Shown: positions 1 through 13,003 of the stretch, piece by piece
How the letters are laid out: each line of letters begins with the position of its first letter
How positions within the stretch are numbered: the stretch's first letter is position 1
Virus record (IMG/VR): IMGVR_UViG_2654587996_000003
Length of the DNA stretch: 13,003 bases
Reading direction: 5' to 3' (one strand)
Origin: a virus
Lineage: Duplodnaviria; Heunggongvirae; Uroviricota; Caudoviricetes
Program-made: the position numbers and the translations under genes
Notes under the pieces: model-generated
What the model was told of the DNA's origin: nothing
Seen by the model: the letters and a program-made list of their open reading frames with translations, nothing else
The model's database searches: none

Positions 1-1074
1 TCATTTGTTGATTTCAATTTTGTCCCATTCCCGTCCACGGCTGTCCCTATACCGCGCCGCCATTGAATCTGATTTATGCCCGAGAAGACGTTGAGCAAAC
101 TTATCGCCAATCTGGTTCAGGTATAGCCTCGCCGACAGGCTACGCAGTTCATGGAATGTTGGCGGGTCTCCATCAAATGAGAGTCCAGATGCATTTCTCG
201 CTTTTGTAAAATACTTCGATACTGTTTTCGGGGAAAGTGGTTCGTGATGCGTTGATGCAATTATTGTTTCACTGCTGCTGGTCTCCCTGCATTTCTGTAG
301 TGTATCAGCCAATGAGATATTGAGCGCGTCAATCGTTAGCGTCAGCGGAATGGCGAGCTTAGCCCCTGTTTTACTCTGTTCAATGTGAAGATGGTTGTCG
401 TTTATGTCTGACCATTTCATTCTGCACAAATCGCCCACTCTCTGCCCTGTAACGACAGCCAAATCCATTGCCAGCCTCAGCCAGATTGGGAGAGGTTCGG
501 CTGCATGGTAAATCGCGACATACTCATTAGCTGTCAGCCTTGAGCGCCTTACTTCTGACTTTGCTGTGCGGGTTGCTGTTACCGGATTCGTTGCCACATG
601 CCCCTCGGCTATTGCCTCACGAAAAACGTCAACAAGGGTTGACCTGATTAATTTTGCGGAAGCCGCTTTACCTTCTGCTACGTAGGTGTTTAGCATTGCT
701 GCCACCTCTTTCGTTGATATGTCAGCGAGCGGTTTGTCCGGCAATTTTCTTCGGATTGCCCTGATTTTGCTGGCGTAGTCGAGTAGAGTTTTCGGCCTGA
801 TACCCCTCTCGCTGAGGATTGTTTCATATCGGTCAAGCCACGCATGAAGAGTGATTACGTCAGCGCCTTTAATTCTGTCTATCAGTGACTCACGCCTGTT
901 CTCGGATAGTAACTCAATATTGGCCTGAATAGCCTCTGAAACTGCTATCCTTCTGTCTCTGCCTAATCCGAACTCTTTACCCGTCCTTGGGTCCCTGTAG
1001 CAGTAATATCCATTGTTTCTTATATAAAGGTTAGGGGGTAAATCCCGGCGCTCATGACTTCGCCTTCTTCCCAT
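1..1074 (-). CDS. int: Lambda-family tyrosine integrase (Int), apparently intact
   Basis: 357-aa ORF recognisably lambda-type Int (MGRRRSHERRDLPPNLYIRNNGYYCYRDPRTGKEFGLG arm-binding N-terminus). Catalytic residues appear present: R in VVTGQRVGDL, K in EQSKTGAK, H-x-x-R in PTFHELRSL, H in LLGHKSD, Y in AARYRDSRG. 23-nt overlap with xis, as in lambda. Diverged from lambda Int at many positions, so a relative rather than lambda itself. Confidence 0.95.
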   Translation of the reverse strand: MGRRRSHERRDLPPNLYIRNNGYYCYRDPRTGKEFGLGRDRRIAVSEAIQANIELLSENRRESLIDRIKGADVITLHAWLDRYETILSERGIRPKTLLDYASKIRAIRRKLPDKPLADISTKEVAAMLNTYVAEGKAASAKLIRSTLVDVFREAIAEGHVATNPVTATRTAKSEVRRSRLTANEYVAIYHAAEPLPIWLRLAMDLAVVTGQRVGDLCRMKWSDINDNHLHIEQSKTGAKLAIPLTLTIDALNISLADTLQKCRETSSSETIIASTHHEPLSPKTVSKYFTKARNASGLSFDGDPPTFHELRSLSARLYLNQIGDKFAQRLLGHKSDSMAARYRDSRGREWDKIEINK

Positions 1075-1270
1075 TTCTGATCCTCTTCAAAAGGCTACCT
1101 GTTACTGGTCGATTTAAGTCAACCTTTACCGCTGATTCGTGGAACAGATACTCTCTTCCATCCTTAACCGGAGGTGGGAATATCCTGCATTCGCGAACCC
1201 ATCGACGAACTGTTTCAGGGCTTCTTGGGCGTCGCTGGCGTGCGTTCCACTCCTGAAGTGTCAAGTACAT
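1052..1270 (-). CDS. xis: Excisionase Xis
   Basis: 72-aa ORF MYLTLQEWNARQRRPRSPETVRRWVRECRIFPPPVKDGREYLFHESAVKVDLNRPVTG..KRIRNGKKAKS, near-identical to lambda Xis as I recall it; overlaps the int start. Confidence 0.93.
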   Translation of the reverse strand: MYLTLQEWNARQRRPRSPETVRRWVRECRIFPPPVKDGREYLFHESAVKVDLNRPVTGSLLKRIRNGKKAKS

Positions 1271-1294
1271 CGCAAAGTCTCCGCAATTACACGC

Positions 1295-1317
1295 AAGAAA
1301 AAACCGCCATCAGGCGG
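1295..1317 (-). terminator. Putative intrinsic terminator (minus strand) between the 49-aa ORF and xis
   Basis: Plus-strand ccgcc-atca-ggcgg (1304-1317) forms a 5-bp GC stem; on the minus strand it is followed by TTTTTTCTT (complement of 1295-1303). The stop codon of the upstream small ORF lies in the loop. Confidence 0.4.
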
Positions 1318-1459
1318 CTTGGTGTTCTTTCAGTTCTTCAATTCGAATATTGGTTATGTCTGCATGTGCTATCTGCGCCCATATCATCCAGTGGTCATAG
1401 CAGTCATTGATGTTCTCTGCTTCGATAACTCTGTTGAATGGTTCTCCATTCCATTCCAT
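1310..1459 (-). CDS. Small hypothetical protein (49 aa) in lambda-like segment upstream of xis
   Basis: Hand-translated minus-strand ORF MEWNGEPFNRVIEAENINDCYDHWMIWAQIAHADITNIRIEELKEHQAA, open with no internal stop, ending in a hairpin terminator. AGGTGA lies immediately upstream of the ATG, too close for ideal spacing. Below the ORF-track size cutoff. Confidence 0.3.
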   Translation of the reverse strand: MEWNGEPFNRVIEAENINDCYDHWMIWAQIAHADITNIRIEELKEHQAA

Positions 1460-1490
1460 TCACCTGTGACTCGGAAGTGCATTTATCATC

Positions 1491-1520
1491 TCCATAAAAC
1501 AAAACTCGCCGTAGCGAGTT
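1491..1520 (-). terminator. Putative intrinsic terminator (minus strand)
   Basis: Inverted repeat aactcgc-cgta-gcgagtt (1503-1520), 7-bp stem; the minus-strand transcript continues UUGUUUUAUGGA. Confidence 0.3.
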
Positions 1521-1675
1521 CAGATAAAAGAAATCCCCGCGAGTGCGAGGATTGTTATTCATTGTCGATATTTACATTTATTTCGAATATCTTTACTGGG
1601 TAATCGCCAAAGTCATATGTTTTTTATTCTGTTTTATAAGCACTACCAAGTACTGCTTATTACAAATAAGAAAAG

Positions 1676-1709
1676 GCTGAAAAAAATATTTAAGGCCACA
1701 ACTGTGGCC
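1676..1709 (-). terminator. Putative intrinsic terminator downstream of the DUF1311 gene (minus strand)
   Basis: ggccac-aact-gtggcc hairpin (1694-1709) placed 11 nt after the stop at 1720; on the minus strand it is followed by UUAAAUAUUUUUUUC. Confidence 0.45.
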
Positions 1710-1719
1710 CTAAATTTAC

Positions 1720-2418
1720 TTACGGCACTGCGTTAATCAGATTACAAATACCTCTTTTGGCAGGGTCTGAATTCAACTTCTGAAAATTGGCGTTCAACAT
1801 AGCAGTGTGTAAGTGATTCTCAACCTCAAAGAATAGGTCGATTTTGCCCTCTTTGGCTGCCTGTTTCTTCCAAACATTCACTTGGTCATCAGCAATACGA
1901 CTGGCGCAAGTGAACAAGAACGAACTGCCTCTAGGAATGGATGTCGTGCTGTAATACTCACCATCTACTTCTACATATTTAGCTCGGAATGACTCTAAGG
2001 TTAGCTCATTGCCGTTCTTGACCGACTTAGCTTCTGCCTTACTTGTTTCTTCCTGCTCTTCAGAATGTTTCTGCGCCGACGTGGGTATCTCATTGGCCGC
2101 TGTTACGCTGACTGAACTCCCCAAACCGTTGAGGCCATTAATTTGGATAAGATAAGCCAGCTCCAGAGCCTTATTATCAGTGAGTTTTCCACGCATATTT
2201 ACCCACTGACGTTGAACCATTTTTAGGGTGTCTGCGTTCTCTGGGTTTTCTTTGAGGGCACTAGAATAGGCAGAGCTAAGCTGTTCGTCTAATTTTGACA
2301 GACGTTCGTTATCGCAGATTTTATGTTCGATTGCTGTCGAAGCCTTTTGGCAGTCAAAGCTGGCTGCAAATGCACCCGGCGATGCCACTAACAATGATGC
2401 CAGTAGGATATTTTTCAT
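1720..2418 (-). CDS. Secreted protein with N-terminal DUF1311 (LprI-N-terminal-like) domain; C-terminal ~110 aa unknown
   Basis: ORF-track 1720..2445. I place the start at internal ATG 2418 because GGAG sits 8 nt upstream and it yields a classic Sec signal peptide MKNILLASLLVASPGAFA/AS. The mature N-terminus FDCQKASTAIEHKICDNERLSKLDEQLSSAY...QRQWVNMRG fits the C..A.T..E..IC....L..LD..L...Y...Q..W pattern I associate with DUF1311. Confidence 0.7.
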   Translation of the reverse strand: MKNILLASLLVASPGAFAASFDCQKASTAIEHKICDNERLSKLDEQLSSAYSSALKENPENADTLKMVQRQWVNMRGKLTDNKALELAYLIQINGLNGLGSSVSVTAANEIPTSAQKHSEEQEETSKAEAKSVKNGNELTLESFRAKYVEVDGEYYSTTSIPRGSSFLFTCASRIADDQVNVWKKQAAKEGKIDLFFEVENHLHTAMLNANFQKLNSDPAKRGICNLINAVP

Positions 2419-2548
2419 ATTCACTCCATAAATACAAAAGCGCATTACTATAGCACTTAACCGATCGCTTATCTCGCCCGTTCGTCATTCTTATCTAACC
2501 AGAACATGCGGCTGCCACAGCACATGTCGAGGATCGCTGCATGTCCAG

Positions 2549-2716
2549 TCACCGGTTGCCTCCTTTGCGCAATATCGCATTCAGATATTTGTTTTGATTC
2601 ACTGATGGAAACGAGTTTCGCTTAAGTAATTCCTCTCTCGATGGCATTGGCTTTACGCGTTGGCGAATAATCATTTCTGCCGGAAGAATGCCGGGATTGT
2701 ATGCAAGTCCTCTCAT
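2549..2716 (-). CDS. Small hypothetical protein (55 aa), translationally coupled to the upstream 93-aa ORF
   Basis: Hand-translated [55 protein letters not shown]. Its ATG overlaps the TGA of the 93-aa ORF (ATGA at 2713-2716); GAGAG lies ~6 nt upstream. Below the ORF-track size cutoff. Confidence 0.35.
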
Positions 2717-2994
2717 GATTTACTCTCAACGAACTGGTCAATAGCCATGCTAAGTGACATACCTAAAGTTTCGATATGCTGCTGAATATCCTGTAGCGTC
2801 TGCGCCTGAGATAACAGGATTTCACGGTTGCATAACTCTTTAACCAGATGCTCAAACTTGCTGTAATAACCGATACGACTTAGTGTTTCTTTCCCTGCAT
2901 TCTCGCCTTCTTTGATAATTCCTCTTTCGCTAAGAATCAGATCGTGTTTGGTTCCGGTAATAACGTATTTTCCGAGGTCGATGTTTAGCTTCAT
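2713..2994 (-). CDS. Hypothetical protein (93 aa), no family recognised
   Basis: ATG-initiated ORF in the same orientation and tight spacing as flanking genes (16 nt after the 104-aa ORF stop; 4-nt overlap with the next ORF). Confidence 0.5.
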
Positions 2995-3010
2995 TGTTAA
3001 TTATTCCATG

Positions 3011-3325
3011 TTAATTTATTCGTATGCCTGCTCTTTCTTCATCGAGTTTTTTTAGCTTGTATCGCATAGCCCTTACTGAATAAATTGAGCGGCAGGTTGC
3101 AATTGCTATTTCTTCTGCGGAGAACTTACCGAAAAGTGATACTTCGGCTCTTGTCCAGCGTCTTCCACGAAGTCGGCTAACAATGTCAGCTCCAATCCTT
3201 GTTGCTTTCGCCATTACTGCTTTTTCAGTCCTTTCCAGTTTTTCAGCGATAACTTCAACTGGCATTGTTGCCGCTACTTCGCACAAGAAATCGACTTCCC
3301 ATTTCTCCCATGGAGTCTTTTTCAT
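3011..3325 (-). CDS. Hypothetical protein (104 aa) with an internal tandem duplication; possibly DNA-binding (speculative)
   Basis: ATG-initiated ORF 12 nt downstream of the Gp157-like gene. Two similar segments, WEKWEVDFLCEVAATMPVEVIAEKLERTEKAVMAKATRIG and WTRAEVSLFGKFSAEEIAIATCRSIYSVRAMRYKLKKL, share a W..(A)EV..(F/L)...(E/V)(V/E)IA.....R....AV/AM pattern. Confidence 0.5.
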   Translation of the reverse strand: MKKTPWEKWEVDFLCEVAATMPVEVIAEKLERTEKAVMAKATRIGADIVSRLRGRRWTRAEVSLFGKFSAEEIAIATCRSIYSVRAMRYKLKKLDEERAGIRIN

Positions 3326-3336
3326 AGTCGATACCG

Positions 3337-3819
3337 TTATTTGATAAGAAGTGAAGGTTTCCCAACTTTGAGTTGAGCGCCGGGGATATTTATTCCTGCT
3401 TTTAGTTGGTGTTTGATTGCCAGTTTGTCGGCTTTAATTGTCGTTTCAAACTCAACGTATTCAGGAGGAAGGGCGCTTGAGTCGATGATTTCTACAGTTT
3501 CTGACGGTTTGCGGATTGTTACTTGGTGAATACCTGCTCGAATCTTTTTCTTGCCAACCATTTCAAGCGATGACGCTATATACGCCATAATGCTGTCAAT
3601 CTTATTTTGAATTACTGCGGCTCGTTCATTCAGTGACTTTGCCTCGTCCTTGAGGCGTTCAGCATAACCAGATTCATTTTTAATAATGGCGAGAAGTTGC
3701 TCTATTTTATCGGTAAATTCTCCTTCCATTCCTTCTATTGTGTCAGCAATCATCTCTGGCTCTAAATCTGAATCCATCAATTTTGCGTATTCATTGGCTA
3801 TTTCATATAGTTTGCTCAC
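3337..3819 (-). CDS. Gp157-like (or Mu-Gam-like) accessory protein of a RecT recombination module
   Basis: ORF-track 3337..3825, where the M is a TTG codon. A better start is GTG at 3819, preceded by GGAGG at 6-nt spacing. Coiled-coil-like N-terminus plus a beta-rich C-terminus, sitting directly downstream of recT; recalled from memory as the siphovirus Gp157 family. Start overlaps the recT remnant stop. Confidence 0.6.
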   Translation of the reverse strand: MSKLYEIANEYAKLMDSDLEPEMIADTIEGMEGEFTDKIEQLLAIIKNESGYAERLKDEAKSLNERAAVIQNKIDSIMAYIASSLEMVGKKKIRAGIHQVTIRKPSETVEIIDSSALPPEYVEFETTIKADKLAIKHQLKAGINIPGAQLKVGKPSLLIK

Positions 3820-4372
3820 TGGCAACCTCCAGTTTCGCTTTGCATTCTATGTAAATGGCTTGTACGTTCTGCTGCAATTTCATTCCAGATGTCAGGCGAT
3901 ATGCTTCTGCAAAATATCGCTTCAAATCATCCATGTTTTCTGCCTGAGCCATTTCATCACAAAGAAGTTGTGCTTTTTCCATTATTTCCTGCTGGCGTTT
4001 CCGTTCATCTTCGCGGATATCTTCCTCTGATTTGTGCGGCATAACTGGTTCCTGATGCATACCTTCATCTTCGTTAAGCAGGTGAATGGCATTATCCAGT
4101 CGCTGGGCTTTAGGCCAGTATTTGCTGGCGCGTTTAACTATGGTTTTACGCGCCATCTCTTCCCAGAATGTCTTCCACGGTCCATTCTTTGCCTTGCTCG
4201 TTGCTTCCACAGCTTTAATTTCTGCCAGACTCATTTCTTCAGTCAGGTAGTCACCATCTGCTGTTTTAACCGTGCAATAACCTCCAACAATAGAGCCTCG
4301 CTCACCAAATGCGTTGTATTTGTGGGTTGGTGCTGAATCAAGGCCATTTGATTCATAGGTGTCGTTTGAGTA
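3803..4372 (-). pseudogene. recT: RecT-family single-strand annealing recombinase, 5-prime truncated (C-terminal ~189 codons only)
   Basis: The ORF-track fragment (3803..4234) contains ..NGPWKTFWEEMARKTIVKRASKYWP.., matching the RecT motif ..NGPWVTHWEEMAKKTAIRRLFKYLP... I hand-extended the frame upstream of the Met (..[35 protein letters not shown]..) and it stays RecT-like until an in-frame stop at 4373-4375. No N-terminal ~150 aa and no start codon. Confidence 0.7.
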
Positions 4373-4488
4373 TCAAAGGCGCATGTGATCAGCTACGGCG
4401 CTGGACATACGCTGGCGGTAAGCAATGGAAAGGGCTGATGACTCGCCGCGAGATTGAGCGTGAAGTCTGTTTGTGGGGGCAACAATGA
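4366..4488 (+). pseudogene. Phage lysozyme (endolysin R, P21/DLP12-type) 3-prime remnant, last ~40 codons only
   Basis: Hand translation of the frame ending at TGA 4486-4488 gives ..[38 protein letters not shown], which I recognise as the C-terminus of P21/RrrD-type lysozymes. The stop overlaps the Rz ATG (ATGA), as in lambdoid lysis cassettes. An in-frame stop at 4357-4359 and the recT-derived sequence lie immediately upstream. Confidence 0.6.
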
Positions 4489-4928
4489 GCAGAGTAACCG
4501 CGATTATCTCCGCTCTGGTTATCTGCATCATCGTCTGCCTGTCATGGGCGGTTAATCATTACCGTGATAACGCCATCACTTACAAAAAGCAGCGTGATAA
4601 GGCCACATCCACAATCGCTGACATGCAGAAGCGTCAACGTGATTTAGCTGAACTCGATGCCAGATATACAAAGGAGCTTGCTGATGCTAACGCGACTATC
4701 GAAAGTCTTCGTGCTGATGTTTCTGCTGGTCGTAAGTGGCTGCACGTCAAAGCAGTCTGTCCGGACAAGCATAAAACCACCGCCGCCTCCGGCGTGGATG
4801 ATGCTTCCAGCCCCAGACTTACTGACACCGCTCAACGGGATTATTTCGTTCTCAGAGAGCGCATCGAAACCATAACTAACCAATTGAATGGCCTGCAAGA
4901 GTATGTGAGATCACAGTGTTCATATTAG
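4485..4928 (+). CDS. Rz: Rz i-spanin (inner-membrane spanin subunit)
   Basis: ORF-track 4473..4928 (GTG). The ATG at 4485 gives [34 protein letters not shown]..., near-identical at the N-terminus to lambda Rz; N-terminal TM helix followed by a coiled-coil region. Confidence 0.9.
4684..4875 (+). CDS. Rz1: Rz1 o-spanin lipoprotein, embedded in the +1 frame of Rz
   Basis: ORF-track 4657..4875. Internal ATG at 4684 gives [20 protein letters not shown]|TSKQSV...KPPPPPAW...TPLNGIIS: lipobox Cys at residue 20, proline-rich mature part, matching lambda Rz1 in length and motifs. Confidence 0.85.
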
Positions 4929-4966
4929 AAAAGTCTTATCATAAGATTTTTGTATATGGATGCATT

Positions 4967-5341
4967 ATGTCTCAATACGCGCGCGCCGCTTTAATTGCTT
5001 ATTATTTGGTTGCTGATAATTCAATATCCCCTCGTGATGCATGGGATGCTGCTGTCGCTGAGGTTACAGAAAGCGAATCGGCAAGAAAGAAGGGATGCCC
5101 AAGGGCAACGTTTCTCGCTCTGGCGGATAGCGGTTATCTGAAGAATGTAAAACCACATCATGGGGAGAAAAAGATCGGTAAGTTGTACCAAAGGGCAATT
5201 GAAGTTGCGAATCTGATTCTTGATTTACCCGGAATTAGCAAAGCTGAGCTAGTTGATAAAACTTGCTATAAAGACAGGCAAGGGGCTTATGACATTGCTC
5301 TAACTCTCGCTCAGTGCGGATTACTCCAGCGTCCTCAATAA
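4967..5341 (+). CDS. Hypothetical protein (~124 aa) between the lysis cassette and cos; no family recognised
   Basis: ORF-track 4916..5341 (GTG overlapping the Rz end). First ATG at 4967 gives MSQYARAALIAYYLVADNSISPRDAWDAAVAEVTESESARKKGCPRATFLALADSGYL...; start choice is uncertain. Followed 19 nt later by a hairpin plus T-tract terminator. Confidence 0.5.
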   Translation: MSQYARAALIAYYLVADNSISPRDAWDAAVAEVTESESARKKGCPRATFLALADSGYLKNVKPHHGEKKIGKLYQRAIEVANLILDLPGISKAELVDKTCYKDRQGAYDIALTLAQCGLLQRPQ

Positions 5342-5359
5342 GATATTAAGTGATTTATG

Positions 5360-5383
5360 GCCTCGCTTTTAGCGGGGCTTTTT
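5360..5383 (+). terminator. Putative intrinsic terminator after the 124-aa ORF
   Basis: gcctcgc-tttta-gcggggc (7-bp stem with one G-U pair) followed by TTTTT at 5379-5383. Confidence 0.5.
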
Positions 5384-5770
5384 CATATCTGAATCTCACC
5401 ATGCATATCATCACCTGACTGGAACGTCAGGAGAATTCGTTACGGGGATTCGATAAAGGTATTCAAGCCTGACACATTATGCGCTGTATCGTCGCCGTAT
5501 TCCCGCATTAACCATGACCGTAGCCCGACGGGGAATTCCTTCTGCGCGAGTGTGCGGGAATAATCAAAAACGATGCACACCGGGTTTTTACCGCGTTTAT
5601 GATTCGCGGGTTTGTCCCTCATGCTCGCCAGTCCTGTGCGGGGGTGGAAGAAACAGGACGTGTATTCAGGTCTGTGCGACCGTGGTCGCACGACTTTGGT
5701 CGTTCAGATATTAAATCCCATTGCGAAGTAAACCCGAATTGCTGGCGGGTCCTTTCCGGCAATCCAGAAC

Positions 5771-5965
5771 GTTACGGGGCGGAAGGCGCGCGGGTTTTCG
5801 CTATTTATGAAAATTTTCCGGTTTAAGGCGTTTCCGTTCTTCTTCGCCGTAACTTAATGTTTTTATTTAAAACACCCTCTGAAAAGAAAGGAAACGACAG
5901 GTGCTGAAAACGAGCTTTTTGGCCTCTGTCGTTTCCTTTCTCTGTTTTTGTCCGTGGAATGAACA
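5771..5965. promoter_or_regulatory. cos: Lambda-type cos site: cosN (about 5777-5788) plus cosB with terminase-binding R elements, immediately upstream of Nu1
   Basis: Sequence gttacg GGGCGGAAGGCG CGCGGGTTTTCGCTATTTATGAAAATTTTCCGGTTTAAGGCGTTTCCGTTCTTCTTCG...GAAAGGAAACGACAG...CTGTCGTTTCCTTTC matches the lambda left end and cosB as I recall them, except within the 12-nt cosN core (lambda GGGCGGCGACCT). Inverted R2/R1 CGTTTCC elements are present. Confidence 0.75.
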
Positions 5966-6700
5966 ATGGAAGTCAACAAAAAGCAGCTGGCTGACATTTT
6001 CGGCGCGAGTATCCGTACCATTCAGAACTGGCAGGAGCAGGGAATGCCCGTTCTGCGGGGTGGTGGCAAGGGTAATGAAGTGCTTTATGACTCTGCCGCC
6101 GCCATAAAATGGTATGCCGAAAGGGATGCTGAAATTGAGAACGAAAAGCTGCGCCGGGAAGTTGAAGAACTGCGGCAGGCCAGCGAGACAGATCTCCAGC
6201 CAGGGACTATTGAGTACGAACGCCATCGACTTACGCGTGCGCAGGCCGACGCACAGGAGCTGAAAAATGCCAGAGACTCCGCTGAAGTGGTGGAAACCGC
6301 ATTCTGTACTTTCGTGCTGTCGCGGATCGCAGGTGAAATTGCCAGTATTCTCGACGGGATCCCCCTGTCGGTGCAGCGGCGTTTTCCGGAACTGGAAAAC
6401 CGACATGTTGATTTCCTGAAACGGGATATCATCAAAGCCATGAACAAAGCAGCCGCGCTGGATGAACTGATATCGACTTTCTCCGGGGATTATCTCCGCG
6501 TAACTGACAACAAGGGGAAAACGCACGACGTGCTGACCGGAAGTGATGACGGTCGCCACAGCAACACGTCTCTGACGTGGGGAGCTGGCGTGCAGTTTAA
6601 CCCGACCGAATCCGTGGCCATTGATATTGCTTATGAAGGCTCCGGCAGTGGTGACTGGCGCACTGACGGTTTCATCGTGGGTGTCGGTTATAAATTCTGA
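5966..6700 (+). pseudogene. nu1: In-frame chimera: terminase small subunit Nu1 (residues 1 to ~169) fused to the C-terminal ~75 residues of outer-membrane protein Lom
   Basis: Residues 1-169 (MEVNKKQLADIFGASIRTIQNWQEQGMPVLRGGGKGNEVLYDSAA...NKAAALDELI) match lambda Nu1. From about nt 6474 the protein switches to ..TSLTWGAGVQFNPTESVAIDIAYEGSGSGDWRTDGFIVGVGYKF, the Lom/Ail-family C-terminal beta-strands. A strong terminator follows, as after lom in lambda. Confidence 0.8.
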
Positions 6701-6726
6701 TTAGCCAGGTAACACAGTGTTATGAC

Positions 6727-6753
6727 AGCCCGCCGGTTCAGGCGGGCTTTTTT
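6727..6753 (+). terminator. Intrinsic terminator downstream of the lom remnant
   Basis: agcccgcc-ggttca-ggcgggct (8-bp GC-rich stem) followed by TTTTTT. Confidence 0.7.
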
Positions 6754-6764
6754 GTGGGGTGAAT

Positions 6765-9700
6765 ATGGCAGTAAAGATTTCAGGTGTACTGAAAGACGGC
6801 ACAGGAAAACCGGTACAGAACTGCACAATCCAGCTGAAAGCAAAACGTAACAGCACCACGGTGGTGGTGAACACGCTGGCCTCAGAAAATCCGGATGAAG
6901 CCGGGCGTTACAGCATGGACGTTGAGCACGGTCAGTACAGCGTTATTCTGTTGGTGGAGGGGTTCCCGCCATCACATGCCGGGACCATTACCGTGTATGA
7001 AGATTCCCGACCCGGTACGCTGAATGATTTTCTCGGTGCCATGACGGAGGATGATGCCCGTCCGGAGGCACTACGCCGTTTTGAACTGATGGTGGAAGAG
7101 GTGGCGCGTAACGCGTCCGCGGTGGCACAGAACACGGCAGCCGCGAAGAAGTCAGCCAGCGATGCCGGCACATCAGCCCGTGAGGCGGCAACCCATGCGA
7201 CTGATGCTGCAGGCTCAGCACGTGCAGCCAGCACATCAGCCGGGCAGGCCGCGACGTCGGCTCAGTCAGCATCTTCCAGCGCAGGAACGGCATCAACAAA
7301 GGCCAGTGAAGCGGAAAAAAGTGCTGCCGCTGCAGAGTCCTCAAAAAGCGCGGCAGCCACCAGTGCCGCTGCGGCGAAAACGTCGGAAACGAATGCGGCA
7401 GCGTCACAACAATCAGCAGCCACTTCTGCATCCGCCGCGACCATGAAGGCGTCAGAAGCTGCCACCTCAGCCCGGGATGCGGCGGCCTCAAAAGAGGCAG
7501 CGAAATCATCAGAAACGAACGCATCATCAAGCGCCAGTAGTGCCGCTTCCTCGGCAACGGCAGCAGGCAATTCCGCGAAGGCGGCAAAGACGTCCGAGAC
7601 AAACGCCAGGTCTTCTGAAACGGCAGCGGGACAGAGCGCCTCGGCTGCGGCAGGCTCAAAAACAGCGGCTGCGTCGTCTGCCAGTGCAGCGTCAACAAGT
7701 GCCGGGCAGGCCTCAGCCAGTGCCACCGCCGCCGGAAAATCGGCAGAAAGTGCCGCATCGTCTGCTTCAACAGCCACAACGAAGGCTGGCGAAGCCACTG
7801 AACAGGCCAGCGCAGCAGCGAGGTCTGCTTCCGCAGCGAAGACATCCGAGACGAACGCGAAAGCGTCGGAAACCAGCGCAGAATCCTCAAAAACGGCTGC
7901 CGCATCGTCCGCCAGTTCGGCGGCGTCATCGGCATCATCGGCGTCTGCTTCAAAAGATGAGGCGACCAGACAAGCGTCCGCAGCGAAGGGCAGCGCCACG
8001 ACAGCATCCACGAAGGCGACAGAGGCAGCTGGCAGTGCGACGGCGGCAGCACAGAGCAAAAGTACGGCGGAATCCGCGGCAACGCGCGCCGAGACAGCGG
8101 CAAAACGGGCAGAGGATATTGCATCCGCCGTGGCGCTTGAGGATGCGAGCACGACGAAAAAGGGGATAGTACAGCTCAGCAGCGCGACCAACAGCACGTC
8201 TGAAACGCTGGCGGCAACGCCAAAGGCAGTAAAAGCAGCCTATGACAATGCAGAGAAACGTCTGCAGAAAGACCAGAACGGCGCTGATATACCCGATAAG
8301 GGACGCTTCCTGAACAACATTAACGCGGTCAGTAAAACAGACTTTGCTGATAAGCGTGGTATGCGTTATGTGCGGGTTAACGCTCCTGCAGGTGCAACAT
8401 CTGGAAAATATTATCCTGTTGTTGTTATGCGTTCTGCTGGCTCAGTAAGCGAACTGGCATCAAGGGTCATTATCACCACGGCAACGCGAACCGCAGGCGA
8501 TCCGATGAATAACTGCGAGTTTAACGGATTTGTTATGCCTGGTGGCTGGACTGACAGGGGGCGTTATGCTTATGGAATGTTCTGGCAATATCAAAACAAT
8601 GAACGAGCCATCCACTCAATAATGATGAGTAATAAGGGCGATGATTTGCGCTCTGTGTTCTATGTTGATGGCGCTGCTTTCCCTGTTTTTGCGTTTATCG
8701 AAGATGGCCTGTCAATATCCGCACCTGGTGCTGATCTCGTTGTTGATGATACGACCTATAAGTTTGGGGCAACAAATCCGGCGACTGAATGTATCGCGGC
8801 GGACGTTATCCTTGATTTTAAGAGTGGGCGTGGTTTTTATGAGTCCCATTCGTTAATCGTTAACGATAACTTGTCGTGCAAAAAACTTTTTGCCACAGAC
8901 GAAATTGTAGCGCGTGGTGGTAATCAGATTCGAATGATAGGTGGGGAGTATGGGGCATTATGGCGTAATGATGGCGCTAAAACTTACCTGCTGCTTACCA
9001 ATCAAGGTGATGTTTATGGTGGATGGAATACATTAAGACCGTTTGCTATTGATAACGCAACCGGCGAACTGGTTATTGGAACCAAGCTGTCTGCAAGTCT
9101 GAACGGTAACGCATTGACAGCAACAAAGCTGCAAACGCCAAGACGGGTTTCTGGTGTTGAGTTTGATGGTTCCAAAGATATTACTTTAACCGCCGCGCAT
9201 GTGGCTGCTTTTGCCAGAAGGGCAACGGATACATATGCCGATGCGGATGGTGGCGTTCCCTGGAATGCCGAATCAGGCGCTTACAATGTCACCCGCTCTG
9301 GCGACAGCTATATTCTGGTTAACTTCTATACCGGAGTCGGAAGTTGCCGGACCCTGCAGATGAAGGCGCATTACAGAAATGGTGGTCTGTTCTACCGTTC
9401 TTCAAGAGACGGTTATGGTTTTGAGGAAGACTGGGCAGAAGTTTATACCTCGAAAAATCTTCCACCAGAAAGCTACCCAGTCGGCGCACCAATCCCGTGG
9501 CCATCAGATACCGTTCCGTCTGGTTATGCCCTGATGCAGGGGCAGACTTTTGACAAATCTGCTTACCCGAAACTTGCAGCCGCTTATCCGTCAGGCGTGA
9601 TCCCTGATATGCGTGGCTGGACGATTAAGGGCAAACCTGCCAGTGGTCGGGCCGTATTGTCTCAGGAACAGGACGGCATTAAATCGCATACCCACAGCGC

Positions 9701-10115
9701 CAGCGCATCCAGTACAGATTTGGGGACGAAAACCACATCGTCGTTTGATTACGGCACTAAATCCACGAATAACACCGGGGCACATACACACAGTGTTAGC
9801 GGTACGGCTGCTTCAGCCGGTGCACATACCCATTCGATGACATTTGTTTCAGGTGGTTCCAGTGGTGCTCCGGGAAGTGGATCACCTGATTATTCTAAAT
9901 ACAGTGTTAACACTTCTTCTGCAGGCGCTCATACGCACTCTGTATCGGGTACTGCTGCAAGCGCAGGTGCACATGCACATACTGTCGGTATTGGTGCTCA
10001 TACGCACTCTGTTGCGATTGGCTCACATGGACACACCATCACCGTTAACGCTGCTGGTAACGCGGAAAACACCGTCAAAAACATCGCATTTAACTACATT
10101 GTGAGGCTTGCATAA
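6765..10115 (+). CDS. stf: Side tail fibre protein (Stf; StfR/lambda-Stf-like), apparently full length (~1116 aa)
   Basis: ORF-track 6759..10115 (GTG); ATG at 6765 gives [37 protein letters not shown]..., the conserved Stf N-terminus. Long Ala/Ser/Thr-rich repetitive shaft; C-terminal GAHTHS-repeat receptor-binding region; stop overlaps the tfa ATG. Confidence 0.9.
7110..8150 (+). repeat. Ala/Ser/Thr-rich quasi-periodic coding repeats within the stf shaft
   Basis: Recurring peptide blocks such as [69 protein letters not shown] and [26 protein letters not shown]-rich DNA here generates long stop-free ORFs in other frames on both strands. Confidence 0.6.
9778..10045 (+). repeat. His-containing GAHTHS(V)[12 protein letters not shown] repeats in the stf C-terminal region
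   Basis: Repeated motifs [59 protein letters not shown]. The DNA copies differ at synonymous positions, so the repeat is conserved at protein level. Confidence 0.6.
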
Positions 10116-10699
10116 TGGCATTCAGAATGAGTGAACAACCACGGACCATAAAAATTTATAATCTGCTGGCCGGAACTAATGAATTTATTGGTGAAGGTGA
10201 CGCATATATTCCGCCTCATACAGGTCTGCCTGCAAACAGTACCTATATTGCACCGCCAGATATTCCGGCTGGTTTCGTGGCTGTTTTCAACAGTGATGAG
10301 GCATCGTGGCATCTCGTTGAAGATCATCGGGGTAAAACGGTTTATGACGTAGCGTCAGGGGACGCGTTATTTATTTCTGAACTCGGTCCGTTACCGGAAA
10401 ATGTTACCTGGTTATCGCCGGAAGGGGAGTTTCAGAAGTGGAACGGCACGGCCTGGGTGAAAGATGCAGAAGCAGAAAAACTGTTCCGGATCCGGGAGGC
10501 GGAAGAAACAAAAAACAGCCTGATGCAGGTAGCCAGTGAGCATATTGCGCCGCTTCAGGATGCTGCAGATCTGGAAATTGCAACGGAGGAAGAAACCTCG
10601 TTGCTGGAAGCCTGGAAGAAGTATCGGGTATTGCTGAACCGTGTTGATACATCAGTAGCACCGGATATTGAGTGGCCTGCTGTCCCTGTTATGGAGTAA
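10115..10699 (+). CDS. tfa: Tail fibre assembly protein Tfa
   Basis: 194-aa [57 protein letters not shown]..., near-identical to lambda Tfa as I recall it; start overlaps the stf stop. Confidence 0.92.
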
Positions 10700-10802
10700 T
10701 CGTTTTGAGATACGCCGCATACACGTTGTATGCAATAACGTGCTGCGGCTTGGTAAATTTTAGCTAGTTTCAGCAGGAGACATAAAAAACTTCAGTATAA
10801 GA

Positions 10803-11591
10803 TTAAGCATCACGTATTGCCAATCTGATTTTTGACTGATACCAATTGGGGCCTTCTGCAATTATTTCTTCCTCAACATGCATGATGGGATGCATTTCAA
10901 TTTCAGAGTTTTTGACTTTCAGATCTAGTCCATATTTTTTTGAAATTTGTAAAACTTCATTTTTGAAATCCTTATCTGCGAAAGGTGAAATCCTTATTTC
11001 TTCCAACAGATTATTAAGAGATACAGGGACTAGTTTTCCCTTTACAGGTGGAGTGTTAAAGGTATTCTCTTGAAAAATAGCTCTAAACTCTTTTTCGTAT
11101 TCGAAAGATGGTCTCTTGTTAAAGAATACATCTGATTCTGGATTGTATTGTTTTATCCAGAAATTTTTGACGTATTTTACGTGTTTTAATTGTAGTTTGT
11201 TTAGATTATTATTTTCAAGTTGGCTTTGGAGGTTTTTTTTCTTTGATTTTATGACAACGCCTTTAGCGGGGTTTTTACAATACAGCTTCCACATAGCTTC
11301 AGATTCATGTTCGTTACAATGCCAGCAACTTATATATGTCCTCTCGCTTATTTCCTTAAGTGTCTTTAAATTGAATGCCATGAAAGGATCTAAGTCCATG
11401 CCGGCACCATGAGTAGCGCATAGTTTTTCCTGTGTCTCAATGAATTTTTTATAGCCAGTATGTCCCCAAGCAAATTCACCTTCGAACGGATCTTCAAAAT
11501 TTTTTGCTGAGCAAAAAAATAAAGCATTTTGTTCGAGTAACATAGAGAATTTCTCTATGTCAAGGTATCGCCATATATACTCAGTGTGCAT
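10803..11591 (-). CDS. Hypothetical protein (262 aa), DUF2971-like N-terminal motif; AT-rich cargo gene
   Basis: ORF-track 10803..11606, where the M is a TTG codon. ATG at 11591 is preceded by AGGAG at 5-nt spacing and gives MHTEYIWRYLDIEKFSMLLEQNALFFCSAKNFEDPFEGEF..., matching the Y.Y....l..lL....l.f.....F.DP.E block I associate with DUF2971. Lys/Asn-rich and visibly much more AT-rich than flanking phage DNA. Confidence 0.6.
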   Translation of the reverse strand: MHTEYIWRYLDIEKFSMLLEQNALFFCSAKNFEDPFEGEFAWGHTGYKKFIETQEKLCATHGAGMDLDPFMAFNLKTLKEISERTYISCWHCNEHESEAMWKLYCKNPAKGVVIKSKKKNLQSQLENNNLNKLQLKHVKYVKNFWIKQYNPESDVFFNKRPSFEYEKEFRAIFQENTFNTPPVKGKLVPVSLNNLLEEIRISPFADKDFKNEVLQISKKYGLDLKVKNSEIEMHPIMHVEEEIIAEGPNWYQSKIRLAIRDA

Positions 11592-11716
11592 GATAGCTCC
11601 TTGCAATATAACTATTTCTATCTGTTCATTTGTACTTAAAAAGGATTGAGTAGCCTGAACAGTTCTATCCGTAAATATACCAGATAGAAGAGTTGTACAA
11701 TAACAAATCCTCCGTA

Positions 11717-11759
11717 TAAGAACCAGCCATAATAGTCTGGTTCTTAAGGTTTTTTTTTC
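11717..11759 (+). terminator. Strong hairpin plus T9 intrinsic terminator on the plus strand, in the intergenic region between the two minus-strand cargo genes
   Basis: taagaaccag-ccataatagt-ctggttctta (10-bp stem, 11717-11746) followed by ggTTTTTTTTT (11750-11759). The T-tract is on the plus strand only. Confidence 0.5.
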
Positions 11760-11800
11760 GAGGGGGGTAACCTACGATTCGTCCCCATATCGGCGATAAA

Positions 11801-13003
11801 TTAGGCTTGTACCAACGCTTCTGTTTCTGTGAGTGAAATTTGATAGCGTTTTACTGCCTCAGCAAAGGCGTGCGCGGCATCTGCATTTGATACCATATAT
11901 TCTTCAGTTACCCCTGTTTGAGAATGGAAAGTAATATTTCCATAAATGCAAATAGGGATTTGGTAGTTGTCTTTAAAACGACGGTCTGGTGAGCCATTCT
12001 TATTCGTTTTCGCCCATGTATAACCATCTATGCGTGAGTCACTGGGAACACCTTCTTCCTCATGGAATCTTAGATATTCTGAACTAATTTGTAATTCGCG
12101 TAAATCAATCAGAGCGAATGCTCCATCAGCTCGTGGTATGACTGCAACTCCAGGATAAAGCAAAATATCGTCTCCATTTACATTTTCAAACCTCATCGCA
12201 CGCCCTGTAAATTGAATGAAATCCGTTGAACTAAAATCAAAGGTAACTGGGTGACGATTAACAGACCGGGTTGCTAATGTTCTTTCAGCAAACTGGTCTG
12301 TAGCTTTATCTGCAGTAATATCCCATTTTTTGACACTCGATTTTAACATATCAAATGCATGGACCATCGCTGCATATGCGCGCTGTGAAGCATCACTGCT
12401 CTCGAATGTTATGGCTATTTTTGTGCTGTCTTCCCATGAAACTAGGCGAGATATCTCAGCTTGGGTTAGGGGGAGTAGTGTCTCAAGTTCTGCGATGCGT
12501 CGTTTGTAAAACCAACGGAATAGACTTGATTTGCGTCGAGCCAGCTCGCTTTTTTGTTTTGATTCTTCGGCAAGAGCCTCTTGAAGATCTGCTTTTATCT
12601 CTGCTCTTTGTTCTCGTGCTTTAGCAATCAAATCTCGTAAAGGTAAAAGGGAGGTACTTGTAAGGACTTCTACCGAAGCGCTGGATATTTCATTCATGCC
12701 AGCTACAGGCATATATATTTTAGCGTTCGATGGTGTGTTTTCTGGAGATGACCCAGACTCCAAATGAGGTTCTGTAGGGGCTGGATTTAATGGATTGGTA
12801 ACTGAGTATCCATCATCATAGGGCAAGGTAGGTGTAGTATAAGATAAGCCTGTGCCCGGTAATCCGACAGTTGCTCTAACCCCTTTTTTACCAACATTGA
12901 CAGTTGCGCCAGGCACGCCAATGCTTGCACTTATTCCACGCTTGCCAATGTTGAGTCGAACGCCAGGAAATAGAGTAAAGGTTTGTCTGAAACGAAGAGA
13001 CAT
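11801..13003 (-). CDS. Hypothetical protein (400 aa) with N-terminal DUF4236-like domain; central coiled-coil-like segment; C-terminal ~200 aa unknown
   Basis: Start codon is the last three bases of the window. N-terminus MSLRFRQTFTLFPGVRLNIGKRGISASIGVPGATVNVGKKGVRATVGLPGTGLSYTT has the repeated G-x-R/K...G glycine-rich pattern I associate with DUF4236. A charged helical stretch (REQRAEIKADLQEALAEESKQKSELARRK) follows. Composition is lower in GC than the tail-fibre genes. Confidence 0.65.
   Translation of the reverse strand: MSLRFRQTFTLFPGVRLNIGKRGISASIGVPGATVNVGKKGVRATVGLPGTGLSYTTPTLPYDDGYSVTNPLNPAPTEPHLESGSSPENTPSNAKIYMPVAGMNEISSASVEVLTSTSLLPLRDLIAKAREQRAEIKADLQEALAEESKQKSELARRKSSLFRWFYKRRIAELETLLPLTQAEISRLVSWEDSTKIAITFESSDASQRAYAAMVHAFDMLKSSVKKWDITADKATDQFAERTLATRSVNRHPVTFDFSSTDFIQFTGRAMRFENVNGDDILLYPGVAVIPRADGAFALIDLRELQISSEYLRFHEEEGVPSDSRIDGYTWAKTNKNGSPDRRFKDNYQIPICIYGNITFHSQTGVTEEYMVSNADAAHAFAEAVKRYQISLTETEALVQA

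What the first reader, a model, noticed from the sequence alone, without database searches (positions are those of the whole stretch)
1..13003. Selective retention pattern: integration, tail-fibre and cargo genes intact while regulatory, replication and morphogenesis genes are deleted
Across the window the surviving intact genes are int/xis, the spanins, stf/tfa and the unrecognised cargo ORFs, while two large deletions have removed everything needed for lytic growth. Intact int/xis with catalytic residues preserved suggests the element may still be excisable. An intact receptor-binding fibre and its chaperone can be donated to superinfecting lambdoid phages by recombination. The pattern is what is expected if host-beneficial cargo is being maintained by selection in a domesticated prophage.
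Basis: inference. Interest (0 to 1): 0.4.

Follow-up and report, generated by a model that had tools for sequence, protein, structure and literature searches.

The report
Decaying lambda-like prophage remnant in E. coli
The window is most of a 16-kb leftover of a lambda-like virus in the E. coli chromosome. It lost its growth and particle-building genes through two deletions, an ordinary kind of remnant, and I found no evidence that selection chose what was kept.

Summary
The description is mostly right. The window is the core of a ~16.3-kb defective lambdoid prophage inserted at the 3' end of sibB, between mdtA and ibsB. Two deletions of about 12 kb (recT to R) and 18.6 kb (nu1 to lom) removed regulation, replication, holin/endolysin and all head and tail genes. 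int, xis, Rz/Rz1, stf, tfa and the accessory ORFs are full length.

Corrections: the "lom" ORF is an in-frame Nu1::Lom chimera; a small gene next to xis is frameshifted; cos is intact; the att sites and two more cargo genes lie outside the window.

The selection reading is not supported. Only 13 of 5,426 complete genomes carry the element, all descended from one already-deleted ancestor (0-14 SNPs per 16 kb). Private lesions hit Rz, Gp157 and three of the four cargo genes. dN/dS of about 0.5 is not distinguishable from neutral. Two deletions of these sizes placed at random spare int/xis and stf-to-attR 11.5% of the time.

int/xis/att look competent, but their promoters and regulators are deleted. 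Tail-fibre donation by recombination is plausible and has experimental precedent.

The same architecture is known from K-12 DLP12/Rac/Qin, and the enrichment pattern is published. The element is an ordinary member of a known kind.

The parts
1..1074 (-). int, a lambda-type tyrosine integrase (357 aa), intact
   Evidence: Pfam Phage_integrase, Arm-DNA-bind_1 and SAM-like domains. 97% identical to phage Gally Int and 75% to lambda Int, with all six catalytic residues conserved. Two non-synonymous variants among carriers: N356D and V73I.
1052..1270 (-). xis, excisionase (72 aa), intact
   Evidence: Pfam Exc 2.4e-40 across the full profile. Invariant in all 13 carriers.
1310..1482 (-). orf55-like small gene, frameshifted pseudogene
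   Evidence: A 5-nt tandem duplication (GAATG) relative to lambda, Gally and ev099. Present in 12 of 13 carriers and absent in GPEC709.
1720..2445 (-). LprI/DUF1311-like secreted protein (accessory gene of the early-left arm)
   Evidence: Pfam LprI 2e-05; phrog_4675 3.9e-94, function unknown. The same gene sits at the same place in active phage ev099.
2549..3819 (-). Promoterless early-left genes: DUF2737 (2549-2716), DUF5405 (2713-2994), abc1-like 104-aa ORF (3011-3325), Gp157 (3337-3819)
   Evidence: Pfam hits. Collinear with phage Gally at 92-95%. Gp157 has a 1-bp deletion in carrier RM9387.
3803..4366 (-). recT', the C-terminal ~190 codons only
   Evidence: Pfam RecT matches profile positions 84-186 only. 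The alignment to the 303-aa Gally recT ends at window 4366.
4366..4372 (.). Deletion junction 1 (recT' joined to 'R), ~11.8 kb missing: gam/kil/N, immunity, replication, nin, Q, holin and most of R
   Evidence: The recT side ends at 4366 and the R side starts at 4371-4372, with 4-5 nt of filler (TGAGT) and no IS remnant. As a single piece, the junction is found only in the 13 carriers.
4372..4488 (+). 'R, the last 38 codons of an RrrD-type endolysin
   Evidence: Translation. 92.6% identical to the 3' end of ev099 lysozyme plus Rz. Annotated as a partial gene by PGAP.
4485..4928 (+). Rz i-spanin (147 aa), intact in the window
   Evidence: Pfam Phage_lysis 3.1e-40, profile positions 10-125 of 126. 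Carrier TK3887 has a 5-bp deletion at 4908-4912.
4684..4875 (+). Rz1 o-spanin lipoprotein, embedded in the +1 frame of Rz, intact
   Evidence: Translation [24 protein letters not shown]...PPPPPAW, with a lipobox and a proline-rich mature part like lambda Rz1.
4967..5341 (+). DUF6979 accessory gene at the position of lambda bor
   Evidence: Pfam DUF6979 3.2e-28; phrog_5039, function unknown. A terminator-like hairpin follows at 5359-5379.
5440..5622 (-). 60-aa hypothetical ORF
   Evidence: Annotated by PGAP. No family hit.
5747..5960 (+). Intact cos: cosQ 5747-5759, cosN 5777-5788 (GGGCGGAAGGCG), cosB up to the nu1 start
   Evidence: Read against the lambda ends. The cosN variant is identical to that of active phage PhiR46_1 and the E24377A prophage. 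cosB/nu1 are 97.4% identical to lambda.
5966..6700 (+). Chimeric ORF: Nu1 (terminase small subunit, residues 1-~169) fused in frame to the last ~76 residues of Lom
   Evidence: Pfam Phage_Nu1 covers residues 1-164 over the whole profile (1.4e-100), and Ail_Lom covers residues 167-244 at profile positions 122-199. PGAP names it Ail/Lom.
6473..6476 (.). Deletion junction 2 (nu1' joined to 'lom), ~18.6 kb missing: the end of nu1, A, all head and tail genes through J, and the 5' two thirds of lom
   Evidence: The lambda match ends at lambda 700 and the phage lom/stf matches start at 6473. As a single piece, found only in the 13 carriers. E24377A has the same nu1 breakpoint plus 17 more bp of lom.
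6727..6748 (+). Terminator-like hairpin after lom, upstream of stf
   Evidence: 8-bp stem with 7 GC pairs followed by a T run.
6765..10115 (+). stf, side tail fibre (1116 aa), intact; contains an Ala/Ser-rich repeat region at ~7100-8200
   Evidence: Pfam phage_tail_N, Gp34_trimer, Collar and fibre repeat. Aligns 1-1117 with Stf of the full-length prophage in GZ04-0086 (95%) and with E24377A StfR (93.6%). No disrupting lesion in any of the 13 carriers.
10115..10699 (+). tfa, tail fibre assembly chaperone (194 aa), intact
   Evidence: Pfam Caudo_TAP 2.3e-44. 93.5% identical to lambda tfa DNA. Rfam IS009 lies inside it at 10458-10656.
10803..11543 (-). DUF2971 cargo gene, a candidate single-gene anti-phage defence protein (PADLOC PDC-S31)
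   Evidence: PADLOC PDC-S31 1.3e-20; Pfam DUF2971. Frameshifted (+1 T in a T8 run) in carrier ECO8855. Also broken in the GZ04-0086 prophage.
11801..13003 (-). DUF4236 cargo gene (400 aa), function unknown
   Evidence: Pfam DUF4236 on residues 3-56; phrog_17982 full length, function unknown. Interrupted by IS3 in carrier L725. No relative in the PDB by sequence.

Best explanation
The window is the core of a ~16.3-kb defective lambda-like prophage integrated at the 3' end of the sibB small-RNA gene, between mdtA and ibsB.

Origin. A ~47-kb mosaic lambdoid phage (P22/Gally-like early-left arm, lambda-like cos, nu1, lom, stf and tfa) was reduced by two illegitimate deletions with 0-2 bp of microhomology. 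One runs from inside recT to inside R. The other runs from nu1 codon ~170 to lom codon ~128. The second junction, or its precursor, also occurs in an unrelated prophage, so it may have been inherited or imported by recombination.

Why these genes survive. What is left is whatever lay outside the deletion endpoints: the two ends of the prophage and a 2.1-kb island around cos. Those genes look intact because the remnant is young, not because selection picked them.

History of the 13 copies. All descend from one already-deleted ancestor. Homologous recombination in the flanks has since placed the element, or its surroundings, in several chromosomal backgrounds. Private frameshifts, a small deletion and an IS insertion are now eroding it.

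Expression (inferred). The late operon remnant ('R, Rz/Rz1, nu1'-'lom, stf, tfa) has lost pR' and Q. The early-left operon, including int and xis, has lost pL, N and cII. These genes are therefore probably silent. They can matter only as recombination substrates for incoming lambdoid phages, or if Int/Xis is supplied or induced in trans.

Cargo (inferred). The four leftward b-region genes (DUF2971/PDC-S31, DUF4236, a 213-aa ORF and a Vsr/PD-(D/E)xK-type nuclease) are ordinary phage accessory genes, plausibly anti-phage defence. They may give some benefit, but the population data do not show that.

Shown versus inferred. Shown: the anatomy, junctions, att and cos sites, single origin, flank mosaicism and lesions. 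Inferred: transcriptional silence, neutrality of the retention, and a defence role for the cargo.
For: Anatomy and junctions:
- Gene order, domains and breakpoints.
- att cores with a 7-bp overlap, and an empty attB in RM8082.
- SibB (Rfam RF00113) ends exactly on the att core and scores 142 bits in both the lysogen and the empty site.
- Intact cos.

Single origin:
- Both junctions occur only in the same 13 of 5,426 genomes.
- The element differs by 0-14 SNPs per 16.3 kb among carriers, against 0-221 in the 11.9-kb left flank and 0-204 in the 8.8-kb right flank.
- The window is the consensus haplotype, one SNP from M8, M18 and C10/C11.

Recombination in the flanks:
- The flank haplotype shared next to the element has variable length: 0.5 / 1.3 / 1.7 / 4.5 / >11.9 kb on the left and 0.56 / 1.1 / 1.85 / >8.8 kb on the right.
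- This att-adjacent kilobase is variable in E. coli at large.
- Relationships among carriers are incongruent with an unlinked locus.

Ongoing decay:
- Lesions in orf55, Gp157, Rz, DUF2971, DUF4236 (IS3) and the nuclease gene.

No signal of selection:
- dN/dS 0.45-0.5, p = 0.13-0.23; geometric null 0.115.

Expression:
- No excess of promoter-like sites near junction 1 or upstream of stf, and a terminator lies before stf.

Known pattern:
- K-12 DLP12 has the same layout: intD, xisD'..., rzpD/rzoD, borD, nohD, aaaD', tfaD', cargo.
- The enrichment of integrase and tail-fibre genes in incomplete prophages, and 'deletion shielding', are published (PMC7744054).
Against: - None of the 13 copies has a disrupting lesion in int, xis, stf or tfa, which make up 42% of the coding length. 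With six lesions the chance of that is 0.58^6, about 0.04, a weak hint of constraint on those genes. Three of the six lesions are 1-bp indels (two in homopolymer runs, one in a CC pair) that could be sequencing errors. Counting only the other three gives p of about 0.2.
- A nearly identical 16-kb segment in at least 7 flank backgrounds, from cattle, mice, a rat, chicken and humans on several continents, could reflect positive selection or active mobility rather than passive recombination.
- Several independent or nested deletions elsewhere also keep nu1 and lom'/stf/tfa. This recurrence fits non-random retention, although the search was biased towards such cases.
- Transcriptional silence is inferred from the lambda paradigm and a crude consensus scan. 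No expression data exist.
Confidence: 0.7

Rival explanations
1. One reading: a domesticated prophage. The host keeps the remnant because the cargo genes (and perhaps the tail fibre or integrase) are beneficial. Purifying selection keeps them intact while lytic functions were purged.
For: - The lytic, replication and morphogenesis genes are exactly what is missing.
- One cargo gene matches a candidate defence family, PDC-S31.
- Homologues of the nuclease gene sit in defence islands next to BrxC/D, HNH and helicase genes.
- Another prophage at the same att site carries SMODS+SLATT in the same slot.
- No lesions in int, xis, stf or tfa in any of the 13 copies.
- The element persists in several backgrounds.
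- General precedent exists in the literature (PMC7744054).
Against: - The element is rare, 0.24% of complete genomes.
- There is a single origin, so the deletion pattern is one observation.
- Three of the four cargo genes are each disrupted in one carrier, and DUF2971 is also broken in another prophage.
- dN/dS cannot be distinguished from 1.
- Useless fragments and a spanin pair without partners are retained as well.
- The geometric null gives 11.5%.
- stf/tfa and int/xis have lost their promoters.
Confidence: 0.2
2. A helper-dependent mobile mini-element. The remnant keeps int, xis, both att arms, an intact cos and the DNA-binding part of Nu1. A superinfecting lambdoid phage could therefore excise it and package it (as multimers) and spread it between strains, like a minimal satellite.
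For: - Nearly identical copies occur in at least 7 flank backgrounds and many hosts.
- cosQ/N/B is intact, with a cosN variant used by an active phage.
- The att cores and arms are intact.
- A close relative has a clean empty attB.
- Integrase enrichment in short prophages has been proposed to reflect such elements (PMC7744054).
Against: - All carriers share at least 0.5 kb of identical flank on both sides, in a region that varies across E. coli, and the shared tracts have graded lengths. That is the signature of homologous recombination, not of site-specific insertion into different attB contexts.
- There is no replication module, no regulator and no packaging-redirection gene.
- 16 kb is far below the lambda packaging range (established knowledge).
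- The promoters for int and xis are deleted.
Confidence: 0.07
3. A laboratory or assembly artefact.
For: None found.
Against: Thirteen complete assemblies from different laboratories, hosts and countries share both junctions to the base. They also carry private SNPs and indels.
Confidence: 0.01

Closest known systems
Cryptic lambdoid prophages of E. coli K-12, above all DLP12 (also Rac and Qin)
   Same: - Integrase and excisionase at one end.
- A lysis-gene remnant with Rz/Rz1.
- cos plus the Nu1 homologue (nohD) kept.
- Terminase A through the tail genes deleted, with tail-fibre or tfa remnants and cargo genes next to attR.
- These are documented recombination donors for lambda in exactly these two modules, R-Rz-cos-nu1 and stf-tfa (PMC3945230).
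   Different: - A different att site: the 3' end of sibB, against argU for DLP12.
- Here stf and tfa are complete, while the immunity, replication and Q regions are gone entirely.
- The nu1 remnant is fused in frame to lom.
- The cargo differs: DUF2971, DUF4236, a 213-aa ORF and a nuclease, against emrE, appY and ompT.
- The remnant is rare and young, not fixed in a lineage.
Bacteriophage lambda and active relatives (ev099, Gally, PhiR46_1, mEp332)
   Same: - Gene order.
- Int with an identical arm-binding N-terminus, and a P arm 92.6% identical to lambda's.
- cos architecture.
- nu1 97% identical and tfa 93.5% identical to lambda.
- stf-tfa 95-99% identical to mEp332, PhiR34_1 and 2H10.
   Different: - About 30 kb is missing, so the element cannot grow lytically.
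- The core att sequence differs from lambda's, and also from Gally's despite 97% Int identity.
- cosN is GGGCGGAAGGCG rather than GGGCGGCGACCT.
Published generalisation on incomplete prophages (Khan, Burmeister & Wahl 2020, PMC7744054, which cites Bobay et al. 2014 for the earlier small-prophage enrichment and for deletion shielding)
   Same: Lysis, terminase, portal and structural genes are lost, while integrase and tail-fibre genes are enriched. Retention of border genes through 'deletion shielding' is proposed there.
   Different: That work is statistical, across about 1,400 prophages. Here a single element was followed at base resolution and showed no measurable selection.
Phage satellites (PICI, P4-like elements)
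   Same: Size of 10-18 kb, an integrase, and a cos site in the cos-type PICIs.
   Different: There is no replication or primase module, no AlpA-type or repressor control, and no capsid-size or TerS redirection genes. The content is plainly a deletion derivative of a full phage.

Membership tests
Defective (cryptic) lambdoid prophage | Bounded by hybrid att sites next to a tyrosine integrase, with an empty attB known in other strains | tested here: met
   attL CCTTAAATAAGGTAAG, attR CCTTTAATAAGGAAAG and attB CCTTAAATAAGGAAAG in RM8082. About 5,220 of 5,426 genomes match the empty-site sequence as one unbroken place, so the site is uninterrupted there.
Defective (cryptic) lambdoid prophage | Lambda gene order and high DNA identity to active lambdoid phages in the retained modules | tested here: met
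Defective (cryptic) lambdoid prophage | Lacks genes essential for lytic growth (immunity and replication, Q, holin and endolysin, terminase large subunit, head and tail genes) | tested here: met
   No such ORFs or domains are present. The junctions at 4366-4372 and 6473-6476 account for about 30 kb missing.
Domesticated prophage under purifying selection | dN/dS significantly below 1 in the retained genes across carriers | tested here: inconclusive
   9-10 non-synonymous against 6 synonymous changes. dN/dS is 0.45-0.5, with p = 0.13-0.23 against neutrality. Power is very low because the copies are nearly identical.
Domesticated prophage under purifying selection | The putatively beneficial genes are free of inactivating lesions in all carriers | tested here: not met
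   DUF2971 has a +1 frameshift (ECO8855), DUF4236 an IS3 insertion (L725) and the nuclease gene a -1 frameshift (RM9387). Also hit: Rz (-5 bp, TK3887), Gp157 (-1, RM9387) and orf55 (+5 nt in 12 of 13 carriers). Caveat: the 1-bp indels (two in homopolymer runs, one in a CC pair) may be sequencing errors.
Domesticated prophage under purifying selection | Long-term vertical persistence at an orthologous site in a clade | tested here: inconclusive
   The element is in 13 of 5,426 genomes. It differs among carriers by at most 0.09%, while the flanks differ by up to 1.9%. Relationships are incongruent between the flanks and an unlinked locus. A whole-genome phylogeny could not be built with these tools.
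Domesticated prophage under purifying selection | Expression of, and host benefit from, the retained genes | not testable with these tools
   Only consensus promoter scans were possible, and they showed no excess over shuffled sequence.
Lambda-type Int/Xis site-specific recombination module able to excise | Int with the catalytic R-K-H-R-H-Y residues and the arm-binding domain; Xis; core sites with an identical overlap; P and P' arms | tested here: met
   for the proteins, for the cores, and for the arms (P arm 92.6% and P' arm 75.5% identical to lambda).
Lambda-type Int/Xis site-specific recombination module able to excise | Regulatory input that expresses int and xis together (pL with N antitermination) | tested here: not met
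   The whole region from the 5' end of recT to R, which holds pL, N, cI, cro and cII in every relative, is deleted. No promoter-like excess lies upstream.
Two-component spanin (Rz/Rz1) | An Rz with an N-terminal membrane anchor, and an embedded +1-frame Rz1 lipoprotein with a lipobox and a proline-rich mature part | tested here: met
   Pfam Phage_lysis and the Rz1 translation with LVVSGC.
Two-component spanin (Rz/Rz1) | Functional context: a holin and an endolysin in the same lysis cassette under a late promoter | tested here: not met
   The holin is absent and the endolysin is reduced to 38 codons.
Phage satellite (PICI / P4-like) | Its own replication module and helper-responsive regulation | tested here: not met
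   No primase, replication initiator or AlpA-like domains in any ORF.
Anti-phage defence cargo (PADLOC candidate PDC-S31) | Sequence membership of the DUF2971 protein in the PDC-S31 models | tested here: met
   PDLC04993 at 1.3e-20, plus three further PDC-S31 models. The family is itself only a candidate, and no paper in the library mentions it.
Anti-phage defence cargo (PADLOC candidate PDC-S31) | Demonstrated protection against phage | not testable with these tools
   This needs plaque assays with the cloned gene.

The most novel reading that the evidence does not exclude
The 16-kb remnant is not passive debris but a minimal helper-dependent element. Its retained int/xis/att, its intact cos (cosN variant GGGCGGAAGGCG) and its Nu1 DNA-binding fragment would let superinfecting lambdoid phages excise, package and spread it. 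Alternatively, the Nu1 fragment could act as a packaging decoy. Either would explain nearly identical copies in many E. coli backgrounds. A related open point is the nu1-side breakpoint at lambda 697-700, which is shared by three different junction types and may mark a deletion hot spot that repeatedly produces such remnants.
Probability: 0.07. Interest if true: 0.6.

Novelty: new member of a known kind. Interest (0 to 1): 0.2.

Why it matters
Intact-looking genes in a prophage remnant are easily read as evidence of domestication. In this case comparative genomics could test that reading, and three ordinary factors explain the pattern without invoking selection: the position of the genes near the prophage ends, the young age of the remnant, and a single deletion history.

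The element is still of practical interest in three ways:
- It is a recombination reservoir. It holds a complete side tail fibre and chaperone, and a cos-nu1 island, both 93-99% identical to active phages.
- It marks a variable cargo slot next to attR in phages that use the sibB site. That slot holds candidate defence genes worth testing.
- It shows how homologous recombination in the flanks moves a dead prophage among lineages, or changes the background around it.

Tried and rejected
- Search for an intact parent prophage. The best recT-side match (OkiPb01684) is another scrambled prophage at a different site. The 213-aa and nuclease cargo genes occur in no other complete genome. No parent was found.
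- Phage Gally as the active user of this att site. Its Int is 97% identical, but its attP core differs (TTTAGGTGAATAAG against TTTAATAAGGTAAG).
- Promoter and terminator scans. Counts equal the shuffled expectation, so they are uninformative beyond showing no excess.
- NCBIfam, PHROGs and PDB sequence searches for the cargo proteins gave only 'unknown function'. A literature search for PDC-S31 found nothing.
- Independent Int-mediated insertions as the explanation for the multi-lineage distribution. Disfavoured, because all carriers share identical att-adjacent flanks of graded length in a region that is otherwise variable.
- Flank identity as a test of whether the EC416, E24377A and window junctions descend from one event. 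It does not discriminate, because an intact-tail phage is at least as similar.
- IS-mediated deletion. No IS remnant lies at either junction.
- Structure prediction and fold search for the cargo were not run, because they are peripheral to the finding.

Full report
**What the window is.**
- The 13,003 bases match 13 of 5,426 complete E. coli genomes end to end at 99.8% identity or better. In strain M8 they lie between mdtA and the ibs/sib toxin-antitoxin repeats upstream of yegL.
- Gene order and domains are those of an integrated lambda-like phage: int, xis, leftward early genes ending in a truncated recT; then a truncated endolysin, Rz/Rz1, an accessory gene, cos, nu1, lom, stf, tfa and leftward 'b-region' ORFs.
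- The left arm is 92-97% identical to the P22-like phage Gally. The cos-nu1 and lom-stf-tfa parts are 93-99% identical to lambda, ev099, mEp332 and relatives. The parent was therefore a typical mosaic lambdoid.

**The observation, gene by gene.**
- Int (357 aa) is 97% identical to Gally Int and 75% to lambda Int. The arm-binding N-terminus is identical and all six catalytic residues are conserved.
- Xis covers the whole Exc profile.
- Rz covers the whole Phage_lysis profile. The embedded +1-frame Rz1 has a signal peptide, the lipobox LVVSGC and a proline-rich mature part.
- Stf (1116 aa) has the N-terminal prophage tail-fibre domain, a Gp34-type trimerisation domain, a collar and fibre repeats. 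It aligns over its full length with Stf of a full-length prophage.
- Tfa is complete.

**The two deletions.**
- Junction 1 is at 4366-4372. The recT match to Gally stops at 4366, leaving about 190 of 303 codons. The endolysin match to ev099 starts at 4371, leaving the last 38 codons. Four or five filler bases lie between, with no IS remnant. About 11.8 kb is missing: the rest of the pL operon, N, immunity, replication, nin, Q, the late promoter, the holin and most of R.
- Junction 2 is at 6473-6476. The lambda match ends at lambda ~697-700 in nu1, and phage lom matches start at 6473. About 18.6 kb is missing: A through J and the 5' two thirds of lom.

- The ORF annotated 'Ail/Lom' is an in-frame chimera. 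Residues 1-164 match the entire Nu1 profile, and residues 167-244 match the last 78 positions of the Lom profile.
- The small gene next to xis carries a 5-nt tandem duplication and is frameshifted.
- cos is intact. cosQ and cosB are lambda-like. The cosN variant GGGCGGAAGGCG is the one used by active phage PhiR46_1.
- The element extends beyond the window. Comparing M8 with the empty site of strain RM8082 gives attB CCTTA-AATAAGG-AAAG, attL ...AATAAGG-TAAG and attR CCTTT-AATAAGG..., a 7-bp overlap as in lambda. The element is therefore about 16.3 kb.
- The P arm is 92.6% identical to lambda's.
- Rfam places the 3' end of SibB exactly on the core, and SibB scores the same in the lysogen and the empty site. 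The phage integrates at the 3' end of sibB and rebuilds it.
- Two further cargo genes lie between the window end and attR: a 213-aa ORF and a 355-aa protein with a Vsr/REase_MTES_1575-type nuclease domain.

**Is the retention selective? Population evidence.**
- Each junction occurs, as a single piece, only in the same 13 genomes. All copies therefore descend from one already-deleted ancestor, and the 'pattern' is a single historical observation.
- I aligned the 13 loci with 12-kb flanks, plus the empty-site strain. The element differs by 0-14 SNPs per 16.3 kb. One strain, L725, shows 25-36 because of an imported, mostly synonymous allele tract in lom'/stf/tfa.
- The left flank differs by up to 221 SNPs per 11.9 kb, and the right flank by up to 204 per 8.8 kb.
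- The window itself is the consensus haplotype.
- The flank haplotype shared next to the element has graded lengths: 0.5, 1.3, 1.7, 4.5 and >11.9 kb on the left, and 0.56, 1.1, 1.85 and >8.8 kb on the right.
- The att-adjacent kilobase is variable in E. coli at large. Only 429 of 5,422 records are at least 99% identical to the carriers' haplotype. The shared flanks are therefore real hitch-hiking.
- At an unlinked locus, M8 groups with carriers A31, C10 and C11. At the left flank it is identical to GPEC709, ZYB39 and the empty-site strain.
- Homologous recombination has therefore either carried the element with pieces of flank into new backgrounds, or replaced the flanks around a vertically inherited element. 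I cannot separate these two without whole-genome phylogenies. Neither requires the element's own integrase.

**Signs of decay.** Among the 13 copies there are these lesions:
- a 5-bp deletion truncating Rz (TK3887);
- an IS3 insertion in DUF4236 (L725);
- a +1 frameshift in DUF2971 (ECO8855);
- -1 frameshifts in Gp157 and in the nuclease gene (RM9387);
- the orf55 duplication in 12 of 13 copies.

So three of the four cargo genes are each broken in one carrier. DUF2971 is also broken in the unrelated full-length prophage of GZ04-0086, which carries the same lom-stf-tfa-DUF2971-DUF4236 module at a tRNA-Pro site. The three 1-bp indels (two in homopolymer runs, one in a CC pair) may be sequencing errors. 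The IS insertion and the 5-bp deletion are not.

**Tests for selection.**
- Outside the L725 tract there are 9-10 non-synonymous and 6 synonymous changes. This gives dN/dS of 0.45-0.5, not different from neutrality (p = 0.13-0.23).
- Two non-overlapping deletions of the observed sizes, placed at random in a 46.8-kb prophage, leave int/xis and everything from stf to attR untouched in 11.5% of trials.
- The one hint of constraint is that no lesion falls in int, xis, stf or tfa, which make up 42% of the coding length. That gives p of about 0.04 with six lesions and about 0.2 with the three secure ones.

**Recurrence and precedent.**
- Queries spanning junction 2 also found other prophages in which nu1 or the start of A is joined to lom. 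There are five junction types in all. These queries could only find endpoints close to the window's.
- Three types share the nu1-side breakpoint within 3 bp. EC416 breaks at lambda 700, with 6-bp microhomology ATACCG. E24377A breaks at lambda 697. The window type also breaks at 697 and equals the E24377A junction minus 17 bp, which happens to restore the frame.
- This means either nested secondary deletions from one old event, or a breakage hot spot. Flank identity does not decide between them. I leave this unexplained.
- K-12 DLP12 shows the same architecture: intD, xisD'..., rzpD/rzoD, borD, cos-nohD, a terminase fragment, tfa remnants and cargo.
- The loss of lysis, terminase and portal genes, the enrichment of integrase and tail-fibre genes in incomplete prophages, and 'deletion shielding' of border genes are all published (PMC7744054).

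**How it most likely works now.**
- By the lambda paradigm, stf, tfa, Rz/Rz1 and the chimera depended on pR' and Q, and int/xis depended on pL and N. All of these are deleted.
- The consensus scan shows no excess of promoter-like sites, and a terminator precedes stf. I infer these genes are silent.
- Their realistic role is as recombination substrates. Lambda captures DNA from the R-Rz-cos-nu1 region of DLP12 and from the stf-tfa of Rac and Qin at 10^-6 to 10^-4 (PMC3945230). The L725 tract shows that this element's stf-tfa does exchange alleles.
- The att and Int/Xis parts look competent, and RM8082 shows a clean empty site in an otherwise matching background. Excision probably needs Int/Xis expression from outside.

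**Cargo.**
- DUF2971 matches the PADLOC candidate PDC-S31 at 1.3e-20.
- DUF4236 and the others fall in PHROGs of unknown function or have no hits.
- Homologues of the nuclease are widespread in gamma-proteobacteria. They sit in defence-island contexts, next to BrxC/D, HNH and helicase genes in one case and beside a pyocin gene in another.
- A different prophage at the same att site carries SMODS+SLATT in the same slot.
- A defence role is a reasonable inference, but it is untested.

**Verdict.** The description is largely correct but incomplete. The element is an ordinary, young, decaying cryptic lambdoid prophage of a well-known kind.

Noticed in passing
window 5966-6700: The gene RefSeq annotates as 'Ail/Lom family outer membrane protein' is an in-frame Nu1(1-~169)::Lom(C-terminal ~76 aa) chimera created by the deletion. 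It keeps the Nu1 DNA-binding and assembly parts but lacks the last ~11 residues.
   Followed up: yes
window 6473-6476; L008 (E24377A) ~14300; L034 (EC416) ~737-742; L035; L036: There are five different nu1/A-to-lom deletion junctions in E. coli genomes. Three share the nu1-side breakpoint within 3 bp (lambda 697-700). The window junction equals the E24377A junction minus 17 bp. Nested descent or a hot spot: unresolved.
   Followed up: partly
L001 11920-11935 (attL) and 28213-28228 (attR), i.e. 65-80 bp left of window position 1 and ~3.2 kb right of its end; L009 ~30920-30935 (attB): The att core has a 7-bp overlap, AATAAGG, and lies on the 3' end of the SibB antitoxin sRNA, immediately upstream of the ibsB start codon. 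SibB is rebuilt at attR, but the ibsB ORF is separated from its upstream region by the prophage.
   Followed up: partly
window 5777-5788: The cohesive-end sequence is GGGCGGAAGGCG rather than lambda's GGGCGGCGACCT. The same variant occurs in active phage PhiR46_1 and in the E24377A prophage.
   Followed up: partly
L009 (RM8082) against L018/L019 (GPEC709, ZYB39): A cattle strain has both flanks essentially identical to two carriers (0-1 and 2-5 SNPs) but a clean empty attB. This is either a never-lysogenised sibling or a precise excision.
   Followed up: partly
L017 (L725), window-equivalent 6575-6989, 7850-7979 and 10231-10468: One carrier has an imported allele tract in lom'/stf/tfa (19 synonymous and 4 non-synonymous differences), plus an IS3 insertion in DUF4236. 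This is direct evidence that the tail-fibre module exchanges alleles with other prophages.
   Followed up: partly
window 10803-13003 and L001 25579-27640; L025 16136-17576: The b region next to attR is a variable cargo slot in phages that use this att site. Here it holds DUF2971 (PADLOC PDC-S31), DUF4236, a 213-aa ORF and a Vsr/PD-(D/E)xK-type nuclease. In strain CE0007a it holds SMODS+SLATT. The 213-aa and nuclease genes occur in no other complete E. coli genome.
   Followed up: partly
window 7100-8200: The Ala/Ser-rich repeat region of stf is 62% G+C with strong AT skew. It produces long spurious ORFs on the opposite strand and in other frames (378, 311 and 230 aa), which should not be taken for genes.
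   Followed up: no
window 10458-10656: A full-length match to Rfam IS009 (RF02111, 221 bits) lies inside the tfa coding sequence. Its meaning is unclear.
   Followed up: no
L006 (phage mEp332) 8292-11692: The stf of the laboratory phage mEp332 is interrupted by a frameshift after about codon 185, reminiscent of the stf frameshift of lambda PaPa.
   Followed up: no
L002 (RefSeq NC_049953, phage ev099) 1-33: The public record starts with a Nextera adapter sequence (TCGTCGGCAGCGTCAGATGTGTATAAGAGACAG) in place of the cos end. This is an assembly artefact in the reference.
   Followed up: no
window 1445-1449: The frameshifting GAATG duplication in the orf55-like gene is polymorphic. Carrier GPEC709 has the intact 168-nt gene, through either reversion or the ancestral state.
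   Followed up: partly

Follow-up and report, generated by a model that had tools for sequence, protein, structure and literature searches.

Three small genes lie side by side on the minus strand of a 13,003-nucleotide stretch of DNA (hereafter the window), just downstream of a phage recombination module. This locus raises the question of what these genes are, whether they form one unit, and what their products might do. The original prediction, made from the letters alone, described a tightly coupled operon of unknown, overlooked proteins of 104, 93 and 55 amino acids, for which Kil-like, toxin-antitoxin or anti-RecBCD roles were proposed. All three ORFs are present on the minus strand downstream of the Gp157 gene (Table 1), and they are real genes, not chance ORFs. 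All three are annotated in RefSeq, and they share 97–100% identity with HK140 and Sf6 genes. The description of them as overlooked did not hold, since they fall into the families DUF2737, DUF5405 and PHROG 11492, which are already catalogued and common in lambdoid phages, without an assigned function. Likewise mostly wrong was the expectation that the 55-aa ORF would escape default annotation: PGAP calls it a "DUF2737 family protein", although the gene was indeed left unannotated in the record of phage Gally. The trio consists of conserved accessory genes that an HK140/mEpX1-type lambdoid phage carries in its early-left (pL) operon, downstream of RecT–Gp157. We refer to the 104-aa protein as p104 and to the other two by their Pfam family names.

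Table 1. Positions of the features discussed in the text, numbered from the first letter of the window.
Feature	Positions	Strand	Remarks
Homologue of lambdap35 (lambda small gene)	1313-1482	-	Frameshifted
Strong terminator-like hairpin	1688-1715		3' of the LprI-family gene
LprI-family protein	1720-2445	-	Signal-peptide-like N-terminus; PHROG 4675
DNA methyltransferase stub, 27 codons (ILDMCCGSRMFW)	2469-2552	-	GTG start overlaps the DUF2737 stop (GTGA)
DUF2737 protein, 55 aa	2549-2716	-	P22 Orf56, HK97 gp38, Sf6 gp23, HK140 gp37
DUF5405 protein, 93 aa	2713-2994	-	Sf6 gp24, HK140 gp38
p104, 104 aa	3011-3325	-	Two-repeat form of PHROG 11492; equivalent of HK140 gp39
Siphovirus Gp157 / Mu-Gam-like gene	3337-3825	-	Pfam PF05565, E = 1.5e-36; RefSeq annotation
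RecT C-terminal fragment	3803-4372	-	RefSeq "recombinase RecT, incomplete, missing N-terminus"
Lysozyme C-terminal fragment	4372-4488	+	Joined to the RecT fragment
Rfam IS009 match	10458-10656	+	221.6 bits, full length

The window is a cryptic lambdoid prophage of E. coli. From 2400 to 3900 it matches 11 complete E. coli genomes at 100% identity and two more at 99.9%, the carriers being isolates from mouse, cattle, human, rat and chicken. In strain M18 the prophage region adjoins mdtABC, and the RefSeq gene order on one strand is integrase, excisionase, a frameshifted small gene, LprI-family, DUF2737, DUF5405, hypothetical protein, Gp157 and RecT. Beyond the RecT fragment, RefSeq places the lysozyme fragment on the opposite strand, followed by lysis, Lom and tail-fibre genes. 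The early promoter upstream of the trio had been described as deleted, and this was correct: RecT has lost its N-terminus and is fused to the lysozyme fragment at 4372. A single deletion running from mid-recT to mid-lysozyme has taken away pL, N, the immunity region, the replication genes and Q. Of 5426 complete E. coli genomes, exactly 13 carry this junction, and they come from varied hosts.

Because pL was lost in the RecT-to-lysozyme deletion, expression of the trio in the prophage is doubtful. A scan for promoters and terminators 5' of the trio gave nothing convincing (3 weak sites versus 6.7 expected by chance), and an Rfam search of the trio region matched no RNA family. The three genes are most likely silent in the prophage or weakly read through, and their intactness probably reflects a recent deletion rather than use. 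On the far side of the trio, the LprI-family gene has the appearance of a moron that entered between DUF2737 and xis; it was present at 2 of the 56 DUF2737 loci examined. The frameshifted small gene between xis and the LprI gene is a homologue of lambdap35, with 98% identity over 48 residues in two pieces. Elsewhere in the window, the IS009 match lies inside or beside the tail-fibre assembly gene.

The spacing within the trio was largely as predicted. The 93-aa gene follows p104 after 16 nt, and its stop codon overlaps the start of the 55-aa gene in an ATGA; the gap between the stop of Gp157, which is the last gene of the recombination module, and the start of p104 is 11 nt and not 12. A GAGAG lies 5' of the 55-aa start, within the 3' end of the 93-aa gene, while a Shine-Dalgarno sequence is weak or absent in the other two spacers, and this arrangement fits coupled translation along the string.

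We then asked how the three genes are arranged elsewhere, using 80 viral loci per gene; the upstream neighbour of DUF2737 was readable in 75. RecT–Gp157 preceded p104 at all 80 p104 loci, and the next gene was DUF5405 or DUF2737 in every case, never directly a methyltransferase. DUF5405 was preceded by Abc2 at 69 of its 80 loci and by p104 at 10, and at 77 of the 80 it ran into DUF2737 through the ATGA overlap, which makes the predicted co-translation of the two very probable. Upstream of DUF2737 we found Abc2 at 54 of the 75 readable loci (with a 10-nt gap), DUF5405 at 14 (always with the ATGA overlap) and p104 at 7 (with a 16-nt gap), so that DUF2737 occurred without DUF5405 at 61. When it follows Abc2 or p104, DUF2737 has its own GAGGAATTTACC-ATG leader. 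Many phages that are otherwise identical lack DUF5405, and some diverged DUF5405 genes have no DUF2737 beside them. The adjacencies persist in relatives of 53–60% identity, where 4-nt overlaps are common. In one phage, Abc2, the HTH protein and DUF2737 come in consecutive order.

These neighbour counts show that the 93/55 pair is tightly coupled, very probably at the level of translation, and that p104 belongs with RecT–Gp157. The notion of an indivisible operon has to be given up: three separable modules are combined here as a mosaic, not as a fixed operon unit. This clarifies the layout of a poorly studied early-left stretch, in which DUF5405 is an optional insert and DUF2737 a near-universal closer of the recombination region in phages of Escherichia, Salmonella and Shigella.

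p104 is a small basic protein with homologues extending down to approximately 50% identity. In Pfam it gave a sub-threshold HTH_12 match alone, with no match to GcrA (PF07750) at E ≤ 1 and none to Myb_DNA-binding, and a sequence search of solved structures returned only a marginal NarL-type HTH match (E = 0.006). The AlphaFold model (pLDDT 82) consists of two three-helix bundles and shares the fold of the N-terminal DNA-binding domain of GcrA, to which its HTH is closest. The original prediction had noted an internal tandem duplication suggestive of a two-repeat helix-turn-helix. Plain pairwise self-alignment did not detect a significant duplication (score 20 versus a shuffle mean of 21), but profile–profile comparison of the two halves with hhalign did (90.8%, E = 1e-6). 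Together with the two bundles of the model, this means that the duplication holds at the profile and model level, and the two-repeat architecture was confirmed there as well. As modelled, p104 is a tandem pair of GcrA/Myb-type three-helix HTH domains.

Its family is PHROG 11492, which comprises three-repeat HTH proteins of lambdoid prophages. p104 matches the family profile with E = 7.8e-23, covering only positions 4–93 of 154, and is 50–57% identical to members of 151–153 aa. The three-repeat relatives are 151–155 aa long (the full architecture takes about 152 aa), and their third repeat aligns to repeat 2 with an hhalign probability of 98.9%. p104 is without this third repeat while its C-terminal tail still aligns to the longer proteins; judged from these alignments, it looks like a three-repeat protein minus the third repeat. 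A search of 1.84 billion representative sequences with a p104 profile yielded 2555 proteins at E ≤ 1e-3, many with 4–11 tandem units. Several of the long multi-repeat relatives match Pfam Sigma70_r4_2, Myb and GcrA. Among these proteins, some of 300–900 aa consist nearly entirely of tandem copies (4–11) of the p104-type HTH unit, W..E..L...IA..L.R(T/S)..AV.

Three-repeat relatives of p104 had a DNA-modification gene directly downstream at 69 of 79 viral loci, mostly with 4-nt overlaps, and the downstream genes belonged to at least five unrelated families. Dam (PF05869) was by far the most frequent, at 46 loci (42 of them with a 4-nt overlap), followed by MT-A70 at 11, an N6_N4 methylase at 6, a DpdA-like transglycosylase (PHROG 887) at 3, DndB at 2 and a methyltransferase-like protein at 1. 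The 69 loci span 14 protein clusters at 90% identity. The gene on the 5' side, which can be a lambda-type exonuclease, Gp157 or a 93-aa unknown, assorts independently of the downstream partner. The same HTH-modification pattern was seen in Citrobacter, Enterobacter, Scandinavium and Salmonella genomes, with a C5 methylase in one genome. As a rough control, we looked at the slot after DUF2737, where a methyltransferase was found at 2 of 56 loci. Our literature searches found no description of a link between the p104 family and DNA-modification genes.

In the window itself, p104 has no adjoining intact methyltransferase, and the stub of one lies two genes away. The stub aligns up to approximately position 2475 to an intact homologue, which is a PHROG 954 "DNA methyltransferase" (E = 6e-84). 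Since the homology ends near the point where the LprI-like cassette begins, the cassette has replaced the rest of the methyltransferase.

The gene neighbourhood of the three-repeat relatives would fit a p104 family whose members assist DNA-modifying enzymes by targeting or regulating them. Alternatively, both kinds of gene may simply favour the same slot behind the recombination genes without being tied in function, and one partner protein for five unrelated enzyme families would be unusual. It is only as a tentative proposal, and one that we would not yet bet on, that we put forward its most specific form: PHROG 11492 tandem HTH proteins as dedicated DNA-targeting or regulatory partners, acting as the constant subunit or controller for interchangeable Dam, MT-A70, N6_N4, DpdA-like and DndB-like enzymes, with p104 as a two-repeat offshoot. 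Such proteins could, for example, guide the enzymes to phage DNA undergoing replication or recombination, or, like GcrA, respond to whether that DNA is modified. The lineage of p104 may have redeployed the partner with the DUF5405–DUF2737 pair. A functional neighbourhood link would indicate that anti-restriction modification in phages draws on a shared accessory factor.

Could p104 be a plain transcription factor, a stand-alone GcrA-like regulator that tunes promoters of the phage or the host and has nothing to do with modification, with the other two genes as unrelated morons? The likeness to the GcrA DNA-binding domain would fit this, as would a match to PHROG 323 ("transcriptional regulator, D5-like"; E = 3e-19) and the existence of phage-encoded GcrA homologues that have been proposed to reprogramme the host (PMC3556154). 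We nevertheless consider it unlikely, because p104 has neither the C-terminal part of GcrA nor a Pfam GcrA match, and because a plain regulator leaves unexplained why 69 of the 79 relatives are coupled to modification genes of five families.

We give no better odds to a role in recombination, with p104 as the RecT–Gp157 counterpart of P22 Abc1/Abc2 and DUF2737 as a further recombination cofactor. Position is what speaks for it: p104 sits in the slot that Abc2 holds after Erf, its linkage to RecT–Gp157 is complete among the loci examined, and DUF2737 directly follows Abc2 in P22 as it does at most readable loci. The record of phage Gally goes further and annotates p104 (2666–2980 in the Gally locus) as "Anti-RecBCD protein 1". 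We rejected the identification of p104 with P22 Abc1, since BLASTP gave no alignment at E ≤ 100 and tblastn of p104 found no P22 match; the Gally label is therefore positional only and has no sequence basis. Against a recombination role, Abc2 and the HTH protein stand side by side in one phage, and the relatives of p104 are found behind recombination modules of four different kinds. In a survey of lambdoid Rec modules, that of HK140 is given as SAP-4 (RecT) plus MuGam only (PMC12315714), and the sources consulted on P22 credit abc1 and abc2, but not orf56, with anti-RecBCD function (P22 annotation; PMC12315714, PMC8022706).

The 55-aa protein is a clear member of DUF2737 (PF10930), with E = 2e-33 and 114.4 bits against a cutoff of 25; its residues 1–51 align to positions 1–51 of the 53-position profile. 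It also matches PHROG 1117 (E = 2e-36). The conservation in related phages that the original prediction had called for was found: the protein is 81% identical to P22 Orf56, whose gene directly follows abc2. Relative to P22 the synonymous sites are saturated at a dS of 1.87 while dN is 0.21, and the dN/dS ratio over 52 distinct alleles is approximately 0.11, which shows that the ORF is protein-coding and under strong purifying selection. DUF2737 members were found in Escherichia, Salmonella and Shigella only, and no listed member falls below 72% identity in the part that aligns. The protein is very basic (pI 11.3) and proline-rich, and a sequence search of solved structures found no relative. 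Our literature searches found no functional study of DUF2737, DUF5405, P22 orf56 or HK97 gp38.

The 93-aa protein matches Pfam DUF5405 (PF17399) over residues 9–79, with 25.8 bits against a cutoff of 21.6, as well as PHROG 154 (E = 1e-31), and it is 98% identical to Sf6 gp24. It is acidic, with a pI of 5.9. The AF2 model (pLDDT 88.7) shows four strands followed by a two-helix hairpin. A PDB search with this model gave no whole-fold match, and a sequence search of solved structures gave only coiled-coil noise. Among viral models (BFVD), Foldseek matched DUF5405 proteins to the fold at TM 0.77–0.86, and the fold recurs in uncharacterised phage proteins of approximately 85–105 aa from Salmonella, Morganella, Providencia, Bacillus, Lactobacillus and Cellulophaga phages. 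The sole functionally named match on the list was the phiKT "Replication initiation protein" (H6VU99), which is the same as the PHROG 154 label; the present analysis found no support for this label. We flag it as misleading, together with the "Anti-RecBCD protein 1" label of p104.

The least probable reading, and one that we think very doubtful, is that of the host-takeover factor, with a Kil-like division inhibitor or toxin among the trio or with the acidic 93-aa and basic 55-aa proteins as a toxin-antitoxin couple: the proteins are small, they are encoded in the operon that is home to kil, cIII and ral in lambda and P22, and the pair combines opposite charge with an ATGA overlap, but none of the three matches a toxin, antitoxin or defence family in PADLOC (E ≤ 0.1), Pfam or NCBIfam, the phages with these genes encode kil separately at another place in the operon, the exo-xis ORFs of lambda show no similarity to the trio, and the frequent occurrence of DUF2737 without DUF5405, together with the existence of diverged DUF5405 genes without DUF2737, is something that an obligate pair would not tolerate. 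No support was found for the Kil-like, toxin-antitoxin or anti-RecBCD roles offered in the original prediction.

Our overall reading is that the trio represents conserved pL-operon accessory genes stranded in a dead prophage, with p104 a predicted DNA-binding protein and likely a partner of modification enzymes, and with DUF5405 and DUF2737 a coupled pair. We place its probability at roughly 0.55. In this scheme p104 would bind DNA and act in phage DNA transactions, most likely by targeting or regulating DNA-modifying enzymes as their partner rather than by killing the host, as the neighbourhoods of its three-repeat relatives suggest. The two-repeat form would have lost the third repeat, and a DNA methyltransferase would once have stood two genes downstream in its lineage, the stub being its remnant. 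Translational coupling probably keeps the production of DUF5405 and DUF2737 in fixed proportion, and the two may act as a complex early in infection, judging only from the gene overlap and the opposite charges.

Several known systems help to place these genes. GcrA of Caulobacter combines its DNA-binding domain with a C-terminal region that binds sigma-70, and it prefers methylated DNA. p104 has two HTH domains only within its 104 aa, with no sigma-70-binding region apparent; it differs from GcrA, and from the R2R3 repeats of Myb/SANT proteins, in being a phage protein of Enterobacteriaceae without the C-terminal region of GcrA. A precedent in layout is PNB-2 of the Stx phage PA8: the gene of this small HTH protein lies immediately 5' of that for the MT-A70 enzyme M.EcoPA8orf6770P and overlaps it by 4 nt (PMC10810198). 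PNB-2 co-purifies with this enzyme and sets its substrate preference, and structure-based predictions assign it a winged HTH (PMC10810198). The gene arrangement is the same as that of the three-repeat relatives of p104, 11 of which precede an MT-A70 gene. As a homologue of p104, PNB-2 was rejected (hhalign probability 1.9%).

By map position, the equivalents of the trio in lambda are the exo-xis genes (orf60a, orf61, orf63, ea22 and ea8.5), which likewise lie between the recombination genes and xis/int and are small, conserved and non-essential. Published work reports effects of these genes on the lysis-lysogeny decision. In sequence the two sets are distinct, the best BLASTP alignments between the trio and the five lambda ORFs having E-values of 0.9–1.8 over 9–21 residues. 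Most early-left genes of P22-like phages are without a known function (PMC8022706), and papers on P22-like and lambdoid early-left operons assign none to the genes of the trio (PMC8022706, PMC12315714). The nearest relatives of the locus are phages in which the whole arrangement is kept: HK140 has gp39–gp38–gp37 with the same genes, order and strand as the window and DNA that is 97% identical, and phage vB_EcoP-683R2 has the trio in the same order as well. HK140, Sf6 and P22 are complete inducible phages with an intact pL, whereas the window is a deleted prophage.

Follow-up and report, generated by a model that had tools for sequence, protein, structure and literature searches.

A decayed lambda-like prophage lies between mdtA and the ibs/sib repeats

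The window analyzed here, a stretch of 13,003 nucleotides (13 kb), is a chromosomal segment that occurs in identical form in Escherichia coli strain M18 and 12 other complete genomes. Its left end adjoins mdtA and carries the genes for an integrase (positions 1-1074, minus strand; open reading frame list and PGAP annotation) and an excisionase (1052-1270, minus strand; the same two sources and the PHROG excisionase family). Both genes sit at one end of the element, next to the chromosomal attachment site, as is characteristic of cryptic lambdoid prophages, and the attL junction is common to all 13 carriers. Reading rightward, int and xis are followed by an LprI-family gene, by genes for DUF2737, DUF5405, a D5-like small protein and a Siphovirus Gp157 family protein, and by a fragment of a RecT gene; beyond this fragment come a lysozyme gene fragment, Rz/Rz1, a DUF6979 gene, a fusion of nu1 with lom, a long tail-fibre gene and tfa. 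Near the right of the window, the minus strand carries two cargo genes that encode DUF2971 and DUF4236 proteins, and PGAP marks a further small gene in the element as frameshifted. The whole element spans ~16.5 kb and is bounded by a 111-bp direct repeat (91% identical) in the sib/ibs region, its right end lying ~3.4 kb past the right edge of the window. We are close to certain that the window represents a heavily decayed lambda-like prophage whose insertion site in E. coli has mdtA on one side and the ibs/sib repeats on the other.

The Gp157 gene (3337-3825, minus strand) is intact, as its product covers positions 1-162 of the 162 in Pfam Sipho_Gp157. It overlaps the stop codon of the recT fragment and is the direct downstream neighbor of recT in the early-left operon, a gene order that matches those of HK140, OkiPb01684 and PK5. 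The exact joint between the recT fragment and the lysozyme fragment (rrrD) was found in 13 of 5,426 complete E. coli genomes, every time at the mdtA-ibs site, and the carriers had been isolated from mouse, cow, human, rat and chicken. These carriers are strains M1, M3, M8, M18, C10, C11, RM9387, L725, A31, ECO8855, ZYB39, GPEC709 and TK3887. Elsewhere, the mdtA-ibs site holds other, differently decayed prophages, some of them with the type III effector genes cif, nleG and espJ. As a separate observation, the DUF2971 gene (10803-11606) matches the PADLOC candidate defense family PDC-S31.

Both recT and rrrD are truncated where they meet

The RecT-related reading frame, referred to as recT', occupies positions 3803-4372 on the minus strand and consists of the 3' 189 codons and the stop codon of a 300-codon gene for a RecT-family recombinase. 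It is open from 4372 down to 3806, with the stop codon at 3803-3805 and an in-frame TGA directly upstream at 4373-4375, and the earliest start codon within it is an internal ATG at 4234. When compared with the Pfam RecT profile (PF03837), recT' aligned to positions 84-186 of 198 only, while the intact 300-residue relative of OkiPb01684 aligned to positions 5-186. In tblastn, recT' corresponded to RecT residues 109-303 only, and PGAP labels positions 3803-4372 in strain M18 as "recombinase RecT, incomplete, missing N-terminus." The loss at the joint amounts to 333 nt, that is, the 111 N-terminal codons. The partial profile match and the absence of a start codon at the 5' end show that recT' does not encode a complete RecT domain, and judged by frame and profile coverage it is a RecT-derived pseudogene that is not predicted to be a functional member of the family.

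On the opposite strand, positions 4372-4488 hold the remnant of the endolysin gene R (rrrD'), which comprises the last 38 codons and the stop codon of a 165-codon gene for a GH24 lysozyme of the phage 21 type. Positions 4372-4485 of the plus strand encode 38 residues (IKGACDQ...CLWGQQ), while 127 N-terminal codons (380 nt) of rrrD have been lost. The remnant matched positions 98-125 of the 125 in Pfam Phage_lysozyme (PF00959), compared with 3-125 for intact RrrD; it equals residues 127-165 of the intact 165-residue RrrD of VCSW7 by tblastn, and the DNA of this region is 99.6% identical to intact loci. PGAP describes 4372-4488 in strain M18 as [quoted passage not shown] A complete lysozyme domain would include the N-terminal catalytic region, which rrrD' lacks; we take the catalytic Glu, Asp and Thr residues to lie in this absent part, as in the T4 and P21-type lysozymes. 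By its domain coverage, rrrD' is a pseudogene remnant and is not expected to act as a GH24 enzyme.

Immediately to the right, the i-spanin gene Rz (4485-4928, plus strand) is intact, with a match to Pfam Phage_lysis over positions 10-125 of 126 (E 2.8e-40) and the PGAP label "lysis protein." Its start codon still overlaps the rrrD' stop codon (ATGA), and the gene is now apart from Q, pR' and the holin gene. Inside Rz, in the +1 frame, an open reading frame at 4657-4875 (plus strand; translation from the open reading frame list) contains a lipobox-like LVVSGC and a proline-rich stretch. We presume this frame to be the o-spanin gene Rz1 on the model of the Rz/Rz1 architecture of lambda.

The joint also creates an open reading frame of 59 codons (4309-4488, plus strand; list translation), in which 21 codons antisense to recT run into the rrrD frame. 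It is conceivable that this chimeric frame, or a C-terminal RecT fragment of 143-189 residues, is expressed and has been selected, as both recT' and rrrD' are still devoid of internal stop codons and frameshifts and the 13 genomes, which come from diverse hosts, agree at the joint to 99.7-100%. However, recent common ancestry explains this conservation equally well, since the 13 copies are 99.7-100% identical across the whole 2.1-kb region and not only at the joint. The RecT fragment lacks profile positions 1-83, there is no start codon at the joint, and PGAP labels both pieces pseudogenes. A consensus scan revealed no promoter-like site above chance near the chimeric frame; over positions 3300-6000, the scan for promoters and terminators gave 4 promoter-like sites against 4.2 expected, which is the chance level. 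We therefore give hardly any credence to a function of the junction, and the 59-codon frame is probably a meaningless by-product of the joint. The open frames of the two remnants, together with their 99.6-100% identity to intact relatives, point instead to a fairly recent event or to recent shared ancestry and would not require selection on the fragments.

The joint has a 2-nt overlap and no trace of an insertion sequence

We located the joint by a three-way ungapped comparison of the window with intact loci for each flank. The recT locus of OkiPb01684 is 100% identical to the window over positions 3300-4372 and unrelated beyond, and all 12 genomes with an intact recT (OkiPb01684 at 100% and 11 others at 98.4-98.7%, so 98.4-100% overall) lose homology at exactly 4372. 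From the other side, homology to the intact rrrD loci of strains VCSW7 and Z1323HEC0477, at 99.6% identity, begins at 4371 and continues to the right. The deletion joint thus lies at 4371-4372, where the two parents have a TA in common, and every base across it is explained by the two parental sequences, with no filler DNA. An assembly artifact was considered and rejected, as the joint is present in 13 independently assembled complete genomes.

These data bear out the earlier note on this DNA, which had described a sharp junction of the middle of recT on the minus strand with the last ~40 codons of the endolysin gene on the plus strand, a recT frame open from 3806 up to about 4372 with no start codon, and lysozyme C-terminal coding sequence on the opposite strand from about 4372. 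The alignment of positions 4300-4400 to intact relatives that it had proposed gave the breakpoint and the TA overlap reported above. The note had also named two findings that would speak against a deletion, namely a RecT homolog that naturally starts near 4372 and a lysozyme-like piece that is a complete small gene. Neither was the case: related recT genes have 300-303 codons and extend 333 nt past the breakpoint, and both the Pfam coverage and the relatives identify the lysozyme-like piece as the 3' end of a 165-codon gene.

The parents share only the TA, with no imperfect homology in the 15 nt to either side. As the chance of at least 2 shared nucleotides at a random blunt joint is ~0.16 (1 - 0.5625 - 0.28125), the overlap does not speak for a pathway driven by microhomology; microhomology-mediated deletions typically share at least 3-4 nt at their breakpoints. 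Apart from short chance repeats, the search near the joint showed just a perfect inverted repeat of 8 nt, which is native to recT' and lies 17 nt away. No insertion sequence (IS), IS end, target duplication or filler was detected at the joint by parental comparison, repeat search and PGAP annotation, and PGAP annotates no transposase or IS feature in the element, whereas an IS-mediated adjacent deletion would leave an IS or its end next to the joint. We infer an illegitimate deletion, in the broad sense of one that does not depend on homology.

The scar might alternatively have been made by several successive nested deletions, possibly begun by an IS insertion that was later lost. Other prophages at the mdtA-ibs site and related early-left modules are full of IS66, IS3 and IS1 insertions and partial genes, and the second, independent deletion described below, along with the frameshifted small gene, means that decay of the element was multi-step overall. 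On the other hand, no intermediate form exists among the 5,426 complete genomes, the joint itself is free of IS remnants, target duplications and filler, and one event is more parsimonious. We consider a nested origin of this particular joint unlikely.

The genes that separate recT from the endolysin gene are missing

In intact relatives, the order is recT-gp42-cIII-ral-sieB-N-cI-cro-cII-O-P-ren-nin-Q-pR'-holin-endolysin-Rz, with nutL and qut also in this interval. On either side of the joint, the genes follow the order and orientation of intact lambdoid genomes, those of HK140, OkiPb01684 and PK5 to the left and those of VCSW7, Z1323HEC0477 and lambda to the right. In the VCSW7 prophage, the right-hand order is Q, two tRNA genes, essD, rrrD, Rz, DUF6979 and nohD, and Z1323HEC0477 shows the same Q-tRNAs-essD-rrrD-Rz-DUF6979-nohD arrangement.

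To see what remains of this interval, we took 38 proteins of HK140 and VCSW7 with early, regulatory or lysis functions and compared them with 34 kb around the M18 element by tblastn, a search that could miss very divergent alleles. The recT and rrrD remnants were the sole matches, and homologs of N, cI, cro, cII, O, P, nin, Q and holin genes were not detected within the 34 kb. Consistent with this result, the element contains no unassigned open reading frame of fitting size with a matching Pfam domain, the PGAP lists show no repressor, replication or antiterminator coding sequence around it, and no boxA-like (nut) site was found in it when up to 2 mismatches were allowed.

The points that match the two ends of the joint are ~11.3 kb apart in phage HK140 and ~12.8 kb apart in the PK5 prophage, the latter including a ~1-kb insertion. 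Judged by these intact relatives, the lost DNA would amount to ~11-13 kb and ~25 genes. We found no undeleted progenitor among the 5,426 complete genomes, where the int-cargo region (1-3300) occurs at 99% identity or more only in the 13 carriers of the joint; the next best relative of this region, in strain Z1323PEC0012 (98%), belongs to a differently decayed prophage at mdtA-ibs. There is also no sequenced phage with both flank types, as the match lists of the two flanks do not overlap. Because of this, we estimate how long the lost interval was, and what it contained, by analogy only.

A second deletion fuses nu1 to lom

The element carries a second scar further to the right. The gene for the small terminase subunit, nu1 (nohD), continues in frame into the last 228 nt of lom, giving one 244-residue open reading frame (5966-6700, plus strand) that matches Pfam Phage_Nu1 over positions 1-164 of 164 and Ail_Lom over positions 122-199 of 199. 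By blastn comparison with lambda, VCSW7 and TUM9812, homology to lambda nu1 stops at 6472 (lambda nt 697) and homology to lom starts at 6473, placing the joint at 6472/6473. The deletion corresponds to lambda 698-19357, ~18.7 kb, and takes in the genes from A to J together with the 5' 393 nt of lom. By comparison with lambda, it would have removed all head and tail genes and would on its own abolish particle formation. As one contiguous piece, the nu1::lom joint is present in those 13 genomes that carry the recT/rrrD joint.

When the ~16.5 kb of the remnant is added to the ~18.7 kb of the nu1-lom gap and the ~11-13 kb of the recT-R gap, the sum is ~46.5-48 kb; the nearest phages of the right flank, Lambdavirus 4A7, 4C10, 1W and 3W, have genomes of ~49 kb. 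As the two deletions explain practically all of the missing genome, we favor internal deletion within a single ancestral prophage over a patchwork of two elements. Such a patchwork would have arisen by recombination between prophages, with an HK97/P22-like left part carrying recT and a lambda-like right part carrying rrrD-Rz-nohD. It would account for the different best phage relatives of the two flanks (EC.P3, E212, HK140 and mEpX1 on the left and Lambdavirus 4A7, 4C10, 1W and 3W on the right) and for the presence of exo/bet/gam in place of recT in the VCSW7 prophage, whose right flank is near-identical. Lambdoid genomes are mosaic, however, so that differing best relatives are expected for each module. 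Moreover, the genes on both flanks are ordered and oriented exactly as in a single lambdoid prophage, the lengths of the remnant and the two gaps sum to one genome of lambda size, and the joint offers no homology able to drive a homologous exchange. A two-prophage origin is very improbable in our judgment.

On its left side, the nu1::lom deletion ends at lambda nt 697, within 3 nt of independent joints in two other cryptic prophages, which have different right partners. In TUM9812, the joint reads ...CTGATA/TGCCAGTGG and leads into J'; in EC416, it reads ...CTGATACCG/TTATGAG and leads to an earlier point in lom via a 6-nt ATACCG microhomology. Two further decayed prophages break 180-230 nt beyond, inside A. 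The exact pattern GCGCTGGATGAACTGATAT gave three chance matches only, in unrelated bacteria, in a contig collection with one genome per species, a collection unsuited to the nu1 question. The clustering of end-points in nu1 could reflect a hot spot, selection for keeping nohD while the terminase gene A is lost, or a coincidence in a small sample.

A broader proposal is that the deletion end-points of this element reflect hot spots or selection and not random decay, so that it would be a domesticated element shaped by recurrent, site-preferred deletion. We regard this as distinctly improbable. The pattern behind it is that the two deletions together strip away every function expected to be lethal or costly (the kil region, replication, the holin, the endolysin's catalytic portion, terminase A and the genes for structural proteins), and that int/xis, accessory early genes, spanins, tail fibre/tfa and the candidate defense gene DUF2971 / PDC-S31 are spared.

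Internal deletion of one prophage as the probable origin of the recT/rrrD scar

Taken together, these results lead us to interpret the scar as an internal deletion in one dead lambda-like prophage that left half of recT head to head with the tail end of the lysozyme gene, with a probability of roughly 0.93. We propose that the ancestor had recT in the leftward early operon and R, of the rrrD type, in the rightward late operon, and that cIII/ral/N, the immunity region, O/P, the nin region, Q, pR' and the holin gene lay between them. Illegitimate (non-homologous) recombination would then have connected recT, at 333 nt from its start, with rrrD, at 380 nt from its start, with an overlap of at most 2 nt (TA), removing ~11-13 kb in one event or a short nested series. 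In a lambdoid prophage, recT and R are transcribed away from each other, so that a simple deletion of the DNA between them strips both genes of their 5' ends and makes them abut head to head.

The product would lack a repressor, an origin and initiator of replication, antitermination by N or Q, a holin and the catalytic portion of the endolysin. The early-left genes (Gp157, DUF5405, DUF2737, the LprI-like gene, xis and int) would have lost pL, and Rz/Rz1 would have lost pR'; the loss of both promoters is suggested by lambdoid synteny together with the absence of N, nut and Q. With the nu1::lom deletion added, the outcome would be an inert remnant of ~16.5 kb inherited in a small set of E. coli lineages.

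The earlier note had reached much of this picture. Its statement that N, the immunity region, the replication genes, the nin region, Q, the holin gene and most of R are absent agrees with the tblastn search, in which only the remnants were found. Its view that a single event removed repressor, replication and late activation is right about the losses, while the singleness of the event is the most parsimonious reading, as nested successive deletions would leave the same scar. It had further held that the joint explains why the element is cryptic; the joint contributes to this state but is not its sole cause, as the nu1::lom deletion is found in the same 13 genomes. Finally, the claim that the early-left cargo lacks its native promoter fits the absence of N and of a boxA-like site, with the loss of pL itself deduced from synteny.

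The two large non-homologous deletions account for ~30 kb of a ~47-kb genome and provide a nucleotide-level record of how one lambdoid prophage at mdtA-ibs was inactivated. For annotation, the RecT-like and lysozyme-like pieces should be treated as pseudogene remnants and not as small genes, and the scar, identical in 13 of the 5,426 complete genomes, is a handy lineage marker. This is ordinary prophage decay with nothing new in kind, and both pseudogenes are already annotated in RefSeq. Beyond correct annotation its importance is small, and the apparent clustering of independent end-points at the nu1 3' end is the only lead that might repay work.

Comparison with cryptic prophages and intact relatives

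Prophage decay through internal deletion is textbook knowledge for E. coli. The lambdoid remnants fixed in the K-12 chromosome have kept int and xis together with some accessory genes of the early-left region, portions of the lysis cassette, a nohD-type nu1 and the tail-fibre genes stf/tfa, and they have lost genes for regulation, replication and morphogenesis through internal deletions whose scars are marked by truncated genes. The present element resembles them in having int/xis, early-left genes, a partial lysis cassette, a nohD-type nu1 and stf/tfa. DLP12 has intact essD-rrrD-rzpD genes and a Q homolog, and Rac has intact recET. Unlike in DLP12 and Rac, rrrD and recT themselves are truncated at the scar in the present element. 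The K-12 prophages are located at argU, ttcA, icd and ydfJ, unlike the present element, which sits at mdtA-ibs/sib. Classic examples of such decay are the cryptic lambdoid prophages of K-12, namely DLP12, Rac, Qin and e14 (PMC3105296, PMC6379469), and the lysis module of DLP12 has been described (PMC7918800).

Among intact relatives of the left flank, HK140 and mEpX1 (Hendrixvirinae), OkiPb01684 and PK5 share the same DUF2737-DUF5405-D5-like-Gp157-RecT string, with 90-100% DNA identity up to 4372. In these relatives, RecT has 300-303 residues, and gp42, cIII, ral, N and the immunity region come after it, whereas in the present element there is nothing beyond RecT codon 112. On the right, VCSW7, Z1323HEC0477 and Lambdavirus 4A7, 4C10, 1W and 3W are 96-99.6% identical in DNA from 4371 through Rz, DUF6979, cos and nu1. 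In those essD-rrrD-Rz-DUF6979-nohD loci, rrrD has its full 165 codons and is preceded by the holin gene, Q and pR', while in the present element only its last 38 codons are preserved.

A second large deletion fuses nu1 to lom

The element that carries the recT/rrrD scar contains a second large deletion, whose joint lies at window 6472|6473. Here nu1/nohD was found to be fused in frame to lom, creating a chimeric ORF of 244 codons on the plus strand (window 5966-6700). Pfam matches revealed a nu1/nohD portion covering 1-164 of 164 model positions, while the last 76 codons, contributed by lom, cover 122-199 of 199. PGAP labels the whole chimera just "Ail/Lom family protein." The lambda equivalent of the missing segment is 698-19357, which spans A through J. 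The 13 genomes with this joint are also the 13 with the recT/rrrD joint.

Genes retained in the decayed prophage

Downstream of the fusion lies a tail-fibre gene of 1,118 codons (window 6759-10115, plus strand), with a very long low-complexity stretch rich in Ala, Ser, and Thr at its centre and His-box repeats of the GAHTHS type at the C-terminus. Because of this biased composition, large spurious ORFs overlap the gene, both in alternative frames of its own strand and on the minus strand.

On the early-left side, PGAP marks a small minus-strand gene of PHROG 676 (window 1310-1482) as frameshifted, a further case of minor decay separate from the two large deletions. The interval from xis to the DUF2737 gene holds an LprI-family (lysozyme-inhibitor-like) gene (window 1720-2445, minus strand), the product of which has an apparent signal peptide. 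This gene resembles a moron-type insertion and is kept in related prophages both at the mdtA-ibs site and at other sites.

Cargo genes occupy the region from tfa to the right end of the element (window 10803-11606 and 11801-13003, minus strand; 9331-10398 and 10751-11392 in locus L006). They encode a DUF2971 protein with a match (E 1e-20) to PDC-S31, a candidate defence family in PADLOC, a DUF4236 protein, and, beyond the window, two hypothetical proteins, one of which has a weak, sub-threshold match to REase_MTES_1575.

Integration site

The prophage lies between mdtA and yegL, inserted into the type I toxin-antitoxin repeats of the sib/ibs region, and is bounded by a 111-bp direct repeat (91%), found at 5497-5607 of locus L001 and again about 16.5 kb downstream (NZ_CP010219.1, around 968,450-968,550). 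A related integrase was found at this site in 84 complete genomes. In one of these, strain Z1323PEC0012 (locus L005), the site holds a differently decayed prophage with the effector genes cif, nleG, and espJ and several IS elements.

Deletion joints cluster at the 3' end of nu1

In three independent cryptic prophages, deletion joints fall no more than 3 nt apart at the 3' end of nu1, at lambda nt 697-700 (window 6457-6475; 3308-3330 and 1808-1830 in the comparison loci L009 and L012). Their right partners all differ: the window joins mid-lom, TUM9812 joins J', and EC416 joins lom at an earlier point than the window does, via a 6-nt microhomology (ATACCG). The breakpoints of LH10-b-1 and NT1F10 lie elsewhere, at lambda 930 and 880, respectively. 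The clustering at the nu1 3' end may reflect a deletion hot spot or selection.

Follow-up and report, generated by a model that had tools for sequence, protein, structure and literature searches.

The window analysed here, a stretch of 13,003 nucleotides from a lambdoid prophage, carries a small plus-strand gene between the Rz/Rz1 spanin genes and a cos-like site (Table 1), which lies upstream of a lambda-Nu1-like ORF beginning at 5966. The gene product is a cytoplasmic protein of 13.6 kDa with a pI of 8.8 and a net charge of +3. The original prediction recognised no family for this gene and proposed an HMM search, which supplied one: the product matches Pfam PF22399 (DUF6979) over the full profile (E=2e-28; 99.5 bits against a curated gathering threshold of 27 bits; residues 1-121 on profile positions 1-127 of 127) and PHROG 5039 over its full length (E=2.1e-67; 1-124 on 1-124 of 124), and it is identical to RefSeq WP_039264502.1 (‘DUF6979 family protein’), which E. 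coli M18 and about twelve further genomes encode. The family signature S-x-S-x-[RQ]-x-K-G-C-P-[RK] is represented by S36, S38, R40, K42, G43, C44, P45 and R46, and the C-terminal signature [ND]-x-Q-x-x-D by D103, Q105 and D109. The ORFs of all relatives examined are intact and dN/dS is about 0.2-0.4 in diverged pairs, so coding has been conserved, a point on which the prediction had been prepared to fall. Given these values and the HMM E-values (2e-28 and 2e-67), the gene is beyond chance, and it is almost certainly, as judged from sequence, a real protein-coding gene of the catalogued, uncharacterised DUF6979 family. No paper found in our literature search mentions DUF6979, PF22399, phrog_5039 or the accessions, and no solved DUF6979 structure was found by PDB sequence search; a PDB sequence search with two profiles (12 and 60 sequences) returned chance short matches only, to a CTPR design and a caspase-4 peptide.

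The start codon had been left ambiguous between a GTG at 4916, which yields a plus-strand ORF of 141 aa ending at 5341, and the internal ATG at 4967, which yields 124 aa. The ATG is the supported start, since position 1 of the PF22399 profile aligns with its Met, the corresponding Met is the first residue of every homologue, down to relatives of 30-50% identity, and RefSeq makes the same call. The GTG start was rejected, because the added codons run into Rz, are matched in none of the homologues and fall beyond the Pfam and PHROG profiles alike. The ribosome binding site is weak, as had been noted, being a GGA placed 6 nt ahead of the ATG, and the spacer in which it lies shows 0-2 mismatches in 46 of 50 viral contigs.

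Table 1. Features of the interval between the spanin genes and the cos-like site, in window coordinates.
Feature	Position	Strand	Basis or remark
Rz (i-spanin), upstream neighbour	4485..4928	+	RefSeq ‘lysis protein’
Rz1 (o-spanin) ORF within Rz, other frame	4657..4875	+	lipobox LVVSGC, proline-rich C-terminal part
Replaceable cassette: Rz 3' end variant, spacer, DUF6979 gene, terminator	4860..5479	.	blastn against PhiR11_1
Spacer from Rz stop to ATG, 38 nt	4929..4966	+	weak Shine-Dalgarno GGA 4958-4960; no convincing promoter
DUF6979 family protein gene	4967..5341	+	ATG 4967 to TAA 5341; 124 aa; PF22399, PHROG 5039, RefSeq WP_039264502.1
Intrinsic-terminator-like hairpin (GGCCTCGC-TTT-AGCGGGGCT) and T5	5359..5384	+	terminator scan, RNA folding
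Small convergent ORF, ‘hypothetical protein’	5440..5622	-	ORF listing, RefSeq
cos-like site, right border of slot	5777..5821	+	pattern match; upstream of Nu1-like ORF

The slot and its alternative occupants

In phage lambda the interval between Rz and cos holds bor, a lipoprotein moron that is expressed in the lysogen and is divergent from the late operon. The gene described here was proposed to occupy the same slot, and the comparison with PhiR11_1, a Bor-carrying phage, bears this out: homology extends over 4371-4859 and is found again at 5480-5657 (blastn), the intervening segment of PhiR11_1 encodes Bor on the opposite strand, and window positions 5745-6100 are 94.7% identical to the pre-Nu1/Nu1 region of that phage. 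As the homology stops at 4859 and resumes at 5480, the gene-plus-hairpin and bor segments are taken to be alternative occupants of one site; by this alignment, the DUF6979 cassette and the segment that carries bor in other lambdoid phages are alleles. Neither the ORF listing nor the PhiR11_1 comparison reveals a second gene inside the cassette, and the small convergent ORF is placed outside it because it lies mostly in DNA common to bor-type phages. Between 4900 and 5400 the GC content is 0.41-0.46, lower than in Rz (0.51-0.53) or near cos/Nu1 (0.55-0.57). The DUF6979 gene resembles bor in being small, allelic cargo of the same replaceable slot with a composition unlike its flanks. It differs in lying on the opposite strand, in having no homology to Bor (no Pfam or NCBIfam Bor match, in keeping with the first description of the ORF as unlike Bor), in lacking a lipobox and signal peptide, in its cytoplasmic product, and in having no detected promoter.

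Other lambdoid phages carry the gene at the equivalent position, a check that the original prediction had proposed. A tblastn search of 50,697 phage records with the protein matched 9, and the viable lambdoid phages 4A7, mEp460 and SfI all have the gene just after Rz. Among the close relatives, on 50 viral contigs, an Rz homologue lies 38-41 nt upstream in 46 (tblastn), and the 38-nt placement after Rz is kept whichever of three holin/endolysin sets and of three terminase types the phage has. Of 5426 complete E. coli genomes, 247 carry the gene, each as one copy. The last ~200 nt of Rz and the spacer are near-uniform in all carriers, and polymorphic columns make up 50% of the gene (62% of third positions) against 16% of the adjoining Rz end, a higher polymorphism that has an arms-race flavour. 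The DUF6979 gene forms a mobile cassette that lambdoid phages carry as cargo, and as a sequence feature it is ordinary, consisting of an annotated DUF gene in a familiar cargo slot of a decayed lambdoid prophage.

A position directly after Rz/Rz1 in E. coli, Shigella and Salmonella phages, and just before the holin in others, would also be expected of a lysis accessory protein that acts alongside holin, endolysin and spanins. We consider such a role extremely improbable, given that the product has no transmembrane segment or signal sequence, that archaeal and bacterial members are widespread at loci where no lysis genes occur, that bor, the allelic occupant of the site, has no part in lysis, and that the same lysis genes are found without the DUF6979 gene in many lambdoid phages. 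Searches found no homology to a lysis accessory or to a lambda right-arm ORF.

The hairpin and transcription of the gene

The hairpin with T5 that had been described about 19 nt after the gene was confirmed both by the terminator scan, which identifies a stem-loop at 5359-5379 with 9 pairs (6 of them G-C) and a loop of 3 followed by TTTTT, and by RNA folding (-17.8 kcal/mol; z = -3.2 against shuffles). Its stem begins 17-19 nt past the stop codon, depending on the choice of first pair, and it stands ~390 nt ahead of the cos-like site. About 26 of the 50 close relatives have it, all of the Nu1/cos-type cassette variant, and it is found in none of the SfI/HNH-P27-terminase type; the hairpin therefore belongs to one cassette variant and not to the gene as such.

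A scan of the plus strand upstream of 4967 found no sigma-70-like promoter matching at least 9 of 12 consensus positions, the best candidate being TTCATA-17-TAAGAT at 4919-4947 (8 of 12). The gene runs in the direction of the late operon, and more distant phage copies are likewise all on the late-gene strand, either between a Q-like antiterminator and the holin/endolysin genes (L091-096, L094/095, L148) or directly before TerS/TerL (L097). In L091-096 the gene begins about 10 nt after Q, so that it may there be co-transcribed with Q and not from pR'. The position ahead of the packaging genes has been documented as an immunity hotspot, and in phi80 its co-directional gene atiEcA is a Q-dependent counter-defence gene, whereas the divergent taiEcA is a constitutive defence gene (PMC11364771). 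The DUF6979 gene is similarly small, in the same lambdoid hotspot and co-directional with the late operon, and on account of this orientation we expect it to be Q-dependent, as is atiEcA; it differs from the phi80 pair in that its protein has no phi80 tblastn match and its cassette contains no divergent defence partner.

Taken together, it is reasonably probable that the gene is late-operon cargo rather than an autonomous moron. In an intact phage, a gene that runs with the late genes and lacks a recognisable promoter should depend on RNA polymerase that starts at pR' and is antiterminated by Q, and so be transcribed along with the lysis and packaging genes; the hairpin and T5 would halt unmodified polymerase only. 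The window itself is a prophage remnant without Q, pR' or morphogenetic genes, with a recT|R deletion joint near 4372 and a nu1::lom fusion. Because these elements have been lost, the gene in the window is probably a stranded passenger, either weakly expressed or silent.

The earlier view of the gene as autonomous cargo finds partial support, in its slot, its terminator and low GC, and is not supported by the promoter scan, its strand or the lack of a terminator in about half of the relatives. In its full form, that view would have an autonomous moron whose own promoter is active in the lysogen, to the benefit of the host (phage exclusion or another lysogenic-conversion trait), with the hairpin as insulation. 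The slot and allelism that it has in common with bor, the terminator, the GC below that of the flanks, the immunity hotspot and the frequent occurrence of cellular relatives in defence islands are all consistent with this, as is the ORF being intact, at 99.9-100% identity, in the Q-less remnant prophage of at least 12 genomes (mouse, cow, human and chicken isolates). However, these copies are so nearly identical that retention may simply be recent. The lack of an upstream sigma-70-like site of at least 9/12, the late-operon orientation (unlike bor and taiEcA) and the absence of the terminator from about half of the close relatives also argue against a moron; without a signal peptide, lipobox or transmembrane segment the product is not a Bor-like surface factor, and it matches no PADLOC defence model (0 families of the PADLOC-DB 2.0 HMMs at E up to 1). 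We regard an autonomous moron as unlikely, and retain late-operon cargo as the preferred reading.

The DUF6979 protein and its conserved loop

The family is a large one: matches below E=1e-3 form 620 clusters at 50% identity, drawn from many bacterial phyla and from archaea. It is predominantly basic (median pI 9.2; 91% of members net positive). The AF2 model of the product is all-helical, with a pLDDT of 91.2, and has no significant structural match in the PDB or BFVD; the Foldseek matches to the PDB are all non-significant (E of at least 1.8, TM about 0.3, ~55-65 residues covered). Neither a transmembrane segment, a signal peptide nor a lipobox is present (N-terminus MSQYARAALIAYY), and there is no Pfam HTH or WYL domain. 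The most conserved element is a loop, S36-x-S38-x-R40-K-K42-G-C44-P45-R46 in this product, in which C44 and P45 are nearly invariant, and 233 of 242 family members have K-x-C-P-[R/K]. The helix that follows the loop (PRATFLALADSG) is hydrophobic and looks buried. A 476-aa DUF6979 fusion protein (P0076) gave a single-sequence AF2 model with a pLDDT of 36, and its C-terminal domain had no match in the PDB (phmmer); a suspected PD-(D/E)XK-like motif in that domain was discarded.

A cysteine so well conserved, at a helix N-terminus and flanked by Lys42 and Arg46, could provide the reactive thiolate of a thiol-dependent enzyme or carrier (redox, acyl/CoA or sulfur transfer). Fusions of DUF6979 to CoA_binding_2/CoA_binding domains (P0203, 11 member sequences; P0227, 6) fit such an activity, and the top Foldseek matches are all-helical Cys enzymes of the AhpD/CMD type. 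Those matches are themselves non-significant, however, no second catalytic residue was identified, the family has no conserved metabolic neighbourhood, and it is hard to see why lambdoid phages would carry such an enzyme in this slot; the reading is quite improbable. Alternatively, and in line with the basic pI and positive charge of most members and with the loop motif, the product may be a small nucleic-acid-binding protein for which the basic Ser/Lys/Cys-Pro/Arg loop would be the working surface. It would be a different kind of protein from the DNA mimics T7 Ocr and ArdA, which are strongly acidic and of which Ocr is an early gene; matches to these were not significant, and the charge of the product and its family is of the opposite sign.

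Cellular neighbourhoods and the restriction reading

Among 81 sampled cellular loci, restriction genes (McrBC, Mrr, HNH, type I, MmeI) adjoin DUF6979 in ~10, compared with ~1% as a rough estimate from typical R-M gene density, which is not a matched control. McrB and McrC are directly downstream of DUF6979 in three loci (L011, L047, L162), Mrr_cat in L154 and L155-157, and hsdM in L028, L029 and L064, and DUF6979 is co-directional with the downstream McrBC, Mrr and type I restriction genes. An HNH gene adjoins DUF6979, and is co-directional with it, beside cas genes in L159/160, and in L081 DUF6979 lies directly downstream of, and co-directional with, an MmeI-type gene. Type I methyltransferase models match 3 of 109 immediate neighbours. 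The PADLOC ‘mad2’ model matches 6 of the 109 neighbours; the matching proteins are untraced, and this observation was left out of the restriction evidence. No further copies of the Mrr, HNH or McrC neighbours were found among 70 GTDB loci (jackhmmer), nor was an N-terminal domain shared by the McrB and Mrr neighbours (BLAST). About 85% of the cellular loci have no restriction or defence neighbour, the 109 neighbours represent 125 Pfam families, and a number of contexts are clearly of the housekeeping kind. It may be no more than a tendency to reside in variable or mobile regions that places DUF6979 beside restriction genes.

This pattern of neighbours might also be generated by a small transcription regulator, in the form of an unconventional helical DNA binder acting on adjacent operons, restriction or defence operons included, with the phage copy acting on phage or host genes. 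The basic character of the family, its typical site upstream of and co-directional with variable operons, and the great diversity of its neighbours, as is common for regulators, are in accord with this. Yet the product matches no Pfam HTH family, the structural matches fall below significance and span only about 55-65 residues, the helix after the loop is hydrophobic and buried-looking, unlike a recognition helix, and the phage copy has no obvious target operon. C proteins and BrxR, which are found upstream of restriction or defence operons, are an imperfect parallel, as DUF6979 has no HTH or WYL domain and most DUF6979 loci have no such operon. We judge a regulator to be improbable.

The reading we favour, at low confidence, is that DUF6979 proteins would act together with, or against, restriction-type nucleases, the phage copies being orphan versions that might serve as a counter-defence (restriction-modulating) factor in lytic growth. 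One possible role would be to shield replicating or newly modified phage DNA from host enzymes of the McrBC/Mrr type. Several considerations weigh against it. Classical anti-restriction works early, on entering DNA, and the phage gene looks late. Known anti-restriction genes are common on plasmids, whereas DUF6979 occurs in 2 of 72,556 plasmid records, both of them distant matches in an uninformative IS-rich context, with no close relative among them. Last, so strongly conserved a motif, invariant Cys included, would sooner be expected in an enzyme or a ligand-binding protein than in a protein inhibitor that evolves fast. That the product is a modulator of restriction nucleases, as its gene neighbourhoods suggest, is a possibility we place on the unlikely side. 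As a whole, a late-expressed DUF6979 cargo gene whose nucleic-acid-binding product modulates restriction for phage counter-defence is our best explanation of the data, and a tentative one. It is doubtful, in the broader form, that DUF6979 is a new and widespread family of small basic Cys-loop proteins of unseen fold, partnered with modification-dependent and type I restriction nucleases, of which late-expressed orphan phage copies serve in anti-restriction or counter-defence.

The value of the gene as a lead derives from a large family, a confident helical model without a structural relative and a near-invariant, reactive-looking Cys loop. The repeated appearance of the family directly beside restriction genes of types IV and I, and in the cargo slots that phages have in their late regions, adds to this. 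If the restriction link is true, DUF6979 would constitute a new restriction-system component or a new class of phage counter-defence, and its carriers in E. coli, Shigella and the lambda-like phages 4A7, mEp460 and SfI make that link testable by standard genetics.

The DUF6979 gene and its alleles

The reading frame that follows Rz, described in the original prediction as an unrecognised gene of about 124 aa, encodes a protein that belongs, over its full length, to Pfam DUF6979 (99.5 bits, cut-off 27 bits; E=2e-28) and to PHROG 5039 (E=2e-67); its existing RefSeq annotation is 'DUF6979 family protein'. The gene itself is thus a known one, and in lambdoid prophages it is nothing out of the ordinary; it is unrecognised solely as to the role of its family. 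NCBIfam and PADLOC profiles gave no match to the product, and a literature search returned no paper naming the family or its accessions. The family reaches across many bacterial phyla and, among archaea, into Halobacteria, Thermoplasmata and Methanomicrobia, with 620 clusters (50% identity) below E=1e-3 among 1.84 billion representatives, and 1295 clusters (90% identity) below E=1e-5 in a word-indexed search.

Read from GTG the frame spans 4916-5341, and from ATG 4967 it yields 124 aa. The earlier ambiguity between these codons has disappeared: the predicted start is clearly the ATG, because the Pfam and PHROG profiles begin at the same Met, all homologues, to about 30% identity, begin at the equivalent position, and RefSeq calls an identical start. 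Its Shine-Dalgarno is weak (GGA with 6-nt spacing). The ORF itself and the hairpin with T5 beyond it were both confirmed by the ORF list, the terminator scan and folding (-17.8 kcal/mol, z = -3.2).

The gene occurs in 247 of 5426 complete E. coli genomes (4.6%), single-copy and chromosomal at 80-100% nucleotide identity, in 50 IMG/VR contigs, and in the viable phages 4A7, Lambda_4C10, 1W, 3W, D2, mEp460 and SfI. As judged from sequence conservation it is a real gene on which purifying selection acts, with the 124-codon ORF intact in all eight copies aligned and translated and dN/dS at 0.2-0.4 (dS up to 0.43); a chance ORF is excluded. Variable columns make up 50% of the gene (62% of third positions), 16% of the last 200 nt of Rz and 13% of the 38-nt spacer, so that its polymorphism is about three times that of the Rz 3' end plus spacer (window 4728-5341 and relatives). 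Since the gene is far more variable than the DNA upstream, old and deeply diverged alleles appear to have been swapped between phages via conserved flanks. Amino-acid changes among alleles cluster at residues 6-21, 62-70 and 113-124.

The bor slot and the decayed prophage

Alignment to the Bor-carrying phage PhiR11_1 stops at 4859 and restarts at 5480, and the intervening segment of that phage holds bor on the opposite strand; the slot can therefore hold either of two cassettes, gene plus hairpin or the bor segment, which bears out the proposal of cargo where lambda has bor. GC content is 0.41-0.46 in the gene against 0.51-0.57 in its surroundings. The claim that the gene has its own terminator holds for this copy but not throughout: the hairpin belongs to one cassette variant, kept in about 26 of 50 relatives, those with Nu1-type DNA next, and is absent from the SfI/HNH-P27 type, in which the last ~35 codons are a different allele.

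An Rz homologue lies 38-41 nt before the gene in 46 of 50 viral contigs. In one exception (L122:1330-3945) three minus-strand ORFs (523, 115 and 225 aa) intervene, and by ORF size and order alone this insertion looks like an IS66-family element. Carriers differ in their holin/endolysin sets and have three terminase types (Nu1/A, DUF1441-type and HNH+P27-type). Proximity to Rz might suggest a lysis accessory, a role that we regard as highly improbable. Elsewhere, an E. coli Combat2C1 prophage with DUF6979 has a DNA methyltransferase gene in its Q-holin cargo slot (L085:1087-2139).

Over the 1.6 kb around the gene, the E. coli M18 chromosome shows 100% identity, as do roughly a dozen further E. 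coli of mouse, cow, human and chicken origin. According to RefSeq annotation and the ORF list, the locus is a decayed lambdoid prophage adjoining mdtA.

Features of the prophage remnant (window coordinates)
Feature	Position	Strand	Source or remark
int	1-1074	-	RefSeq/ORF list; with xis
b-region genes, a few	between int/xis and recT		RefSeq/ORF list
'lysozyme inhibitor LprI family protein' gene	1720-2445	-	b-region; apparent signal peptide (MKNILLASLLVASPGAFA)
Gp157-family gene			RefSeq/ORF list
recT, 5'-truncated	3803-4372	-	RefSeq/ORF list
endolysin gene, 3' fragment	4372-4488	+	joined directly to recT remnant
Rz	4485-4928		RefSeq/ORF list
Rz1	4657-4875		embedded in Rz
DUF6979 gene	4967-5341	+	124 aa
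hairpin plus T5	5359-5384		terminator scan
small ORF	5440-5622	-	'hypothetical protein' (RefSeq; also in phage 4A7); convergent on terminator
cos-like site	5777-5821		pattern match
Nu1 N-terminus/Lom C-terminus in-frame fusion ORF	5966-6700		RefSeq 'Ail/Lom family outer membrane beta-barrel protein'
stf	6759-10115		RefSeq/ORF list
tfa	10115-10699		tail-fibre-assembly gene
RF02111 'IS009' match	10458-10656	+	Rfam; inside tfa; full length, 221.6 bits, above gathering threshold
DUF2971 domain protein gene	10803-11606	-	RefSeq
DUF4236 domain protein gene	11801-13003	-	RefSeq

Gene order and joints reveal two large deletions. A single event, marked by the recT/endolysin joint near 4372, took out the whole immunity-replication-nin-Q-holin region, and the prophage therefore has neither Q nor pR'. 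A second is marked by the fusion ORF, which is lambda-Nu1-like over its first ~170 aa (MEVNKKQLADIFG...) and matches the Lom C-terminus over its last ~70 aa (...GFIVGVGYKF); this deletion took the head and tail genes in their entirety, from nu1 to lom. DNA from 5480 onward, beneath the small ORF, is common to bor-type phages such as PhiR11_1. At the cos-like site the 12 bases in the cosN overhang position are GGGCGGAAGGCG, the lambda overhang being GGGCGGCGACCT, and the cosB-like flank matches the lambda pattern exactly. The region downstream of stf/tfa, with its DUF2971 and DUF4236 genes, is another classical cargo position in lambdoid prophages.

Expression of the gene

A plus-strand promoter scan upstream of the gene found none, and the best candidate by eye scores 8/12 (TTCATA-17-TAAGAT, 4919-4947). 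The gene lies on the same strand as S-R-Rz and the packaging genes; in lambda, the Q-modified late transcript from pR' passes Rz, ignores terminators and runs on across cos. Phage copies that are more distantly related sit in different cargo slots, again on the late-gene strand: between a Q-like antiterminator and holin/endolysin/spanin genes (L091-096, L094/095 and the Dickeya-type L148) or directly ahead of TerS/TerL (L097). In L091-096 the gene starts about 10 nt past Q, with which it could share a transcript. In phi80, an immunity hotspot occupies the position ahead of the packaging module, where the divergent taiEcA is constitutively expressed in the lysogen and the small co-directional atiEcA is a Q-dependent counter-defence gene (PMC11364771). 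A tblastn search of the product against phage records found no DUF6979 in phi80; in its orientation relative to the late operon the gene resembles atiEcA rather than taiEcA.

Taken together, the promoter scan, the late-operon orientation and the logic of lambda and phi80 make the gene look like late-operon cargo more than a lysogen-expressed moron, and in intact phages it would be expressed late and in a Q-dependent manner. Cargo in the bor slot thus stands, but the proposed autonomy is unproven. A rival reading, a defence or conversion moron expressed in the lysogen, is judged rather unlikely. The window copy itself is probably silent or weakly expressed, because Q and pR' are deleted.

Protein properties, genomic neighbours and possible role

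An AlphaFold2 model built on a 12-sequence alignment is confident (pLDDT 91.2, pTM 0.86) and all-helical: it shows seven helices, residues 58 and 120 each form a one-residue bridge, and confidence drops in the loop at residues 60-70. Foldseek found no structural relative (PDB E >= 1.8, BFVD E >= 0.9), and sequence and profile searches of the PDB were empty; to judge from the model, no solved structure appears to represent this fold. The weak Foldseek matches (HTH, NusB-like, AhpD-like Cys enzymes, Cys-phosphatases, Ocr) are a mixed bag and were treated as noise.

Near-invariant positions are W26, K42, C44, P45 and G56. The family has a conserved loop, S-x-S-x-[RQ]-x-K-G-C-P-[RK], with K-x-C-P-[RK] in 233 of 242 members, and a C-terminal motif, [ND]-G-Q-x-D. 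It is basic (median pI 9.2, net positive charge in 91% of members), as is the window protein (pI 8.8, net charge +3), which rules out a DNA mimic of the Ocr/ArdA type and favours binding of a polyanion, for example nucleic acid, a nucleotide or CoA. An unconventional transcription regulator we consider unlikely. Fusions comprise a tandem DUF6979 (P0166, L162:6001-6771), an unknown 348-aa domain (P0076) and CoA_binding_2/CoA_binding (P0203, and P0227 at L161:2791-3564). The last, together with the invariant Cys, hints at thiol or CoA chemistry, and an enzyme of that kind we hold to be quite unlikely.

Immediate neighbours at 70 GTDB loci include no conserved partner (125 Pfam families among 109 neighbours). 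What does recur is restriction genes, in every case adjacent and on the same strand. Genes for an McrB-like AAA_5 protein and McrC lie directly downstream in a Bacillota MAG (L011, a 476-aa DUF6979 fusion with BREX PglZ/BrxL upstream), in Tenacibaculum crassostreae (L047, 5-nt gap) and in Tenacibaculum sp. (L162, tandem DUF6979, with a type I R-M system and PDDEXK_4 upstream). Also directly downstream are Mrr_cat endonucleases (L154, and L155-157, a small island inserted after rpsI) and type I hsdM (L028, L029, L064); directly upstream are an HNH protein beside cas4-cas1-cas2 (L159/160) and an MmeI-type enzyme (L081). Other loci adjoin AriA/PtuA-like ATPases, PDC-S33 or SNF2/NERD genes. The Mrr_cat endonuclease L154:6446-7468 and the McrB-like GTPase L162:7011-9776, each directly following a DUF6979 gene in unrelated genomes, share an N-terminal Pfam domain, DUF8426, a similarity undetected by BLAST between the two.

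By a conservative count, a restriction nuclease or R-M gene is the immediate co-directional neighbour in about 10 of the 81 loci sampled, 8-9 of these being independent, against a chance expectation of ~1% estimated from general R-M gene density rather than computed as a control. Most loci are without such a neighbour, some being plainly housekeeping, and plasmids carry almost no members of the family. Our tentative reading, possible rather than probable, is that DUF6979 would bind nucleic acid and act in connection with restriction nucleases, the phage copies serving as counter-defence. The gene as a sequence feature is routine, but its family is uncharacterised and of novel structure, and genomic context ties it to restriction of types IV and I, a link directly testable in lambda-like phages.

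Follow-up and report, generated by a model that had tools for sequence, protein, structure and literature searches.

Prophage decay is usually viewed as random deletion passed through a selection filter. In Escherichia coli, hotspots for short-homology deletion are known from lacI deletions and from lambda-bio illegitimate recombination, and these classical hotspots pair two fixed repeats. Among lambda-like prophages, deletion of the morphogenesis block with the cos-nu1 segment and the tail-fibre end kept is a familiar state, represented in K-12 by Qin and DLP12. In Qin (nohA-stfQ), a nu1 homologue is cut near its 3′ end and joined to a tail-fibre fragment; the A-J block is gone, and cos and the upstream late-region genes are kept. 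In DLP12 (nohD-aaaD-tfaD), one large deletion likewise joins the terminase genes to the tail-fibre region with retention of cos and nu1, both of which are usable by lambda (PMC3945230).

The locus described here lies in a 13,003-nt stretch of DNA from a virus of the Caudoviricetes (IMG/VR record IMGVR_UViG_2654587996_000003), referred to below as the window. It carries a chimera of nu1 and lom, which is a further case of this well-known pattern of prophage decay. It differs from Qin in that the Qin left end lies 22 nt further right (..GAATATA) and the Qin right end falls in stf, not lom; NohA, unlike the in-frame chimera, ends in a short out-of-frame tail (189 aa). DLP12 differs in having a complete nu1, a left end inside A (lambda 1018), a right end in tfa and no lom fusion. 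A metagenome contig, L186, combines the right end of Qin with the left end of the window. In other prophages, no fewer than 18 different deletions begin at the nucleotide that forms the left breakpoint in the window.

Results

The 244-aa ORF joins Nu1 to Lom

Positions 5966-6700 (+ strand) hold one ORF of 244 aa with an ATG start, as given by a program-made ORF list. The original prediction held that this ORF begins as the terminase small subunit Nu1 and ends as the C-terminal strands of the outer-membrane protein Lom, and both identities were borne out, the match to the two proteins being far beyond chance. In BLASTP, lambda Nu1 aligned to the ORF with 167/177 identical residues (94%, E 2e-126), and identity ended after residue 169; over residues 1-169 it was 166/169 (98%). 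The Pfam profile Phage_Nu1 (PF07471) covered residues 1-164 with its full 164 positions (E 1e-100). For the other part, residues 124-199 of Lom from the intact phage PhiR68_2 aligned to ORF residues 169-244 with 73/76 identical (96%, E 7e-53), and Ail_Lom (PF06316) covered residues 167-244 with profile positions 122-199 of 199 (E 2e-39). The match of lambda Lom to the ORF tail was weaker (43%, E 2e-26), because the lom gene present here is a different allele.

Codons 1-169 of the 181 in nu1 occupy 5966-6472 (+) and specify the DNA-binding and self-assembly parts, and lom codons 125-199 with the stop codon occupy 6473-6700 (+) and specify the end part of the beta-barrel. The chimera has in common with lambda gpNu1 the complete Pfam domain and the cosB R sites that lie upstream, with the last 12 residues replaced, and with the lambda Lom/Ail-Lom barrel the C-terminal 75 residues and the downstream terminator. 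Nu1 residues 170-181, which are part of the large-subunit interaction region, are absent, and Lom sequence stands in their place. Of the barrel (~199 profile positions), about the first 60% (residues 1-124 of 199) is missing, and the ORF begins with cytoplasmic Nu1 in place of an export signal peptide. The C-terminal strand with its aromatic end is present: ..GFIVGVGYKF is identical to Lom, the terminal ..VGVGYKF included. With the Nu1 C-terminal tail, the large subunit, and the signal peptide and barrel start of Lom all missing, the prediction that the product is unlikely to function as either protein is supported.

The same element was found in 13 of 5,426 complete E. coli genomes, at 99.8-100% identity, and the exact 244-aa protein on 422 public contigs; the junction has become fixed in a single lineage of the element. 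We give next to no credence to a natural long form of Nu1 or to an artefact of assembly, and nothing beyond the existence of the ORF favours either. The long form was rejected on the grounds that the tail and the Lom C-terminus share 96% identity and that the DNA runs on into the lom terminator and stf, and the artefact on the grounds that the junction occurs in 13 finished genomes from different laboratories. The protein is called "Ail/Lom family outer membrane beta-barrel protein" in RefSeq and "DNA packaging protein" in UniRef. Taken alone, the chimera matters little: it is a pseudogene-like scar misnamed as an outer-membrane protein, and its annotation deserves correcting.

The junction and the missing block

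The nu1 and lom ends of lambda, PhiR68_2 and L005, an intact prophage of E. coli 23AR0922, were aligned as parents. The DNA alignments placed the switch between window positions 6472 (A) and 6473 (T), so that the predicted breakpoint at about 6473, approached by separate alignments to Nu1/nu1 and to Lom/lom, proved exact. The window tracks nu1 up to ..GAACTGATA (6472) and lom from TCGACTTTC.. (6473) on; around the break, the nu1 parent reads ..CTGATA^CCGGGG.., the lom parent ..CGTGTG^TCGACT.. and the window ..CTGATA^TCGACT... The left side of the junction (GATA^TCGA, 6469-6476, + strand) is nu1 nt 504-507, GATA. Since CCGGGG follows in the nu1 parent and CGTGTG stands before the break in the lom parent, the switch is unambiguous, and the microhomology that the original prediction had suggested looking for was absent (0 nt against the parent sequences). 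Right-arm matches in many other E. coli genomes start exactly at 6473, which provides an independent mark of the breakpoint. The reading frame is kept, as predicted, because 6472 ends nu1 codon 169 and 6473 begins lom codon 125, a codon boundary in both genes.

Measured on lambda (698-19357), the missing block is 18,660 nt long; on L005 and PhiR68_2 it is 18,763 and 18,753 nt long, respectively, in agreement with the 18-19 kb expected from the lambda map. It comprises the last 39 nt of nu1, the genes A, W, B, C/nu3, D, E, FI, FII, Z, U, V, G, T, H, M, L, K, I and J, and the first 124 codons of lom (62% of the gene). The predicted loss of all head and tail genes was correct for A through J; stf and tfa are kept. 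In L005, nu1...J, lom, stf, tfa and the genes for DUF2971 and DUF4236 proteins stand in the same order, the 3′ half of nu1 matches the window without a difference, and the right arm matches it at 98% identity. The shared gene order and matching flanks argue for a single collinear deletion. It is very probable that the 244-aa ORF is a by-chance in-frame scar of a deletion of ~18.7 kb, made at a recurrent left end in a decayed prophage.

The prophage remnant around the chimera

The window is identical to a segment of E. coli RM9387, in which the element spans ~16.5 kb between mdtA and the ibs/yegL region, with an imperfect repeat of ~45 bp at its ends. In the RM9387 annotation, the left end of the remnant, next to mdtA (1-1270, - strand), carries genes for a lambda-type integrase (1-1074) and an excisionase (1052-1270). 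A few early-left genes come next, and a first scar lies at 3802-4487, where what is left of the 3′ part of recT (-, 3802-4371) meets the terminal ~117 nt of the endolysin gene R (+, 4371-4487). Both genes are annotated in RM9387 as partial pseudogenes sharing one coordinate, the RecT Pfam match covers only profile positions 133-186, and matches in other genomes start at window position 4371. This recT′/′R deletion (~4371) took the rest of the early-left operon, immunity, replication, nin, Q, pR′, S (holin) and most of R.

The Rz spanin gene and a DUF6979 gene (4473-5341, +) form the late-region remnant upstream of cos. Downstream of lom, an intrinsic terminator (6727-6756, +) consists of a hairpin at 6727-6748 and a T run, identical to its counterparts in relatives; its preservation had been predicted. 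The retained stf (1118 aa) and tfa (194 aa) genes occupy 6759-10699 (+), as found from the ORF list, annotation and Pfam. At 10803-13003 (-) lie two cargo genes, for a DUF2971 protein that matches the PADLOC candidate PDC-S31 and for a DUF4236 protein, both also present in the intact relative. An integrase end beside host genes, collinearity with intact relatives save for internal gaps, and the loss of replication, Q, holin, heads and tails identify the element as a cryptic lambdoid prophage. A lambda-like prophage beside mdtA lost one contiguous block of ~18.7 kb, its ends being joined without homology, and a second deletion, recT′/′R, removed the immunity, replication, Q/pR′ and holin region.

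The terminase large-subunit gene A was absent from the window and from 14 kb on either side in RM9387, and no displaced head or tail genes were found within the same 14 kb flanks. No terminase can form, because the large-subunit gene is missing. Upstream of the ORF, 3 promoter sites were found against 3.1 expected from shuffled sequence, a signal not above chance. With no late promoter, large subunit, heads or tails, the product is most likely little made and non-functional as either protein. On these sequence features, the chimera is most likely an inert by-product that works neither as Nu1 nor as Lom.

The size of the element (~16.5 kb), the presence of int, xis and a cos with intact cosB, and the similar layout of two independent remnants, NT1F10 and PEC1009, which share the overall two-scar arrangement, would suit a helper-dependent cos-type satellite (PICI-like) for which the truncated Nu1 formed part of a packaging strategy. 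Against this, no replication module or helper-responsive regulator was seen among the annotations and the ORFs profiled, some small ORFs being unprofiled. No gene that would redirect capsids or terminase was found, and the sole packaging gene is the truncated nu1. The genes at the two internal boundaries are cut short and represent scars, and all parts are collinear with ordinary lambda-like prophages. The satellite reading was rejected for its lack of replication and regulatory genes, and we regard it as exceedingly improbable.

The cos region carries a natural variant of the cohesive end

The cos region (5745-5950, +) contains a conserved cosQ-like sequence, GGGTCCTTTCCGG, at 5747-5759 and the cosB repeats R3 (~5827-5846), R2 (~5884-5901) and R1 (~5926-5945), the three repeats being identical to those of lambda. 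The equivalent of the 12-nt cohesive end (5777-5788) reads GGGCGGAAGGCG, compared with GGGCGGCGACCT in lambda. The five changes all fall in positions 7-12, and the flanking CG dinucleotides are kept. The earlier statement that cos is preserved thus stands for cosQ and for cosB R3, R2 and R1, and requires correction for the cosN cohesive end, which is a variant allele and not the lambda sequence.

In 29 viral contigs the GGGCGGAAGGCG allele adjoins complete nu1, A, W, B and other head genes, A being 99-100% identical to lambda gpA. Its occurrence beside intact head genes shows it to be a natural allele and not a product of decay. The right half of cosN (bp 7-12) tolerates change, and cosN of N15 and phiD326 differs from lambda at 2 positions and that of Gifsy-1 at 3 (PMC4669245). 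The allele in the window is more divergent than these three and fits the tolerance reported.

Nineteen distinct deletions share one left breakpoint

The left end ...GAACTGATA (GATA, nu1 nt 504-507, lambda 694-697) is common to 19 distinct junctions with differing right ends, of which 3 were seen in complete genomes, 8 in viral contigs and a further 8 in metagenome contigs. All 19 deletions run rightward, and their right ends are spread over >20 kb. Among complete genomes, PEC1009 and TUM9812 break at the nu1 position of the window and are joined to lom nt 165 and to the 3′ end of J, respectively. In 17 further complete genomes, 6 of which were mapped onto L005, nu1 lies near lom with different joints; this set was found with a query spanning the window junction, which makes left ends visible from ~nu1 nt 270 to ~1.1 kb further right.

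Viral and metagenome contigs were scanned for "...GAACTGATA then any base except C", a type of pattern that sees only the chosen position. Of the 15 hits in the viral scan, 4 reflected a C>T polymorphism; the other 11 were junctions, which between them had 8 different right ends: the 3′ end of A, Z, two in J, lom, two stf alleles and the ybcY region. The metagenome scan gave 13 nu1 hits, all junctions, and contributed 8 more right ends, the positions recorded being W, A, E, J, four in stf and one unidentified. Control scans of the same design, placed 21 nt upstream and 21 nt downstream, returned 0 junctions. A mirror scan for junctions keeping the right side also returned 0, with a pattern able to see only microhomology-free junctions, and a second mirror scan allowing up to 4 nt of microhomology again found 0 that kept the right side. 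A scan of one genome per species gave 2 hits, both in unrelated genes. Among the matches listed, 14 of 113 nu1-bearing viral contigs, taken as an arbitrary sample, had deletions starting ≤1.9 kb downstream of the anchor; 3 of these 14 left ends were at the nu1 504-507 site or 2 nt off, and 1 coincided with the Qin endpoint of K-12, 22 nt beyond it.

The left flanks belong to different nu1 haplotypes, one of them from a divergent Nu1 subfamily. The events are consequently independent, and a single origin of the shared left end was rejected. Three independent collections and the controls agree, and the recurrent left breakpoint is a solid observation. No prior description of a common, polar, nucleotide-precise left endpoint was found in the searchable literature, which is mostly without older subscription papers on cryptic lambda prophages.

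Left ends within A also recurred. Lambda 956 (..GGTTAT) was joined to 7 distinct right ends, all with TAT; 52F4 and E92 share this left end and have two different right ends in lom. Lambda 880 and lambda 1018, the latter being the K-12 DLP12 endpoint, were each used twice.

Reading frames and joints at the shared site

Among the junctions with this left end, only those of the window (into Lom) and of L051 (into J) are in frame. Excluding the window, 1 of the 12 with a readable ORF tail is in frame and the rest end after 2-47 unrelated aa. This does not exceed the one-third that chance alone would give, and the frame of the fusion is therefore uninformative.

The nu1(1-169) reading frame is open in 15/15 alleles with this left end, which could reflect recent origin, exchange with live phages, or selection. 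Such frames are what would be expected if the chimera, or any Nu1(1-169), were kept as a cosB-binding decoy that poisons the packaging of incoming lambda-like phages. Nu1 retains its DNA-binding and assembly parts, the cosB repeats are undamaged, the exact protein is common (422 contigs), and packaging interference is a known defence principle, as in Listeria TerI (bioRxiv 10.1101/2025.02.27.640495). However, the element has lost pR′ and Q, and promoter signals do not rise above chance; the tails after residue 169 are mutually unrelated and mostly out of frame, with nothing past 169 conserved; and selection at the protein level cannot give single-nucleotide precision to a DNA breakpoint. A recent origin, or recombination with live phages, would leave the frames intact just as readily, and DLP12 nu1 works in lambda (PMC3945230). 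A decoy function would seem very improbable on this evidence.

Returning to the reading of the ORF as a deletion scar, the joints themselves were compared. Terminal microhomology of 2-4 nt (TA, ATA, GATA) was present in 12/15 junctions with an identifiable right parent, counts that may be off by a base because the parents are relatives and not the true ancestor. The junctions of the window and of L048 had no terminal microhomology, and the 0 nt found at the window junction does not fit microhomology-mediated deletion. The window junction may have formed differently from the others, or in two steps.

An origin in at least two steps, by an earlier deletion with the same left end and a right end further left (in J or earlier in lom, for instance) that was later trimmed by a small deletion, or an origin by recombination between two resident prophages, is unlikely, though several observations are in its favour. 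Nested pairs occur: contig L186 shares the Qin nohA/stfQ right end, and its left end is shifted 22 nt leftward, between two repeats of ATA. In NT1F10, fragments A′ and B′ survive between nu1 and lom, which suggests that deletions occurred one after another, and L048 ends 17 nt upstream of the lom breakpoint of the window. Host genomes also carry other lambdoid prophages, with 2-5 matching places per genome. Conversely, no intermediate was seen in this lineage, and for each flank the closest sequence is a single intact relative, with which the flank is collinear. L041, L181 and L194 are small primary deletions at the same site with otherwise complete late regions, which shows that the site is used in first steps.

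Discussion

The 19 one-directional deletions from one tetranucleotide point to a specific DNA lesion or enzyme at the nu1/A boundary. As at the lacI and lambda-bio hotspots, junctions at the nu1 site mostly use 2-4 nt of terminal homology. The site differs from those hotspots in that one end is fixed to the nucleotide and the other varies over >20 kb, with one polarity only; the junction in the window differs from them further in having no homology. Selection alone, for keeping Nu1 1-169 and losing A, fails as an explanation, because it has no single-nucleotide precision and is contradicted by the sites inside A.

The rightward-reading strand could acquire a fixed 3′ end at nu1 nt 507, either by run-off at a template nick or by a stalled polymerase, and from this end synthesis would be primed again further downstream, through pairing of a few matching bases. 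We infer that such re-priming would be the most economical mechanism for this class of junction. We propose, tentatively and as a possibility that we hold to be somewhat doubtful, that nu1 504-507 (..GAACTGATA^CCGGGG..) acts as a site-specific, polar site of deletion initiation, with weaker sites at lambda 880, 956 and 1018, and that terminase and morphogenesis loss would be partly deterministic.

Several agents might produce the fixed end. One candidate is an off-target nick by terminase anchored at cosB, on the strand that it nicks with relaxed specificity; bottom-strand nicking by terminase is reported to be relatively insensitive to sequence (PMC4669245). By eye, the 8 nt on the right side of the break, CCGGGGTT, agree at 6/8 positions with the 8 nt on the same side of the bottom-strand nick in cosN, CGCGGGTT, a resemblance limited in that the conserved CG by the nick is not kept and the other breakpoint sites do not match. 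A cosN-like context for the break is thus offered as an idea only. A topoisomerase is a second candidate, and the sequence around the presumed upstream cut, ACT^GATACC, is one that we take to fit gyrase cleavage preference in part. A third would be a replication stall. The elements at mdtA, att-lambda and DLP12 are presumably oriented so that chromosomal forks in K-12 move from cos towards A; this direction fits the polarity but does not discriminate, because it is the usual orientation of such prophages.

Other features of the DNA gave little to explain the break. At the two main sites, folds compared with shuffled sequence gave z values of -1.1/+0.5 (site 1) and -2.2/-2.1 (site 2), no better or marginally better than shuffled, and among the DNA folds no stem ended at either main break. 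The nearest resemblance to a Chi site, GCTGGATG, lies 8 nt upstream and matches at only 6/8 positions, which was not convincing. An insertion-sequence end at the junctions was rejected, as no right flank is an IS. An inserted mobile gene or homing endonuclease was also rejected; the one odd right flank, in L042, is another tail-fibre allele followed by tfa.

If deletion initiation at nu1 504-507 is real, loss of the terminase and morphogenesis block, the key step by which lambda-like prophages become harmless remnants that keep cos and nu1′, would be partly deterministic and not random decay. A prophage-disarming event of this kind, which would leave a cos-nu1 module available for recombination with live phages (PMC3945230), would then be directly testable.

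Recurrent deletion endpoints in nu1 and A

Analysis of deletions in lambda-like prophages showed that the left end of the Nu1-Lom chimera junction, window 6469-6472 (lambda 694-697), is common to 19 distinct deletions, present in retrieved sequences L036, L037, L041-L053 and L180-L194. The right ends joined to it were spread from A to past tfa, and most junctions carried TA-type microhomology of 2-4 nt. Equally designed scans of control positions 21 nt either side of the nu1 endpoint found no junctions, nor did mirror scans for junctions keeping the right side of the site.

Further left endpoints were reused in the A gene just downstream of the nu1 site. At lambda 956 (position 1496 of the intact prophage relative L005, E. 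coli 23AR0922), where the retained sequence ends in GGTTAT, seven distinct partners were found, with TAT at every junction (L038, L039, L059-L064). At least two partners each were found for lambda 880 (L035, L126) and lambda 1018 (K-12 DLP12, L179; L090). Two endpoints come back in more than one role. In Qin-type junctions, the right end in stf was paired with one or the other of two ATA sites separated by 22 nt, as seen on comparing L186 with the nohA/stfQ junction of K-12 Qin (L065). Position 2719 in A (L005 coordinates) was a right end in one contig (L194) and a left end in another (L109); where it serves as the left end its partner lies in Z at lambda 8065/8066, which was also used by L052.

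The cosN allele

The cohesive-end sequence at window 5777-5788 is GGGCGGAAGGCG. Of its 12 positions, 5 depart from the lambda sequence, every one of them within bp 7-12. Natural cosN variants described previously (PMC4669245) are less divergent from lambda. The allele was common to 29 viral contigs (L006-L034) in which nu1 is intact and A shows 99-100% identity with the lambda gene. Such ends would not be expected to anneal with canonical lambda ends.

Annotation, cargo and boundaries of the remnant

The chimera (window 5966-6700, WP_046201413.1) is named 'Ail/Lom family outer membrane beta-barrel protein' in RefSeq and 'DNA packaging protein' in UniRef, and in 90% clustering its cluster mates were Lom fragments of 55-76 aa. 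On the right arm, a minus-strand DUF2971 protein (window 10803-11606) matched PDC-S31, a candidate defence family in PADLOC (E = 1e-20), and is followed by a DUF4236 protein (11801-13003, minus strand); the pair also occurs in L005 and numerous other prophages.

The remnant is flanked by a ~45-bp imperfect direct repeat (L001 8124-8168 and 24744-24788), inside the ibs/sib repeat region adjoining mdtA, which is probably an attachment-site duplication or a resident tandem repeat. In 1 of the 13 carriers, strain L725 (NZ_CP036202.1), an IS3-family element splits stf, which indicates further decay.

A two-scar layout

At three chromosomal loci, independent remnants all carried an early-region deletion, in which a truncated recombinase gene, recT or bet, is fused head-to-head to part of a late or nin gene (window ~4371, recT'|'R; L035 7382-7387; L036 246), and each also carried a nu1/A-to-lom deletion. 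This two-scar layout is convergent, with lethal functions removed.

Follow-up and report, generated by a model that had tools for sequence, protein, structure and literature searches.

The two minus-strand genes at the right-hand end of the window, by which we mean the whole 13,003-nt stretch of DNA analysed, are two independent, separately mobile cassettes and not one system. One encodes a 262-aa DUF2971 protein (10803–11591, minus strand) and the other a 400-aa protein with an N-terminal DUF4236 domain (11801–13003, minus strand; PHROG 17982). Our account of the pair, which we consider probable, is that two unrelated morons lie side by side, the first specifying an abortive-infection-type toxin and the second a stand-alone protein of the lysogen. 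The cassettes would have landed next to one another in the tfa-to-attR arm of a lambdoid prophage, and adjacency alone would explain why they now travel together among E. coli prophages. The original prediction had proposed an undescribed defence or exclusion system at this position, with two independent single-gene systems as an alternative to one operon; it was the alternative that comparative distribution data bore out.

The window is part of a defective lambdoid prophage inserted at ibsB/sibB, a remnant with several pseudogenes and one large internal deletion. The predicted arrangement of two co-oriented genes to the right of tfa was confirmed, as was their 209-bp separation (spacer 11592–11800). 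The 3' end of tfa (10568–10699, plus strand; Caudo_TAP match, E = 2.3e-44) stops 103 bp short of the DUF2971 gene; the sole Rfam match near the locus, IS009, falls within tfa. The mobile unit of the DUF2971 gene spans 10803–11611 and the DUF4236 cassette 11715 to about 13149, with 11612–11714 as a junction outside both conserved units. Prophage junctions were placed by comparison with K-12, homology to which picks up again at L001 25516, 3.2 kb past the window end. The pair thus lies between tfa and attR, as had been claimed, in an arm of 5.5 kb that holds two further genes past the window end. A 45-bp repeat considered as attL/attR was rejected, as it is the sibA/sibB paralogous repeat. Beginning at 10568 and ending at about 13277, a 2.7-kb block is shared at 98.5% identity with another lambdoid prophage of E. 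coli, one that occupies the tRNA-Pro/yejM site. Two genes upstream of the 400-aa gene, E. coli M8 carries a 355-aa gene with an MTES_1575/DUF559 nuclease domain; in the tRNA-Pro/yejM context this gene is absent altogether.

By eye, the pair had been judged far more AT-rich than its flanks, which proved true in part. GC content is 0.343 in the DUF2971 gene, 0.373 in the spacer and 0.428 in the DUF4236 gene, as against 0.488 for positions 1–10699, 0.539 for stf and 0.485 for tfa; the lowest-GC 500-bp interval of the whole sequence (0.314; mean of all intervals 0.471, sd 0.067) starts at 10751. Of all genes in the window, these two also show the lowest GC3 (0.32 for DUF2971 and 0.30 for DUF4236, the remaining genes ranging from 0.33 to 0.58). 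For the 400-aa gene, total GC (0.43) is not below that of the prophage early genes (0.40–0.45), so it is GC3 only that marks this gene as foreign. The composition supports the view of the block as foreign low-GC3 cargo.

Lambdoid prophages carry morons and exclusion genes in several cargo slots, among them the lambda b region, rexAB, sieB, cor, HK97 gp15 and stx (between Q and S). Both genes resemble such morons in being autonomous, of foreign composition, antisense to the late operon and situated between tfa and attR; in addition, paralogues of the 400-aa gene occupy the Q-to-lysis slot, and the gene is furnished with a promoter-like site of its own and is flanked by terminators. Neither protein shows sequence similarity to any protein of lambda or another Escherichia phage: tblastn against 50,697 phage records gave no Escherichia phage match for either, and DNA megablast against the phage collection gave no match to the lambda b region (Ea47, Ea31, Ea59). 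The 400-aa protein further differs from small membrane exclusion proteins in having no membrane helix or signal peptide. On these points the prediction stood, since neither protein belongs to the b region and neither gene is a housekeeping gene.

Independence of the cassettes was evident from the contexts in which each gene occurs without the other. The DUF4236 gene is found alone in Klebsiella (93% identity) between ssrA/smpB and a tail fibre gene, in Edwardsiella and 13 E. coli genomes (76–79%) antisense between the antiterminator Q and the lysis genes, and singly in the chromosomes of Serratia, Paracoccus and Phaeobacter. Homologues of the DUF2971 gene occur without DUF4236, for example behind ogr, closing a P2-like prophage (81% identity), on an island that also encodes Mrr, GIY-YIG and methyltransferase-HD proteins, and beside portal/terminase in a Pseudomonas P2-like prophage, a slot that corresponds to the gpA-gpQ hotspot (10.1101/2021.01.21.427644). 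No co-occurrence outside E. coli was seen in 7 DUF4236 contexts, 9 DUF2971 contexts or 98 clustered loci; the two are linked only within the one E. coli block. In the AR216.2b lineage, moreover, a run of eight A residues in the DUF2971 gene (11233–11240, minus strand; codons 116–118) is shortened to seven, and the resulting frameshift, upstream of the ExE motif described below, leaves the DUF4236 gene intact. About 8 of the 25 carrier genomes sampled had this 788-bp frameshifted allele.

The DUF4236 domain predicted at the N terminus of the 400-aa protein was confirmed by Pfam (PF14020; 76.1 bits against a cut-off of 27, E = 3.1e-21), with residues 3–56 (12836–12997, minus strand) covering the full profile, 1–55. 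It comprises four to five Gly-punctuated beta-hairpin repeats of about 10 residues apiece, and AF2 placed strands over residues 7–60 with a pLDDT of about 50. The segment that had been read as a coiled coil is indeed helical, although it is predicted to form an antiparallel helical hairpin (residues 117–193; 12425–12655, minus strand). This hairpin belongs to an unnamed conserved module of about 300 aa (residues 95–400; 11804–12721, minus strand), modelled as the helical hairpin followed by an alpha/beta domain, the last part of which is a beta-sandwich with a C-terminal helix cap. No Pfam, NCBIfam or PADLOC model covers the module, and the whole protein matched zero families of PADLOC-DB v2 at E ≤ 1 (5,027 defence-protein HMMs). 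A Foldseek search of its structure against the PDB gave no match at E ≤ 1e-3; matches to MscS (E about 0.01, TM 0.13) and scattered matches to PH domains (E 0.16–1) were set aside as too weak. Profile searches of PDB sequences with both families gave no match at E ≤ 10, no NCBIfam model matched either protein, and PHROG matches of both were to families of 'unknown function' only. Nothing relevant on DUF4236/PF14020 was found in the literature.

A 10-bp hairpin (11717–11746) followed by nine T residues (11750–11758; plus strand) lies just beyond the 3' end of the 400-aa gene. It folds at −13.9 kcal/mol on the plus strand (z = −3.6) and −15.5 kcal/mol on the minus strand (z = −4.6), and has the look of an intrinsic terminator acting on rightward (late-operon) transcription. 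The consensus promoter/terminator scan stayed at background level and missed this hairpin, whose loop is longer than 8 nt; the hairpins came to light by visual inspection and folding. Homology to Klebsiella reaches 11715, so the hairpin moves with the DUF4236 cassette. A promoter-like site and an upstream terminator, both past the window end (L001 22406–22470), move with the gene as well. Being antisense to the late genes in enterobacterial prophages and equipped with its own promoter and terminators, the 400-aa gene appears, as judged from sequence, to be built for expression in the lysogen.

The protein is strongly conserved, with dN/dS of 0.07–0.12 against distant copies and 67% amino-acid identity to Rhodobacterales homologues despite a GC3 there of 0.67–0.70. 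The copies in the two prophage contexts of E. coli differ at only 4 residues, and the gene is intact in at least 134 genomes. Relatives of the module number 2,913 cluster representatives at E ≤ 1e-3 (393 at E ≤ 1e-30) and come from at least eight phyla, including Proteobacteria, Acidobacteriota, Verrucomicrobiota, Bacteroidota, Chloroflexota, Nitrospirota and Cyanobacteria, as well as from phages. Among 100 relatives, 80 also have the N-terminal DUF4236 domain, and long forms carry SH3b (31) or PG_binding_1 (3) behind a predicted membrane helix.

No conserved neighbour of the family emerged across the 98 loci, most of which have ordinary neighbours and no defence gene. A helicase-nuclease like Hhe (HheA)/PDC-S37, which has no domain in common with the 400-aa protein, is nevertheless recurrent: it is the immediate neighbour at 8 of about 76 species-level loci and lies three genes off at 1 more. 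Five of the cases come from a single Azospirillum lineage, in which the Hhe gene lies 10 nt from the family gene on the same strand; the adjacency was also seen in Verrucomicrobia, a Proteobacteria MAG, Arenibacter and Prochlorococcus. The Hhe-adjacent homologues are spread over five separate branches in the tree of the family, so that a single co-transferred clade was rejected. PDC-S02 directly adjoins the family gene at two loci, as does a YhcG-type PD-DExK nuclease at two, and ZorC/ZorD, HamA, DpdE, PDC-S08, PDC-S22 and PDC-M11A were each found two genes away at one locus. At the E. coli locus, hyp355 and hyp213 were considered as remnants of an Hhe-like gene and rejected, since the nuclease domain family alone was in common (blastp E = 0.16); the 355-aa protein has no helicase.

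A defence role for the 400-aa protein is suggested by this neighbour enrichment, which is uncontrolled and comes from other genomes. The protein would be made in the lysogen from its own promoter and would act alone, with the Gly-rich beta-hairpin domain joined through a disordered linker to the long helical hairpin and the conserved beta-rich C-terminal domain. Our guess, held with somewhat less than even confidence, is that it is a sensor or effector at the inner face of the cytoplasmic membrane in conflict with phages or mobile elements. A more specific version is tentative, and on balance we think it unlikely: the protein would be the E. coli founding member of a large and unrecognised single-gene conflict family that senses or blocks entry of phages or mobile elements at the inner membrane face, alone or as an accessory of Hhe-type helicase-nucleases, with the Gly-rich N-terminal domain oligomerising or engaging the membrane.

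A substantial minority of the probability goes instead to a role outside defence, as a lysogenic-conversion or envelope factor, or as a protein serving the phage or element itself (anti-defence, superinfection control, or a virion or assembly accessory). Strong purifying selection and cross-class conservation are atypical of fast-evolving immune genes, and the lack of any PADLOC match fits the same reading; the SH3b and PG_binding_1 fusions point to the envelope and not to nucleic acids. A Microcystis phage homologue, co-oriented directly after terL in the structural/packaging region, hints at a phage-side function, DUF4236 domains are frequent in proteins of lytic and jumbo phages, and most of the 98 loci have ordinary neighbours. 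Against this, the gene in enterobacterial prophages is antisense to the late genes with its own promoter and terminators, and the scattered, repeated Hhe-like adjacency, together with the single Zorya, Hachiman and Dpd cases, is hard to obtain by chance. An anti-defence gene could give the same neighbour pattern. The 400-aa gene would be the weightier of the two if its role is real, as a compact, conserved gene, mobile across bacterial classes, with neither a fold match nor a defence-database model. Its function would annotate thousands of 'DUF4236 domain-containing proteins'; a true defence role could extend the immune repertoire by a single-gene system close to the membrane or by an accessory of Hhe, while an ordinary conversion gene would make the block routine prophage cargo.

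For the DUF2971 gene, an AGGAG ribosome-binding site (11597–11601, minus strand) lies 5 nt before the ATG at 11591, and the 262-aa start was favoured on this basis over the 246-aa start of PGAP; homologues and the PHROG profile align starting at residues 5–7. Pfam assigned DUF2971 (PF11185) with a modest 30.7 bits against a cut-off of 22, in agreement with RefSeq; the family named in the original prediction was therefore right, while the match lies at residues 100–170 and not at the N terminus. PADLOC, a defence-system finder of the kind proposed for the locus, returned PDC-S31 for this protein alone (HMM PDLC04993, E = 3.5e-20, residues 80–233), with three more PDC-S31 models also matching. 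PDC-S31 is a single-gene family, a bioinformatic candidate nominated by defence-island association; no paper naming or testing it was found in the literature. Homologues of the 262-aa gene are likewise solo in every context seen. Its dN/dS is 0.10.

The 262-aa protein is predicted to be a solo enzyme with a DarT-like ADP-ribosyltransferase (ART) fold, and the split beta-sheet core of that fold is found in the model. A conserved ExE has been described for DUF2971 (PMC12522546) and is represented here by E166-K167-E168 (11088–11096, minus strand), which is ART motif III, at the start of strand 168–174. Both glutamates are invariant in 43 of 43 homologues, as are C89, W90, Y140, K159 and R170. 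The N-terminal segment with W7-R8-Y9 is present in 36 homologues, of which 35–36 conserve these residues (with Phe in place of Y9 in three); R8, on the first core strand (5–11), is assigned as motif I, a His or Arg in the superfamily (Arg in 35, Lys in 1). Candidates for motif II, a Tyr or S-T-S that lines the nicotinamide pocket, are Y86-I-[S/N]88-C89-W90 on strand 85–91, Y104 (41/43) and Y140 (43/43); motifs I and II were assigned by conservation and strand position, not by residue-level superposition.

DarT is the toxin of DarTG, a toxin-antitoxin and anti-phage system, and ADP-ribosylates thymidine in ssDNA. The likeness of the 262-aa protein to DarT is at the level of fold and does not extend to sequence membership, with Pfam at E ≤ 1 returning DUF2971 alone and the PDB profile search nothing at E ≤ 10; the 262-aa protein also departs from DarT in its large helical inserts and in additional C-terminal sequence (residues about 176–262). 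Neither the E. coli locus nor those of the Enterobacter, Pseudomonas and island homologues contained a DarG or macrodomain antitoxin or any conserved neighbour, and no RNA antitoxin, repeat array or small partner ORF was found near the E. coli gene. The Pfam family as a whole has been predicted to consist of DarT-like ADP-ribosyltransferases (PMC12522546), and Aristaios, which belongs to it (316 aa; Lactococcus plasmid pUCCL641_199; Grafakou et al. 2024, PMC11381338), has been validated as a single-gene system against phage, with an abortive-infection phenotype and a block of phage transcription. Together with the PDC-S31 match, these reports mean that 'undescribed' does not apply to the DUF2971 protein.

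Aristaios is the only DUF2971 member with an experimental test, and we take it by analogy as a working model. It is a single gene on a mobile element with a DUF2971 domain and a predicted ART fold, and the 262-aa gene shares the domain, the fold and the solo unit. Aristaios comes from another host phylum and is 54 residues longer, the comparison being one of domain and fold description. No Lactococcus record was among the best 40 of 50 listed matches in a tblastn search of 72,556 plasmids; the matches listed include Bacillus, haloarchaeal, Alteromonas and Acinetobacter plasmids. On this model, the DUF2971 toxin would be kept inactive in the healthy lysogen and turned on by an infecting phage, whereupon it would use NAD+ to ADP-ribosylate nucleic acid (protein being less likely) and so may halt phage transcription or replication, as reported for Aristaios in Lactococcus. 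The gene would then give the solo DarT-like DUF2971 enzymes a representative on an E. coli prophage, and in a coliphage model its target (DNA, RNA or protein), trigger and antitoxin-free control should be reachable by standard genetics.

It is improbable that the DUF2971 protein acts outside immunity, as an addiction or post-segregational-killing toxin that serves the element itself, or as an effector or regulator with a target for ADP-ribosylation in the host or a competitor. The ART fold is common to toxin-antitoxin toxins and secreted effectors, the occurrence of DUF2971 on plasmids, small as well as large, of Bacillus, haloarchaea and Acinetobacter fits plasmid maintenance, and 18% of DUF2971 proteins are predicted to be effectors, with some interpreted as secreted ones (PMC12522546). 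The protein here, however, has no signal peptide or secretion-system context, and no antitoxin gene or RNA adjoins it; its homologues lie in prophage defence hotspots and a restriction-type island, its PDC-S31 match is to a family nominated by association with defence islands, and the tested member gives abortive infection against phage.

Decay of the whole block into inert junk within a dead prophage is very improbable. The deletion and pseudogenes of the remnant, and the frameshift of the DUF2971 gene in a sizeable E. coli lineage, would fit such decay, but here neither ORF is disrupted and each has a good ribosome-binding site, and the dN/dS values against distant copies, the near identity of the 400-aa protein in both prophage contexts and its intactness across genomes all argue for retained function.

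Least credible is a two-component system (toxin with regulator or antitoxin, or sensor with effector) co-selected in the tfa-attR slot, which is largely refuted by distribution: although all 122 DUF2971-carrying E. coli genomes also have a 99%-identical DUF4236 gene, the genes are co-oriented 209 bp apart in at least two prophages at two attachment sites, and a solo toxin-like ART might plausibly need a partner, neither family neighbours the other outside E. coli, the cassette borders differ with a hairpin in between, DUF2971 is frameshifted where DUF4236 is intact, and a DUF4236 paralogue stands alone in 13 E. coli genomes. The E. coli copies of the block are at least 98.5% identical, which points to recent spread of one block and not to independent co-selection.

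The 13,003-nt window matches E. coli M8 (NZ_CP010191.1) at 100% identity. It covers part of a defective lambdoid prophage, with the integrase gene at one end and the start codon of the DUF4236 gene at the other. At window position ~4372 (13673 in L001, the M8 locus that holds the window plus flanks), a recT gene lacking its N-terminus abuts a lysozyme gene lacking its N-terminus. A single deletion has thus taken the replication, immunity/regulation, head, and most tail genes, and the prophage is a remnant. Its early region also carries a gene for an LprI-family "lysozyme inhibitor" (1720-2445, minus strand), likely a further accessory gene. Comparison with K-12 placed the insertion at ibsB/sibB, a type I toxin-antitoxin locus, between mdtA and ibsA. 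K-12 homology breaks at L001 9238, immediately before the first window position, and at 25516, 3.2 kb right of the window end, so that the arm between the tfa stop codon and attR measures 5.5 kb. The junctions are marked only by an imperfect repeat of ~24 bp; a 45-bp repeat nearby was considered as att and rejected, as it reflects sibA/sibB paralogy.

Four minus-strand genes occupy this arm, two of them past the window end. Both ORFs of the original prediction were found at their expected positions, the DUF2971 gene (gene 1; 262 aa) at 10803-11591 and the DUF4236 gene (gene 2; 400 aa) at 11801-13003, both on the minus strand and 209 bp apart. The ATG of gene 1 has AGGAG upstream (11597-11601), and that of gene 2 is the final codon of the window. 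For gene 1, the RefSeq/PGAP start is an internal Met at 11543 (246 aa) rather than the ATG at 11591 with its strong AGGAG; the 16 residues thereby left out include a conserved W-R-Y strand. The remaining genes, between gene 2 and attR, are also low-GC cargo: one encodes a 213-aa protein without matches (L001 22880-23521, window-equivalent 13579-14220, minus strand, GC 0.39), the other a 355-aa protein (L001 23874-24941, window-equivalent 14573-15640, minus strand, GC 0.33) with a weak MTES_1575/DUF559 (Vsr-like) nuclease domain at its C-terminus. Nuclease domains of this family are also found in the Hhe-like genes near DUF4236 homologues in other genomes. To the left, tfa (10115-10699; Caudo_TAP match, E 2.3e-44) lies 103 bp from the end of the gene 1 ORF. 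The Rfam motif IS009 (RF02111) was matched in the tfa 3′ end at 10500-10656 on the plus strand (172 bits, gathering 117, E 2.4e-42); the match starts at the search-start coordinate and probably reaches further left. In stf, the gene for the 1,118-aa side tail fibre, ~1.2 kb (~7000-8250) encodes Ala/Ser/Thr-rich low-complexity repeats, with a GC of 0.61-0.62 and strong AT skew.

The positional analogy drawn earlier with the lambda b region is correct for this K-12-defined arm. When the suggested comparison with lambda b-region proteins was run over 50,697 phage records, neither gene product was similar to any lambda or Escherichia phage protein. The AT-richness first noted by eye is borne out by computed GC for gene 1 (0.343) and the spacer (0.373), and of all 500-bp windows along the sequence the one starting at 10751 has the lowest GC (0.314; mean 0.471, sd 0.067). 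Gene 2, at 0.428, lies below stf (0.539) and tfa (0.485) but not below the prophage early genes (0.40-0.45). The foreign signature of both genes is GC3, whose values of 0.319 for gene 1 and 0.302 for gene 2 are the two lowest in the window.

Gene 2 is constructed as an autonomous unit. Upstream of it, past the window end (L001 22406-22470), there is a hairpin followed by a T-run, together with a promoter-like TTCACC-16-TATCAT, and a 10-bp hairpin at 11717-11746 is followed by T9 on the plus strand, where it would halt late-operon read-through. All three elements move with the gene.

The only named part of the 400-aa protein is the DUF4236 domain at residues 3-56 (E 3e-21). As a whole it matches PHROG 17982, a family without assigned function; no PADLOC or NCBIfam match was obtained, and literature searches found no published description. 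For a mobile gene it is remarkably conserved, with identities of 87-93% in Klebsiella, Serratia, and Yersinia and of 65-70% in Rhodobacterales, where the GC3 of the gene has drifted to 0.67-0.70. Full-length relatives at 30-40% identity were found in Acidobacteriota, Verrucomicrobiota, Bacteroidota, Chloroflexota, Nitrospirota, and Cyanobacteria, and residues 95-400 alone retrieved 2,913 cluster representatives at E<=1e-3. Homologues are also carried by Microcystis phages; that of Mea-Yong924-1 (L022, 6067-7140) is full-length (32% identity, 98% query coverage) and immediately follows the gene for the large terminase (terL), co-oriented with packaging/structural genes, in contrast to the antisense "moron" position in enterobacterial prophages.

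Five segments make up the AF2 model (mean pLDDT 69). Gly-punctuated beta-hairpins of low confidence (residues 7-60) are followed by a disordered linker and by a helical hairpin that is modelled with confidence (residues 117-193); then come a small alpha/beta region and a beta-rich domain with a C-terminal helix cap (pLDDT 80-95). In a set of 100 relatives, the N-terminal DUF4236 is retained by 80, and the C-terminus is extended by a bacterial SH3 domain in 31 and by PG_binding_1 in 3. The long forms examined have a predicted transmembrane helix between the conserved module and the peptidoglycan-binding domain, from which we infer that, at the family level, the module would lie at the inner membrane on its cytoplasmic side. 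No membrane helix is present in the E. coli protein itself.

No conserved partner of this family was found when genes within four positions were clustered across 98 loci; the largest neighbour cluster, antiterminator Q, was present at 6 of them. Of 149 immediate neighbours (~76 species-level loci), 8 were large SF1 helicase-MTES_1575 nucleases matching the PADLOC families Hhe (E 1e-191) and PDC-S37 (E 0), and a ninth Hhe-like gene lay three genes from a homologue. Five cases represent one Azospirillum lineage, the rest being from Verrucomicrobia, a Proteobacteria MAG, Arenibacter, and Prochlorococcus, and the Hhe-adjacent homologues occupy five separate branches of the family tree. The Azospirillum genes share a strand and are separated by 10 nt, a possible two-gene operon variant. 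In Azospirillum picis (L050), the ~1,660-aa Hhe/PDC-S37-like gene at 2996-7990 precedes the gene 2 homologue at 8001-9194, and loci L051, L056, L058, and L061 are arranged likewise. Other immediate neighbours included the candidate-defence family PDC-S02 and YhcG-type PD-DExK nucleases, at two loci each, and second neighbours gave single strong matches to ZorC, ZorD, HamA, DpdE, PDC-S08, PDC-S22, and PDC-M11A. A voltage-gated-type ion-channel gene adjoins a homologue at three distant loci, from Prochlorococcus, Synechococcus, and a Bacteroidetes MAG; the channels are ~255 aa (Ion_trans, E 1e-23 to 4e-34) and vary in orientation (L101 7239-7997, L108 9111-9911, L112 9112-9876). By this uncontrolled count, defence context appears to exceed our chance expectation, but most loci look ordinary.

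The gene 2 family is thus large, coherent, mobile, strongly constrained, and found near defence genes; these observations do not establish it as a system of a new kind. In our reading the lysogen would produce the protein, which would be situated close to the membrane, and we tentatively suggest a role in phage or mobile-element conflict. That it is instead a conversion, envelope, or phage-serving factor is a distinct possibility, in keeping with its conservation and with the homologue after terL in the Microcystis phage. The finding worth an experiment is this gene, not the pair.

The 262-aa protein belongs to a family that is already known, flagged in PADLOC, predicted to consist of ADP-ribosyltransferases, and validated once, in Lactococcus. 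It matches Pfam DUF2971 (30.7 bits, cut-off 22) and four PADLOC models of PDC-S31, a candidate single-gene defence family (best E 3.5e-20), and its structure was modelled from a 43-sequence alignment with a pLDDT of 92.4 and a pTM of 0.83. In that alignment C89-W90, Y140, K159, R170, and E166-x-E168 are invariant and Y104 is present in 41 of 43 sequences; where the first strand is included (36 sequences), W7 is kept in all, R8 in 35, and Y9 in 33 (Phe in 3). This conservation is consistent with an active enzyme and agrees with a published classification that places DUF2971 among DarT/AbiGi-like ADP-ribosyltransferases and notes its conserved ExE (PMC12522546), and with Aristaios, a DUF2971 single-gene abortive-infection system of Lactococcus that blocks phage transcription (PMC11381338, PMC13064643). 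Membership of DarTG was considered and rejected: there is no sequence-level DarT signal, and no macrodomain partner at the E. coli locus or at homologue loci. Gene 1 would resemble Aristaios/PDC-S31 as a solo putative ADP-ribosyltransferase acting by abortive infection; phage infection would probably switch the enzyme on, whereupon it would ADP-ribosylate nucleic acid. That gene 1 serves not in immunity but as an addiction toxin or an effector seems unlikely; an RNA antitoxin, a repeat array, and a partner ORF were looked for and not found.

Both genes are under purifying selection (dN/dS 0.10-0.11 for gene 1, 0.07-0.12 for gene 2), values that oppose a reading of the two as non-functional debris and leave it very improbable. 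Within E. coli they look linked: gene 1 is present in 122 of 5,426 complete genomes, and these 122 also carry a 99%-identical gene 2. The block is found in at least two prophages at two att sites, ibsB (M8) and tRNA-Pro/yejM (AR216.2b); the common segment, from window position 10568 to ~13277, is 98.5% identical and forms one block, which indicates recent spread by recombination. Outside this block each gene occurs alone. Gene 2 homologues without DUF2971 were found in another lambdoid prophage of Klebsiella, between ssrA/smpB and the tail fibre (93% identity), in Edwardsiella and in 13 other E. coli genomes, where they lie in antisense orientation between the antiterminator Q gene and the lysis genes (76-79%), and as solitary chromosomal genes in Serratia, Paracoccus, and Phaeobacter. 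Gene 1 homologues without DUF4236 were found after ogr at the end of an Enterobacter P2-like prophage (81% identity), on an island that also carries GIY-YIG, Mrr-like, and methyltransferase-HD genes, and in a P2-like prophage of Pseudomonas next to the portal/terminase genes and a pair of S-pyocin genes, a slot known in P2 as the gpA-gpQ defence hotspot (10.1101/2021.01.21.427644).

The DNA homology units also have different borders (10803-11611 for gene 1, 11715 to ~13149 for gene 2), and one lineage has lost only gene 1 coding capacity. In the AR216.2b lineage the A8 tract at 11233-11240 is A7, which shifts the frame at codon 118, upstream of the catalytic motif, and cuts the protein at about residue 130; the 400-aa protein of that lineage is intact, with four substitutions only. 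The solo occurrences, separate borders, and gene 1-only frameshift bear out the earlier suggestion of two independent single-gene systems, and independent cargo cassettes, together with the readings of gene 1 and gene 2 proposed here, make up the account we consider rather likely. A single two-gene system, as the linkage in the 122 genomes might suggest, is refuted by the wider distribution and is hardly tenable. The A7 allele has linked SNPs, making sequencing error unlikely, and the corresponding 788-bp gene 1 allele was present in ~8 of 25 carrier genomes sampled. The tract may represent either pseudogenisation or a slippage-prone on/off switch.
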